The notes below the pieces were generated by a model. It worked only from the letters and a program-made list of their open reading frames with translations, did not search any database and was not told where the DNA came from. A stretch of 63,747 nt of DNA, counting the filler, from Asterionella formosa (taxonomy: Eukaryota), in assembly GCA_002256025.1 (NCBI GenBank). It is 10 parts of 10 records of this genome, joined end to end, with 100 filler letters (N's around TTAATTAATTAA, not from the genome) between each part and the next. Parts side by side here need not be neighbours in the genome. Positions count along the whole stretch, not along the records: positions 1 to 6,307 come from NKIB01012749.1; positions 6,408 to 12,699 come from NKIB01012751.1; positions 12,800 to 19,087 come from NKIB01012752.1; positions 19,188 to 25,474 come from NKIB01012753.1; positions 25,575 to 31,859 come from NKIB01012754.1; positions 31,960 to 38,238 come from NKIB01012755.1; positions 38,339 to 44,617 come from NKIB01012756.1; positions 44,718 to 50,995 come from NKIB01012757.1; 2 more parts are not named here. One strand, given 5' to 3'. A program made the translations under genes and the position numbers. This document shows positions 1-63,747 of the stretch, piece after piece. Numbering within the stretch: the stretch's first letter is position 1; every line of letters begins with the position of its first letter.

Positions 1-569
1 CATGTGAGTTGATCATGGCATCACTTTCGTAACCTGCAATATGCATTCGAAGAATATCGACGACCCGGGAATAACTGGAATTCGATAGGATCGCTAGACT
101 ACATAAAATGCTATCGAGTAGAGATGTAGAGCATAAACGTAATGTCAACAGTTGATATCATCAAGTTCGCGGGTATGGCATGCTAGGTAGAGAACGAGCT
201 CGGTGTGCTGAGAAGTCTTGGGCAAAAATTCAGATGGCACAACTTCTGCATGGGTCCCGAGATGTTCCCCATCTTGAAACTTATCCTTGAACTCAAATGG
301 CTGGCCATTCCATTCCTCTTTGACATCTAAACATTATACATATACTGATTCCATATACATAATCAGTTTATACTTGCTCAGTTGGTTAACATGGTTGTAT
401 TGATATATACATGGCCTGCGACACGTTTTACAACAAGTGAATGTTTTCCATAGCAATCATCAGGATCTTGTATTCCAATGTATAATTGAAAATTCGCTAA
501 GAGCTCTAATGTGGAACATGAATTAAAAATTCTGCATTAATACTATTAGTCACAATTAAATACTAGTGA

Positions 570-1631
570 TTACGCAGCAGAGTTTCGCATTTGTACACTA
601 CGCACCTCGAGATCAGGGAATGATCTCGGAGAGATCAAAGCAGTCGCCGACATCGGAATGCAAAGCTGTGTGCACCTTGTCAGTTCAGGAATAAATTCTA
701 CCTTCGGAGCGGTTTGGCTCGGATCAACACACAAGAGGTCGACGAGACCAGTCATCACGTTGATTTGAGCTGCAAAGCCTTCTGGTACCTTGAGAAATCG
801 CCTCAATTTCTTTTGCTTCCTTTCTGTTTTCGATACTTTCTGGGAATCCATCTCTGGATCAATCGTTTTGCATTGATTCCTTGGAGTGACTTCTACCGCC
901 TTATAGGTCTTCTTACAGCTAATTTCTATCATTGGGTCGCGCTGAGGCACCATAAGGGATGGTATATGAACAATATCACTTTTCAAGTAGGTCTTCCAGG
1001 GAACGACTGCCTGACCAATCGGAGAAATCTCTTGCGATATCTCGAAGAAATCCAGATGGTGACGGTTGGTTGATCTACTTCGTCGTTGACTTGGAATGTC
1101 CGTCCCTGTCGAACAAGCAGTTCTGTAAATTTCGTTGTCACCTTCGTTTCCAACCCTGTCGGATGCGACAGGGCAACCTTTTCTTTCTTTGTCGATCCTT
1201 TCAAAGCAGGTGTCCAAGGGACCGCCAATGCTTATGATCGTTGCGTTGACCTTCGTTGAGTCAAACGACGTTGTCAGCGTCAAGAGGGGACGGTTCATAC
1301 TTTCGTCATGGTCGGTGAGCCTTCGTGTCGAAAGTAGTTTTGTTGAAATGAGATGCTTTCGTAGAGGCTTGCCTGCCTTATTGGGTGAAAATGCGTTAAT
1401 TTTTGGAGCAGTGCGAACTAAATTATGCAGCCGGTTGGTTCGTTTGGTTACGGTACAAGGCAACATGGTGTTGCGTATATTGTGCCCTCTGAGTTGAACA
1501 CTTTCATCCTGCTTCATGTTGGTCTCTTCGTCTCCCAAACTGATCCAAGTGCTGTAGCCTTTTCGAGGGAGCTGCTGTTGCTTTTGTTGGTTCTTGATGA
1601 ATGATTGTGGTGTTGGATGAAATGCAGTCAT
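570..1631 (-). CDS. Hypothetical protein, 353 aa, no recognised domain
   Basis: Long ATG-initiated ORF with coding-like composition relative to AT-rich flanks; no motif recognised. Confidence 0.5.
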   Translation of the reverse strand: MTAFHPTPQSFIKNQQKQQQLPRKGYSTWISLGDEETNMKQDESVQLRGHNIRNTMLPCTVTKRTNRLHNLVRTAPKINAFSPNKAGKPLRKHLISTKLLSTRRLTDHDESMNRPLLTLTTSFDSTKVNATIISIGGPLDTCFERIDKERKGCPVASDRVGNEGDNEIYRTACSTGTDIPSQRRSRSTNRHHLDFFEISQEISPIGQAVVPWKTYLKSDIVHIPSLMVPQRDPMIEISCKKTYKAVEVTPRNQCKTIDPEMDSQKVSKTERKQKKLRRFLKVPEGFAAQINVMTGLVDLLCVDPSQTAPKVEFIPELTRCTQLCIPMSATALISPRSFPDLEVRSVQMRNSAA

Positions 1632-1949
1632 TTGAGAGAATTTATGTCAAAAGTCCTAACCATGGTGAACTGAAAAACCCAAAGACACCAATCCCCGAGG
1701 GAACATGAACGATGTTCGTGTTTCGTCAGGTTTAACATGTGTTCAGTACCAATGCTGGTACATGCCTCGGTCAAAAGTTCACAGTCGTTTTTACATGAAG
1801 TTCGAACATCAAGGACAAGTCCCAGACAGGTTGAAATGGGCTTGCTTTGTATTATTGACATTTCCTTTTATCATGGTAAGGACGCTACGTATATAATTGA
1901 AGAATTTGTGTGCGCGTAGCTAGAGAGGCAGTATGATATCCCAGTATTT

Positions 1950-2302
1950 TGACGCATACGTCAGTAATAGCATAGGATACATAATTTCATACTGTCCGAG
2001 ATCATCATTAATTGCAAATGTCAGTTCGATATTTCGACATGTACGACATGACACCTTCTGAAAATGACAATATTATGCTGGCCTTTGATATTTAGAGGGA
2101 GTAATAAATAGGATTGATACCGGTAGTGACGCATACGTCAGTAATAGCATAGGCTACATCATTTCATACTGTCCGAAATCATCTTAAATTGCAAATGTCA
2201 GTTCGATATTTCAACATGTAAGACATGACACTCTTCTGAAAATGACAATGTTATGCTGGCCTCTGATATTTAGAGGGAGTGATAAATAGGATTGATACCG
2301 GT
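1950..2302. repeat. Direct tandem duplication, 2 x ~177 bp
   Basis: Near-identical units start at 1950 and 2127 (tgacgcatacgtcagtaatagcatagg...aataggattgataccggt). Confidence 0.95.
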
Positions 2303-5300
2303 GCTACCGGTAGGGTTCAAACATTTTTCGGAACAAGAATACCGGTATCGGTACCGGTACTCGAGTCGGTCGCATGGGGTTCTTTTCTTCAATAATCTGA
2401 AGAGCACACGAGTCTTGTCCAAGAAACAGTACGATGTACAAGGTTGTGTTCATTCTGGTCCATCATAATGATGAAATCTTATTTCAATGTTCCTTCGTCA
2501 TTTTCTGGGCAATTCATGTATTCCTTGGGATATGTTGATGACAACAACGTCAAAGTAATCCTTGTAACATGTTGCGGAATTTGTAATAGACGAAATATGA
2601 ATGACACATGCAAAAATAGGTTTTATATTTGGTGTGCATTGCTTGACATTGTTGATCATTTCCAGAAGCAATCCCCACCCTAGCTATCATCTTGTTTTTC
2701 GATGAGAACTGTGGATGTCTAAGTAATTATTGGTACCTCTAAGTATTTTTTATTTAGGGGCAATATAGGGGCACAGTGGATTTTTCGGCAGTCCAATTTT
2801 AGGTTTGAGCAGGGACCATCGAGCAACGTCAGGAGTAGAATTTTCACGGGAAAAAGTTTAGACACATCAAAAATGCATGGACCACCGAATATACCGGTAC
2901 CGGTATATGCATGAAAAATAGTCACTCAAGAATGATTGTAACAAGCATCGAAAATTCGACACAATGTTGTGGGACAATGTTGTGAAGCAACAAAAGTATG
3001 AAACAGAAATCGAATGGTAAGGAGTGAAAATGACAAGTAGGGAGTAGAATAAAAAGTGAAAAAGAAAATTGGTCAGCGGAGAAATGGTGTGAAAAATTAT
3101 CAACGCCATTTCATTAACAAATGTCAACTCACACTTTTTTATTGTTGCAACGAAATTTCAGAAACGTTCACATCGGGCCTGGAGCAGCAGAAACCGATGC
3201 ATGCATGGATTTGGAGGTAGTGGTTTCTTGATTGATTTTGAGTTGTGGTGGTGGGGTGGTGGAGGAGCAATAGCTTGTTGATAGTGGAGGTTTGGTGCTG
3301 GGGGTGCAGGCTGCTGGTAGGATCAGGCAGGAGGAGGAGCAGGATGAATGGCAGCCCATTTCGGCAGGAATATCTAGGGGCTATTGAAAATATTGAATGT
3401 AGTTTGGCAGTCCAAAAATGGAGCATATGAAATATACAAAATATGTTTTATGTGATGGGGAATTGCAGGATAAGCAAAGTAAAGATACTTTTTGAACTTT
3501 GAAAGGAATTATTTGATTCATCTCGTCACTTAATTCAGTCTCAATTTCAATTATTATCACTTAAACTTCACATGAAAGCGTTAAAAGTATGGCAGGATAT
3601 TAGGCATATATAAACTCGCAAAATGAATGTGCATCACTCATTACACCCATCACCGCTGATACCAATGCGAATCACCTCTCTGTCCCCAATGCTTTGGTGA
3701 CCTATAACTATCTTGTCCTCACTTGCCCCCAACCTCAAACCTTTCGAGCTAAAAAGTGGCCTAGAATATTAGATAGAGGCATGGGAGAACGGTGAATTGG
3801 ACTCACCCCACTTGGCATCTCCTGGAACATATTCACACTGACGCTTTGGTCACCTATAATGCCTACTACAAAGCATTCCACCTACAGAGCCTCTGATTGG
3901 TTGTAACAAAGCCTTATGCGTTCATATAGCTTTATGACCATCAAGTTTACCATAGACAATGCTTCTTTACCCTGCTCAGGATCGGACCTGTCCCTTTCTG
4001 AATTCTAGCCTTCCATTATCTGACTCCAATAAACCCGCATTCCAGCGACTGAAATAACCACGTATGTTGGGTTGATAGTCAGCCATTCCTGACAATGGGA
4101 TCCATCAGTTTGATCTCCCTTTACGCTGAGGAAGATTAATACATGCATTCTCCCACGTCCATGGAGGCTTGATTAACTATAATCAACAACAATTCTCTCA
4201 AATTACGCGAGATAAATACCTTCAGGGCTCTGCCAATATCTCATTAATTATCTACAACACCCCTAGCACCATACTCAGTCTATGTAGCTCATTCGCATCA
4301 CAATTGGGTACTATGTACCCTGGTGCGTCCCAAAGGACTCCAAAGTGGTAGCTAGAAGAGTGTCCATAATGGGTACTTATTTTGCAATTTATATAGGTGG
4401 ATGTGCAGCACACATTGTCTTGATGTGATGTTGTGGTTACTAACTCAACTAGCAAACCAAAATCACTATTGACTTTAAAACACAACATATCATGGTAATT
4501 CTTCCCGCTTGCAGGCACTCTTTTGTATGTTCTTCGCTTTAGTAGCTACTGCTAGCTAGCTGTACTAGCTTGGCGTCTACTGTTCTTATTACTAGCCTTG
4601 AACTTTCTTCATCGAGTCTCGGTGTTAAGTACGTCTGCAAATAAAAACCATCATATTTCCATGATGCATCATAGGATTGTGATCATCGCCCACTCAAGAT
4701 ATAGAAACATAGAACCATTCTTAAATATAGTTCTAAATTTCGATCCATTTCATCCTATTTTAGACGGTGATATCGATGAGAATTACGATCATGTTAAGAT
4801 AGATGTATGACAAAAGTATACACATCATAGGCCCATGTTTAACTAATTATATGATGCAATGGTATCATACTAACTATGATAGTATCATCATTCTTCAAGT
4901 TCGGTAAAATATTAATAAATCATCATAGTTACAGGATACCTTGATCATAGTTTTGATCCAAAAATTATCATATATATGAAAATCCTGTGCCACTTTGCGT
5001 ACGATACCCTTGATCAGCCATATTTGCTGATACATTTTATTTGCAGACGTTATTAAAAGCTTAAACCAAACTCTAATTTCAATCCCCTACTTTTCATTGC
5101 AACCACATCTCATCTTTCTTGAGAGCTTATTCTTTTACAGTGTTACCTTTTATTAACATGAACCTTTTTTCAATTGATGCAAAGGGTCCTCAGTCTCAGT
5201 AGAAGATCTCTTTGACATGCACATCATCATTTGATGAATTAGACTTCTGTTGAGTCCACAATCCTAGTTTTTCATGATACATATACTGGTAGCCATTTAG

Positions 5301-6219
5301 CGACGCTCAAGTATTCTTGACATAGTGGTAGCTACCAGGGTACTATGACGTCATGGCTCATCCTGAGGATCCAAAGTGACTGGCCTTGACATCTAATGTT
5401 TCATCAGATAATATGATGTGCATAATACATACTATACAGGCTTCAGGTATGTGATCATATACTAAGATTACTACTTTATGCTACCCTCACATGATGAAAG
5501 GCTAACTACTTGGGTTGGAAAAGTTTAAAACTTCTGGGGAGCTCGAAGAAAGCTCAACAAGGTGACGAGTCCTCTGATGAGGTCTGGAGGAAATCTCCTT
5601 GGGACCCACCACCCAAAGACATGTAAAACCAGGCAGCTACCCTGTCGAAGGTATCAGGTGACTACCAATAATCATTCAGCTTTTTTGGTTAAGTATGTGT
5701 GTGACTAAGCAAGCTAGGTATAATGCACCACCACCTCACCAGGACAAGGAGAACAAAAGTGGTGGGACTTCCCCCCTCCCCCCCCCCTGTTTCTACACTT
5801 TCTCTTTTTGGGTTTTGTATCAACTTGATGGATCTAGGCAGGTAAAATATGTACTGCTGACAAGGTTGGGTCTGTGTCAACAGTTATAGTTTAAGATTAC
5901 TATGGCTAGGATGAAAAAGGAATTGAAGACGCCTATTATACTACATATGGATGATGTTGCTTGTGCTGAGTCAAAACGTGTACCAGTATGTAGCTTGCAA
6001 TACGTAAACTAAATGAAGCAACCCCAGAAGTGACAACCGGTACCTTGTAACTATGTTGAGGTACCACGTAAAACAGTCCATGTGACATAGCGACGATGCA
6101 ATTCAAGTACATGGTACCTGGTACCAGGTACCAGGTACGGTACCGGTACCTTGTAGTCTAGTGCATGCATGAACACATGCATGGACATGAAAGGTTTTAG
6201 ACCTTGCACATTACTTCAC

Positions 6220-6307
6220 ATTTTTTTTATTTTTTTTATTTTTTTTTTTTTTTTATTTTTTTTTTTTTTTTTTAGAAGTAAAGTTGTACAAGGTAGATAA
6301 GTAGAGT
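6220..6307 (-). mobile_element. Probable 3' poly(A) tail of a non-LTR retroelement or retrocopy, at the contig end
   Basis: ~50-nt interrupted poly(T) on + strand, followed by ~35 nt and then the contig end. Confidence 0.4.
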
Positions 6308-6407
6308 NNNNNNNNNNNNNNNNNNNNNNNNNNNNNNNNNNNNNNNNNNNNTTAATTAATTAANNNNNNNNNNNNNNNNNNNNNNNNNNNNNNNNNNNNN
6401 NNNNNNN
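6308..6407. other. Artificial contig linker (N44-TTAATTAATTAA-N44); also at 12700, 19088, 25475, 31860, 38239, 44618, 50996 and 57372
   Basis: Identical 100-bp linker with stops in all six frames occurs nine times; contig lengths are non-increasing. Confidence 0.99.
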
Positions 6408-6628
6408 TAGTACCAGGTATGCTCATAATACTGGGGGTGTCGTGACCATCCTGACGATGCGGCTTTCTTGCTGCCATAAAGATAGCAAGGTGAGAAGGAC
6501 GGACACGCAAAATGTTTGTACCAGAATATACCCGAAAGTGACACAATATGATATGGCATGCAATGGGAAATCAAATCTTCATGGTATGAAGTACAATCTA
6601 ATGATAGAATGATGACACCACAAATGAG

Positions 6629-8542
6629 CTAGTCTCTAGAACAAGTCAAGCTGGCTTTACCCCCATGCCATCCCTCAATCCATTTTTTGATGTGCAGTCT
6701 TTCAATTTCTCTTGCCTTTACAACACAACCTGGATCAAGTGGATCACTGTACATTAAGTCAGTGTGGTGACCACCAAACTCAATAATTAGTGCAATCATA
6801 CTACCATCGGTGGTGATATTTTGAACCATTGGACCATCATAGCCAGTTGATGGGGGTATTTCGTCTGCATAAACACCAGCTGCACTCCAGGGGTCCAATA
6901 ATCCATTGGAAAAAACAATGTTGGAATGGGAACCAATGCGAAGCCCACCATAATAAAGATCCAACCATGTGGACCAGGGATCGTGAACTTGAGGATAGCC
7001 AAAGATCCCATCAGGGTCAATGCACCAATCAACAGAGTAGTCGTGAATGATATCGTTATATGTTTCAGTACCTCTTGGAAAAGAAGGAGGCCAAAACATA
7101 TCATGCCCAAGACCCCTAGCATCTGTAATGATTATATTCATATCTTCATTGCAACAAAGTGAATTCCAACTGCCTTCAGCTTTCATTTTTTCAAGACATT
7201 TCTGCGCATCATCTGCACCCTTCTTCCTTTCCACCCTTCGCAGTGATTGAGATTTGCTGGTTTCTGTGACTTGATTGTAGTCAACACTGATGTTTTCCCA
7301 TTCTTTTGCATTCATGTTGATAGCTGGTGTTATGTTGAAGCAACCAAGGTTGTGACTGACATTAAACCAAATTCCAACAGCATCTCTAACACTTGAAAGT
7401 AAGCCAACAATTGTTTCAGAGTATGACCAGGATGATGCATCATGCACCGATACATTGTTCCAGTCAACATCAAGAACCAGTCCTGAATCTCCATATTTAA
7501 TTGAGTGCTTCACTGCAGTTGCTTCCCTGTTCCCGTTTATTTGGATACCCCATTCCTGGTGTAGGTGGCTGACATTCCAGCAAGCTGCCTGAAGGGGCCA
7601 GGCTGGCAGATCATTTAATCCCATATGCAAGGCGAATGTAATATATGATGACGGATATGGAAAACTACTTTCTGCCAGATCAAACCACGGGCTCTGCGCC
7701 CATTCGAGCAGCTGAAGTACACTATCCATGTCCTCCAGTGGATCGCACAACCTAAATGCTTTAGCCAATTCGTCTCTCCCTTGTTGAGTCTCTCCCAGAA
7801 ACATAATCAGAGGCCACGCTGCTTGCAGATTCTCCACACAGTGATTATCCTTTCGCGTTTCCAGTGTGGGTGGAAACGACAGAGTCAGGCCGGTTGTGAC
7901 AACTGTCCAAGCAGTGTCAATCGCGGTGGGTCGATTCCTGGGAAAGCCCCAAATGGGAGCTGATGCTGCAATTGCTCCAGCGATCATGTCGGGGTACTTC
8001 ATGCGCAACCATGAACTCAACATCCCCCCATAGCTCCCACCGAATGCAATCACCGGTCGTTTGGATTGAGGATTAAGGAAATCTAACAGCGTTACAAAGT
8101 CTGCAAGGGCTTGTTGTGACGATGCGTAGGACATGCAATCATTGGATATGTTTCTTGGCAGGGATTCTCCTTCGTATCGATGTTCGAAGAAGGCAACTTG
8201 GGCCTGGAAGGTTGGCGCTAGCTCCCATATCAACCCAGTATTGTTGATGTATTGTTCCAAGGGAGATTCGTTGCCAGTGTAGAGAAAGATTGGATCAGTA
8301 GTTAAGTTGGTCATGAACCCATCGTACAAACAATATCTCTGCAAATAGCTCGGGCTCTTTCCTATGGATACGAAATGGTTGAGCGGCTGTTTAAAGTGTG
8401 TGCATGTCATGTTGTCAATAGTGAAACTAGCGGATGATTTTAGTGGGAAGGCGCGTTGGTGCTTCCATGGCTTTCGCTTCGTCGCTTCTGCTGGCAAGAA
8501 AGGTGCAATGGCGACGAGAGACAAACTAGTTGAGTACTTCAT
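6629..8542 (-). CDS. Serine peptidase family S28 (lysosomal Pro-X carboxypeptidase/DPP2-like), with signal peptide
   Basis: Motifs F.Q.LNHF, FLYTGNE, EHRYEGES, QALADF, nucleophile GGSYGG, NGLLDPWS, GHHTDL; start taken at MKYSTSLSLVAIA (8542). Confidence 0.93.
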   Translation of the reverse strand: MKYSTSLSLVAIAPFLPAEATKRKPWKHQRAFPLKSSASFTIDNMTCTHFKQPLNHFVSIGKSPSYLQRYCLYDGFMTNLTTDPIFLYTGNESPLEQYINNTGLIWELAPTFQAQVAFFEHRYEGESLPRNISNDCMSYASSQQALADFVTLLDFLNPQSKRPVIAFGGSYGGMLSSWLRMKYPDMIAGAIAASAPIWGFPRNRPTAIDTAWTVVTTGLTLSFPPTLETRKDNHCVENLQAAWPLIMFLGETQQGRDELAKAFRLCDPLEDMDSVLQLLEWAQSPWFDLAESSFPYPSSYITFALHMGLNDLPAWPLQAACWNVSHLHQEWGIQINGNREATAVKHSIKYGDSGLVLDVDWNNVSVHDASSWSYSETIVGLLSSVRDAVGIWFNVSHNLGCFNITPAINMNAKEWENISVDYNQVTETSKSQSLRRVERKKGADDAQKCLEKMKAEGSWNSLCCNEDMNIIITDARGLGHDMFWPPSFPRGTETYNDIIHDYSVDWCIDPDGIFGYPQVHDPWSTWLDLYYGGLRIGSHSNIVFSNGLLDPWSAAGVYADEIPPSTGYDGPMVQNITTDGSMIALIIEFGGHHTDLMYSDPLDPGCVVKAREIERLHIKKWIEGWHGGKASLTCSRD

Positions 8543-9332
8543 TCCTGAGTCGATGTGCGCGAGTAATTCACAACAAACAAACAAAAACAACACCAATGAT
8601 ATCTCAACCTCACTTGCACGAGGTGCAGTATTTTAATAGAAGATGCAATATCCCTGAAATGTCCCAAATAGATTTTAAAATACCGGGTACCTGGTACTAT
8701 ACATCTGTTTCATATCTTACTGTAATTAGACTACAGTACCGGTACCGGTATCGGTATTATGGCTGATGCCATACAATCATACTAACTACCAGGTACTACC
8801 AGTACAGCAGTACTTATACCGGCATAGGCAGACAGCCCCAATCGTACCATACATACCTGTATCCACAATCCATAATGCTCCTCAGAGTACATTACTTAAG
8901 ATGGTACAGGTAGTCTACTGCCGGTACCAAGTACCATCGACGGGCCTGCGTTACGATCTTTTGTCGTAAAGCAAGAAATGTGTACTGTAGTTAGAAGAGG
9001 AGTACCCGGCACCAGGTAGTACCTGGTACGTTGTGCCAGGGGTAGTCTACGCGCACAGGCAATCCCGCAATGTACTACCGGTATGTTTGTATGAATGAAT
9101 GATGAATTTTTACCGGTATCCAGTACAGGTACACCGATTTACGTATGCTTTCTACCGGTAGTTCGCCAGCAAAGGACATCAGTATACCGGTAATGCAAAT
9201 TAGGTACACTACCCTGGTACCGGTATTGGCCATGTTCCCGGGGTTACCATATCTATCTCAACATCCTCATGGCCCTCCTGATGATTCAGCTCACTTTCTT
9301 TATTTACTAGGCCATTAAAACGCAACAGCACC

Positions 9333-10962
9333 ATGGACCAAAAGATTGAAGCCCTTTACCGCCAGATCTTCGCTGACTTGACAGTGGATGCCGACGAAGC
9401 CGACGAGCTGAAGGATTTCTTCAACGAAGTCAATCCTCCGCCAGATAAATTGGTTTGGCTTCGTGGCACTGCCTTTCGCATAGCCTGCGAGTTTCTCAGT
9501 GAGGAACATGATACCAATGTGGCTGTCCTGAGAGCTGTCAATGCCATTGTTCACTCGATTGAGTCCTCACGGATGGTGTAAGTTGGAGCGATTATTCAAA
9601 CAACCGGATATTCAAACTTACTTTCTGTGCTCACTGAAGCCTTCTGTTTCGTTTTCGTTGGACGATGCGTGCCCATGTGCTTGTACAGCCCAAAGGAATT
9701 GGACGGATCCAACTTTGACGAAGAGAAAGTCTCAGAGTTCTATTCCAACTTGTTTTCGGATTTGACCGTGGACCCTGACGAGAACGAAAACATGGCGGAG
9801 TTTTTTGGTTCCGAAAATACTCCTCCAAACGACCAGCTTATCAACACCAGGGCGTCGGCGTTTCGTATCGGATGCGACCATTTGACGGATGAGCGTGATA
9901 GCAACGTCAAGTTGTTTCGATGTATCAATGCGGCAGTACATGCCTTTGAGATGAGTTGTCTTTGTCCAAAACCATTTGAACTTGCCGAAGAGGTGACTTC
10001 ATCGATTAGCGTCGAGGCAATCGGGTTGGACGCCTCGATCGAACAGGCTGTCCAGCACCTTTGGGATCTCGATGTCAACCGTCTAAAACCTGGAGAGGAC
10101 TACATTATCAATGTTCAAAGTGGCAAGAGCCCCTACAGTACGTTCGGTAAACACTTTTTTTATTGACATTGTCAAAATGAAAGCTTTGGTCGTGCACGTC
10201 TAATGGTTTCCTTCCTTCTTCTCGACAGATGCCGGAGATGAAGCGCGTGAGCCTCTATTTATCATGGTTGACAAGAAAGCATTCAACCGTCCAACTTACA
10301 AGCACTTTCTGACCTTGATGGACAACTATATTTCCAAGACTGGTACCGCGGAAAATATTTCAGACACTGAACGAAGTGAAATCCGCAGCTTCCTCCTTGC
10401 CATTATGCAGACCGGGCCTATGCAGTTCTGTCACAAATACTGCCATGCTCAGAAGCCCGAAAAAGTTCCTGAAGACAAAGATGGATTCATGAAGTTATTG
10501 CATGGCATTTGGTTTGAACTGTATTCTCGTACCCGTGGAGGCAGACCTGATTCTTCTGGATTTGAACATGTATTTGTTGGTGAAGTCAAGGATGACAAGG
10601 TCAGTGGGTTCCACAACTGGATTAATCTCTATATGGAAGAAAAGAAGGGCACCTTGGATTACAAGGGATACATCAAGCCTAGGTCTCACAACGACTCTGA
10701 GACAAATTCTGACGACCATATTTTGACACTCCAGTTTGACTGGAATGGCGTTGAAAAGAGTGTTGGAACGAGTTTCATCGGTGTTTCGCCCGAATTTGAA
10801 ATGGCCTTGTATACCACTTGTTTCTTAATGGGACAGGAGGATAACAAAGTCAGTTTAGATACTGGCGGCGACGTCTTCGATTTGAATGTTAAGTGTTACA
10901 CCATGGGCCGTGGCAAAGTTGGAACAAGTTACCCTGAAGCTCTTTCTCACTATGAGGATTAA
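9333..10962 (+). CDS. EndoU-family poly(U)-specific endoribonuclease with two N-terminal ~85-aa repeats; exons 9333-9577, 9689-10137, 10229-10962
   Basis: LWDLDVNRL, DSSGFEHVFVGE, GFHNW, FIGVSPEFEMALYT motifs; both GT-AG introns splice in frame (checked by hand). Confidence 0.92.
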
Positions 10963-10985
10963 TACCTAAATAAGTGTTGAATATT

Positions 10986-12212
10986 TTATTGCGATTCATT
11001 CGCCGCAGCACTAATTCTAGGTTGGCCAGCGCCAGTTGCCCAATTTGGTTCACGAGTTGGACCTTTCCCAAGGATGAAGGCGGCCACTTCGTCTACCAGT
11101 GCATCTAATTCCTGTTCATTTCCAAAGGACGCAGACTCCACCCCGCCGATCGCCCCAGCTGCAATATCCCTTGCTTCATCCGGTATGTCCAAATCCTTCA
11201 AGCCCAACTTAAAATATACAGGAGTAAGGTGAGAGCCAGGAAGTGCCGACACTGTTGGCTTGTTGGGACAAACTTGAAGAAATTGCTGACTACTATCCAA
11301 CGTGTCATCATCAAACACAAACAAGCGTGTCTTGTCGCTCTTGTTGTACTTTATCGCAATAATCTTGTCTGTATCTTCTGGCGTTGGTGTAAACTCTACT
11401 CCCAAAGTCCCAATGGCCATTTCCGCCACATTAAAAATGGTATTGAGCATTTCTGACGCACTCCCTCCAGTTGCACTTGCTTGTCCAATCTGCTTCGCAA
11501 ATTCTCTCGCCATGCGAATAGTTTGCACAAATCCAAAGTTATTAAAGGCAATAAATCCAATTCCTTCATAGTCTTGACCCGTCGCTCCCATGTAAATGGT
11601 CTGCAGCTTGCAACCTAGAGAGTGTCCCAAACAATACGTGGGAAGGGTGGTTGGGTACTGCCGCGTCGGATCGTCCTCACAATACAAGACTGCCCGTCGT
11701 AGCAGTTCTCCAGATGTTTTGGCAATAGTAAAGTGGTCTAGACCGACTTGGTAGGGAGCCGTTAGTATAGCAGCGTTTAGCTTGGTGGATAGACGCATAA
11801 GAAATTCCGAATACGCAATATGAGGAAATTGTCCCAAGCCAGCCCCTCCAAGAAAGACAATAAGGCAGGATGGAATGGTCGAAGTGGGCGGTTCGAGGAG
11901 ATATACAAAATCTTGCTGTGACTCTTGTGATGGTGTTGTTGTTGGTCCTTCTTCTTTCCCGGCCGAGTCTTTGGGCAGAACGAGTTTTGTCCATCTTGAT
12001 TTGGGTCCCTGCGCTCGCTGTTCAATCATCCATTGTCGATCGAGTTTGGCTAGAGTTGAGACAAGTTCGCCTGCGGGATTGTCCATGTCACCTCCTCTCA
12101 CCATGTAATGTCTAGAGCCAAATGACATATTGTTCCCTCTCTTCCCCCTAATGGCGAAGGCCAGCGATAGGGTGGCCCATGATGCAAGCAGGAGCAGTGT
12201 AACTGATTTCAT
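10986..12212 (-). CDS. DUF1350-like alpha/beta hydrolase, probably plastid-targeted
   Basis: FLGGAGLG.FP...Y, GHSLGCK, DDTLDS, GSHLTP; signal peptide ending SLA-FA (ASAFAP-like); start MKSVTLL at 12212. Confidence 0.85.
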   Translation of the reverse strand: MKSVTLLLLASWATLSLAFAIRGKRGNNMSFGSRHYMVRGGDMDNPAGELVSTLAKLDRQWMIEQRAQGPKSRWTKLVLPKDSAGKEEGPTTTPSQESQQDFVYLLEPPTSTIPSCLIVFLGGAGLGQFPHIAYSEFLMRLSTKLNAAILTAPYQVGLDHFTIAKTSGELLRRAVLYCEDDPTRQYPTTLPTYCLGHSLGCKLQTIYMGATGQDYEGIGFIAFNNFGFVQTIRMAREFAKQIGQASATGGSASEMLNTIFNVAEMAIGTLGVEFTPTPEDTDKIIAIKYNKSDKTRLFVFDDDTLDSSQQFLQVCPNKPTVSALPGSHLTPVYFKLGLKDLDIPDEARDIAAGAIGGVESASFGNEQELDALVDEVAAFILGKGPTREPNWATGAGQPRISAAANESQ

Positions 12213-12799
12213 GGAACTGTATATAAAAATTCTTAACACCTTCTTATTGTGACACAATATGTACTGGACTGTACTGGTAAAGGTAGTCTATAATGACTCC
12301 GATAGTCTATCAGGTTGGAGTACTGCTACCAGGTACTTGGTACCCAGCTCACTTCTTCTTGTAGACTACCTGGTACCAGGTACCTGTTACCCTGGTACCT
12401 GATGGTACTCCTCTTTTCTGTACATGAGTCGTATCTTGAACATCCATCCACGTTGCAAAGTTAAAATAATCGTAACAGGTACGAGGTAGGAAGGAGTACC
12501 TGGTACCAGGTTCTCCCTGGTGCCACCAGGTTGCATGTTTACATAGTTCTGATGCTTTCATGGTGTCCTAGTTGTTAATATCTGCATATGATGCTCCATA
12601 CATGCGCCGTACAAACCATACCGGCGCAGCCACCAGATTAGGTACATGCGTGAGTGCTAACAACGATGTACTTGGAACAGCAATAGAATAGTCATAATAN
12701 NNNNNNNNNNNNNNNNNNNNNNNNNNNNNNNNNNNNNNNNNNNTTAATTAATTAANNNNNNNNNNNNNNNNNNNNNNNNNNNNNNNNNNNNNNNNNNNN

Positions 12800-12934
12800 T
12801 TCAATTATGCGACTGGTGATCTCCTTTCAGGCGAATCATGGTTGCATGATAATGGAACTGCTTCTGAATATAATTTTTGTGATTGGGATAACACTGATTG
12901 CAACGACGGTAGGACAGACATCACAGTTTTCTGA
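12800..12934 (+). pseudogene. Possible fragment of an LRR-protein N-terminal cap
   Basis: Translates FNYATGDLLSGESWLH...FCDWDNTDC then stop, resembling the YYAT..W...C.W.G..C cap of diatom LRR proteins; starts at contig edge. Confidence 0.3.
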
Positions 12935-13637
12935 TAGTCAACTATTGTAGCAGGCTTTCTTGTCCCCTGCTTTTATGCCTGAGCCTCCTTACTCAGCATG
13001 GTAATCACCATGTGAATTGTTTGCATATGTTGATGTTGCTAGTCTAGAAACAGCTAATGCGCTATAGAATAGTAGAAATACTATATTTATAGAAGCTTTA
13101 TCTAGTACTACACTTCGTTGGCAAGCATTTGTCCCTTTAGAAAATAGGAATTTCGGTTGATTGTTGGATTTTAGCCGCCCAACACGACAACTTCATCATG
13201 GGACAGCAGTTCTCCTCCAAATCTACGATCCTCTCTTCCCCAATGATGCATAGGAAACACTTGTCCCATCCTTTCCAACATTGACCTAATTCCTGAATAG
13301 TTTGCTGCCACATGATTCCTTGAAATCGACCCTGTCACATGCGGCTGATTGCTGACTATTTCTTCCTGCATTCAGTGCGATGCCCCCCTTCCCCCCCCCA
13401 TCAAGTCGGCGTCTCCCCTGCCGTTCCTCCTCCACATTGCATCATCCGCGGTGCTTACAAGAGCAACGACGGGACATAAGTGCAAATAACAATCAACAGT
13501 TACAACGATGATGATGGTCTTGCCGAAGTTATAACAGTTTAACAAAAACATACCCTACTTATTGATAATCAAACCATAACAGTTCCGTAATTAGAATAAT
13601 AAATACTAGTTGATTCTCCTAAATATAACCATAATGA

Positions 13638-13958
13638 TCATTTCCACAAATTGCGAAGTGCTTCATTACCTTTTTCTTGAACACCATCATTGGATGAGTA
13701 ATTTCGCATAGCAGACTCAATTAGGGCTTTTCAACCAGCATCGGATATCGTCACCTTGTTGCTGCCATTATTCAAAGCCAATTTCCAAAGTGCTCCACAA
13801 CCATGCTCTTGAACCCTAGCATTGGAGGAATGAGTCCTCATCGCAGACAGAATTGAAGGAATACCTCCTGCATCAGCAATCATCACCTTGTTGTTTTCAT
13901 TATTGTCAGCCAAGTTCCAAAATGCTGCACAACCTTGGAGTTGTACATTAGCATGGTA
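13638..13958 (-). pseudogene. Armadillo-repeat C-terminal fragment with an internal stop
   Basis: HANVQLQGCAAFWNLA..NKVMIADAGGI..AM..HSSNARVQEHGCGALWKLA..AG*KALIESAMRNYSSNDGVQEKGNEALRNLWK*; TGA at 13731-13733 replaces the G of AGG. Confidence 0.8.
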
Positions 13959-14206
13959 TGCCCCCCATTCTGTGTCGGACCTGATCCAGCTGGCAAGCGA
14001 TTTCAACAAATGCAAGCTGAACGATAGCTCCTCTGATCCAGATGAATGGCTCATTGAGCTCGATCTAATACAAAGCAAGATGATGGCGATCGACCCGTCA
14101 TTTGAGAAGAAAGAAATGGAAGTGATTGCGAACGTTATCGACAAGCTTCCAGTGGAGTACAGCGAGGTTGTTACAGTCGTCAAGGGCATGACAACAATCA
14201 GCCTCA
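13957..14206 (+). mobile_element. Isolated Copia gag fragment (Retrotran_gag_2-like)
   Basis: YAPHSVSDLIQLASDFNKCKL...DPDEWLIELD...VIDKLPVEYSEVVT; similar in pattern to the gag at 18145. Confidence 0.7.
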
Positions 14207-14619
14207 ACTCTCATCAACCACACATTATACCTTGTTACTCCGACTATAATGAGCCGGACAATATAAGCTATTTCGGAAGACCGATAGTTTGAAATGAATG
14301 ATCATGGTTAAATACCTATGATCAGTAAGTGTGAGATAGACATGGGTCTATCTATGATTGTATGTTTCTAGAAATGCAAACAGCATTTGTAGAATAGTTC
14401 GTTTGTTTTGTTCAAACAGAACAGCCTAAACTAGATTAGTAAACTCACAATAAGAATATAGAAACGAAAAGAGAAACGAACGTCTCTATCTATAGTCTTC
14501 TTTGTCTAACGATATAGATCTATACAAAAGGTAATACTTTAACATGTTGTTGCCATGCAACACTGATACTTACAAAATGTATATCACTTCTTTCCTGTTT
14601 ATTTCTGATAATTTTCAGA

Positions 14620-15840
14620 TATTCAAGGCATCAGAAAGGATTTTATGTTGATGGGCATGAGCGCAAAGACATGGTTGAATACAGGACTTTGTTTTTTTAT
14701 GAATATCTTGTCAATGTTGAGATATGGGCTCCTGTATGGATTCAAGTCACTCATGAGTTTGCAAGAGAAGCAAATACACAAGATTTCTGAAGTGACAAAA
14801 GGACATTTTGCAAATGAGTATTAATTTTATAGTAATAACTTGGAAGAAATTTGTTAATTTCATATTGATGATGCGGAAAGGTTCCAAAATATGGTGCAAT
14901 CATCTGATTTTGGTTCACAATTTGGTGGGTTACTCAGCAAAAGGATTGGAGTCCAAAAACCAATCATGATTGGTCAAGATGAAGCAGTCACACATGAAAA
15001 GTCCTTGAATCCGTTCTTCTGGGGTGGATCAGGTGGACAGCAGGCAATGCGTCCTAAGAATAAAGGTATGAGCTATCACTTCTCAGGTTTCACATCACGT
15101 TAGTTTCATTAATAGAATCCAAGGCCATCAGCAGAAAAAATCATTGAAATCAATAACTGAGATGTGGTACAAGCTATGTTGCATTTGATGCTGCTAGCAA
15201 GGTGTATGAAAGGGCCACAAAGGAGGATCTTAAGTTGGAGAATCATGGATTTGTCAGGTACCTTTCTCTGTATCTATTGATTTTCACTCATTGAAAATTG
15301 CAGTCTAGTAGCTAACTTGAACCCATATTGCTTAAAAATACAACACAGGAACTAAAAGCCAGGGATTAATCAAGATGGATACTGGACAGGAGGAAATCAT
15401 GTTCTGAAACAGACTGAAGACATGATGGATTGCACAAAAATAATGTTCCCACAGTTTGATAAGATTTGTTTGTTTGATCAAAGTTCAGGACATTGTCAAA
15501 AACAACTCACTTTTGTTGAGTCGGGGATTTTTCCATTCATCAAGTTCAATATCATGCATGTTCTTCTCTCTCTCTTCATCAGTTGCAAACCACCATGGCC
15601 CTATGCTTGCAGACTCTGGAGCTTCTGGAAATTGTAAATGTTGGGTGTCCCCTAGTTTCACGGTCATTGGTCAATTATCAAATTCACCAAGATCACATGA
15701 GGAGACAGATGAGCTATGCATAAATGGCTGAGAGCCCCCAAAGCCCTTGTTCATAATGATTTCATCTAAACCATCCAGTTGTTTTGACATCTGCAAATAG
15801 ATCCTATGTACCACAGAATTATGTTCAAGGAATAAAATAA
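14620..15840 (+). mobile_element. Degenerate IS630/Tc1/mariner-like DDE transposase with an internal inversion (15508-15776)
   Basis: GFYVDGHERKDMVEYR; IGQDEA...W.....RPKNKG.S...SGF; DGYWT..Q; FDQSSGH; continuation LDGL...MNKGFGGSQPFMH lies on the minus strand; many stops and frameshifts. Confidence 0.75.
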
Positions 15841-15988
15841 ACTGATAATACACATTACTGGTACATGTTATTTTTGATGCTAATTGTCACACCATCCTCA
15901 ATGCATTGTTCATGGTCTCAAAAAAAGGCATTATCTTTTTGACCAGTGGATATTGAAAAATAATTAACACACTGACATAGATCAAACA

Positions 15989-16121
15989 AAAAGACTGCAA
16001 AAGAACATGATGTTTATAAAAGACCGCAAAAGTTTGCAAAAGACTGGGAAAACCTGGATGTACAATGTTTTCCAGCAGTCTTTTGCAACCTTTTGCAAAC
16101 TTTGTTCTTTTGCAGTCTTTT
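15989..16121. repeat. Imperfect foldback built from GCAAAAG units
   Basis: aaaagactgcaaaagaaca (15989-16007) is the exact reverse complement of 16103-16121; further inner arms are present. Confidence 0.8.
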
Positions 16122-16814
16122 GGGAAAACATGATGCAAGGTCAATTTTAGATAAAACAAGTTTTTGTGTGTGACTTTTTGTACTTCTGAGTCTCCATCAA
16201 TCCCCAGTTGATCAAAGAATCAAAGTGAATTTAGGAGAATAATGTTGAATAGATTCCACTCTATTGGTATTTACCAAAAAAAGATCTTATACGTCGCTTT
16301 CAGCCAGAATATTTCCTCATTCTCAGTATTGTTGCAGCATTACTTCCAATCTTGTTGCAAAAATTTGCTACTGTCAATGAAAATCCTCCAACCAAGAAGA
16401 AAAGAGGAAACTACCAGTACCATCATCACCATACTCAGGGATCCGACAGAAGTACTGTGAGTTCTCACTTTGTTTCATATGGGTTCTTACGGCATTCAGT
16501 GTATTGACCATTATCCATTCTTTTTCATGTCAAACTGCAAGCATTTTTTTTAAACCTCTCAAGCCTTTTTCTTTTCCTCCCTCACCAGCAAAAATTTCAG
16601 CTTGACAGTGTGCCTCAGGTAGGAGTTGAATTGATAATGATCTCAACATATTGACATTTATATTGTCCACTTTATCCTTTTAATCATTTTATCCATGTAC
16701 AATTAATTAACCAACAATACATATATAAATATTTATATAAATTGCCATGTTGGGAAAATCTTCTGATTTGTTTGTTTTATCATACTACTAGTACCACCAG
16801 GAGGCCCTCCTTCT

Positions 16815-17381
16815 TCAGCAATTACCTGCTTCAGTAATTGTCACCTTGTTATTCTCATCCAGAGCCCACTTCGCAAGCTTCACAAGATTTTCTTCTTGAA
16901 TGACACCATTCCACTCATTCTTTTGCATCCTTAAAAGAATTTCTTTAATCTGAGTCGAAATTGAAGTGGCAGTAGGACCTCCTGTTTCATCAGTTGGCAC
17001 CTTGTTGTTGGCATTCAAAGGCAAGTTCTAAAGCTCTGTACCTAGATTCTTTATCAACTCATCTATGGAAATGGATTCAGTGGGATTGCTATCGCTTGGT
17101 GTTGGGTTTGTTGGGGAAGAAGGATTTTGTTTGCGGTTCTGGTTTGCATCAATGAGTTTGTTTATATCATTTAGTAGATCAACACCAATTGAATTATAAG
17201 AGAGACTAAGTGTAGACAAGACAGTATTGTCCTTGAGAGCCTCTGCAATGGCCTTGGCTCCGTCATTACCAATTGAATTAAATCCGAGATTAAGGAAAGT
17301 CAAACTTGGATCATTCGCTTTCAACCGTTTGACAGATTTCTCCAATTCTGTTTTCCAACCTAAGGCTCTTAGCATTGTCAA
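16815..17381 (-). pseudogene. RI/NLRC3-like LRR followed by the start of an ARM repeat; internal TAG
   Basis: LKANDPSLTFLNLGFNSIGNDGAKAIAEALKDNTVL; the same frame continues past the stop at 17028-17030 into IQEE...ENNKVTITEAG. Confidence 0.7.
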
Positions 17382-17715
17382 TGTCGTCTTGAATGTAATG
17401 AGAGTTGTCTTTGGTTTATTCGTGCGATTTCTTTGTCGTGTCTCGTCGTCGTTGTCGTTATCGTGATTAAATTCTGCAAAAATAGTTTCTCTATCACTTG
17501 TCGTAGAATTCTACGATGCAACTCATTATTGCTCCTGCATGATAGATGGAAAATGCCGAGAATTTTGTCGATCCTCATTGGTACCAGGTACCTGGTACCA
17601 ATATGTAGTACATATAGCTACATATGAGGCATGATGATGGTAATGTATACGATTGGACTACCGGTACCCATATGTATGCGATTGAATTACGGGGAATGAT
17701 AGAAGGGCTTATATG

Positions 17716-19087
17716 TGTCAAGAATATAGCATCAATGGCTATAATGAGTCACAAGGACTGTGGACTCGACTATAGTCCAATGAGTCAAATGGTGCGTTCC
17801 CATGTCAAGAAGCTTGCTACCGGTAACGAGATTGATGTCTTAGATCAATCAGAAGAAGGTTTACATCAACGAAAAGGGAACACGAAGAAAAGGTTCTCGA
17901 AGTGTGATGAATGGGATTGAAACTTAGTTTTAGTTTAATCTTATAATTAAGAAACAGTGAGAATTGACAGAGTAAGGTCAATAGCGAAAACTAGCACGAA
18001 GGCTAGCAGCAGAAAGAAGATAACAATACTGGTGGTATATCAGGTAAGTTCTACGTAAGAGGAACCCGTCAGATGGGAAGGAGTACGAGACCTTTCAACA
18101 CGCTTTAAAGCGTTCACTTTAAGGCCACAGGCTACTCAGGAACGATGGGAAGTGACGAAGACACGTCAGTGAGGTTGCCGACATTCGATGGGCAAGATGC
18201 TAAATGGCACATGTGGAAAGCGAAGTTTCTCGCATACGCGTGCTACAAGAACTTTCAAGGAATACTTAACGGTGACGAACTACCAAGAGGAGAGAAAGAC
18301 CTAAAGGGCGATACGATCGTGTTGTCGGATGCTGACGAGAGACGCATCCGAAGGAGCAACACAGTTGCTTACGCAAGTCTGATAATGGCATGCCAGAGTG
18401 GGCCATTCGGACACGTAAATAATGCAAGAAGTGCCGAGTTTCCTAACGGCAATGCTAAAGAAGCATGGGACAAGCTCATTTCTACGTATGAGTCAGGCAA
18501 CATGGCAAATGTCATTGCCTTGTCCCACCAATGGACGAAGTGCACTCTAGGGGAAAACGAGAACCCCGACAGCTGGTATGTGGAGTTGGATCGAATCCAG
18601 GAACGATTGGGCAATACGAGCTCCGCCGTTTCGGATGGTGCCTATGTGGCACACATGATCAACAACCTACCTGAAAGCTACAAGAGTTTGGTAGTAGGAA
18701 GGTTCGGCCTGGCGCGCAACACGCTAACGGTCGAAGAGATTAAGACAGACATCCGGGACTACTACGATCTATATGTCCGGGATGACGTCAAAACGACTAA
18801 CAAGAACAAGAGTGAACAGGCCTTCTACACGAAAGGGAAGTTCAAAGGTGACTGTCGTAAGTGTGGCAAGTATGGCCACAAGGCGGCTGAATGTCGCAGC
18901 AAGGGCAATAGTGCCGAAAAGAAGGAGCTCACTCCTGAGCAGAAAGAAAAGAGGAAAACGATCAAGTGTTTCAAGTGCCAACGCATGGGACACTACGCAA
19001 GTGAGTGCACCAGTAACAGTGCATCTAAGAATAATAGAAACGAAGAAAACAACACGACTACATCTACCCAGCAAGGAATGTTCGTCG
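17716..19087 (+). mobile_element. Ty1/Copia (CoDi-like) LTR retrotransposon, 5' part: LTR ~17716-18100 plus gag; cut by contig end
   Basis: TG...CA segment whose 5' boundary coincides with the limit of homology to the copy at 57472-59129; gag follows. Confidence 0.9.
18145..19087 (+). CDS. Copia gag polyprotein (5' part, open to contig end)
   Basis: FDG....W..WK.KF, AKEAWDKL, NPDSWYVEL, NNLPESY and two CX2CX4HX4C knuckles. Confidence 0.9.
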
Positions 19088-19189
19088 NNNNNNNNNNNNN
19101 NNNNNNNNNNNNNNNNNNNNNNNNNNNNNNNTTAATTAATTAANNNNNNNNNNNNNNNNNNNNNNNNNNNNNNNNNNNNNNNNNNNNTG

Positions 19190-19408
19190 TTCAATGCGAA
19201 AGCTTTCATTTATTATGACATTGAACAACCAGAGGGGGCATTAGAGCGAGTGCACTATCTAGAAAATAATGAGACAGCCTACAAAGAAGTCATGTCCGAA
19301 CCAATCCTGGCAAATGGAAGTGACACAATTGAAGCATACTTTTCCATGAGCGACAGCATCGGTGGAGGCAAACTCAAGTCAAAGATTCGAGATTTGATGG
19401 AACTCTGA
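19190..19408 (+). CDS. 3' end of a glycosyltransferase family 10 (alpha-1,3-fucosyltransferase-like) gene; missed by the ORF track
   Basis: Open from the contig edge: FNAKAFIYYD..PEGALERVHYLENNETAYKEVMSEPILANG...YFSMSDSIGGGKLKSKIRDLMEL*; FN..AFI and YL..N..AY fit the GT10 C-terminus. Confidence 0.65.
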   Translation, partial: FNAKAFIYYDIEQPEGALERVHYLENNETAYKEVMSEPILANGSDTIEAYFSMSDSIGGGKLKSKIRDLMEL

Positions 19409-19842
19409 GACTAAAAGTATGACAAGATTTGATTCGAAGATAGGAGGCACCTGTCATTCTTGAGTGGATGACCTAAATTCTGTGCTTATGAACCGCAAAC
19501 AAGATGGTGCTCATTTGGAATCCCTTTCAATTCTTCCAACCTGTTATAAATCTGGTGTGTATAGTTGAGCAGAAGTATGTGCATGCCTGCTCACTCCTAC
19601 TGGTACCCAGATAAACATGTATTCCCATTCTCCAAATTGATCCTCTCAATTTCAATGTTAAAGTGGCAAATCACCTGGATATCCCCAAAATTGAGTGTAT
19701 AGTCCCTTGTGATTGCATAGATCCAAAGCATACCGGCGAGCAAAATTTTGAACCTCTTTTTTGAGAAAGCACAAACAATCGATGATTTGTCCCTTTCACC
19801 GATTCAGGCATTTCAGTGTTTATATTTGACTGTACTATATAT

Positions 19843-21018
19843 TTATTGTATGGCACCACCTGTCCCATTTGCATCAATGATACATGTCAACTGTGCCGCT
19901 TGCGCAGGATGAATTCTTTGTGTCTCTTCTATAGACTGTTTGGTAATTCCTGAATATCTTGCCAGTACAAATAGTCCCTGTGGTTCGGCTTGTATCTGCA
20001 GTCGTCCATCAAACCATCCTGTGAGGGATAAGATTTGATTGTTTCCTCGTATATCCAATGCTGTCACATGAGGGAGAGATCGACCCAAATATCCCAATAT
20101 AGTGGAATCACATGCAGCTTCACAAAATGCAATATTGAGTCGTTGAAGAGTTGCCCCGCAGTGTGTCAACGAAGTCCGCAAGGCCCCTCCTGTCACTAAA
20201 CTAAAGGCTAATCCCAATCCGGTCCATTCCCGAAGTGCTACCAGTTGCGCCAAGGTCGGATCGGTCCAACCCAAGCCAGAGGCGTACAATTCCGTAAGTA
20301 GCGGCAATTCCGGAATAACACTGTCCAATATATATGGTATAGTCATATTGTACGTTCCACCAATATCCAAACATATTAGATTGGGACAATGTGCGACAAC
20401 CGAACGAAGTGATGCATTCGTCAAGCGTCTACAACTTTTGAGTGACAATCGTTGCAAGTGTGGACAATGGGACAGTAGCGTTTCAACGACATCATCTGTC
20501 AACGTGTGGCTTCCAGTTAAATCCAATGTTCCTAAACAATCACCCATGCCTGCTTTTACCATGGCGTCGATGGTCCTTTCCCCGATACTTCCATTATGTA
20601 ACGAAAGGGCTGCCAAGCTAGTTCCTGGTTCGATGCTCTTCGACGTATTGGCATGATACTTCCACTCCTTCCAAAACGCTAGACCCAATCGAGTATCATC
20701 CAATCTGCCCAATTCGACCATGGCATCCAAATAACTTTGCAAAACATCTAGGGCGACGTTTCCGTTCTTCAGCACCAATTTTCCATTATTACGTTCCGCG
20801 CAAAAAGGATGGACCAAATCAACTTCGTTGGCGTTGGATCGTTTGTTGGTGGACTCTGGATACGGAATGCGGCTCAACGCAGCCTCGTCGTGAAAGGATC
20901 GCAACAAAGTACTCGACGATGTAGTGTCCCCGAATTCTATTTCTGGATTGCAGCCGTGAGGTCCGACCGCACGCAGACACAAAGTACGAAGAGGAGGAAT
21001 TCTGCGATTGCGGCTCAT
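19843..21018 (-). CDS. Cysteine-containing (FBXL/AMN1-like) leucine-rich repeat protein
   Basis: CPHLQRLSLKSCRRLTNASL, CPNLICLDIGG, LQRLNIAFC repeats; N-terminal IPPLRTLCL resembling a BC-box. Confidence 0.8.
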   Translation of the reverse strand: MSRNRRIPPLRTLCLRAVGPHGCNPEIEFGDTTSSSTLLRSFHDEAALSRIPYPESTNKRSNANEVDLVHPFCAERNNGKLVLKNGNVALDVLQSYLDAMVELGRLDDTRLGLAFWKEWKYHANTSKSIEPGTSLAALSLHNGSIGERTIDAMVKAGMGDCLGTLDLTGSHTLTDDVVETLLSHCPHLQRLSLKSCRRLTNASLRSVVAHCPNLICLDIGGTYNMTIPYILDSVIPELPLLTELYASGLGWTDPTLAQLVALREWTGLGLAFSLVTGGALRTSLTHCGATLQRLNIAFCEAACDSTILGYLGRSLPHVTALDIRGNNQILSLTGWFDGRLQIQAEPQGLFVLARYSGITKQSIEETQRIHPAQAAQLTCIIDANGTGGAIQ

Positions 21019-21532
21019 GATCGTTTGGATATCATAAAATGAATGAGGGAGTGAGTATATTGTTAGAATGGCAGCGACGATACCAGTGTAAATTTTGCAG
21101 TTACCAGGGGCACCCTGATACCAAAACCCCCAAGCAATATGTAAAGTAGAGTGAGTACCAGGTACCAGAGACTATCACATACCGGAATGTGCCAACGATA
21201 CACACCAGTTACTGTTCCGAAACTCGTCTGTGTACCAGTACCAGGGCTACCTGTGAACTGGTGCCAGGTTTGTGCAGAAAGGTCCGGTAAAGCACGTTTT
21301 CTAAATATCTCGATTACCGGTCCTTCCGCCCAGGGTCAACCATTGTCGGTTATGTATGAAACATGCTTGCTGTTTCTTAATACCTGCACCCACCGGTCTG
21401 TAGAACAAGGATCTCCGAGGTCTCTAAAAGCTTGCCGTTTGTGGTTTACCTGTTACTACCTTTTATGAGACCTTCAAAAATATACGGTGTTCAGTTTACT
21501 AACATCCCCATCCGACAACAAAGCAATCCACC

Positions 21533-21937
21533 ATGGTCAAGGTCCGTTTTCGTCATTTGTTTCTTCATGTATGGAATGAAACGAAGCATGATTGTTTGGC
21601 GGAGCCGCATAAGTCTGATCGAATGAAGCGAGAGAGGGAGAATGTGCCCACACTATTTTCAATGTGTCCACTGTTTGCCGGTCGTCTTCACCACAACGGT
21701 CCGTGTGCAATTCATGAATTGGATACTCACTCGTTTTCTCGTCTCCTTCCTCACTATATCTAGTCCAAGAACACTTGTGCGCACAACAACAGCCAAAAGG
21801 CTCATGCCAATGGCATTAAAAAGGCCAAAAAGTCTAAATTTGTTTCAAAGCAAGGAATGGACCCCAAGTTTCTCCGCAATCAAAAGTTTGCGAAAAAGTA
21901 CAATGGCAAGAAGAGAATTCATCCTGCGGAAGAATAA
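21533..21937 (+). CDS. RPL29: 60S ribosomal protein eL29; exons 21533-21541 and 21764-21937; missed by the ORF track
   Basis: Spliced product MVK/SKNTCAHNNSQKAHANGIKK...GMDPKFLRNQKFAKKYN; 222-bp GT-AG intron. Confidence 0.95.
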
Positions 21938-22358
21938 ATATTCAATGTAATGCTTGTTACTAGAGAAAATTATGGTGCGGGACGTTGTGCTTTATTAATA
22001 CTTTTTGCGGTGTACTATACCAGCATTTTTAGCACTTATTACAGTCAACATGAAGGAACTCCATCAGCAATGTTAGTTTTACTGGCGGGATGCACTGGAT
22101 ATCCCCAAAAATGCGAAATATATTACGATAGCATCAGACAAAACCACATTTTCGTAAATTCTCGTCGCCACAAAGTCATCCTACGCAGTGGCCCATTATT
22201 GTCTAGACTTTTTCAATGAAACTACTACTATACTACCGTATGCATACAATCACGCACATGCAACCACAGTTTACATAATCCTAAAACTAAGGCAAAATGC
22301 AACTTCCCTGGGTGCGTGGATGACATTCCATAGACAGGGAGAGATTTCCATGGATCTC

Positions 22359-23627
22359 TTAGTGACCACCTTTAATATGCTCATAGCTCAGCCAAAGGAC
22401 CCCTGTGACTGTTATGGCAGCTGAAAGAAACCACTTCACTATTGCTGGTCGTTCTGTGATCTCCTTGTACCAGCAAATTCCCCACATGCCACTTATCAAA
22501 ATCTTGGACTGCACGAGGCTATTGCCAACACCTTGACCTAAGTATGTCACTGAGAGTATCGATCCAAACATTCCCATACTCAATAGCAAGCCAGCGCAAA
22601 GTCCAGGTGCCCACAACTGACGAAAATGCCAGCTCGGTAGTTTTTCCCACGCTCCCGTTGGGGAACCTCCAGATTGGCAAAACTGGTAGAGGAACAGAAT
22701 TACCCAAAACCCGAAATTAGCAATCATCGAACCACACGCGAAGGGAACCATATACGTGGCTCCACCAAAGCCTTCTTTCTTGGCGTAATGAAGGGGAATC
22801 AATGAACTTCCGGATAAAAATCCATTCACCACAGCCCCCAGAATCCCCAATTGTCTTCGTGTCATGGCCATGGTCCCTCCAAAAAATGGTACCTTTAGTT
22901 CCTTTCTTGTCGGCTCGTTGGTTTCATCCAATAGTTTAAGAAACTCATCATCATCATCATTTTCATTTGGTGAGGTATCTTTACTATTCCGCTGTCTTTG
23001 TCTACTTTCCTCAGAAAACAATACTTGAATATCTTCATTTCCTGCCTTTATGATACTGCTTGCCGTAGTTGGCCTAGGAGCCGATGAATATCGACTCATC
23101 CCAACCAATCCAAGTCCTAACAAGAAGAACGCATGACATGTGTTGGTAAAATTATGTATAGGTTCATGGAATATGAGTATCCCCCAAATGAAATTAATCA
23201 TCACCATGACGGATGCCCACGTTCCGACTGCCAACGCCATGCCAGCATTTCGAATGCCATAAATTCCACCCGTCCCTCCACTGACCCACAACAGGCCTGA
23301 CAAGACTCCCCACGGTGTCCACCGAGGCTGTACTCCCAGCAATATAACAAACCAGCACGTTAGAAAGAAGACCAATGTCTTGTACGACTTGGGTGCGAAC
23401 GAGGGGTGAGTGTGTGAGACCCAACAGCATGTTGCAATAATCGACAAGTCATTTGGAAAGAACTATTGGTACGACGAACAGTATCATACCTGCAAAACGA
23501 GAGGGTGAACGTCCATCTTTTTCGTTTCCTTGATTGGAACACCATAGGATCCATAAGTGAGTGCAGCGAAAAAGGAGGCTATCCAGCCGCACTGATCACC
23601 GCATCCATCCAGCATGGAAACCACCAT
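22359..23627 (-). CDS. TMEM144-like / DMT-superfamily membrane transporter; exons 23627-23490 and 23387-22359
   Basis: Spliced YGSYGVPIK...VHPLVLQ/SYKT, GMALAVGTW, LGQGVG, SGMWGICWYKEI; about 10 hydrophobic segments. Confidence 0.82.
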
Positions 23628-24538
23628 CGTGCGGCCGTTGATCTAAAGTCAGAGTGATATTTTGCTTACTAGCACTGTTGTTTCGATGTCCCAAACAACA
23701 GCGATGACTTTTTCGGTCCGACTGGGTAAACCCTACATCGACTACTGTACCGGTATAATTGTACGGTCCCAGACAAAAACTGCTCAATATCATTATGAAC
23801 TACTCCTACTGCTCAGACCACAATTACGCGGTAATCTTACATCTTGTACTACAAACATTTTCAATTTTAGCGATTCGACAATATTTACTATGAACAAGAA
23901 GTCATTTGTTTTACGCATGTACACATACTTATGTCATAACGCCCGATCGATGTACAGTATGTGAAAAAAGTCCGAAAACGTTGAGTGGAAGAAAATAAAA
24001 TTAACTACGCCCGCATTGTATCATCGTATTCAATATAAATTAAAATGTTATACTCCAAGTAAATGTAGCTTGCTTTAACGCTTTTCTTCAGTTGGATTGC
24101 TTATTATTGTAGTGCAATTCTGTGCGCAATCCCATTTTAAATACACACCATAGTTTGCACAATAGCAATGAAGTGATTTTGTGCTGGCTGTTACAATGGG
24201 CGCGCTCTGATAATAAAAAATTATTATATCATGTGTATTATAACACAAATCGTTGTACCCATAACCCCAAAATTTGTGTTTGTGTTGACCAAATTTGGTA
24301 ATCCTGGTAGGCACCCCGAAACACAAATTTTTTACAGTTATATATAACAGTGCATTATATAAAACGATGTTTAGACATGAATGATTGTATAGAATTTCCA
24401 GGAATATTTCAAGACTTGCTTGCTCATACTCAAAATGGCTTGCTCTTGCCAAAATAGGTATGCATATACATATGCATATCATTACATATCAATCAACCTC
24501 CTCAATAAATTGATCGTCATCGCTTTTAGATTTCGGCC

Positions 24539-25390
24539 ATGTCTTCGTCTTCTTCTGGTCAAAGGAGAGTAGCCAGGGAGGGCTTCCCTTCCTCTTCAAG
24601 GCTGCTTGAACGTCGCCGTCACCAGCAACAAGAAAAACAACAGACTCAACCAGAAGAAGAGGAGGAGGACGACGACGAGAATGAAGATGACACTGGTGCT
24701 CATGAGTTTGTCAGTGATGATGAGGACAGTAGGATAGGTGTCCCAGGTGTTTCTCAGATTGGTGTTTCTGGAAGTGCGTATTTCTGATTGATCATGGTTG
24801 CAAACAAGGTGTCTTCGTCTGCAGTAGGCAGTCTCGTAATGGCATCTTCATGTGTCAGCAGTACTTTTAGAATCATTCGCCTTGAAAACCTCAACCAAAC
24901 ACTCAAAGAACCATGAGTTGATCCGAAAATAATCTGAAGAATCATATAGGAACCACGAGTCCTGGTCCATGCTAACCCAAGCGCTAGACAACTGTTGGAA
25001 CAGAGGTATCTTTGCCGACCTTTCTTTGCTGTTGAATTTCTAACAATGAAATCCGTATTTTTCCTACAGGGAGTGAAGGAATAAAAACAAGGTTTGAACA
25101 GCTGGTGTAGGAGCTCGAAAGAAGCATGGTCAAACCCACACAAGGTAATCAGAGCATCATCATGCTTGCTGTTGAACAAAGTCCAGAATGGACTCGATAA
25201 TGGATGCTGTAGTGCGTGGCAACGGATTTGCCACTTCTTCTTCTGACCTCATCAAAAGTCAAACTTTCCCTGAACGATGGCGTCCTATTTACTGGTGGAT
25301 AGCACATTGCAAACAGTAGCAATGGGATCATAATGTCATCATCATCATCATCATCATCAGGAGATGAGATGAAAGTCGACATGGTCAGTG
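24539..25390. mobile_element. Internally deleted PIF/Harbinger (ISL2EU)-like element: transposase N-half on minus strand (~24770-25383) meeting a convergent acidic ORF start (24539-~24760)
   Basis: DDALITLCGFDHASF..L..LF, LALGLAWTRTRGS...LQIIFG.T....SVWLRF.RR HTH region preceding a DDE_Tnp_4-type domain; the catalytic domain is absent. Confidence 0.7.
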
Positions 25391-25946
25391 ACCGACGATG
25401 ATGAATATATAGAACTCGTGCATATAATGAACAAGAGGCGGCATAGCATACAAGAGGATGCATCGATATGAAAANNNNNNNNNNNNNNNNNNNNNNNNNN
25501 NNNNNNNNNNNNNNNNNNTTAATTAATTAANNNNNNNNNNNNNNNNNNNNNNNNNNNNNNNNNNNNNNNNNNNNTTTTGGGTGATACAATTTCATTTTTA
25601 TTTTTGTGGAGAATGGATTTTTTCGGTTTAAATCGAGTAGCCGTTACATGATACTTTTTCAAAAAAAATGATACCAAATCGAAAATGATAAGAACGACCC
25701 TAAGCAAATGGAAAGGGTGTATATTGGTGAAAGCTCCGTTTAGCGATATACATTTTTTAAACTCTCAGGAAGTCTGTGTTTGACTATTCTGACTCAATTT
25801 TTTATTTTTAACCCTACCCGGTATCTAGTCTCCTCCAATCATTGTTACAAAATAGTTTTTTACCTCTCCTGGCGTCTTCATCAATTAGAATTGGAACAGT
25901 CAACAAACGAACGAACAGAATCCATTTGCAGTTTAACAAATCGAGG

Positions 25947-27287
25947 ATGAATGCGATGAGTCGTAGAGTATCGAGCGGAACTGCACGTGATTGTCTATCG
26001 TCGTCGGTGAAATTATTGTCCAGAAATGTAGTCAGTTGTAATCAGAAGAGAATGGTTGCAACTACCGGTAGAAGTCTTCGAGGCGAAGGAGCTCGTACTT
26101 CTCGCTTCCATCAACCAACATCATGCTACCAGCACTTCTCCACTTCGTCAAGAGTAAACTTTGCAGGTACCCTGAGGAATATGATGAAACCGTTCTACCT
26201 AAAATGTCACCCTGACGTTCAGGCAAGCGAGACTGCAAAAGAAGTCAACCTGGCTGCACTGAAAACGATCAATTCTCTCATGGACACAATGGAAGCGACC
26301 TGCAATGGAAAACTCGTGGATTGGCCGATCACTTTGGATGTGGAGTTTCTTATACCAATTCACGACCCCAAGGTCAAGAAGATGGAGCTAACCAGTCGAC
26401 GCACTGTGGAGCTCCTCCTTCCACCAAAGTCGTTGCGAGACACTATAATTCGGTCCATGGGAGAGCAAAAGCAACAAGCAATGGAATCACTGCAGCGGAA
26501 AATAAAATTTGAATTTGCCAAGATTCTAAAAATTGCTGGTTTGCCTGCCCCAGATTTAATTGACTATGCCAATGACGATGGGTCCGCGATTGACATGAAT
26601 TCTTGGCTGCATGATGAAATTGGGTTAAACGACTACGAAGACGGAAATCCGTTGAAACCAAAGCGGGGAATGAATCATAGCTTTGGCGGACGCCAACGTT
26701 TTAATACCAATCAACGCCCAGAACGTCCACAAACTCCGTGGGAACAGTCTAGAGCCCGATTTACCAGTAACATTGACCAAAAGAAGCTGAACGAAATGTA
26801 TCAAGGGGCTCTAGTCGAAATGCAAGCTGATATTGCCACTTATGGATATATGAAAGACGCAAGGCGACGCCAAGACTTTATAAGCAGCATTCTCGCACGA
26901 GTCCGGCTTGACAAGGATGCAACAAAAATAGACACCATGGAGCAATTGGTTGCTTTTCGACGCTTCTCCCTCATTTTCAACGATAATTTTGACGACTTGA
27001 AGTTTGAAGACATGGGTAAAATGTGGGAAGAATTAACTATCGTTTTGACGGACCCTCGTTCCTATAGCACGGCAGGAACGAGCATACGCAAACGAAGGAC
27101 ACGTTTTCTAGATAGTGGCTTTAGGTTCACTTATAGTGCTGACAATACTGTCACGGTTCATATTCCCATTGACTTTCAAGATGATGAACTCATGGTGGAA
27201 CTGAAACAGAATTTAAGCGATTTTGCTGAACTTGTCGGTGACAGCTTTGACGATATCGTGAAAAAATGCATGAAGAAAAGCAGTTAA
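25947..27287 (+). CDS. DUF4460 (TCAIM-like) protein, probably mitochondrial
   Basis: MKPFYLKCHPDV....AKEVN...LK.INS motif; Arg/Ser-rich presequence; first ATG at 25947. Confidence 0.8.
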   Translation: MNAMSRRVSSGTARDCLSSSVKLLSRNVVSCNQKRMVATTGRSLRGEGARTSRFHQPTSCYQHFSTSSRVNFAGTLRNMMKPFYLKCHPDVQASETAKEVNLAALKTINSLMDTMEATCNGKLVDWPITLDVEFLIPIHDPKVKKMELTSRRTVELLLPPKSLRDTIIRSMGEQKQQAMESLQRKIKFEFAKILKIAGLPAPDLIDYANDDGSAIDMNSWLHDEIGLNDYEDGNPLKPKRGMNHSFGGRQRFNTNQRPERPQTPWEQSRARFTSNIDQKKLNEMYQGALVEMQADIATYGYMKDARRRQDFISSILARVRLDKDATKIDTMEQLVAFRRFSLIFNDNFDDLKFEDMGKMWEELTIVLTDPRSYSTAGTSIRKRRTRFLDSGFRFTYSADNTVTVHIPIDFQDDELMVELKQNLSDFAELVGDSFDDIVKKCMKKSS

Positions 27288-27323
27288 TACTTCTGACTTC
27301 GGCCAACAATAATACGCGAAGCT

Positions 27324-29171
27324 TTAGGTTTCGTTCTTAGATATTAAACTTCTACCATCTGGATCTTCATAAAAATCCTTTTTTGTGAACAAAATCTTTT
27401 TAAACACAGTTCCCTTGAGAGGAAATTCCATAGCGATGGTCATGATATTCATTGTAGTGTCATTTGTTGGCTTGTTGTTAGCCTCCTGATATATCTCCTC
27501 ATCAGGCTTCATTCCTGGCTTTCTCGCTTCCAACTTGTCCCTTTCTGTTTTCCCTTTTAGTAGAGGGCTTGGTGGGTCCACCAACGATTCGTCCTCCATG
27601 GGGGAGTCGGAAGAAGCACCATTATTGGTAGTGAACTCAGAAGTAATAGCATCCTTGGCTGCCTGATCTTCAGCGTCTTGTTCGGGCTGCACAAATTCTT
27701 TCAAATTCATTTGAATACGAGCAAAACACTTGCCCTTCCCTGGAGGGACCATCGTCAACTGTTTCGCATGGCTTGGTTCACCTTTCTCTGCCGGCTCTAA
27801 CTCCATAGCACTTTCTATCTTCTCCGGAGTCGCTCCTTCCTTAATCGCTCGCTTTGTTGCGGCTTGCCGCGCTCGTCTTACTATCTTTCTCATGTAAGGG
27901 CCATCCACTGGCGTCATTAGATCCTTTGGGAAAACCGCGATCAAATCATTAAACTTGTTCATGCGCTGCTGATGCAAGGGAAACTTTTCCTTGATAAAGC
28001 CCATGTATAATGCTTGCGCACTAGTCCAGTCATCATGCGCCAGCGAAAATGCATTGAGCATGTCTTGCCATTCTCTCCCAAATTTGTTGCGGTCGACGCC
28101 ATCGTCCACTTGTGGCACCGGTACCGACACAACGAATTTCCCGCCAGCTAGGGTGTGCTTCGGGACCTTGACACGAAGTTTTTGGCCTGGCACGTGCGGG
28201 TTCGAAAATGTTACATCGTCACCGGCTGACTTTCCGGCTGGGACAACAATTGAAACCTTTTCCATAGTTTTGCGCCTGGGAAGTAGATCGTGTCCCATCT
28301 TTTTAATGGCTTTGGAAACGATGGCAAAGTGTTGATTCAAGACTTTCTTGCAGGCGTCCGCCTTTTCCTTCAACTCTGTAGCCCGGACATTGTCGAAAGA
28401 TATGGGCTTGCCATTTTTCGACGCGACTTCTTTAATAGTTTTAGGAACATCAACCGGATCTTTAGGAGCAACCACTTTGGTCGTTTCTCCTTCTGTTTGG
28501 GCTTTCTTTGGGCCCGTTTTTTTTGCAGCAGCTTTCTTTGTGCCGCCTTCTAATTTTCGCTTCTTCGATAAGTGTTCTTCCTGAACCGGGTCATATTCCA
28601 TCAAGTCGTGATCTTCCACTTCCAAGTCTCCAACATTGACAAAGAAATCCGCATCTTCATCTTCCAGCTCCAGTTTGGTATGCGTGGCTTGCGAAATGAC
28701 TTGCTCCGCCACGTCCCTTTGAAGGAGAGAATCGTCCAGGAACGATCCATCTGAATCATCATAAACACTCCCAGCCTTTTCTTCTTCCTCGTCTCCCCCA
28801 GCGTCGCCTTCGTCACCTTCCTCTTGCAGCATCACGCCACGCACGTACTTGGCTTCTAGATAATCCAAGACGCTTCCATACATATGACGATGAGTAATGT
28901 TCGTATCCACATCCTTCTGTTCGTCGTCTCCTTCCTTTCCTTCTTCCGCTTCATCCTTGTTGGTTTCCAGGACCACTTCCTTTGTTTTCAAGGCAGGAAA
29001 GAGCGCCAAAATGCCAGCGATGCGCTTCTTGCGAGTCTGACGAATGGCGATTCCAAGATCAGCAGTAACGTCGATTGGGATTTCGACGGTAATGGAGTCC
29101 TGAAAGAGGGACTTGCGTGGTTTGCCTGCTGGTGCTGCGGTCCTGCTGATGGTAGCGGTTTCAGCAACCAT
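27324..29171 (-). CDS. HPC2/ubinuclein-like HIRA-complex subunit (HUN/HRD domain)
   Basis: SVLDYLEAKY, YDDSDGSFLDDS...FFVNVGDLE, basic NLS-like stretch. Confidence 0.8.
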   Translation of the reverse strand: MVAETATISRTAAPAGKPRKSLFQDSITVEIPIDVTADLGIAIRQTRKKRIAGILALFPALKTKEVVLETNKDEAEEGKEGDDEQKDVDTNITHRHMYGSVLDYLEAKYVRGVMLQEEGDEGDAGGDEEEEKAGSVYDDSDGSFLDDSLLQRDVAEQVISQATHTKLELEDEDADFFVNVGDLEVEDHDLMEYDPVQEEHLSKKRKLEGGTKKAAAKKTGPKKAQTEGETTKVVAPKDPVDVPKTIKEVASKNGKPISFDNVRATELKEKADACKKVLNQHFAIVSKAIKKMGHDLLPRRKTMEKVSIVVPAGKSAGDDVTFSNPHVPGQKLRVKVPKHTLAGGKFVVSVPVPQVDDGVDRNKFGREWQDMLNAFSLAHDDWTSAQALYMGFIKEKFPLHQQRMNKFNDLIAVFPKDLMTPVDGPYMRKIVRRARQAATKRAIKEGATPEKIESAMELEPAEKGEPSHAKQLTMVPPGKGKCFARIQMNLKEFVQPEQDAEDQAAKDAITSEFTTNNGASSDSPMEDESLVDPPSPLLKGKTERDKLEARKPGMKPDEEIYQEANNKPTNDTTMNIMTIAMEFPLKGTVFKKILFTKKDFYEDPDGRSLISKNET

Positions 29172-29249
29172 GGTACATCGAGTTATCTGCTCTAGAGATG
29201 GACAAGTAGGAAACAAACGAGGGATGCAAAATAGGCGTTCTTTGTATTG

Positions 29250-31859
29250 ACGGAGTAACAGCAGCGGCTACAATCAGTACAGTATTTATTAGATATACCG
29301 TATTCTGGTATTTTACCAATGCATATCCATACGCACCAGTCCAATTCTTGGACACGTCCATGCTGTCGTCGTGTATCATAGGGTGTTTTTTTAGGCGGTT
29401 CTTTCTTTGAACTATCATATGAAACATGCAATCGGGTAGGCAGTAAAAGTACGAAGTAACAGTCGTAGTCTAGTATCATTCATAGCTATGATGTATATCT
29501 AACTAAATAATGGTGGTACCGGTATACCGGTAGTCCCATATGATGGTGATGGTGCAACATCAAGACAAGTATACATCATCAAGCAATTGGATGCCGACGA
29601 AAAGGCAAGAAACAGCGAACAAGAATGACGAGAATGGCTGCAATTTTCACTCCTACAGGTATTTTAATATACATTTCTACGTACAAGTGAGCAACAATTA
29701 CGCCGATATGATGATGTTTGACTGTGTCAAGCATCATCGTCTCCCGATTTCGGAGGCGAAATGCATGAGTAGGGAAAATGACGAATTCAACAACTTCACG
29801 TGACGAATTTGGTGGCGTTGCAACTTCCGATTACACATATCGACGTCACGAAACTGGTTCTATCGACGTTGTAACTGACCTAAATCGACAATAATCGGAC
29901 CTAATAATTCTGTTTCGGGCCAACTCGGCATCATCATGACGACAACCCTATGCCACACCTTCCGCAAGGTGCCCTCGTGACAGTTACCAGTACCTGGAGT
30001 ACCGCCAATCCTACAATACAATTTTCGCCTACTGGTAGTCTACATAGGTACTCCTAGTATACATCTAAAATATGACGTTTTGATCACGCATCACGGAGAA
30101 GCATTTACGACAAGTTTGTTGACGTTAGGGACGAGGTGGCATCACCGGTGATGGGTACCCTGGTACTCAGCAAACGCGAACGTCACAGGGGTGGTACCTG
30201 GTACCTAAAGTATAGGAACAAGGCGTAGATGTTTCCCATCACTGTGACAATCGATGGTGTTGCCATCAGCCAGATGAGAGAAGCTGTTTTGTACTGCTGA
30301 CATTATTGCGGTGGTACATAGATGATCAGCTAGCTTGAGGTCGAAGGCCACACATATATCATCATCAGTGAAGGAGCAATAAGGAAGTTTTGGATAAATA
30401 ATGCATGCAACATACATAAAACTAAAAGCCCAATGGTTGTTACTATGTATTCACGAGGCCCACATGATTTTCCCCTTTCGATTTGATATTTCATAGACTA
30501 GAGACTGTCTACAATTCTATGATTGCATGAATAAATTTATATACATGTGTATGTATAAAATAAAAGAAATACCAATATCATCGTCAAAGTTACCCTGGTA
30601 TCCTAAATACCGGTATTACGATGATACGATGATGGCTGTTTGGCTGTGTTGGCATCATCGTCTCCCAATTTCGGGCGGAGGCAAAATGCATCAGTAAGGA
30701 AAATGACGAATCGAACAACTTCACGTGATGACTTGATGGTGTAGCGACTTCTGATTACCCATATCGACATCACGAAACTGATTCTATTGACGTTGTGACT
30801 GACCTAAATTGACAATAATCGGATCAAATAATTCTGTTTTGGGCCAATTCAGCATCATCGTGACGACAATCCTAGAGGCCACACCTTCCGCAAGGTGCCC
30901 TTGTGAGAAAGTACAAAAAAATGGAGCAGTACCACTGTCTCAAAATATCTTCTACATAGCTATTTATTGACGTACTGATACATTCCGGTTTTTGCACATG
31001 ACTTCTATGTACATAAACTACCAGGGTACCGGGACCACCGGAAAAAACGTTTTTAATTAGACAAAGATTAAGCTAACTACCTCGATTACCGGACCTTCCA
31101 GCAGTACAAGACACAATATTGTACTACGTGAAACATGTGACCAGGTACCTGGTACCAGTACTAACTGGTAACCTAAAGTACCTGGTACCGGTACCGGTAT
31201 AGGAACAAGTCGTTTTAGACGGTTATGATCAAACGATGGCGTTACCTGGTACCATCAGCAACACGCGAGAAGCTGTTTCGTTTTGCTGAAGTCGTTATCC
31301 TGGTGGTGGATCATCAGTGTGCTTGAGGTCGTGATCGGCATGAAGGAGCAAGAACAAAGGACGATTGGATAAACAACAGTAATGGATAATACTCTTGTAA
31401 CTACCGGTATCTAGAAGCCCTCCTGTGTGTGTAATAATACCGGAATTCTCGAGGTCCATATGATTTTTCCCCTCCAAAAGATTCTCATAGACTACCGTAC
31501 CTGGTCCAACCATGCAAATATTGCACATATAAATATATATATACATGACTATTTAAATAGATACCACTGTCGTCGTCATCGCAGTGAGAAGCATTCACGT
31601 ATTCTTGACGTTGAAGACGAGATCGCATCACTGCAGATGCTCAGCAAACACAAACGCGATCGTCACTACCTGGTACTACCTGGTGCCTCCTCTATTACCG
31701 TACTCCTCATGAAATACCGGTACAAGTTACGGTACTCTGGAACTGTACGAGTTACCAGGTACCTACGTATGTCCAATGCATCATATATGAACCTACATTC
31801 CGTTGTGCCAACGAATATGTTGATCATACAATACGTCGTCGTGATCGTTTCCCACATAA
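29250..31859. repeat. Non-coding repeat family with a diverged ~0.95-kb tandem duplication (29700-29980 ~ 30640-30905; 30200-30560 ~ 31170-31560)
   Basis: Shared blocks such as cacaccttccgcaaggtgccc and cctaaagta..taggaacaag; also homologous to 31960-33795. Confidence 0.85.
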
Positions 31860-31959
31860 NNNNNNNNNNNNNNNNNNNNNNNNNNNNNNNNNNNNNNNNN
31901 NNNTTAATTAATTAANNNNNNNNNNNNNNNNNNNNNNNNNNNNNNNNNNNNNNNNNNNN

Positions 31960-33795
31960 TTATGTGGGAAACGATCACGACGACGTATTGTATGATCAAC
32001 ATATTCGTTGGCACAACGGAATGTAGGTTCATATATGATGCATTGGACATACGTAGGTACCTGGTAACTCGTACAGTTCCAGAGTAACTTGTACCGGTAT
32101 TTCATGAGGAGTACGGTAATAGAGGAGGCACCAGGTGGTACCAGGTAGTGACGATCGCGTTTGTGTTTGCTGAGCATCTGCAGTGATGCGATCTCGTCTT
32201 CAACGTCAAGAATACGTGAATGCTTCTCACTGCGATGACGACGACAGTGGTGTCTATTTATATAGTCATGTATATATATGTATATGTGCAATAGTTGCAT
32301 GGTTGCACCAGGTAGTCTATGAGAATCTTTTGGAGGGGAAAAATCATATGGACCTCGAGCATACCGGTATATTACACACACAGGAGGGCTTCTAGATACC
32401 GGTAGTTACAAGAGTATTATCCATTACCGTTGTTTATCCAATCGTCCTTTGTTCTTGCTCCTTCATGCCGATCACGACCTCAAGCACACTGATGATCCAC
32501 CACCAGGATAACGACGTCAGCAAAACGAAACAGCTTCTCGCGTGTTGCTGACGGTACCAGGTAACGCCATCGTTTGATCATAACCGTCTAAAACGACTTG
32601 TTCCTATACCGGGACCAGGTACCTGGTTACATGTTTCACGTAGTACAATATTGTGTCTTGTACTGGAAGATCCGGTAATCGAGATTGTTAGCTTAATCTT
32701 TGTCTAATTAAAAACGTTATTTCCGGTGGTCCCGATACCTGGTACCAGGTACCCTGATAGTTTATGTACATAGAAGTCATGTGCAAAAACCGGAATGTAT
32801 CAGTACGTCAATAAATAGCTATGTGGAAGGTATTTTGAGACACAGTGGTACTGCTCCAGATTTTTGTACTTTCTCACAAGGGCACCTTGCGGAAGGTGTG
32901 CCTCTAGGATTGTCGTCACGATGATGCTGAATTGGCCCGAAACAGAATTATTTGATCCGATTATCGTCAATTTAGGTCAGTCACAACGTCGATAGAAGCA
33001 GTTTCGTGACGTCGATATGGGTAATCGGAAGTCGCTACGCCATCAAGTCGTCACGTGAAGTTGTTCGATTCGTCATTTTCCTTACTGATGCATTTCCCCT
33101 TCGCCCGAAATCGGGAGACGATGATGCCGACACAGCCAAACAGCCATCATCGTATCGTCATAATACCGGTACTTGCTTACCTGAATGTAATAAGCATGTA
33201 TGTTAGAATACCAGGGTACCTGTATGTAGGAAAAATAATTGCATCCATTCTTGTCATTTCTTGTTCGCTGTTTCTTGCCTTTTCGTCAGCATTCGATTAC
33301 TTGATGATGTATGCTTGCCCTTGATCTTGGACCATCATCATCACATGGAATTTTAGTGATGTCTACTATTTATATACATATCACTCCTATGATACTACTA
33401 GACTATAACCAATACCTGGAACTTTTGCTGTCTATCGGAGTGGCTGCATGTATAGTTACCAATCTCCAAAGAAGTCCCCTAATAAAACAACTCTGTGATA
33501 CACAACATCATGGATGTGTCCAAGAATGTCAGAATGTGTCTGTTAGGCTGTTGATGTCAACAGGTCTCCAAAGACTAGATTTAGTCCAAGGAATGTCTAA
33601 ATGGAAATAGACAGTATTTATGTAGCAGAATAATGTGCAAATGCATGGTGCAAGAAAGCTCTTGACCAGTCATTCCAGGGCTGTACTGGAGCATGCTAGG
33701 AAGAAACGCCATAAATTTCAACACAGGAATTGGACTGGTATGCATAGTGGCAAAATACAAGAGTACCTGTGGTATTTATTGTCAAACAGCAGCCG
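31960..33795 (-). repeat. Second copy of the same family in opposite orientation, on the next contig
   Basis: 31960-33170 is a near-identical reverse complement of ~30610-31859; 33250-33795 matches 29260-29640 more weakly. Confidence 0.9.
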
Positions 33796-34133
33796 TTGCT
33801 AACTGTTGACCAAAACCAAAACCAAAACCAAACAACTTATTTTTGGATTGGTTTTGGTTATACTGACGCAAAAACAATGCTATCGGTTTTTGGGAAATCC
33901 TAAATGTTGTCAACCACCCATCTACTGTGATGTAGGATGACAAAAACATTATTAAAAAAGTAAAAATATTTCTATTAGACTACTTTTATAAATGAAATAT
34001 TACGATTCCTATTTGGGAAGTTGTTAGTTTTTCCCGCAATTTGAGCGATGCTGCTTTCTTGTCATCCAACTACACACCAGTATGTATGTATACTATAGTG
34101 TTGTATATACTCCAAGTACATATTACCAGGTAC

Positions 34134-34169
<36 letters not shown>
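34134..34169 (+). repeat. (ACA)n microsatellite
   Basis: About 12 perfect trinucleotide units. Confidence 0.95.
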
Positions 34170-35029
34170 TCTGTCGATTGCCACTCATCCTTGACTATGG
34201 CACCAGCACCCCTCCCAGCCAAGAAAGCTCTTTCTGCATGACAAAATGAGTTGCAACAAACTGTTGCATTGCTGTTTTGGACAAGGTATGAGGAGGGCCA
34301 ACAATGACAATCAAAAATCTTCAGAATAAAATATATCTACTTTATCATGGCGATCCATCCGTGAAAGGAAGCATTGGATATTTGGAGTCTCTGCTGAGGG
34401 GAAGTAATTGTCTTATACATAACAATAATAATATGCTAATCCTGGTACTGCAGCTCTACATCATGGCAATACTAAAATACAAAATGGCTGAATCACTACA
34501 ACTTACTATATATCCCATCCATGTACATGTTCATGACAGAATTATCGCGGGTGGCACGCTAGCAGTGCCAAGCCTAGTATGCATACCGGTATATGGGAGG
34601 GAGTAGCAATCATTCAGAATCACAGTACTGGTACCAGGTACCATTACTCACCAGAAGTAACTTAACATGATGCCATTCCAGACATATTCACAAAACAGAT
34701 TTGCTATTCATATATTTTGTATATTTAGAATTAATACGAATTAAAATTTATGTAAAAGGATAAAAGGATTCTGACAATACCGGTGGTAAGGATGATTGTT
34801 GATATGCCGCTTCATGCATCCAGTTGCCAACAATCACATCGTTTCGATTTTCTCCATCAATTCATGCCCGATTACACTACAAAATTGTGCAGTCGATAAC
34901 AGACATTAAACCGAATAGATATTGAGTCCAGCACTCAGAATTTGATATGAAATGATTCGTTCCATACCCATGCGAAGATGTGACGACATTGTCTCCGTTG
35001 GGAACTTCTGCAAATAAATAATAAACATC

Positions 35030-37005
35030 ATATTTATAAGATCATGGGTAGCATACAATATGTGGCACAGAAATTTTTGCCACATGATACTTATTTCGTT
35101 ATAATATGTATGATAAAGTATAGTATAAGCATATGATCATGTCAAGTATACTTATTATAAACAACACTATATAATTATCAAAACAGTATCCAAGCATGAT
35201 GTACATTCTTTCATCAACTACCTATCTTAACATGATCGCAATTCTAATCAAAACGAATGTTTAAAATATGAGGAAATAGACTGTAATTTTACTATGATAG
35301 TTAAAAATCATTGCTATCTTTCAACCTGCTAACCGCCATTTCAGCCACCATCCTTACACTATGCCAACACCATTGCTTTTTCTTTGATTAATTCAATATG
35401 ATGGCGAAGCCTCTGGTTGACTGATTCTTTTCCTTGCTTCCCACACTTCTCATGTTGATTGCAGACAAACCAACTGTCCTCACTGTCACTCAACTTCGAA
35501 AGATATTGTTTGGCAATCACTCATCTACCTGTTCTGATTTCCCTCACATCACTGTTTGCTCATTGTACCTCTTATGTGTGACCTCGGTTTTACATTTGCT
35601 TGCTTGCTCATTTTCTCATTTGCTCCTTTCCATAGCCTAGGTTCTACGGCCGGAAATGAGATGCAGATCCATTTACAGTTTGTATTGATATCCTAGCTAA
35701 TTGTAGTGAATATGAGAAGCTGCAATTTGTTAGATATGGTTTGCGTAAATTTACACCAAAAACAAATTCTTCCGATTCTGGATTGACTTGTCAATTATTT
35801 ATGTATTTTCTAATACTTCTGAATAATAATGTGTCAATCCACCAGTATCGCATAAGTACACATCAACAAATCGCTCCACCGATGTCATTTATAACTTACA
35901 ACAAATACTGTTTGATTACAATTATCCTGAAAGAAGAGCATTTACCAATTTTCTTGTTTTATCCACATTACCGGTTTCCCACTGAATGCAAAATGAACTG
36001 TTCAATTGCTAGAGAAGGAAGCAATCATTTAGTCTTTGTGAATCCAACAATCGATCATCCTGGCATATGCCCTTTACATCCTACCATAGCTAGTTTCCAT
36101 TCACTTTTCCATTTTCAATCCTTCTCAGCCGCAAGGTTCATCATTGTGTTGTATTGTTGTCACTTCAGTTTTTCTTATCATGTGGTTGATGTGATCTCTC
36201 ATTTCAGGATGTGTTACCGGTATGCATGCTGACACAGTACCTTTAAAAATGATTTCAAATGTATTACTAACCATGTATACTTTGATCAACATTTGTAATA
36301 TATGAATATACATTCAGTTGAGCACTTTCATAGTTCAAAGACACACTTTATGTCGAAAAGTCACATTATGTGTATAATATCATCATTTAAGCTTGTACAT
36401 AATTCAAATATGGTAAACAATGCATGAGGATATCATTGTTTTACACAACCTGATGTACTGTTTTTGAATTTTTCCATATAAATTCTTGTACATACAAGTC
36501 AGTGATTTAATTAAGCCTTTCAATTAGTGGGAGTCATTCAACATTTTGCTTATGGTTAAAATCACAAAATGATTAGATGACTCATTTTCTCATATAATTG
36601 ACACGGTTTTATCATATGATAAATATGCTTTGATCAAACGTGTACAATGTGTGAAGCAAACTTTATGAATCACAGATTATACTTTCTGTTTAGAAATGAT
36701 TGCCGATAAAATTAGGTCACGGAAAACATCTTACTTTTAACATCAATATATCCTACTACTTAAACTTTATTTTGATCATTCATTTTTTAATATAAATGAC
36801 ATCATTTATCATATGATCAATATGCATTTATCGAATGAATAGGAAAATAAACATGACTTTACAGGTAATACTTTCCGGTCCTTGTAAATAATGCATGATT
36901 GCCATTAAATACAGGCATTTCCAAGAAATATAGTAACTAATGGGCGGTGGGCTGTTTCTATTTGACTGTGGTAATGCATACCCTCCATCACCTATAGATA
37001 CCAAT
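35030..37005. repeat. AT-rich dispersed repeat (~2 kb), diverged homologue of 45725-47030
   Basis: e.g. gcctctggttgact..ttgcttcccacacttctca..ctgtcctcactgtca..caacttcgaaag (35409-35502) matches the reverse complement of 46623-46720. Confidence 0.8.
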
Positions 37006-38338
37006 TTCACTTTGAATGTAAGAGAATGTGTTATTTCTTACCCTCCATTGCCAATAGACACCAAGAAGGTCACCTTGTTTGTACGACAACATGTTCTAGC
37101 ATACCCAGTAGATTGGAGTTGGCATAATTGCCAGAACTACCAGAATCAGCAATAAGCATGATGGGGGGGGGGCAAGTGAGCATGGTAGATAAGCTTGTGT
37201 AATTAGGATTATCAATGTTGACTTGCTCCCCTGCACATCCTCAGGCAGGTGGCGTCAGAGAAAGTGGGGGACAGATGGCTGGGACATGTACCATTGCTGA
37301 ACATATGGCTGCTGCCACCCATATGTCAATCAAGTGTGTCAGTAGTTTGATGGCCAGTAGTTGGATAATTAGCTACAAGGTGCACTGGTGTGCCTGGGGT
37401 TCTTGGTTAGACTATGAGTCCAACAATATCCTAATTTTTCATTGTTGTAAATGTACCCATTGGGAACAGCACAAGCAACAGCAATACCCATTGTAGGGCT
37501 TGTGCACCATGATACTCTGCATTGGTGCCAGCAGTTAATAGTCACAACTGTTCTTTGTTGCCATGTATGATATGAGGACAAAAACTGATACATATTAGCT
37601 AAATAGAAATATAAAATTTAGATCCAGCGAAACTTGAACACTTATCGGTACTCAGTCTTTATGTAAATATTGTGGTAGTGCTACATCTACGTACCTGGTG
37701 CTAGGCACCATCTTCGTACTGCATACAGCCATTCAGGTACCGTAAAACCTGGTGTCTCGTATCCCCCCAGATACCTGTACCCCCCTTCGTACATCTGGCA
37801 CAACACCCCCAAATATTTTATGTCTACAGAAAAAATAACAGCATATTATTGTATTCTAGCTATTTATTAATGAATTTACTATAATTGTATTCTTACCGGT
37901 CACCATCATGAAACAACAATCAACAACAACACGAGCGATGCCAATGACATTTGCGATGGCGATATCCTTGTCCTGAGATCTATTTCAAAAGTCGAAGCTG
38001 CAACTTGCATGCTTGTTGTGGAGCGATTATCAAGCTGAATGCTAAAGGCTCAGGCAGTTCTGGCCTTGATGTTGTCGGCTTGCCGGAAGTGTTCACAGAA
38101 TCATTTCGTCTGCTGCCTCATGATGCAGAAATATTTCGTGCATGTCATGATTCTGGTCGAATAATCATATAAGTGATGTGGTTGGCTTATATTAATTTCC
38201 ATCACGATCCAAGTCGTAGAGTCTACACAAGTTAATACNNNNNNNNNNNNNNNNNNNNNNNNNNNNNNNNNNNNNNNNNNNNTTAATTAATTAANNNNNN
38301 NNNNNNNNNNNNNNNNNNNNNNNNNNNNNNNNNNNNNN

Positions 38339-38899
38339 AAGGATAGGGACTCATGGTATGTGGTGCTGAATGGCGCAGAGGAGGCGCAGAACGATGGGAG
38401 GAGGATGCGATGAATTCTGGCGACGAAGAGAAGTAAACCGGGAAGTCGTGGGCCGAGGGAAGGGAATACCCAGTGGGGACCGATGAAGCGGAAGGGCGCC
38501 CGTGTGCAGCAGAGATAGCGGCGGGATATGGATGGGCGGTACCCCCATGATGGTGCGGTGGCGCTGTAGGCCATGAGGGCGTGGTTTCACCAATAAATGT
38601 GGCAGGGAGAGGGGCAAGATTGGTGTCGGTCGGCGATGGGGATCGCATTGCTCTCCCAGGGATCAAGAGGGATCAATAACCTGTGGAGGAGAGATGGGTG
38701 ACGAGTTCGTGCAATCGGGTTGAGGACAACGTAATTACAAGTAACTGAGGGTTTAATTAGATTATCTATTTCTGTTGTGTATCGGATATACCGGGATCTG
38801 CGCACTTACGTGGATATTAGTAGAGTATACTGAAGTAACTGGTATGCAGTACTAACAAGTGTCTCTACTGTTCGCATATGAAGGATTATGTAGCCAACA
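38339..38899 (-). mobile_element. 5' end of a second Copia-like LTR family: LTR 38899-38682, PBS-like GGTTATTGATCCC, then a Pro/Ser/His-rich ORF running into the gap
   Basis: TGTTGG...TCCACA immediately followed by GGTTAT, as in copia-type primer-binding sites; no second LTR is available to confirm. Confidence 0.6.
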
Positions 38900-40217
38900 T
38901 ACAAATTTCCACGTTGGGGTCGGCTTACTCGAAAAAATGCGTTTTTAATGAGTTAGATAGACGTGAACATTCACTCGGTTTCCTTATAATTAAAATTTTA
39001 GCATTTAAATAAATTAATCAAAACCAATTTTAACATACGCATATACATTACACTCATGTACATAACGCCAACTGCTGTTTCACATCGGCCGGCCAGTCAA
39101 ATATTTGCGGGAAACCAAACACAACAAGCCAGTATCATAATTATAACTGAAATAGAATAATTTTCGTTCGGTATACTTTCTACGATTGTTACCATGCACC
39201 TGATATTTAACGGTTACAATCCTCAAAACGAGCATACCGTCGTTTTCTTCCTTCCCACCATCGCCACTTTCGGGGTTGGATATTCCATAATTGAACGCAA
39301 GTTGCAGTTGTTCTACTGTTATATCGTACTTAGTACGTATGTTGAGAATAGATGGTTCGAAGAAAAATGGGTCCTCATGCATCTGCATTTTGCTCGAGAT
39401 AGCTACAAGTGAAAATCGAAAAATCCCAAAAACGTTTTTTCAAATGTAGTTGCCAATTTTGGTCTTTCCATATATAATGTAAACATGATTCTGTAGCTTA
39501 GAGCAAGCCGCACAACAGGGCAATTGAGCCGGAGAAAATCGTAAGAGTCAAAATGGCCCCGGATAAATTTGAATTATCGATACAACTGTTACTAGACAGA
39601 GGGAGTAGTAGACAAGAAGTTGTGTACGGTACACCTGGTACCTGCTACCAGGTAACAGGTACTGGTACCCTGGAGTGGGTCCCGGATATATGTCCATCTC
39701 ATCATATATCCTACATTCGTATGGTCATGATGCATTTACTGATACTGGCTGTCTATGGTCGAAGATGTGATTAACGGTACTTTCTTGACACGTCATGATT
39801 AATGGGTTTTGTTCATGAAGTTTGATATCGATTTCTTCAAAATAAACGGAACATTTTCCAGGTGGAAGGGTATCAGAAACTCCCATAGAGGGGGCGTCAC
39901 GTTTGTCTCTCCTACCTTGGAAAGGCCGACGCGCATCGGATTTTTAAACCTTGTTTGGCAGTTATCCACGATCACAAGCCTTCGGTTATCCATATGTACA
40001 GCCAATTTTTGCATGTACCTACATGTTCATACCGGTATATCGACAGTTGGTTACCGACAAAGCTTGCCGTATACTTATACACATTTATGTAATGAACACC
40101 TGCCGATCATATTTTATAAATTCGTGTGCCCACATGTTTCAATTGCTTGTTTTATGATATTCTTGATCATACTACATAACTCCAACTTTAGTTGTAAATG
40201 AAGCAGTGAAATAGAAA

Positions 40218-43200
40218 ATGTTGGCAGACGGTATACATGAATCAATGGAAAGTACTACCAAAGTCAGCCATGTGCGAGTTGTGGCACGCATACGACCCAT
40301 GAGTCTAGAAGAACAAATGCAAGGGTGCACCACTTGTGTCACAGTCATTCCCGGTGAAAATGATCCGTCTATCAAGCAATCTCCAATCAAGAAGAAGGGA
40401 CCGTTTGCTTTCTTGACACCTAGCAAGCGCAATACTAAGGAACGAGCACCATTGAGCATCACCAGCATCACAATGACGCCAGTTACAAAGAACACTTCCC
40501 AGAGGTCACGTCGCTTTCACATGTCGCCTGGCAAGCACTCGTACTCAGCGATGAAAGAAATTTTACCGGTGGTCTATGGATCGTCAACTTCCCTTTTGAC
40601 TACTGCGCCTAGTAAAAGCAGTACTCAAAAGCAATTCGACTATGATGCAGTGTTGGATGAAGATGCGACTCAACAAGAAGCCTACGAGCGTTCTGTTGGT
40701 GACGCTATCTCCAGGAATATTTTTCAAGGATACAATACCACCATTCTCGCGTATGGCCAAACTGGCTCTGGCAAGACGTATACTATGACTGGTGGATCGG
40801 AAGAACCAGAACAGCGAGGAATCCTTCCACGGGCTGTCCAAGACCTATTTCACGCCAAAGACAACCAAGATGGCGATGTAGCTATCACTCTGACCTACAT
40901 GGAGATTCACAACGACGAAATTCGAGATTTGCTAAGCGAAGAAAATGCAGAATCCAATTCTCCCTTGAAACTTCGAGATCATGGAGACGATGGAATTGTT
41001 GTCAACGGATTAAGATCCGTATCTGTCAAAAATGAAAGGGAGGTGCAAGAGCTGCTTGAGCTCGCTGGTAGAAATCGAATGGCCGCCAGTACTAAGATGA
41101 ATCAACATTCGAGTCGATCACATGCTATATGTACATTTACCGTAACCATAGCATCGACCCAAAACACTATGGAAGTCATTTCCGCCAAATTGGTATTGGT
41201 TGATTTGGCTGGTTCAGAACGAATCAAACAGACAGGAGTTGTTGGTCTCGCCAAACAAGAAAGCATAAATATCAACAAAGATCTTTTCGTTTTGGCCAAA
41301 GTCGTTTCTGCTCTTTCGGACCAGTCAAAGAGCAAGAAAAAGGTACACGTGCCATACCGAGACTCCAAGCTAACTAGGTTACTGAGAGAATCTCTAGGTG
41401 GCAGCTGTTACACTGTCATGGTGGCCTGTGTATCACCATCTAACGCGCTCTTAGACGAATCGATCAATACGCTTCGATATGCTGAACGAACACGAGCGGT
41501 TTGTAATTCTTTGAAGGCAAATATAATCAAGGCCAATAATCCTCCTGAGTTCATTGCAATTCAAGAGGAGAACAAAATTCTCAAAACGCAGCTATTGGAG
41601 TTGAAAGCGAAATTGCATCTTATTGAAGGAATACACAAACATGATGCTATATATTGGAAGAATGAATATGATAAGCTCGCGATTGTCGCCCGTGACGCTG
41701 GAGTGGATTTAAAAGATGCACTCAGAATCAACGAGCAACGCAGTGCCATTTTTCACAATGTGCCATCTCTAGTCGACTTGGACGAAGATGTCCACCTCTC
41801 CTTAGATCTTTCTTTCAACCATTCTATTCTTGGTGATGAAGACGATGGTAGCGTTGTAAAGGCGTTGGATCAGAAACTTAATCAAGTTCAAAAGTTGGAT
41901 TTTGAGATAGAGGGGCATCAAGTTCAGTTGAGCGATAGCACTGCGGTTGGCAATGATGCCTCGAAAAATCTTGCCTGTCGTTATATTGCCGCAGTAAATC
42001 ATTCATACGAGATTGAACTCCCGGTTTGGAATAGCAATGCTTCCCGTGAACCTAAATTATCTTCTCAGCAGGTGGAGCTTGAACAACTGAGGGTCGACAA
42101 AGAAATGTTGAAAAGGCGAAATTCGGATTTGGAGAAGAGCGTGAGCAGTAAGCAACAACAGATTCATGCACTGCAAGATCAATTATCACATGAGAAAGCA
42201 ATTTACTACGAAAATGTTGAAGCTGGCAAGGCGAACATGGCGAAAATTATGGAAGAATGTGACTTGCAAAAGATCCAGTGTGCCATTAACATTGATGAAG
42301 TCAAGCGTCTTCAACAAATCCTTATGAATTCTGCAAGTCGCGAAGAACTTAAGCAGGCCCGGCATGACCTAGAAAAAGCCAACACAAAAATCATGAACAT
42401 GCGTGAAGAGTTGCAGCAGATAAATAGGCAATCGTTGCAGTCAGCAAACAGGGCCCTGGAAGAGACCAAAATATTTGTGGAAGATCATCATGCGGATGAG
42501 ATGGTGTCAGTAACGGCCGTCGAAGGTGACGAAAATGACTATGATTTATCCATGATTCCTGACTCTACCAGCTTCGATGATGCGACGATTGAATCTGATG
42601 GAGGTGACTCGCAAGCTTCCAGTCATGAGGCCATTCGAATTCACGCAACGAAGATGCTGTTTTGGGCTAACCAAGCTATCGAAAATGTTACAAACGCCAG
42701 GAATACTGCAAGTAGTGTTTCCAGTGCTGTTACTGGTGATGGATCAGATTTCAAGCCTGATTTGCGTCGTCTTCGGGACACAACGGCAGCTGCCAAGGGG
42801 ATACCAGTGGCCGAAAAGGCTCCCATGGCTGGCAAGCCACCTCGTGCCCTCCCACGTCATTCTGAATCTGAGATCATCGTGACAGGTTTGGAAAAGGTTG
42901 TTCAAGACGCCAACATTTGTCAATGCCAAGTATCAGCGTTCTCTGGAAACGCAGCTCATGTTAACTTCTATCTTCCACAACTTGGCATGGCGTGCTCATG
43001 CGGGAAAAAAGCTTCGGACAAGAGTCTCAATAGCAAGGACCCCACCAATATCGACAACATCCTTCGCCCTTGGCAAGTCGAATTTCTCAATTCCCTCAAT
43101 ATTCGTAGAGCTGAAGATCTCGTCTACCAATACCACCGACGAAGTGGCACCCTCGCTAAGGAAATGAGACGTTGGCGCAAAGAGAAAAATCTTGTGTCCG

Positions 43201-43412
43201 TGAAGACCAAGTCTTGTGGCATCGCCCTTCATATTTGGAACCGTACATGCAAGACGGTTGTCAAATCAGTTCAGTCACAGCGAGAAAAAGGTTTAGTCAA
43301 CTTCCAGAAGCCTGATATCTTGGAAATTTGTTTGTCAGACAATCAAACTTTGAGTACCATAGGGTGGATCGGATCAGAGGCCATTGAGATTGGGTCCTTA
43401 GGAGAGGTCTGA
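40218..43412 (+). CDS. Kinesin-like protein: N-terminal motor, coiled coil, Cys-containing C-terminal domain
   Basis: VRVVARIRP, AYGQTGSGKTYTM, NQHSSRSHAI, LVDLAGSER, HVPYRDSKLTRLL. Confidence 0.97.
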   Translation: MLADGIHESMESTTKVSHVRVVARIRPMSLEEQMQGCTTCVTVIPGENDPSIKQSPIKKKGPFAFLTPSKRNTKERAPLSITSITMTPVTKNTSQRSRRFHMSPGKHSYSAMKEILPVVYGSSTSLLTTAPSKSSTQKQFDYDAVLDEDATQQEAYERSVGDAISRNIFQGYNTTILAYGQTGSGKTYTMTGGSEEPEQRGILPRAVQDLFHAKDNQDGDVAITLTYMEIHNDEIRDLLSEENAESNSPLKLRDHGDDGIVVNGLRSVSVKNEREVQELLELAGRNRMAASTKMNQHSSRSHAICTFTVTIASTQNTMEVISAKLVLVDLAGSERIKQTGVVGLAKQESININKDLFVLAKVVSALSDQSKSKKKVHVPYRDSKLTRLLRESLGGSCYTVMVACVSPSNALLDESINTLRYAERTRAVCNSLKANIIKANNPPEFIAIQEENKILKTQLLELKAKLHLIEGIHKHDAIYWKNEYDKLAIVARDAGVDLKDALRINEQRSAIFHNVPSLVDLDEDVHLSLDLSFNHSILGDEDDGSVVKALDQKLNQVQKLDFEIEGHQVQLSDSTAVGNDASKNLACRYIAAVNHSYEIELPVWNSNASREPKLSSQQVELEQLRVDKEMLKRRNSDLEKSVSSKQQQIHALQDQLSHEKAIYYENVEAGKANMAKIMEECDLQKIQCAINIDEVKRLQQILMNSASREELKQARHDLEKANTKIMNMREELQQINRQSLQSANRALEETKIFVEDHHADEMVSVTAVEGDENDYDLSMIPDSTSFDDATIESDGGDSQASSHEAIRIHATKMLFWANQAIENVTNARNTASSVSSAVTGDGSDFKPDLRRLRDTTAAAKGIPVAEKAPMAGKPPRALPRHSESEIIVTGLEKVVQDANICQCQVSAFSGNAAHVNFYLPQLGMACSCGKKASDKSLNSKDPTNIDNILRPWQVEFLNSLNIRRAEDLVYQYHRRSGTLAKEMRRWRKEKNLVSVKTKSCGIALHIWNRTCKTVVKSVQSQREKGLVNFQKPDILEICLSDNQTLSTIGWIGSEAIEIGSLGEV

Positions 43413-43595
43413 TTAGCGAGCTTAGTTGAAAATGTTTATTTAAACGATTTGCTAGTTTAATCTAAAATGTATTACTCTGCCATCGCCTAGATCAATATCG
43501 GCTGACGATGATACATATGGAGTATTATGAAATTTAATGCCTTGGAACCACGAGCCGGTGACAGTCATGATATACCTCCATAGACACGGATGCAT

Positions 43596-44063
43596 TTACC
43601 ATGCTCCCATGGATCCAGTGTCTTCGTCCATTCTTGTCACACTCTGATCGAAGCCGCCTTCTTCGTTGTCGTCCCAGGTCACCCTCAAATCCAATTCTCC
43701 GTCGTCCACTTCCTCCTCGAAAATGTCCTTCCCATACTTGTTCAGTTTTGTCGCTGGATCTTTGACCTCGATCCCTGCCATCCGAGCAACTTCAAGTAGT
43801 TCATTCTTCTCTTCCTGAACCATATCCTTTCTTTGCCGGTTGACCTGTCTCATGAATTCACCCTGCTCAGTGATTTCAAAACCGTCAAACGCTCGACGTT
43901 CTCCACGTGCGAATTCGGCCTCGGAAATTTCTCGTGATTGGCCAATTCCCCAGCCGCCGGTGGCACCATATAATTGTGTGAGTATTTTAGAGGAAGGCTG
44001 AGAAACAAAGCAGCTGATTGGAAACAGGCTCAAAGAGAGACATAGGAATCGCATGGTCATCAT
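43596..44063 (-). CDS. Small hypothetical protein, probably plastid-targeted
   Basis: Signal peptide ending ISC-FV, Ser-rich transit-like stretch to TQLY, acidic mature region. Confidence 0.7.
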   Translation of the reverse strand: MMTMRFLCLSLSLFPISCFVSQPSSKILTQLYGATGGWGIGQSREISEAEFARGERRAFDGFEITEQGEFMRQVNRQRKDMVQEEKNELLEVARMAGIEVKDPATKLNKYGKDIFEEEVDDGELDLRVTWDDNEEGGFDQSVTRMDEDTGSMGAW

Positions 44064-45724
44064 GGTAAACAGTTAGTAATCAACTATGTTGAGAACAAAA
44101 GCATGTGACGACGAAAGAAGTGAAGAATAAAGAATTACTACATATGGCTGACGACAACTACGAGTACGGTACAGGTACCAGGTACACGTAGTATTATGTT
44201 TGTATCGGTTACCAGGTACCAGTAATAAATGGCTTTGAGCCACGTTATTGTATCGTTTTCCGACTAATTCTAGGTTCATCCTGAAATTGATCCCCTCTTT
44301 CGCCCTTTGGCACGATATTAGTTAGTTCATTAAGCTACATAAGAATTAAATCATTTTTAGACTTGAACATACCGGTGTATTAAGTGAGATCTATCCATTT
44401 TAAAAGTTACAAAACCGGTCGAAGTGGCTCAAAGCCGTTGATTAAAACTTTGACATACATGAAGTTATTTACCGTATACTTCATTGTCCTGGACCCCCCC
44501 TATGGTTGCTGGACCCCCCTGTACATTTTTCTCGAGGTGGAACCAAACACCCAATAATTTTCTTGTCATAGACAAAGTAACGTGCTATAATTCTTTTTGT
44601 CCTCGTAGGCACTAGTANNNNNNNNNNNNNNNNNNNNNNNNNNNNNNNNNNNNNNNNNNNNTTAATTAATTAANNNNNNNNNNNNNNNNNNNNNNNNNNN
44701 NNNNNNNNNNNNNNNNNAAATTTGATTTACCTACTACTGGTATTGTCAATTGATTTCCAAAGGTTGGGCATTCTTTGTCTCTCATATCATCCTCCAACGC
44801 AGTGACTTCTAAACCCAAAATAGAAACTAATGTGGGAACCAGATGTTCATGCACATACTCATACTTTTCTCCACCGAAAGCAAATTTATAAGTCCGAATT
44901 GTTTGAAAGCTTTCATGGCATCTGAATTCACTTACACAAATGATGGGGGCTAATCCTTATTGATTGCTAACTTTAAAAAGACATCTTGTATATAGCATGC
45001 AAGAAGCCTTCGTTTCCATCATCTAAGCAAGGGTCATCAATGTTGAGGATCCTTCAATGATACCAAGATTATTCATCAATTTAATTGAATATTCTAGATA
45101 CTGTTGTCATGTCCAACTTGTATCATCCTTTTCCTCCTTCTAAACAAATCGAATCAATCCGTAGTTATTACTACACTTCATTCATCGTGCACATCATTGC
45201 CTGCTCCTTTTCCATGCCTCTTTGCACCCTCCTAAAAATCGCTTTGTCACATTGTAGTCCAATAAATAAGTGACATTACTGATCTTTGGAAATACAGGAA
45301 CAGGCGACCCAGCAGTCTCGTCATCAACAAAGCAAGGAGGACCCACCCAATCTCCATGTGTTGTTCCATGATTGCTTCTTGGTCACTTGATTGATGATAA
45401 AAAAGCTCGTTCTCATGTTGATTTATGTAATCAACACAAACAAAAAATCGTGAGAAACAGAGACAATGTGATGATAAAATTCATATGGAATAAACTATCA
45501 TAATTGCTTGCCGGACTACCAATGATGTGAAGATTACATTGACAACATGGAAACAACTATCACCGGAACACCAATAACGCCGTCATGTTGAAGTAGCCTC
45601 ACATTAGTATTTATAGCCGATAAAAGGTACGCGATAACACCACGGTCACGTAGAAACAACCTATTATTGGTATTTATAGGTCATGGAGAGTACAAAATAG
45701 CACAGTCATGTAGAAACAACCTAC

Positions 45725-47030
45725 CATTGGTATCTATAGTAGGTGATGGAGGCTATGTACAGTATACCTGTACTATATGTGACATCCTTGTTGATAATTT
45801 TGGTATTATATCCCGTAAATTTGATAGCAGCATATTGCTGATAATATGATAAAAGATGTCACTAATATAAAAAAATGATTGATCAAAATTAATTTTAAGT
45901 AACATGATATATTGATGTTAAAAGTAAGATCAAAGGAAATAAACATTGTCAGCATCCATCATCTAATTTTACTGGCTATCATTTCTAACCTGAAAGTATG
46001 ATCTGTAATTTATAAAAAAGTCTGATTTTCATCCAAATTTTTGATCAAAGCATATTGATCATTTGATAAACATTGTCAATGATATGAGAAAATGAATTAT
46101 CAAATTAATATATGATTTGAGGGTCACTGACTTGTACAAAGTAAAAAAATTGAATGGAAGAAATTCAAAACCAGTACATCAGGTCATGGAAAAAATGATA
46201 TCATCATGCATTTTATATATTTGAATTATGTATAAGCTTAACTGATGATGGTTAACACATGAACAGTATTGTTGTAAGCTAGCTATAAATGACATTGGTG
46301 GAACGACTTATTGATGTGTCCTCATGCAATACTCAACTGACAAATTATTATTCATTAATGTTAGAAAATGCATTAATAATTGGTAAGTCAATCTAATATC
46401 GGCAGTATTTGTTGTTGAGTAAATAAGCAATACATGACAAACAGTTTGCTACTTGTTTTCATTGTCACAGCAATTAGGCATCTCGTTTGGTAGAACCTAT
46501 GGAAAAGAGCAAATGTGCAAGCAAATGTAAAACCAAATTAAGGCATAAGAGCAGGACAAATGAGAAAACAGCGATATAAAGGGAAAGTAGATAAGGTAAA
46601 TGAGCGATTGACGATCAATTCCTTTCGAAGTTGAATGACAGTGAGGACAGCAGGTTTTTCTTTAATCAATGTGAGAAGTGTGGGAAGCAAGCAAGGGGAA
46701 GGCTTAGTCAACCAGAGGCATTGCCATCATGCAACAGGAAACAGAGAACAAGCAAAGGAGTAACATAGTGTAAGGATCATGGCAAAAACGCAGTTAGTTA
46801 GCAGGTTTGAAAGATAGAAATGGTTTCTAATTATATTAAATTTACAGTCTATACCACTTTTGATTTTTAGAATTAAGATCATGTTACAATACTAGATATA
46901 TGATGAAAGAATGTACATCATATGATAATGTTCTGATAATTATATGTTGTGTTGTGTATTATTTGCATGCTTGACATGAACATATATACCGGTACTTATG
47001 TTTACAGTATGCATTTATCACACACATGTA
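45725..47030. repeat. Inverted, partly deleted copy of the 35030-37005 repeat family
   Basis: Collinear reverse-complement matches, e.g. attggtatctatag..gtgatggagg (45726-45751) vs 36983-37005. Confidence 0.75.
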
Positions 47031-47786
47031 ACAAAACAAGTATAAAGTCAAAACATACTACAAGCAAGATGGAGGAGGAAAAGCAGCACGTTGCATGTAA
47101 CAATGACATTTGCATGTAGCAATGACGTCATCATGCAGTTTCTCCGACCATCCCCTGTGTCTGCACGACGACAGACCAAGGACCGACCGTCCAACAGACT
47201 CCATTGAGTCAAGATATCCGGACAAGCCAGCCGTAGTCGCATTTCTCACTCCTAACTTGCGCTGTTTGTGCGAGAATAAAACGTTAGCTATCTTTATTCT
47301 ATATTAAATTGTTTATTTAAGCAAAGTGACCGCAACTTGGACGGCACAGGTATCCGGTAAATAACCCGGTACCGGTACCGGTAGGGTACCTGGTAGGTAA
47401 TCTGTGGTGGTACCAGGGGTACCAGATACCAGAGGTACCTGCCGGAATCAGAGGAGGCTGTATGTAAAGGGCTCGAACTTTTGTAGCTACCGGTAAGTCC
47501 CTAAGTACGGTGAATTACCGGCAGTGTTACAAACTCCCGAACAAGGGGACAAGCGCTACCTCGCGAATCTTGGTTGTTTGAAAAAGCAAGGAAGGGAGCG
47601 CTGTTCCATGATGTCCCTTCTTGTGATGATGACGATGATGCATCAGAAAGCGAACTCGTTGTCACCATAAAAAATATATCGACAACGATCCTCACATCAC
47701 AAATCTTTGCCCTCACAAAAAATCACAGGCTATTATTTTTACCAGTCCACAGTCCACAGTCCACTTGCTCTACCATCATATACAAC

Positions 47787-49013
47787 ATGGCTCCTACCGG
47801 TACTCTAGAACCCAATCAATGCGAAGTCGTCCTCATTGGATGCGGTGCTCCTCTTCGTGGCATGGGCTGGTATCATGCCGTCCAACTGCTTGGGAATGAA
47901 TGCCCTTCCGCCAAACTTTGCTATGTCGTGGAAGGCTGGTTTTTGGGTGCTGGTACGTGCTGCTGCCCGTAGCAATGCCTATCCTGTTCCGTCGACTGCT
48001 TGGAATGGCTGACACAGCTCTCTCTCTCTCTCCCTTTCGCACACTCGTTCACTCAAACACCAAATACAGGCGCCACAGGTCCCGGTGGGCCCGAGTTTGC
48101 GGAATTCCAAGCCTCGGCTTCTGCCAATCACGGGGTGGAATTCTTCCTGTCGACATCGGAGTTGCCTCCACCCCCGGAGGGGGTCAAGCGATTGGCCTTG
48201 ATTTCCGGTCGTACGGCGGACAATCCTCGATTGCTGGGTGAGGCCATCCGTGCTGGGTGTACCACCATTTATTTGGAAAAGCCTGGAGCACCCACGGTGG
48301 CAGAACTAGAAGCCATGAAGGCAGAAGCTGCCACAGCTGGTGTCGCTGTATTGATGGGATACAATAAGAATGTCTGCAAATTTGTCCGCATGGCACGTGA
48401 GGTGGCCGCCGTCACGGAGGGTGCACATGTCACGTTTGTTTCCAACAACACGTACGAGAACACACCTGAATCGTTGGGGGAGTGCTTTGAACGCAATGCC
48501 GAGGGTATGCTCAAGAATATGGCCATTCATGAATTGGCATTGTTGGTGTCCTTTTATGACGTCTCTGTGGATACCATTGCCTCAGTTAAAGCCGACAAGG
48601 ACTTTAGTTCCTGCCAAACATTGGTTGGGCCATCTGGTAAAGCATGGACGGACTTTGACAAGATCAAATTCACCATCACGACCACGACGGGCAAGGCAGT
48701 CAGCGTCCAAGCCGATCGATGCGGTGGTGATGTGTCATATGCCATGGTGTCTGTCGATGGAAAGGAAGTCTTTCGTCATTCCATGCCTGATGAAGACGAT
48801 TTGGCCAATGTGGCTGTCTTGGAAGCCAAGTATCCTGGTGCCATGCCTTACTTTTTCAGCCAAGATCCTGACTATGTGACTGTGAAGGAACGTGTAGCCA
48901 ACTTCTGTGCCAATGGTGTCCCTGCAGAAGGTGTGGCAACCATTGACATTGCGGTGGAAACTTTGAGAGTGGCTGAATACTTGACTCCACTTCTTCAAGA
49001 GCAACTTTTGTAG
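47787..49013 (+). CDS. Gfo/Idh/MocA-family NAD(P)-dependent oxidoreductase; exons 47787-47952 and 48070-49013
   Basis: VLIGCGAPLRGMGWYH Rossmann motif, YLEKP, MGYNK, NMAIHEL; in-frame 117-bp GT-AG intron. Confidence 0.9.
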
Positions 49014-49275
49014 ACTTTTTTTGTTTTACTATAAAAGAAGTGAGTACCGTATCAGTGGTTCTTCTGCACGAGCGAATCTATAGACCATGTGGAAGTGCAC
49101 AATAAATACATGAATGATGACTACCGGCAATAATAGTCACCTTTCTATGCATGCCAAATGATTTGTTGTGCATAGAATATCACAATATAGTGTCGCATAG
49201 TACTGGATTCCATTCGAAGCCACAAACATGCACTTATATAGTCAATATTGTACAACACATAACAATACCAACCTC

Positions 49276-50919
49276 TCATGTCTCACTCTTCTTTTCATCT
49301 GCTGGTGCAGCGTTTTGTATTCTTCGAATCAAATCACTTGTACTTAATCCCTTGGTCCGTGGCATAGGCCGTGCAATACCAATCTTTCGTACATATCCAT
49401 AATAAATATCATCCTTTGGATCTGGCCATCGTTCCAGATATTCTTCTCCATATGCCACAACATGAATTTGGTGTTTGTCCAAAAAGTCTTGTGTCAATCC
49501 AAAGCATGGTGCATTTGGAATGACCTTGGTCACTGCCTTGCATGCATTGACTTCAGCACATCGTTCTGCGTGTGACATGATGGGAGGTCGTTTGTATGCA
49601 GAAGCGTCTTGATCGCCCACGACGCCGACGAAGAGTCGGTTGCCAAAGGATAGAGCATTTTGAAAGAGCGTTTTGTGTCCAATGTGGCACAAGTCGTATA
49701 CTCCATCACAATATACATTGCGACATGTTGTCAAGAGTGGCATGTTGAGATAAGAACATAGGTCAGCAAAGACAGCAATGTAATAAGTCAGAACCAAGGT
49801 GAGGATGGTCGAATGTGACAAAACCGATGCCAAACTCATCAGTACCACCCATGGATGTATTTCTCGTCCTGACATTTTCGCCAGAGTCAAATCAGCCGTC
49901 AAAACTGCCATGAAGAATCCATCGCAAATGACGTCCAATATAGTAATTTCAAAGGACACCCCCAAGTGCAGGAGGATGGCAGGGACCAGTCTCATCAACA
50001 ACGAGGTGGTAATACCGAATCTGGACCATCCATGTGGTTGTTTCAACATCAATGACTTGAGAAGTGCAGTTGTGTACATGATGTAGTAGAATAGCACAAC
50101 AATCTCCAATCCCAAATTGGCAGGATCTTCATGGTACTTGTCCTGCACCCACCACGGCATAAGTCTGTGAAGCGATCGTTCATATACGGACAGCATCCAG
50201 TCCAACCCAAAGGTGGCTCTTACGACCAACAAAGTGACTGCTGTCATGAGTACTTCACCAGGCCCCGTGAGCACATTGTATCTCAAGCCCGCATGTCGAT
50301 CAAAGGCTGAGAGGTGCTTGACGAAGAGCACCAGTTGCGACCCTTGCACAGCGTACCACTGCAATTTGGGTGACGTGCCTCCCAGGCAGTAGGTCGTAAG
50401 AATGACAAGAAATACCGTGGACAGCGAATCGCACGAGTACTTGAAAAGGTCTCCCAGTGCCGTCCGCTGTCGGATGCGCTCAGCGTGGAATGGCTCCATG
50501 GAGTTCGTGGTGAAGAAGAAAACAATGTTGGCCACTGAAAACCAGGTCATTGCGACGGGGAACAGCTCCCCATACAAGTTGGTCATGTACCAGGCTTGTC
50601 CCAATGCAAGAAAGCCAGCCAGCGTGACGACGTTGGGGGCGACAGTTTCCGGAATCCAGTTGGAGAGCCACGACATGAGGGGACGGAAGACGGCGTGCGT
50701 AATGGAACGGTCCTTGATTTGTTCTTCCCAGCGGGCAAACGTTTGTTTCTCCGAAGGCGTGAGGAACAGCTCGAGCCAGCCTTCCGTCATTTGGGTGCCG
50801 ATGGGCTCGATCATCTTGCCTTCTTGCAATGGGTTTGTGTGTTGACTTGTTCGAAACCGAACATTTCCAGGAATACTGAATGGCCGGAACGAAGAGCGAT
50901 AGAACGATTTTCTCCTCAT
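49276..50919 (-). CDS. Fusion of a CDP-alcohol phosphotransferase-like membrane domain and a choline/ethanolamine-phosphate cytidylyltransferase; start uncertain (50814, 50919 or beyond the gap)
   Basis: IPETVAPNVVTLAG (CPT/EPT N-terminal motif); CDGVYDLCHIGH, YKRPPIM...ER, RTKGLSTSDLIRRI. Confidence 0.9.
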   Translation of the reverse strand: MRRKSFYRSSFRPFSIPGNVRFRTSQHTNPLQEGKMIEPIGTQMTEGWLELFLTPSEKQTFARWEEQIKDRSITHAVFRPLMSWLSNWIPETVAPNVVTLAGFLALGQAWYMTNLYGELFPVAMTWFSVANIVFFFTTNSMEPFHAERIRQRTALGDLFKYSCDSLSTVFLVILTTYCLGGTSPKLQWYAVQGSQLVLFVKHLSAFDRHAGLRYNVLTGPGEVLMTAVTLLVVRATFGLDWMLSVYERSLHRLMPWWVQDKYHEDPANLGLEIVVLFYYIMYTTALLKSLMLKQPHGWSRFGITTSLLMRLVPAILLHLGVSFEITILDVICDGFFMAVLTADLTLAKMSGREIHPWVVLMSLASVLSHSTILTLVLTYYIAVFADLCSYLNMPLLTTCRNVYCDGVYDLCHIGHKTLFQNALSFGNRLFVGVVGDQDASAYKRPPIMSHAERCAEVNACKAVTKVIPNAPCFGLTQDFLDKHQIHVVAYGEEYLERWPDPKDDIYYGYVRKIGIARPMPRTKGLSTSDLIRRIQNAAPADEKKSET

Positions 50920-51149
50920 CCGAACACGCCGACAAAAGGGCCCGGATGTGGCTGAGCGACGAGGACTGTTTCTCGCCTCGTGTGAACGCAGCTGCNNNNN
51001 NNNNNNNNNNNNNNNNNNNNNNNNNNNNNNNNNNNNNNNTTAATTAATTAANNNNNNNNNNNNNNNNNNNNNNNNNNNNNNNNNNNNNNNNNNNNAAAAT
51101 AGTCCAAGTAGAACACTTTGCATATTGTAACAAAAAGGCTTTGCTATCA

Positions 51150-53200
51150 GAAATGTCTACTGTAAATCATGTATTCCTGTCCTCCCTCATGCTCCTGTCT
51201 CCTACTTGTACATCTGATACTATACACCCAAATATTTTACATGGTGCAGAAAAGAAAACATATTGTTTTTCTATTAAAAGGTTTTTTTGTATTTACTGTA
51301 TGGTTGCAATTATGATCACCAAAAATACCCGAAGAATCCCTCACAAGTGCTAGTATATTATTATTTAGCGAAAATAATGTACAAAAGAAAGAAGTGCATT
51401 TGAAATGTTCAGCTGGAACATCTTAATATCATGTCATCAAAGCCTTGACCATGATGACAAAAAAGCAAATATCTACACGAAAATTGATAACAACAATGCT
51501 TTCCAATTTGGGCCGTATATCAAGCACAACATTAAAAATTCAATCGTAAAAGAATTATTCTAATTACACAAATATCAAGAATGAAAATTAAAGGCGCAGA
51601 GATGATTGAACATTATTTCATGTAGTTTATTGATGCACAATTCAAAACAATGATACTATGAACAGATTCGACACTTTCATAGTGACTGCGCAATCACTAC
51701 AATGACAACTAAAACAATAACATGATTAATTGTTGGAAAATATGTGAAACAAGCTATTTCTAACTGAGAATTGGTTCTTTGTATCAATGCTGCAAGCAAA
51801 AGGATGCATTGCCTGCCTTGGGTTTCTTGACAATGCACCTGTATGAGAGAAGGGAATTTTTTCGTCACACACCACCACCGAAATAGTGGTACATAAGAGC
51901 CGAAATAATGGTGTGTTGTGATATTAGTCTACACCACTCATCTTTTGTCTCATATTTTTGGCGAATTTGCTTGCTGTCAAAGAAAGAAGGAAGATTTGGT
52001 AACTTCCCATCAGAATGATTACTGTTATTCAGCACCCATTCCAAATATGGTTTATTCTAGACTATGTCACAAACCGTGGTTTGCATTTAACTTCTGGATT
52101 ATCCAAGTTAGGAGTGCTGGTAACTGTACAATCTCTACAGGAATGAAGTCTGTATTTCCCATTCCCTCCTCTAAAGCCACATATTTTGTTGTGTTCATAT
52201 GTATCACCAATTATCATTCCGATTTGAAAGTAAACCTTTATTTTACCCAATCCATGAAAAAACAATTCATAATACTTATTGGGATTGCGAAATGGTTCCA
52301 ATAAAAAGCATGCGGACCGATGATATTGGGTTAAACGTTAGTTGCTCAAATCTGATAGATATGAATTTTTTCCAAGTCGCTAACTTCTACGTCAGGTAAC
52401 AAAGACACCAAGTGCCATGCTTCCACCTTCTTACTGCATTCAATAGACAAATCGAGGATTGTTATTAGCATTGGATGATCAGAAATTTTTGCGTTTTTCC
52501 AATTGCGGATCAATCACTAAAAAGTATGATGCCCACAAATAGGTGGCCTTTTGAGTTTTCCATCCTCTTCTGAAGCTGTAGAGTCATTTAAAGCAGAATG
52601 ATACCATTCTGCAGAAGTTGCTTCATTGTATATGCGTTTCCCACAAGTTGTGAGTTTTTCTTGTGGTTAGTAGACAAAATGTTGCATGATATCAGGATCT
52701 CACAGCATGGAACCCAGTAAACCAACAGGATCAAAATAATGTAGGCACCAGAGTGCATAGCAGTTGAAATCCTGAATTAGGTTCACTCTGTAATTTTTTG
52801 CCAACAACTTTCCACCAATAAGAGACTGAGGAAAAGATGTATTCATATGTTTTTTAATGTCTGGTGTGATGGTGCACGATCCATTTTCTGGAAATGACCC
52901 AAATCGCAGGCCTTGAAAGCCCAATTCATCATATGATCAAAGAATGAAGGTGACAATTAATTTTTGTTGAGAAATAACTTAAGTTCCAACTTGATAGGAT
53001 CCATTGCTAATGTTTCCCTGCTGGGAATACTCAAATGATTTGGGAGGAGAGGAATATGTTTTCCTTGATCCAACAAAAATCTTCATTCATAGTTTTCAAC
53101 ATACTGTATCTTTTTCCTGAAATCGAATCAATGTGTATAGTCTCTTCTTCTTCCTCTATAGCGGCAAAATCCCACCCATCTGGGAATGACAGATTGACGG
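51150..53200 (-). mobile_element. Degenerate Plavaka-like transposase
   Basis: RIYNEATSAEWY (~52601-52637), AWHLVSLLP, MIIGDTYEHNKICG..CRDC....LDNP...C; many stops; limits approximate. Confidence 0.6.
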
Positions 53201-53298
53201 ATGGTTGCTGAAATCAGATCCAGTTCTACCGTTGATATCATGTTTAGAAAATGTTGCAGAACAAAATCGCCACGATGTTATGATCGCTGGATCTGTAG

Positions 53299-53874
53299 TA
53301 CCAGCATTCCCGTCTTCCCCCTGTTATCAGCGAGGAACATGACGTTTGCACTGTGAAACTCTACCTATTCCTACGTTGGTACCAGGGTACTATGAAACTG
53401 TAGATTTTCCCTAGTACCAGCATTCCCGTCTTCCCCTTCTTGTTTCAATACCCGGTAGGAACATGACGTTTGTACTGTGAAACTGAAGCTATTACTATGT
53501 TGGTACTGTGAAACTGTAGGTTTGCCCTACCAGCATTCCCGTTTTCCCCTTTTTACAATAGGAATATAACGTTGCTACTGTGAAACTATACCTAGTACTA
53601 ATAGATTGGTACTAGGAAACTGTAGGTTTGCCCTACCAGCATTCCCATCTTCCCCTTGTTTGAAAATCCGGTAGGAACATGAAGTTGCTACTGTGAAACT
53701 ATACCTATTACTAAGTTGGCTGGTACTGTGAAACTGTAGGTTTACCCTACCAGCATTCCCGTTTTCCCCTTGTTTCAATACCCGACCTGGTGCCTGGTAG
53801 GAAGATGACATTGCTACTGTGAAACTGTGCCTATTACTATGTTGGTACCATGAAAATGTAGCTTTGCCCTACCA
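53299..53874. repeat. Tandem array of five ~106-122 bp units
   Basis: taccagcattccc at 53299, 53415, 53528, 53634, 53748; each unit carries two ctgtgaaact-like submotifs. Confidence 0.92.
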
Positions 53875-54559
53875 ATCTAATGTCTATTACTGAGTATGTC
53901 GGTATGACATCGCTTACTGCTCCAGCACTAGACCATTAACTAATCCTATAGCTTACAGGCCATTATCCCTTTCTGCTTCCTTGTTCTGATACACTCACGT
54001 TTATCTTGACAGTTGCACGGCCGCTATCGATAGTGCAATATATCACTTGTTATCTGGAATGGCAAAGGTTCCAAGTGCTACAAGGAATGGGAAAAACTTG
54101 GATGTGAAGGGAATACCGATTGCAGATTGCTTGTTTATTCAGGAAAAACGTATTTCTATGGCGTATTTCATGTCTGTTCAATAGACAATGGAAGAGTAGC
54201 TGAGAAACGACTACTACTGGTTAGATACTTTGATCATGATGACCAAGGAAAGGAGAGACTAGATGACAGTTACCTGGATTTTGTTCTCAACAAATTCTAT
54301 GTGGTCCTGGAGTCTGGTTTGTTTTACAAAAAATTATTTGGAACTTCGAGGAAATTTCGGAATAATATAAGACCAGCAATTATTCTAGTATGGAAAACTC
54401 ACTTTCCTTGAGATTTTAGATTACATCAGAAAGACAACAATATACCACCAAATGCAGCATAAATAGACGATTTCTTATGTTTCATCACTGATTCATTAAG
54501 ACTTTTCAAAACAATTCTGAGAACAGATAACTTCCTTTATGTTATCGACGGAATTGAAC

Positions 54560-55274
54560 AAGAATGCATGTTTTTCCTCAATTTATCTTTCCTTCCAGAT
54601 GATTCTTTTGGAACAGAGGAAAACGACACTCCATTTTTCCAAGTGGCAAAATGTTTTTGTACTTCCTAGAAATTTTATAACCCTCCTATTGATTTGTTGA
54701 AACAAACATTCAAAACAACTGCAACATATAAAGCACTTGCAAATACCATGGAAGGAAAAGCCGACCCCCATGTGAGTGTTTCCTTTTAAGAATTATACTG
54801 AAAGCTTAAAATATTCAAAGCTGGATCTGCCAAATGTAAATTAATTTTGGAATATGATAAAGTGCTTGTTACTACCAGTTTCCGATGATGTCTCCGGCAA
54901 TAGTGACAGAGTTATACCACACACTGCCACTATGTTGTTCACCACTTCTGGAAAGAATGATGGCTACCCAAAACCTCAGAAACCACATCAAGATTATACA
55001 CCAACAGAATGCGTAAAGGGAAACACCTATGCCTTGGGGAATGATAATATCGTTGTCTTTAGGAGGGAACTGCTTAAATGTATGGGGTAATTGTGCAGAT
55101 GAGAAACATGCAATACATTTGTCCATACCATTCAAATTCATCTTTCTCATGCGTGGAGATATAATCCATGGAGGAGCTTTGGAGAATAGTAAAAAAGGTG
55201 TGTTATTGATTCATTTCTATTTGTTGCCAGCTATAAAGCAAAGAAATGGACACACTGTCACCAAACTGAAATGA
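54560..55274 (+). pseudogene. Frameshifted 2OG-Fe(II) dioxygenase-like gene
   Basis: QKPHQDY (HxD at 54986-54994), then after a 1-nt frameshift near 55020 PWGMIISL...FLMRGDIIHGG...IHFYL; 5' limit approximate. Confidence 0.55.
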
Positions 55275-56890
55275 CAAGATAACAACATACACACTGATGG
55301 ATCAATATGTGGTAGTAACCAGAACTTATTGTCGTTCTTATTGCAACTTGACGGAAGAGGGTGGTCTAATTTATGATCTAGTTTCACAATATATGCACAT
55401 ACCTCCAAATGTACTTTCAAAGTATACCTTCCATTCCTTACTACTTCTTGAAGATTGAAAATCAGTTCCTCTAGAAGAGGCTCCATATGTTTCAACAACC
55501 GGGTACCTGGTACCAAACTTGGTGGCTACACTGGTCCGGTCTGTACTGCGCTTGGGCGGTGCGCCGTACTAAGATATTAACAATATAAAGATTAACTGGC
55601 CGTGTATATGCCGTTGACCTGGTACTGAGCGACATCACGACTGCCAGGTTGTAAATACGACCGGGTACCTGTATACAGTTACATACATTCAGTATCGCTA
55701 CACAGCTTTGTGCACGGTGATAGTTGACTGGTGCTCTACATAGCTTTGATTAAACGGTAATAAGAGATTGCAGTGGAGGTTGAAGTTTTTGCATGACCAG
55801 GTAACAACCCAGGTACCGATACTGGAAGAACAATACATTCTGACATACCTATGCAATATTTTTTGCGTGACTTCAAGTTTGATCGTCGCGTGCCACTCCT
55901 TGTCGGCTGTAATTTTATTGAAGAATTATCTGTCGAAATAGGTCAATATAATTGGTCCTTTGAGTTTCTTCACTTATGACTATGTACTGTACGTTGTCGT
56001 AACGGTATGTATCCGTACAAAAAAAAGAACCCGTGCGTCTAATATATAGGTGGTTTCCTTGTCTACGATATGTACACGCCAATGATACTTTGGTGAACGC
56101 AGTACCAGGTGCAAAGGTATCCTGGTACCTTGTTCTCCGACACGAGGTCCTCATAATCTACCCGTAGTATAACCTACACAACAAATGAAGTCCACAGAAA
56201 TACGAAAGCAAGTACCGGAACTACTGGTCCCAGGTACCTGGTACTCCGTACCATGTATGCGAGTCCTAAATAAGATCAACTTGATTGTGATCGTTTGTCA
56301 ATGCAGAATCAAGGAAGATTGAACAATCAGGAATAGAGAATGGCAAATTAAATATTTTAGCGAGGCACAGTAATCATTCGCTCTTGTAAACATCCACATC
56401 GACAAGGTATGTCCTTCCATGTTGATATCGGCGGTTTGTTTCGCAAATAGTGTTTCATGAAGTCAATTACTGGTAATAATGATTGGTAGGCAGTTTATCA
56501 TGGCAGTACGTCGGATTTTCTCGTTGACGGTGTGAACGTCCTCGAAACGGTTGCATTGGGATAGCCAGACATCATCGACTCCGATTCCCTCCAGCGAATG
56601 TTAGTCGAATGAGTCGCTTGCTGAATTTTCAGACGTCTTGTCGGAATGGACACATTCTTATTTTGTGGTCACATGACGCACCTGTCACTATGGTGTCAGC
56701 TAGGATCGAGCTTCTGATTGGTGGACTATATTGAAGTTTTCCTTGTTGTTCTTTGGAAAGTCGACGTCAGGAGGTTTGCATACGTCGGTTTGGGATGATT
56801 TATCAGAAAGAAACAGTTTCTGTTTCCTTTTCACTCGACTTACAATTCTTTGTTTTGTTTGACTGTCAACAGTTGTCATTAGTATAAAGT

Positions 56891-57371
56891 ATGAGCTACA
56901 ATCCAAGCCTCGAAGAACAGGCTGCGGCATCTGTTGTTGCTGCACTGAGTGGCAAACGAGCCAGAGATGGCGCAGATGCCGCTGGGGGGTTTAATAATCC
57001 CAACAAGTTTGCTCGCGTTGCCCCAGCATTGATGCAGTTCCTGCCTCAGTTGCCAGAGCCCGCGAATTTGGCTCGAATTCCACTCCCTGGTGATAATGTT
57101 TCAGAATCTATGGATTCTGCTAACAACCACTTGCCAGAGCTGCAGGCTGCTCCTTACTACTACTACAAAGATTTTTCTCAAGATATGGATCCCGATCCCC
57201 TTACTCCCCTGACCCCTCCGGGACGAGTGCCCAACTTCCCGGCTAAGATGCATGCCATCCTTTCTCGTCCTGACCTTGCCGACGTTATTGCTTGGATGCC
57301 TCACGGAAGATCTTGGCGAGTGCTCAAGCCTCGTGAATTCGAGGTGAGAGTCTTGCCCACCTTCTTTGAGC
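56891..57371 (+). CDS. Heat-shock-factor-type transcription factor (5' part, cut by contig end)
   Basis: FPAKMHAILS......IAWMPHGRSWRVLKPREFE..VLP.FF start of an HSF DNA-binding domain. Confidence 0.92.
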
Positions 57372-57471
57372 NNNNNNNNNNNNNNNNNNNNNNNNNNNNN
57401 NNNNNNNNNNNNNNNTTAATTAATTAANNNNNNNNNNNNNNNNNNNNNNNNNNNNNNNNNNNNNNNNNNNN

Positions 57472-59129
57472 ATGATGTTCTGCTTGAGCTCCGGTGCATA
57501 AGGCACATCGGTGAGTTTCAAGTGTTTTCCTTCGTCAGTAGTCGTCAGGGTCACAGTACCAGAGACAGTTGATACTATCTCAGTTCCATTCCCTACCATG
57601 ACCGTTTCACTCACTTGTTTCTTGTCTTCCATCATGCGCACTTCCGTGCAGATGTGAACGGTAGCACTGCTGTTTAACAGCCAGCAATTTCTGACCACGT
57701 CACGAGCAAGGTTAACTTCCTTGTTGTAACTAATTTCGACGCATGTGGCGATGAACATTCCTTGCTGGGTAGATGTAGTCGTTGTGTTCTCTTCCCTTTT
57801 ATTATTTTTAGATGCACTGTTACTATTGCACTCACTTGCTTAGTGTCCCATGCGTTGGCACTTGAAACACTTGATCATTTTCCTCTTTTCTTTCTGCTCA
57901 GGAGTGAGCTCCTTCTTGTCGGCACTATTGCCCTTGCTGCCACAGTCAGCCGCCTTGTGGCCATACTTGGCACACTTACAACAGTCACCTTTGAAATTCC
58001 CTTTCATGTAGAAGGCCTGTTCACTCTTGTTCTTATTAGTCGTTTTGACGTCATCCCGGACATATAGATTGTAGTAGTCCCGGATGTCTGTCTTAATCTC
58101 TTCGAACGTTAGCGTGTTGCACGCCAGGCCGACGAACCTTCCTACTACCAAACTCTTGTAGCTTTCCAGTAGGTTGTTGATCATGTGTGCCACACAGGCA
58201 CCATCCAAAACGGCGGAGCTTGTATTGCCCAATCGTTCCCGGATACAATCCAACTCCACATACCAGCTGTCGGGGTTCTCATTTTCCCCTAGAGTGCACT
58301 TCGTCCATTGGTGGGACAAGGCAATGACATTCGCCATGTTGCCTGACTCATACATAGAAATGAGCTTTTCCCATGCTTCTTTAGCATTGCGTTAGGAAAC
58401 TCGGCACTTCTTGCATTATTTATGTGTCCGAATGGACCACTCTGGCATGCCATTATCAAACTTGCATAAGCAACTGTGTTGCTCCTTCAGATGTGTCTCT
58501 TGTCAGCATCCGACAACACAATCATATCACCCTTTAGGTCTTTCTCTCCTCTTGGTATTTCGTCATTGTTAAGTATTCCTTGAAAGTTCTTGTAGCACGC
58601 GTATGCAAGTAACTTCGATTTCCACATGTGCCATTTAGCATCTTGCCCATTGAATGTTGGCAACCTCATTGACGTGTCTTCGTCACTTCCCATCATTCCT
58701 GAGTAGCCTGTGGCCTTCAAAGCTACCGCTTTAAAGCATGTTAAAAGGTCTTGTACTCCTTCCCGTCTGACGGGTTCCTCTTATGTAGGTCTTACCTGTT
58801 GTACCACTAGTATTGTTATCTTCTTTCTGCTGCTAGCCTTTGTGCTAGTTTTCGCTATTGATCTTCTCACTCTGTCAATCCTCATCCGTTTTTTTTAATT
58901 ATAAGCTTAAACTAAAACTAAGTTTCAATCCCATTCATTACACTTCGAGAACCTGTTCTTCGTGTTCCCTTTTCGTTGATATAAACCTTCTTCTGATTGA
59001 TCTAAGACATCAATCTCGTTAGCAAGCTTCTTGACATGGGAACGCATCGTTTGACTCATTGGACTATAGTCGAGTCCACAGTCCCTGTGACTCATTATAC
59101 CGGTAGCCATTGATGCAATATTCTTGACA
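57472..59129 (-). mobile_element. Decayed copy of the same Copia family as 17716-19087: LTR 59129-58739, gag, aspartic protease
   Basis: Collinear with copy 1; stops and frameshifts; protease WLLNSSATVHI (canonical D-S-G lost). Confidence 0.92.
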
Positions 59130-59283
59130 TACTTTGTACTTTCATCAAGTTTAGATTGTTGTCTTACATACCAGTAACTATTTTTAGTTGGAAGGTAGAG
59201 TAAAATAACGGTGGCTTACAGTTTTTAAGTTGTACCCGGTAGCAGAACCATTATTGGTTGATCATCTATGACGAGCGAACAGA

Positions 59284-60222
59284 ATGTTTTCATTCCTGTT
59301 TTGCCTCCATAGTACTGCAAACAACTTGGCAACACCGACGTTGTCAACCCACCAAGAAAAGGTTTCTGTTTGGGACAACGTTCTGACTGAGCCAGCTCGA
59401 AATGCGCTTCATGGGGTTGCCAAGGCATCTGGACTCGGACATCACGTCTTTCAACGGTCAATTGGAGCTTCCAACTTGATAGAACAAACGCTGGACGCGA
59501 TTCTGACGGAAATTGGGGATCCGACAAGGCAATTTGTCGAGTATTGGTCCAGACAGGAATGGCGACATATAGAAGCACATGCCGATGTAGACGAGAATTT
59601 GGCCAAAGAGCAAGATCGAGCAAATGGAGGACGAGCAACGGAAGCCTTCCGCTATCCTGACAAGGGGCATGTTCTTTACCTAAAGATTGGAACTGATGTC
59701 CGGGGTCCCACCTGTGTATTTACTAATCAAACAACTGGTGGTGAACTCTCGAGGGGAGATGTGGAACTGGTGACTGTTCCCGCGGTTGGAGGGAGACTGT
59801 TAAGATTTGAAGGGAATTTCCTTCATGCTGTGCCACGACCAACTGATATTTGGTTTCTTCCATTTGTACAAGGAGGACCCGAGTTTTTGCCTGAAGAGAC
59901 TTATGGTCGCAGTGTTATTCTGTTCAATACATGGTCTGAGGAGCCGCCGAAGGATGTAGTAGTAGTTTCTGGGACCTGTGAAACAAGTGGGATGGAATTT
60001 CCATATGAGATATGTAACAGTAAACATACTTGGAAACCACAAAAAATCATCGAACTTGAAAGCGAGACAAAAGAACAGGCATTATCTGCTAAGGTCTGGT
60101 TGCTCGGCAATGAGCGACGGCGAGATTCTCGTATGAGAACGGTGAGCTTGGTTGCTTCTGTCGTCACCAAAGAAGCTCTATACGAAGCTTCTATCCCACG
60201 GAAATCATATCTTGGTAGATGA
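59284..60222 (+). CDS. Putative 2OG-Fe(II) oxygenase-superfamily protein
   Basis: EYW....IEAHADVDE (HxD), VLYL, GPT, P..GRLLRFEG..LHAV, RSVILFNTW. Confidence 0.75.
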   Translation: MFSFLFCLHSTANNLATPTLSTHQEKVSVWDNVLTEPARNALHGVAKASGLGHHVFQRSIGASNLIEQTLDAILTEIGDPTRQFVEYWSRQEWRHIEAHADVDENLAKEQDRANGGRATEAFRYPDKGHVLYLKIGTDVRGPTCVFTNQTTGGELSRGDVELVTVPAVGGRLLRFEGNFLHAVPRPTDIWFLPFVQGGPEFLPEETYGRSVILFNTWSEEPPKDVVVVSGTCETSGMEFPYEICNSKHTWKPQKIIELESETKEQALSAKVWLLGNERRRDSRMRTVSLVASVVTKEALYEASIPRKSYLGR

Positions 60223-60278
60223 GAATACGAATTGCCAGTCACGCTAGGGATGTCAGAATATATAGAATAAATTGCTGC

Positions 60279-61597
60279 TCATCCGATCATTAAGTAATCA
60301 GCTAATGGCATCACCCCGCCAGTGTTCAATGGGAGAAATCGATCAGGAGAACTCATATCAACACCTTCCTTGGAATATCGAAGCTGCAATGTAATATTAT
60401 TTTGAGTTTGGCTAGATACAAAACCATTAGTATTTCCAATCGAGCCCGATGGCAGTGTATCAATCAACGTGGGGTTCAAAATGATGGAAGTGCAGTCTCT
60501 TGTGTCACCGACCAGTCTTGAGTAGCGGCCCACGACGCCATTGACAAACTTGACATGGTCAGCTCCAACCAATCCAATGATTAGACCACCGGGGTTTTCT
60601 TTCGTCCACCGATAAGCATTAGATGCCATTGATTCGTCCCACAAGATGCGGCCACTGTAAAAATTTCTAAACGTCATTTCTTCCTCAAGCTTTTGTCCTG
60701 AAATAGTGTATTTCAAAAGTCCCATGGCTTTGTGGACTTCATAGGACGGGCGAATTACATAGTCCACATATTCTCTGAATTGATTTGGCATTGTAAACTC
60801 TGCAAATCCACGGCTGAATGACAAAAGCACAGACAGGTGGGTTTGCCCATAATGAGAGAAGCAAAAGCGGACCCATATGGTTGATCATGTTCAATATTAA
60901 CTTACAGGTCGGATATGTACTGCTTTAGATTTGATTTTTCCAACCCAGGTAATCCTCCCTTCTCAACATTTGCCAAATCCTCGCTGTTGACGTTCAAGGC
61001 GATTAGCCTGATGTTGAGTTCTTTAGCAATCTCAAAGACTGGTCTGTACCCTTCAAAAGGCCATTGCCACCGTGTCTCCCATTCCACAAGTGTTTTCATT
61101 TCATCAGCGGAAAATTTTCCATCAACATAATCGTCCAAAACTTGTTGAAACTTGACCTGTACCTGTTCTAATCCAATCGCCATTGGAGGGGGAGCCGTTA
61201 CTCGAGATGCCCCATTCCTAAGAGAAGAAATACTTCGAATTAAAGTGGTCTGCATCATGTGATCTTTGAATGAGTTATGATGCTCTCCCAACCATATTGC
61301 ACCGCCCTTGTTGGTTTTGATCCCGACTGATGCAATCGACTTCAACAGGTTTGCTTTGCTCACTGGTGTCAAAGTTGGATTCAGAGCAGCTGACGAATCT
61401 GAGTTGACTCGAAATACCTCAAAACTCTGATCTTGGAAGGATGCGTTCGAAACAGTAGAGAAGCTGACTAGAAAAGGGCTTGTAATCGACGAAAATGTGG
61501 TTTGAAGTAACAGTCTCCGATCAAGAATAAGGGCGCTAGAAAAAGATGCGCCTCTTGCCATCATGGCAACGATCGATACGAGCGGCACACAAAGCAT
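60279..61597 (-). CDS. ChaN/Tiki-superfamily (DUF399, haem-binding uptake-like) protein, likely plastid; exons 61597-60906 and 60813-60279
   Basis: WLGEHHN, IGLEQVQ..FQ..LDDY, WETRWQWPFEGYRPVF, IALNV, LWDESMA, LVGADHV; in-frame 92-bp intron. Confidence 0.85.
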
Positions 61598-61905
61598 GCT
61601 GTGTATCAGCTTCTGCCTCAGGAATGATTTGTTAAATAGAGGTGGTTAATATGCATTCAGTGATTATGGTTCTGTATCACAGTTGGTATCAGTAACCGTT
61701 TGTTGCTTATCATTGACAACGAACGAGAAGTGAAAGGAATCATGTGAGCAAGAATTTTTTACCTTTTTCTATGTCATGCGGTGAGCTATGATGCGCTCTG
61801 TGTCGAATATATTTTCTGTGCAGAACCAAACACTAATTAAAATATTCGATTGCGAGACGACCAATTCGAACCAACTGTACTATATAACCGGCATCTAATT
61901 ACAGG

Positions 61906-63182
61906 TAGTAAGTAAAATTTAAACAAGCGCTGAACATATCACAATGAAAGTATATGCCGGCAGACACAGAGAAATACAGTTACCAATTGTTGAACTCTAC
62001 TAATGTGTGCTCTATAAATTCATTACATTCCTTGCTGGGTTAGCATACTGCAGGTAGCAGTAGTACGCTGTCTGTCATAAATCCATGTATCGAAGTACTG
62101 GCACATACATACATGTTGGTCATGTGTATCTTCCAACATGCTACTGTTGATGTTCACCATTGAATGACTTTATCAGAGGTATGCTGCAATATTCCTCTCT
62201 TCTACTCCCCTTCATTCAATTCTTGGCCCACAATTATGGTCAACAGGTGATTATTCCCATGCATCTCAAATTAGCACTGATCTGCTGCAGCAATAATTTT
62301 CATCAATAATAATCTCCAACCAACTCTAATGAATTGGTCATCAATTCATGTTACAGAGTAGAGTGTGCATGGTTCCCATTTCCATCCAATGGCTTGTTCC
62401 TCTGGCATTTGGCGTTGATATGGCACTGTCTGGGGTAAAATACTGTGTGATTGGGTTGTCATTTAAAGAACAATCATAGGGCAGCCTTTTCCATTTTAGG
62501 CTTTGAAATATCTGTTGTGTTTCTGTAGTGCATTATATCTCCCCTGTCTGCTGTCTTTCCACTCAGTTGTGTTAGTGTGATGAAGTAAGATACGAGTGTT
62601 CAATATCCCCCCCCACCCCTTCTCCCAAGAGGGAAGGTGAGCGCTGAGCCGACCAAGGAGACAAGCGGAGTCCTTGGCTGTTGGGAGATGGAAGTAAAGG
62701 AACAACGAAGTACGGAGGGAAGAAAGGAAGAAAACCCCTTGTTAGGCTCTTGTGGGCGTTGTGAGCGTCTTTTATACTCAGTAGAGTGGGATGTGATGGG
62801 GGGGCGCAACAACCGATTCGAGCATTTATCCAATGGAAGTGGGTAGTGAGGGCTTGCAACCGTGATGCACAGGTGGCGGTCTGCAACAACGCTGGAGCGC
62901 CACTATGGGCAGCGAAGGTCCGCCAGAAAATGCCTTCAACAGCGAACTTACGGCGCGCAACGTCTCAACATGTTAACGATTTGTATGCAGCAGTACTTAC
63001 AGATGTAGGACGGCGAAGCCCTTCACAGAAGTATGTTGGGTCCAAGGCAAAGGAGCGGTAAGGTCTGATAAACTAGTAAGCAAAATATAAACAAGCGCTG
63101 AACATATCACGACGAAAGCATGATATGCCACCAATCACAGAGAAATACAGTTACCAATTGTTTAATACTACTAATGTGTGCT
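61906..63182 (+). repeat. Pair of ~105-bp direct repeats (61906-62011 and 63074-63182) flanking ~1.06 kb
   Basis: aaacaagcgctgaacatatcac...cacagagaaatacagttaccaattgtt...ctactaatgtgtgct present twice. Confidence 0.85.
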
Positions 63183-63349
63183 GAAGGCAATACACGCCCG
63201 AGGTAGTCTCTTGCCTGCGAGTACACATGTAAACGAGAAGGCAAGTAGCCGCCGAGAAGGGTATTGTTGAGGCAATTCCCGCTCTAGCTATCGTCGAGTC
63301 ATTCGCTTACCTCCTGCCCACAAATTTAGCATAAATGTCAATTTTAGCC

Positions 63350-63520
63350 TACTATTGCCCATCATATAAAATATATTTTGGATATTTCCTATCTTCACCT
63401 CGAAAATTGCCAAAGGTCCGATATTGCCCATCATTAAAATATATTTTGTATATTTCATGTGTTCGCATTTTGGCAAGACAACAGACACCAATTGCCCCTC
63501 GGTTTTCCAGCCCTGGGATT
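63350..63520. repeat. Dispersed repeat related to ~3360-3460, with an internal ~35-bp direct repeat
   Basis: attgcccatcat..aaatatattttg.atatttc occurs twice; matches the reverse complement of atgaaatatacaaaatatgttttatgtgatggg near 3427-3459. Confidence 0.55.
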
Positions 63521-63747
63521 GCCGAAATCGGCAAGGGGTCTACTTAAGGAAACCATTTTATATACTATTCAGATTCTAACAATTTATATCTAGAATTCAC
63601 CTCGTTTTTGTTCGTCTCCTGAAAAGTGGACTCCGGCAATTCACCTTTCACCATGCCAATCGTCGTCCATCATGACCGGTTTGAAGCGAAATCAGTTCCG
63701 CGATGACGCCAGTAGCGACTCTTTTCCTAACGGATGCGGTTGATTGT

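What the first reader, a model, noticed from the sequence alone, without database searches (positions are those of the whole stretch)
1..63747. Pervasive, self-nesting 5-8 bp insertions at TA sites (TA-CCGG-TA, TA-CCAGG/CCTGG-TA, TA-CCG/CGG-TA)
Seen: these words recur in every contig and chain into runs such as ggtacctggtaccaggtaccaggtacggtaccggtacc (~6113-6150). Paralogue comparisons show they are insertions that duplicate TA. (1) Copia LTR1 has gcta[ccggta]acg at 17820-17825, absent in LTR2. (2) LTR2 has tata[ccggta]gcc at 59100-59105, absent in LTR1. (3) cctaaagta|taggaac at ~30204-30219 becomes cctaaagta[cctggta][ccggta][ccggta]taggaac at 31181-31199. (4) [ccgta] at 31495-31499 and [cggta] at 31730-31734 are absent from the mirror copy. 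(5) [cctggta][ccaggta] at 32738-32751 is absent at ~31027. (6) [ccagggta] and [cccggta] distinguish units of the 53299 array. Established: IS630/Tc1/mariner elements insert at TA and leave TA-(few nt of the ends)-TA on excision; Mos1 ends begin CCAGG. Inference: one or more very active elements with CC...GG ends have repeatedly inserted and excised, reusing the TA they create, and act as a genome-wide small-indel mutator. An alternative is a transposon-independent templated insertion process.
Basis: partly seen in the sequence, partly recalled or inferred. Interest (0 to 1): 0.82.

Follow-up and report, generated by a model that had tools for sequence, protein, structure and literature searches.

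The report
TA-duplicating mini-insertions littering diatom intergenic DNA
Two unrelated diatom genomes are peppered, mostly just upstream of genes, with tiny insertions that duplicate a TA and add a fixed palindromic core such as CCGG or CCWGG; they look like the scars of a jumping gene that was not found, and they account for a sizeable share of small indels.

Summary
TACCGGTA occurs 38 times and TACCWGGTA 33 times in the window. Dinucleotide-preserving shuffles give 0.42 and 0.26. All 10 contigs carry such units.

The units are real in contigs from four independent studies and partly polymorphic. They are about 7-fold rarer per TA in long ORFs, and they nest more than chance allows.

The same signature fills a second, unrelated raphid pennate diatom found in metagenomes. 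That organism has its own core set and a 5'-of-gene bias.

Best reading (0.55): these are excision footprints of TA-targeting cut-and-paste elements whose ends begin CC and end GG.

The donor is missing. No TA-flanked inverted-repeat element with such ends and no Tc1/mariner transposase turned up in 63.7 kb plus 634 kb. The expected 3+3 scar CCATGG is nearly absent. A transposon-independent process therefore stays open.

I found no published description.

The parts
6115..6148 (.). Five-unit nested chain TA-CCTGG-TA-CCAGG-TA-CCAGG-TA-CGG-TA-CCGG-TA
   Evidence: Sequence read; parsed.
2118..2905 (.). Cluster of six TACCGGTA units. Two lie in the two copies of a 176-bp tandem duplication and two form a double unit at 2892-2905. 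The cluster is upstream of the minus-strand ORF 573-1646.
8681..9251 (.). Densest cluster: about 13 strict units plus decayed ones, in the divergent spacer between ORF 6632-8632 (-) and the XendoU gene 9582-10959 (+). One unit gain/loss at 9001 and a 10-bp difference at 8926 are polymorphic between populations.
12327..12505 (.). Cluster of CCWGG and CCCTGG units upstream of the DUF1350 gene 10989-12287 (-). Its 31-mers recur at many genomic places: word depth is about 20-37 times the single-copy level.
17582..17597 (.). Double unit TA-CCAGG-TA-CCTGG-TA inside a TTGG|TA|CCAA context, in the Copia LTR region
17818..17825 (.). TACCGGTA private to the Copia copy on contig 3. The copy on contig 10 has a single TA here.
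59098..59105 (.). TACCGGTA private to the Copia copy on contig 10. The copy on contig 3 has a single TA here.
26063..26070 (.). One of the few units inside a long ORF (25812-27284). The 6-bp insert keeps the frame.
29517..29532 (.). Two adjacent TACCGGTA units
31179..31199 (.). Three nested units (CCTGG, CCGG, CCGG) at a site that is a single TA in the older paralogue near 30204-30219
31493..31499 (.). TA-CCG-TA, absent from the mirrored copy on contig 6
31728..31734 (.). TA-CGG-TA, absent from the mirrored copy on contig 6
32736..32751 (.). Two units (CCTGG, CCAGG), 14 bp, absent at about 31029 on contig 5
47370..47399 (.). Chain of CCGG, CCGG and CCTGG units upstream of ORF 47973-49010 (+)
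53380..53389 (.). TA-CCAGGG-TA present in one unit of the 113-bp tandem array and absent from the other aligned units
53449..53457 (.). TA-CCCGG-TA in one array unit. The neighbouring unit has CAATA|GGAA.

Best explanation
The words are excision footprints of TA-targeting cut-and-paste DNA transposons of the Tc1/mariner/pogo-IS630 kind, or of another TA-duplicating DDE family. The element ends begin CC and end GG.

Inferred steps:
1. An element integrates at a TA and duplicates it.
2. It later excises with a staggered cut that leaves a few end letters on each flank.
3. End joining seals the break as TA-core-TA.

How the cores would arise:
- CCGG is two letters from each end.
- CCWGG carries a central A/T. 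This is either the third end letter resolved from an A·A mismatch or one untemplated A added during joining.
- CCG/CGG and CCAGGG/CCCTGG are trimmed or extended variants.

Each jump leaves one scar while the copy number stays constant. A few very active copies could therefore write tens of thousands of scars over many clonal generations without being common themselves.

Scars survive where they are neutral and where chromatin is open, that is, in spacers 5' of genes. Each scar adds a TA in a GG-TA-CC setting that is hit again, which gives nested chains.

Shown: TA duplication, fixed cores, enrichment, polymorphism, ORF depletion, nesting, and a second diatom lineage.
Inferred: the transposon, its ends, and the cut geometry.
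For: 1. Each resolved event is TA to TA-core-TA at an otherwise unchanged site: six in the window and one between two samples of the second diatom (TA to TA-GAC-TA; the only indel in 7790 bp with 3 mismatches).
2. Only a small, organism-specific set of palindromic cores is enriched. In the window: CCGG, CCWGG, CSG and GWC. In the second diatom: GC, CTAG, GTAC, CATG, CCGG, CTCGAG, CWG, GWC, CSG and CCWGG. GGCC, GCGC, CGCG, TCGA, AGCT, ACGT, TGCA and GATC are at or below expectation. Palindromic cores are what symmetric inverted-repeat ends would leave.
3. The centre of TACC-N-GGTA is A 145, T 129, G 1, C 0 in the second diatom, and A 17, T 16, C 3, G 1 in the window.
4. CTCGAG and CTC/GAG in the second diatom match the first letters of the Stowaway end as printed in a primer of PMC4561436.
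5. Adjacent CCWGG units are close to randomly oriented: AA+TT 129, AT 41, TA 38. This fits independent events rather than pure slippage.
6. Units per 100 TA: 0.7 inside long ORFs (6 per 881 TA) against 3.0 outside (91 per 3064 TA). In the second diatom, units per kb are 0.11 in ORFs against 2.3-3.8 in spacers, and in tandem spacers 99 lie in the 5' half against 36 in the 3' half.
7. CpG-transition derivatives (TACTGGTA and TACCAGTA, 9 each) lead the one-off variants, as expected for scars of mixed age.
8. The published mechanism covers TA duplication, a cut 3 nt inside the element for SB and mariner, and end-joined footprints (passages of PMC7827188, PMC4505599 and PMC4561436).
9. Tc1/Mariner elements are annotated in a diatom genome, at 1.79% in T. 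rotula (Table 4 of PMC11842555).
Against: - No donor was found. There was no TA|CC...GG|TA inverted-repeat element in the window or in 128 loci totalling 634,524 bases. All hits are chains of the motif itself.
- No recurrent extension follows TACCAGG, TACCTGG or TACCGG.
- No Tc1/mariner/IS630 domain was seen in 14 + 66 window ORFs or in 76 + 70 ORFs of 200 aa or more from the second diatom and L059. The only transposase found is piggyBac-like.
- The 3+3 scar CCATGG, expected from a mariner-type 3-nt cut on CCA...TGG ends, occurs 0 times in the window and 9 against 285 in the second diatom. The dominant 5-nt core needs an extra assumption.
- The commonest class in the second diatom is a single C or G between TAs (TACTA 1122 and TAGTA 1081, against about 260 expected each). 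That is unusually short for a footprint and is partly a (TAC)n microsatellite.
- Polarity was not fixed by an outgroup for any single event.
Confidence: 0.55

Rival explanations
1. A transposon-independent, enzyme-driven process. A TA-directed nuclease (for example a domesticated transposase) makes a 2-nt staggered break. Fill-in duplicates the TA, and a fixed short sequence is added or templated during end joining, so no mobile element ever occupies the site.
For: - No donor element or TA-family transposase was found in about 0.7 Mb from two diatoms, despite hundreds of units.
- The cores follow a simple formula, X-(W)-X' with X = C, CC or G, in both organisms.
- The 5'-of-gene bias could reflect an activity coupled to open chromatin.
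- An intact 1006-aa piggyBac-like ORF exists in the second diatom (L047:16014-19031). This is a lead only.
Against: - The cores are specific: CCGG is enriched but GGCC, GCGC and CGCG are not. The core set differs between the two organisms. This is easier to explain by different element ends than by untemplated addition.
- No known enzyme writes such cores (recalled, not searched exhaustively).
- A few hyperactive copies in a genome of tens of megabases would be missed in 0.7 Mb, so the missing donor is weak evidence.
Confidence: 0.2
2. Replication slippage, unequal exchange or polymerase-theta templated copying among existing GGTACC-type words generates and spreads the units, as in a microsatellite with 6-7-bp units.
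For: - Direct orientation of adjacent CCWGG units is in mild excess: 129 of 208 against 104 expected.
- The polymorphism at 9001 adds or removes one 7-mer next to a near-identical 7-mer.
- A 39-bp difference at 31151-31189 lies between two GGTACCT words.
- Other units lie within about 70-240 bp of the private Copia inserts.
- (TAC)n runs exist in the second diatom.
Against: - 73 of 83 chains in the window are single units.
- The private inserts sit at TAs whose flanks share nothing with the insert except TA (GGC|TA|TAATG and TTGC|TA|ACGAG).
- Mixed orientations (AT 41, TA 38) cannot arise by slippage.
- This route can amplify units but cannot seed them.
Confidence: 0.1
3. The enrichment mainly reflects selection for a cis-regulatory word (GGTACC or GTAC-containing) in promoters. 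Insertions are only one of several ways such sites arise.
For: - Units concentrate in divergent and 5' spacers.
- G is enriched at positions -1 and -2 of unit flanks (0.42 and 0.41, against 0.26 and 0.23 for all TAs).
Against: - Units also accumulate in Copia LTRs, in a tandem array and in convergent spacers at 2.65 per kb.
- Many different cores behave alike.
- One-off decayed variants are common: 56 against 38 intact TACCGGTA, which shows weak or no conservation.
- Selection does not explain the TA duplication.
Confidence: 0.07
4. Artefact of assembly, linkers or contamination (KpnI/AgeI-like sites).
For: GGTACC and ACCGGT are common cloning sites. The window is a concatenation of short contigs.
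Against: - The same units appear in contigs of four independent studies and in unrelated metagenome assemblies.
- They are depleted in ORFs.
- They decay by CpG transitions.
Confidence: 0.02

Closest known systems
Tc1/mariner/Sleeping Beauty excision footprints (TA + end letters + TA)
   Same: - A TA target is duplicated.
- A few fixed letters lie between the two TAs.
- The form is palindromic or has a central mismatch. The SB-type core CWG is itself 4-5-fold enriched in the second diatom.
- The scar forms by end joining after a staggered cut (passages of PMC7827188).
   Different: - The density is about 1.5 per kb overall and up to 7 per kb of divergent spacer, with no resident element seen.
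- The dominant cores are 4-5 nt, and the 3+3 form is almost absent.
- The units nest heavily.
- Such genome-wide accumulation was not found in print.
Stowaway MITE / plant-type mariner (Osmar) footprints
   Same: Footprints retain the TA duplication and short pieces of the inverted-repeat end (PMC4561436 passages). TA-CTC-GAG-TA (18 against 0.2 expected) and TA-CTC/GAG-TA in the second diatom fit an end starting CTC.
   Different: - The window organism lacks this class (0 TACTCGAGTA).
- Its cores are CCGG and CCWGG.
- No Stowaway-like element with such ends was found.
Microsatellites / minisatellites with 6-7-bp units
   Same: Head-to-tail runs such as 6115-6148, with some unit-number polymorphism.
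   Different: Most units are solitary, orientation is mixed, and they arise at naive TAs with TA duplication.
hAT/Ac-type footprints and P-nucleotide palindromes
   Same: Short palindromic additions at a repaired break.
   Different: Those palindromes copy the flanking DNA (PMC4561436 background passage). Here the core is the same whatever the flank.

Membership tests
Tc1/mariner/IS630-type excision footprint | The site is a TA, and the TA is present on both sides of the inserted letters | tested here: met
   All seven resolved events. About 70% of TACCGG words are followed by TA (76 of 108 on both strands).
Tc1/mariner/IS630-type excision footprint | The inserted letters equal the first and last letters of a resident element's inverted repeats | tested here: inconclusive
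   No element with TA|CC...GG|TA ends in 63.7 kb + 634 kb. The whole genome is not held.
Tc1/mariner/IS630-type excision footprint | A DDE/D transposase of the superfamily is encoded in the genome | tested here: inconclusive
   None among 80 window ORFs or 146 ORFs of related loci. Only a small fraction of either genome was seen.
Tc1/mariner/IS630-type excision footprint | Footprint length fits a 2-3-nt staggered cut (up to 3 letters per end) | tested here: inconclusive
   CCGG (2+2) and CSG fit. CCWGG needs 3+2, a mismatch or an added A. CCATGG (3+3) occurs 0 times in the window and 9 times against 285 in the second diatom.
Tc1/mariner/IS630-type excision footprint | Filled, empty and footprint alleles exist at one site | tested here: not met
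   Over 6408-12699 in four runs, only empty/footprint-type differences were seen and no insert longer than 7 letters. Contigs drop rare variants, so this is weak.
Microsatellite by slippage | Units arise as tandem copies of an existing neighbour, in the same orientation | tested here: not met
   73 of 83 chains are single units. 79 of 208 adjacent pairs are inverted. The private inserts share only TA with their flanks.
Polymerase-theta templated insertion | The insert copies nearby sequence of variable content, with microhomology at the junctions | tested here: inconclusive
   The cores are constant regardless of flank, which argues against. Similar words do lie within about 70-240 bp of the private inserts.
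Selected cis-regulatory motif | The word is conserved and bound by a factor | not testable with these tools
   Only indirect evidence: a 5' bias set against frequent decay.

The most novel reading that the evidence does not exclude
Diatoms as a group may carry a TA-directed 'palindrome-writing' mutational process. It would supply on the order of a third of small indels and would continually remodel the DNA 5' of genes. It would be driven either by a domesticated transposase or nuclease with no mobile element at the site, or by an unseen low-copy element whose cut leaves 4-5-nt self-complementary overhangs, a geometry not described for TA-inserting transposases.
Probability: 0.25. Interest if true: 0.9.

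Novelty: new variant of a known kind. Interest (0 to 1): 0.74.

Why it matters
If these are footprints, a handful of hyperactive cut-and-paste elements have written tens of thousands of scars into diatom genomes.
- They would act as a site-specific indel mutator focused on promoters.
- Their rate is roughly 6% of the base-substitution count in the comparisons available: about 9-10 units against 153 substitutions.

This would change how intergenic divergence, promoter turnover and 'TIR transposon' annotations are read in diatoms. It would also point to a very active transposase that could serve as a genetic tool for diatoms.

If no element exists, it is a new kind of sequence-specific insertion process.

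Either way, the TA-x-TA word spectrum is a simple, species-specific genomic signature. It can be screened across algal genomes and metagenomes.

Tried and rejected
- Whole-genome search: no genome is held for this window.
- The candidate 111-bp element TA|12376-12486|TA, with 13 of 16 matching ends, was rejected. Both ends are themselves decayed unit chains, and the alternative joint 12391>12492 in reads has only 20 letters on one side.
- Inverted-repeat scans restricted to CC...GG ends and for any TA-flanked ends returned only motif chains, the contig 5/6 mirror, (GTA)n runs and one unrelated 106-bp MITE-like element (L064/L044).
- Extensions after TACCAGG/TACCTGG/TACCGG and after TACTC/TACAG/TAGTC and similar words gave no recurrent end sequence.
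- The inverted-repeat tool on the window gave only the contig 5/6 mirror and the spacers.
- A viral-contig scan with the double-unit pattern gave 10 single matches, which I take as background.
- Overlaps between metagenome loci gave only two usable population pairs.
- Literature searches for the words and for genome-wide footprints in diatoms found nothing relevant. One search failed on term format.
- I looked for the Mos1 end sequence in PMC4505599 with a 6-letter motif and did not find it.
It was repeated on one contig.
- Parts of contig 2 without cover in run X16 are not evidence of anything.


Full report
WHAT THE WINDOW IS

The 63,747 bases are ten contigs of 6,276-6,307 bases, sorted by length. 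They are joined by artificial N44-TTAATTAATTAA-N44 spacers, and GC is 42%.

Long uninterrupted ORFs encode a kinesin, an S28 peptidase, XendoU, DUF1350, TMEM144, a cytidylyltransferase, a ChaN-like protein and Copia gag. The XendoU ORF has a 99%-identical metagenome protein. Its nearest named relative in the listing, at 63%, has a name truncated to 'Asterio' (TAXON_ID 33640, MMETSP); I take this to be a diatom. Runs that hold contig 2 are labelled lake, freshwater or algae metagenomes. I therefore treat the organism as a freshwater diatom and go no further than that. No whole genome is held.

THE OBSERVATION

- TACCGGTA occurs 38 times. The order-1 Markov expectation is 0.37 and the order-3 expectation is 2.60. 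100 dinucleotide-preserving shuffles give a mean of 0.42 and a largest value of 3.
- TACCWGGTA occurs 33 times against a shuffle mean of 0.26.
- Among all TA-N(1-7)-TA words these stand out. Next come TACTGGTA and TACCAGTA (9 each), TACCGTA 8, TACGGTA 6, and TACCAGGGTA and TACCCTGGTA (4 each).
- With a strict core set (CCGG, CCWGG, CCG, CGG, CCCGG, CCGGG, CCAGGG, CCCTGG) there are 97 units in 83 chains: 73 single, 8 double, one triple and one of five units at 6115-6148.
- Every contig has 2-22 units, 621 inserted bases in all. Seven units are shared by descent between the mirrored ends of contigs 5 and 6, so about 90 are independent.

THEY ARE INSERTIONS THAT DUPLICATE A TA

- The two Copia copies (17716-19087 against 59129-57749; 1388 columns, 82 mismatches, 7 gaps) each carry one private [TACCGG] at a site where the other has a single TA. 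They are separate copies on contigs 3 and 10, not the two LTRs of one element.
- The end of contig 5 and the start of contig 6 are inverted copies (1271 columns, 38 mismatches). They differ by [TACCG] at 31493, [TACGG] at 31728, a 14-bp two-unit insert at 32735-32748, and a 39-bp stretch between two GGTACCT words. The other five differences are small indels of 1-3 bp.
- A three-way alignment confirms CCTAAAGTA|TAGGAAC against CCTAAAGTA[CCTGGTA][CCGGTA][CCGGTA]TAGGAAC.
- In the 113-bp tandem array, one unit has TTGGTA[CCAGGGTA]CT where the others have TTGGTACT. One has CAATA[CCCGGTA]GGAAC where a neighbour has CAATAGGAA.
- Polarity is not fixed by an outgroup for any single site. A roughly 100-fold excess cannot, however, be produced by deletions.

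REAL, MOSTLY FIXED, PARTLY POLYMORPHIC

Contigs of four runs from four studies were laid on 6408-12699.
- A contig from run X1 spans 6408-9221 with 7 other letters and no gap, so the dense cluster at 8681-9251 is not an assembly artefact.
- There were 30 single-letter differences and four indels: TTT, T, a 10-letter difference at 8926 inside a chain, and GTACCCG behind 9001.
- The insert at 9001 is present in part of X5 and in X7. With the change at 9007, it adds one 7-letter unit next to a near-identical one.
- These are assembled contigs, so they show presence and not absence.

WHERE THE UNITS LIE

- There are 6 units per 881 TAs inside ORFs of at least 180 aa, against 91 per 3064 TAs outside.
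- Between ATG-trimmed ORFs of 200 aa or more, the window has 0.16 per kb in ORFs and 6.97 per kb in divergent spacers, though the numbers are small.
- Flanks are enriched for G at positions -1 and -2 (0.42 and 0.41, against 0.26 and 0.23 for all TAs). The favoured setting is GG-TA-CC, which each unit recreates.
- Nesting exceeds chance. 97 units dropped at random on 3064 TAs give 94.0 chains on average (minimum 88 in 2000 runs); 83 are observed.
- One-off variants of TACCGGTA total 56 against 38 intact copies. They are led by the two CpG transitions (9 each), so the units are of mixed age.

A SECOND ORGANISM

- L059 belongs to the window's organism: 148 bases are 100% identical to the end of contig 7.
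- A large set of contigs ('group B', GC 0.43-0.46) has no nucleotide similarity to the window.
- Group B encodes intron-poor genes with domains I recall as diatom-typical (DUF6824, DUF3804), plus HSF and ferritin.
- Its asparaginyl-tRNA synthetase is 82% identical to that of Seminavis robusta, followed by Amphiprora, Amphora, Fistulifera and Nitzschia. I place it among the raphid pennate diatoms.

After masking the ascertained matches (28 loci, 341,752 bases), group B has:
- TACCAGGTA 87 and TACCTGGTA 73 (0.8 expected each), but TACCGGTA only 23 (2.1 expected);
- TACCAGTA 69 and TACTGGTA 52 (4.0 expected each);
- other TA-x-TA words: TAGCTA 296 (66.7), TAGTCTA/TAGACTA 109/86 (about 17.5), TACTGTA/TACAGTA 106/80 (about 19), TACGGTA/TACCGTA 64/54 (10.1), TACTCTA/TAGAGTA 75/70 (about 18), TACTCGAGTA 17 (0.2), and TACTACTA/TAGTAGTA/TACTAGTA/TAGTACTA 296/244/149/88 (about 3.7).

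Only some palindromes are enriched. GGCC, GCGC, CGCG, TCGA, AGCT, ACGT, TGCA and GATC are not. The centre of TACC-N-GGTA is A 145, T 129, G 1, C 0 (unmasked).

Units per kb are 0.11 in ORFs, 3.84 in divergent spacers, 2.31 in tandem spacers and 2.65 in convergent spacers. In tandem spacers 99 lie in the 5' half and 36 in the 3' half (unmasked, so spacer densities are somewhat inflated by ascertainment).

Two samples of one group B locus (L048 and L071; 7790 bases, 3 mismatches) differ by a single indel, which is TA to TA-GAC-TA.

Non-diatom loci from the same scan carry little more than the ascertained match.

SEARCH FOR THE DONOR

- Scans for TA|CC...GG|TA inverted repeats returned only chains of the motif itself (window; all loci).
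- Scans for any TA-flanked inverted repeat returned motif chains, the contig 5/6 mirror, (GTA)n runs and one unrelated 106-bp element.
- No recurrent sequence follows TACCAGG, TACCTGG or TACCGG when TA does not, nor the other cores.
- Pfam found no Tc1/mariner/IS630 domain in 80 window ORFs or in 146 ORFs of group B and L059. The one transposase is piggyBac-like (L047:16014-19031).
- The 111-bp candidate at 12376-12486 is made of decayed units and was rejected.

MECHANISM

Published work on Tc1/mariner elements gives the following (passages only: PMC7827188; PMC4505599; PMC4561436):
- integration at TA with TA duplication;
- a first nick three nucleotides inside the element for SB and mariner, which leaves 3' overhangs on the donor flanks;
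- end-joined footprints made of those letters.

This fits the TA duplication, the fixed and palindromic cores, the organism-specific core sets, the near-random orientation of neighbouring CCWGG units (AA+TT 129, AT 41, TA 38) and the neutral-site distribution.

Because cut-and-paste leaves one scar per jump while copy number stays flat, a few very active copies could explain many scars and no donor in 0.7 Mb. This is inference.

What does not fit simply:
- CCATGG, the 3+3 product of CCA...TGG ends, occurs 0 times in the window and 9 times against 285 CCWGG in group B.
- So CCWGG needs an extra assumption. It could be 3+2 trimming, a terminal A·A mismatch, one untemplated A on CC...GG ends cut two letters in, or a 4-5-letter self-complementary overhang.
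- The very abundant single-letter units in group B are short for footprints and are partly a trinucleotide repeat.

I give the footprint reading 0.55, a transposon-independent TA-directed process 0.20, slippage or templated copying as the main source 0.10, selection on a promoter word 0.07 and artefact 0.02.

RATE

In the comparisons available, about 9-10 units stand against 153 substitutions (82 + 38 + 3 + 30). 7 of 21 small indels are clean TA-x-TA units, and 9 of 21 if the two motif-associated complex events are counted. These are small samples.

NOVELTY

- Full-text searches for the words, for genome-wide footprints, and for diatom Tc1/mariner elements and footprints returned no description of this pattern. 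For most hits I saw only listings and abstracts.
- Tc1/Mariner elements are annotated in Thalassiosira rotula at 1.79% of the genome (Table 4 of PMC11842555). A thesis on mariner elements in Amphora is cited in PMC7017206 (reference list).
- Subscription-only papers and supplements were not seen and could bear on this.
- That Mos1 ends begin CCAGG is recalled, not verified.

Noticed in passing
window 6308-6407 and nine further places: The window is ten separate contigs of about 6.28 kb, sorted by length. They are joined by an artificial N44-TTAATTAATTAA-N44 spacer. The spacer creates spurious TAATTAATTA and palindrome hits.
   Followed up: yes
window 12573-12699: A very high-copy repeat starts at 12573 (TGTTAAT...). 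Summed word depth in this bin is hundreds to over a thousand times that of single-copy bins, and many contigs have loose ends at 12573. It looks like the start of an LTR at the end of contig 2.
   Followed up: partly
window 30605-31859 and 31960-33174: The end of contig 5 and the start of contig 6 are inverted copies. Identity is 100% over the first 127 bases at the junction and falls to about 91-94% further out. This could be a large palindrome with a conversion gradient, or a fold-back assembly.
   Followed up: partly
window 31151-31189: A 39-bp difference between the mirrored copies lies exactly between two GGTACCT words. The units may also seed microhomology deletions.
   Followed up: partly
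window 17716-19087 and 57749-59129: Two copies of one Copia family (gag, zinc knuckle, Pol beta-barrel) at 92.4% identity, on different contigs.
   Followed up: partly
window 53299-53875: A 113-bp tandem array of about 4.3 units at 76% match, in an ORF-poor part of contig 9.
   Followed up: partly
window 6226-6274: A long T-rich tract (T runs broken by single A) just before the end of contig 1.
   Followed up: no
window TACATA / TATGTA genome-wide: TACATA (41 against 18.5 expected) and TATGTA (40 against 19.2) are about 2-fold enriched. They could be CpG-decayed TA-CG-TA units, which would be a further footprint class.
   Followed up: no
L047:16014-19031 (-): An intact 1006-aa ORF with a piggyBac-type DDE_Tnp_1_7 domain in the second diatom. 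It could be a domesticated or an active element. Its ends were not examined.
   Followed up: no
L064:7400-7509 and L044:6278-6387: A 106-bp TA-flanked element with 18 of 20 matching inverted ends starting GGGTTGGCCAGAACC. It is MITE-like and its ends do not match any enriched core.
   Followed up: no
L041:100-400 and 2400-3220: In the second diatom, whole stretches of spacer read as chains of TA plus 1-6 letters (C, G, GC, GAC, CCAGG and others). A sizeable part of the intergenic DNA may have been written by this process.
   Followed up: partly
L044 vs L064: Two samples of one locus differ by an apparent tandem duplication of about 54 bp (overlapping alignment blocks). It is unrelated to the TA units.
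   Followed up: no
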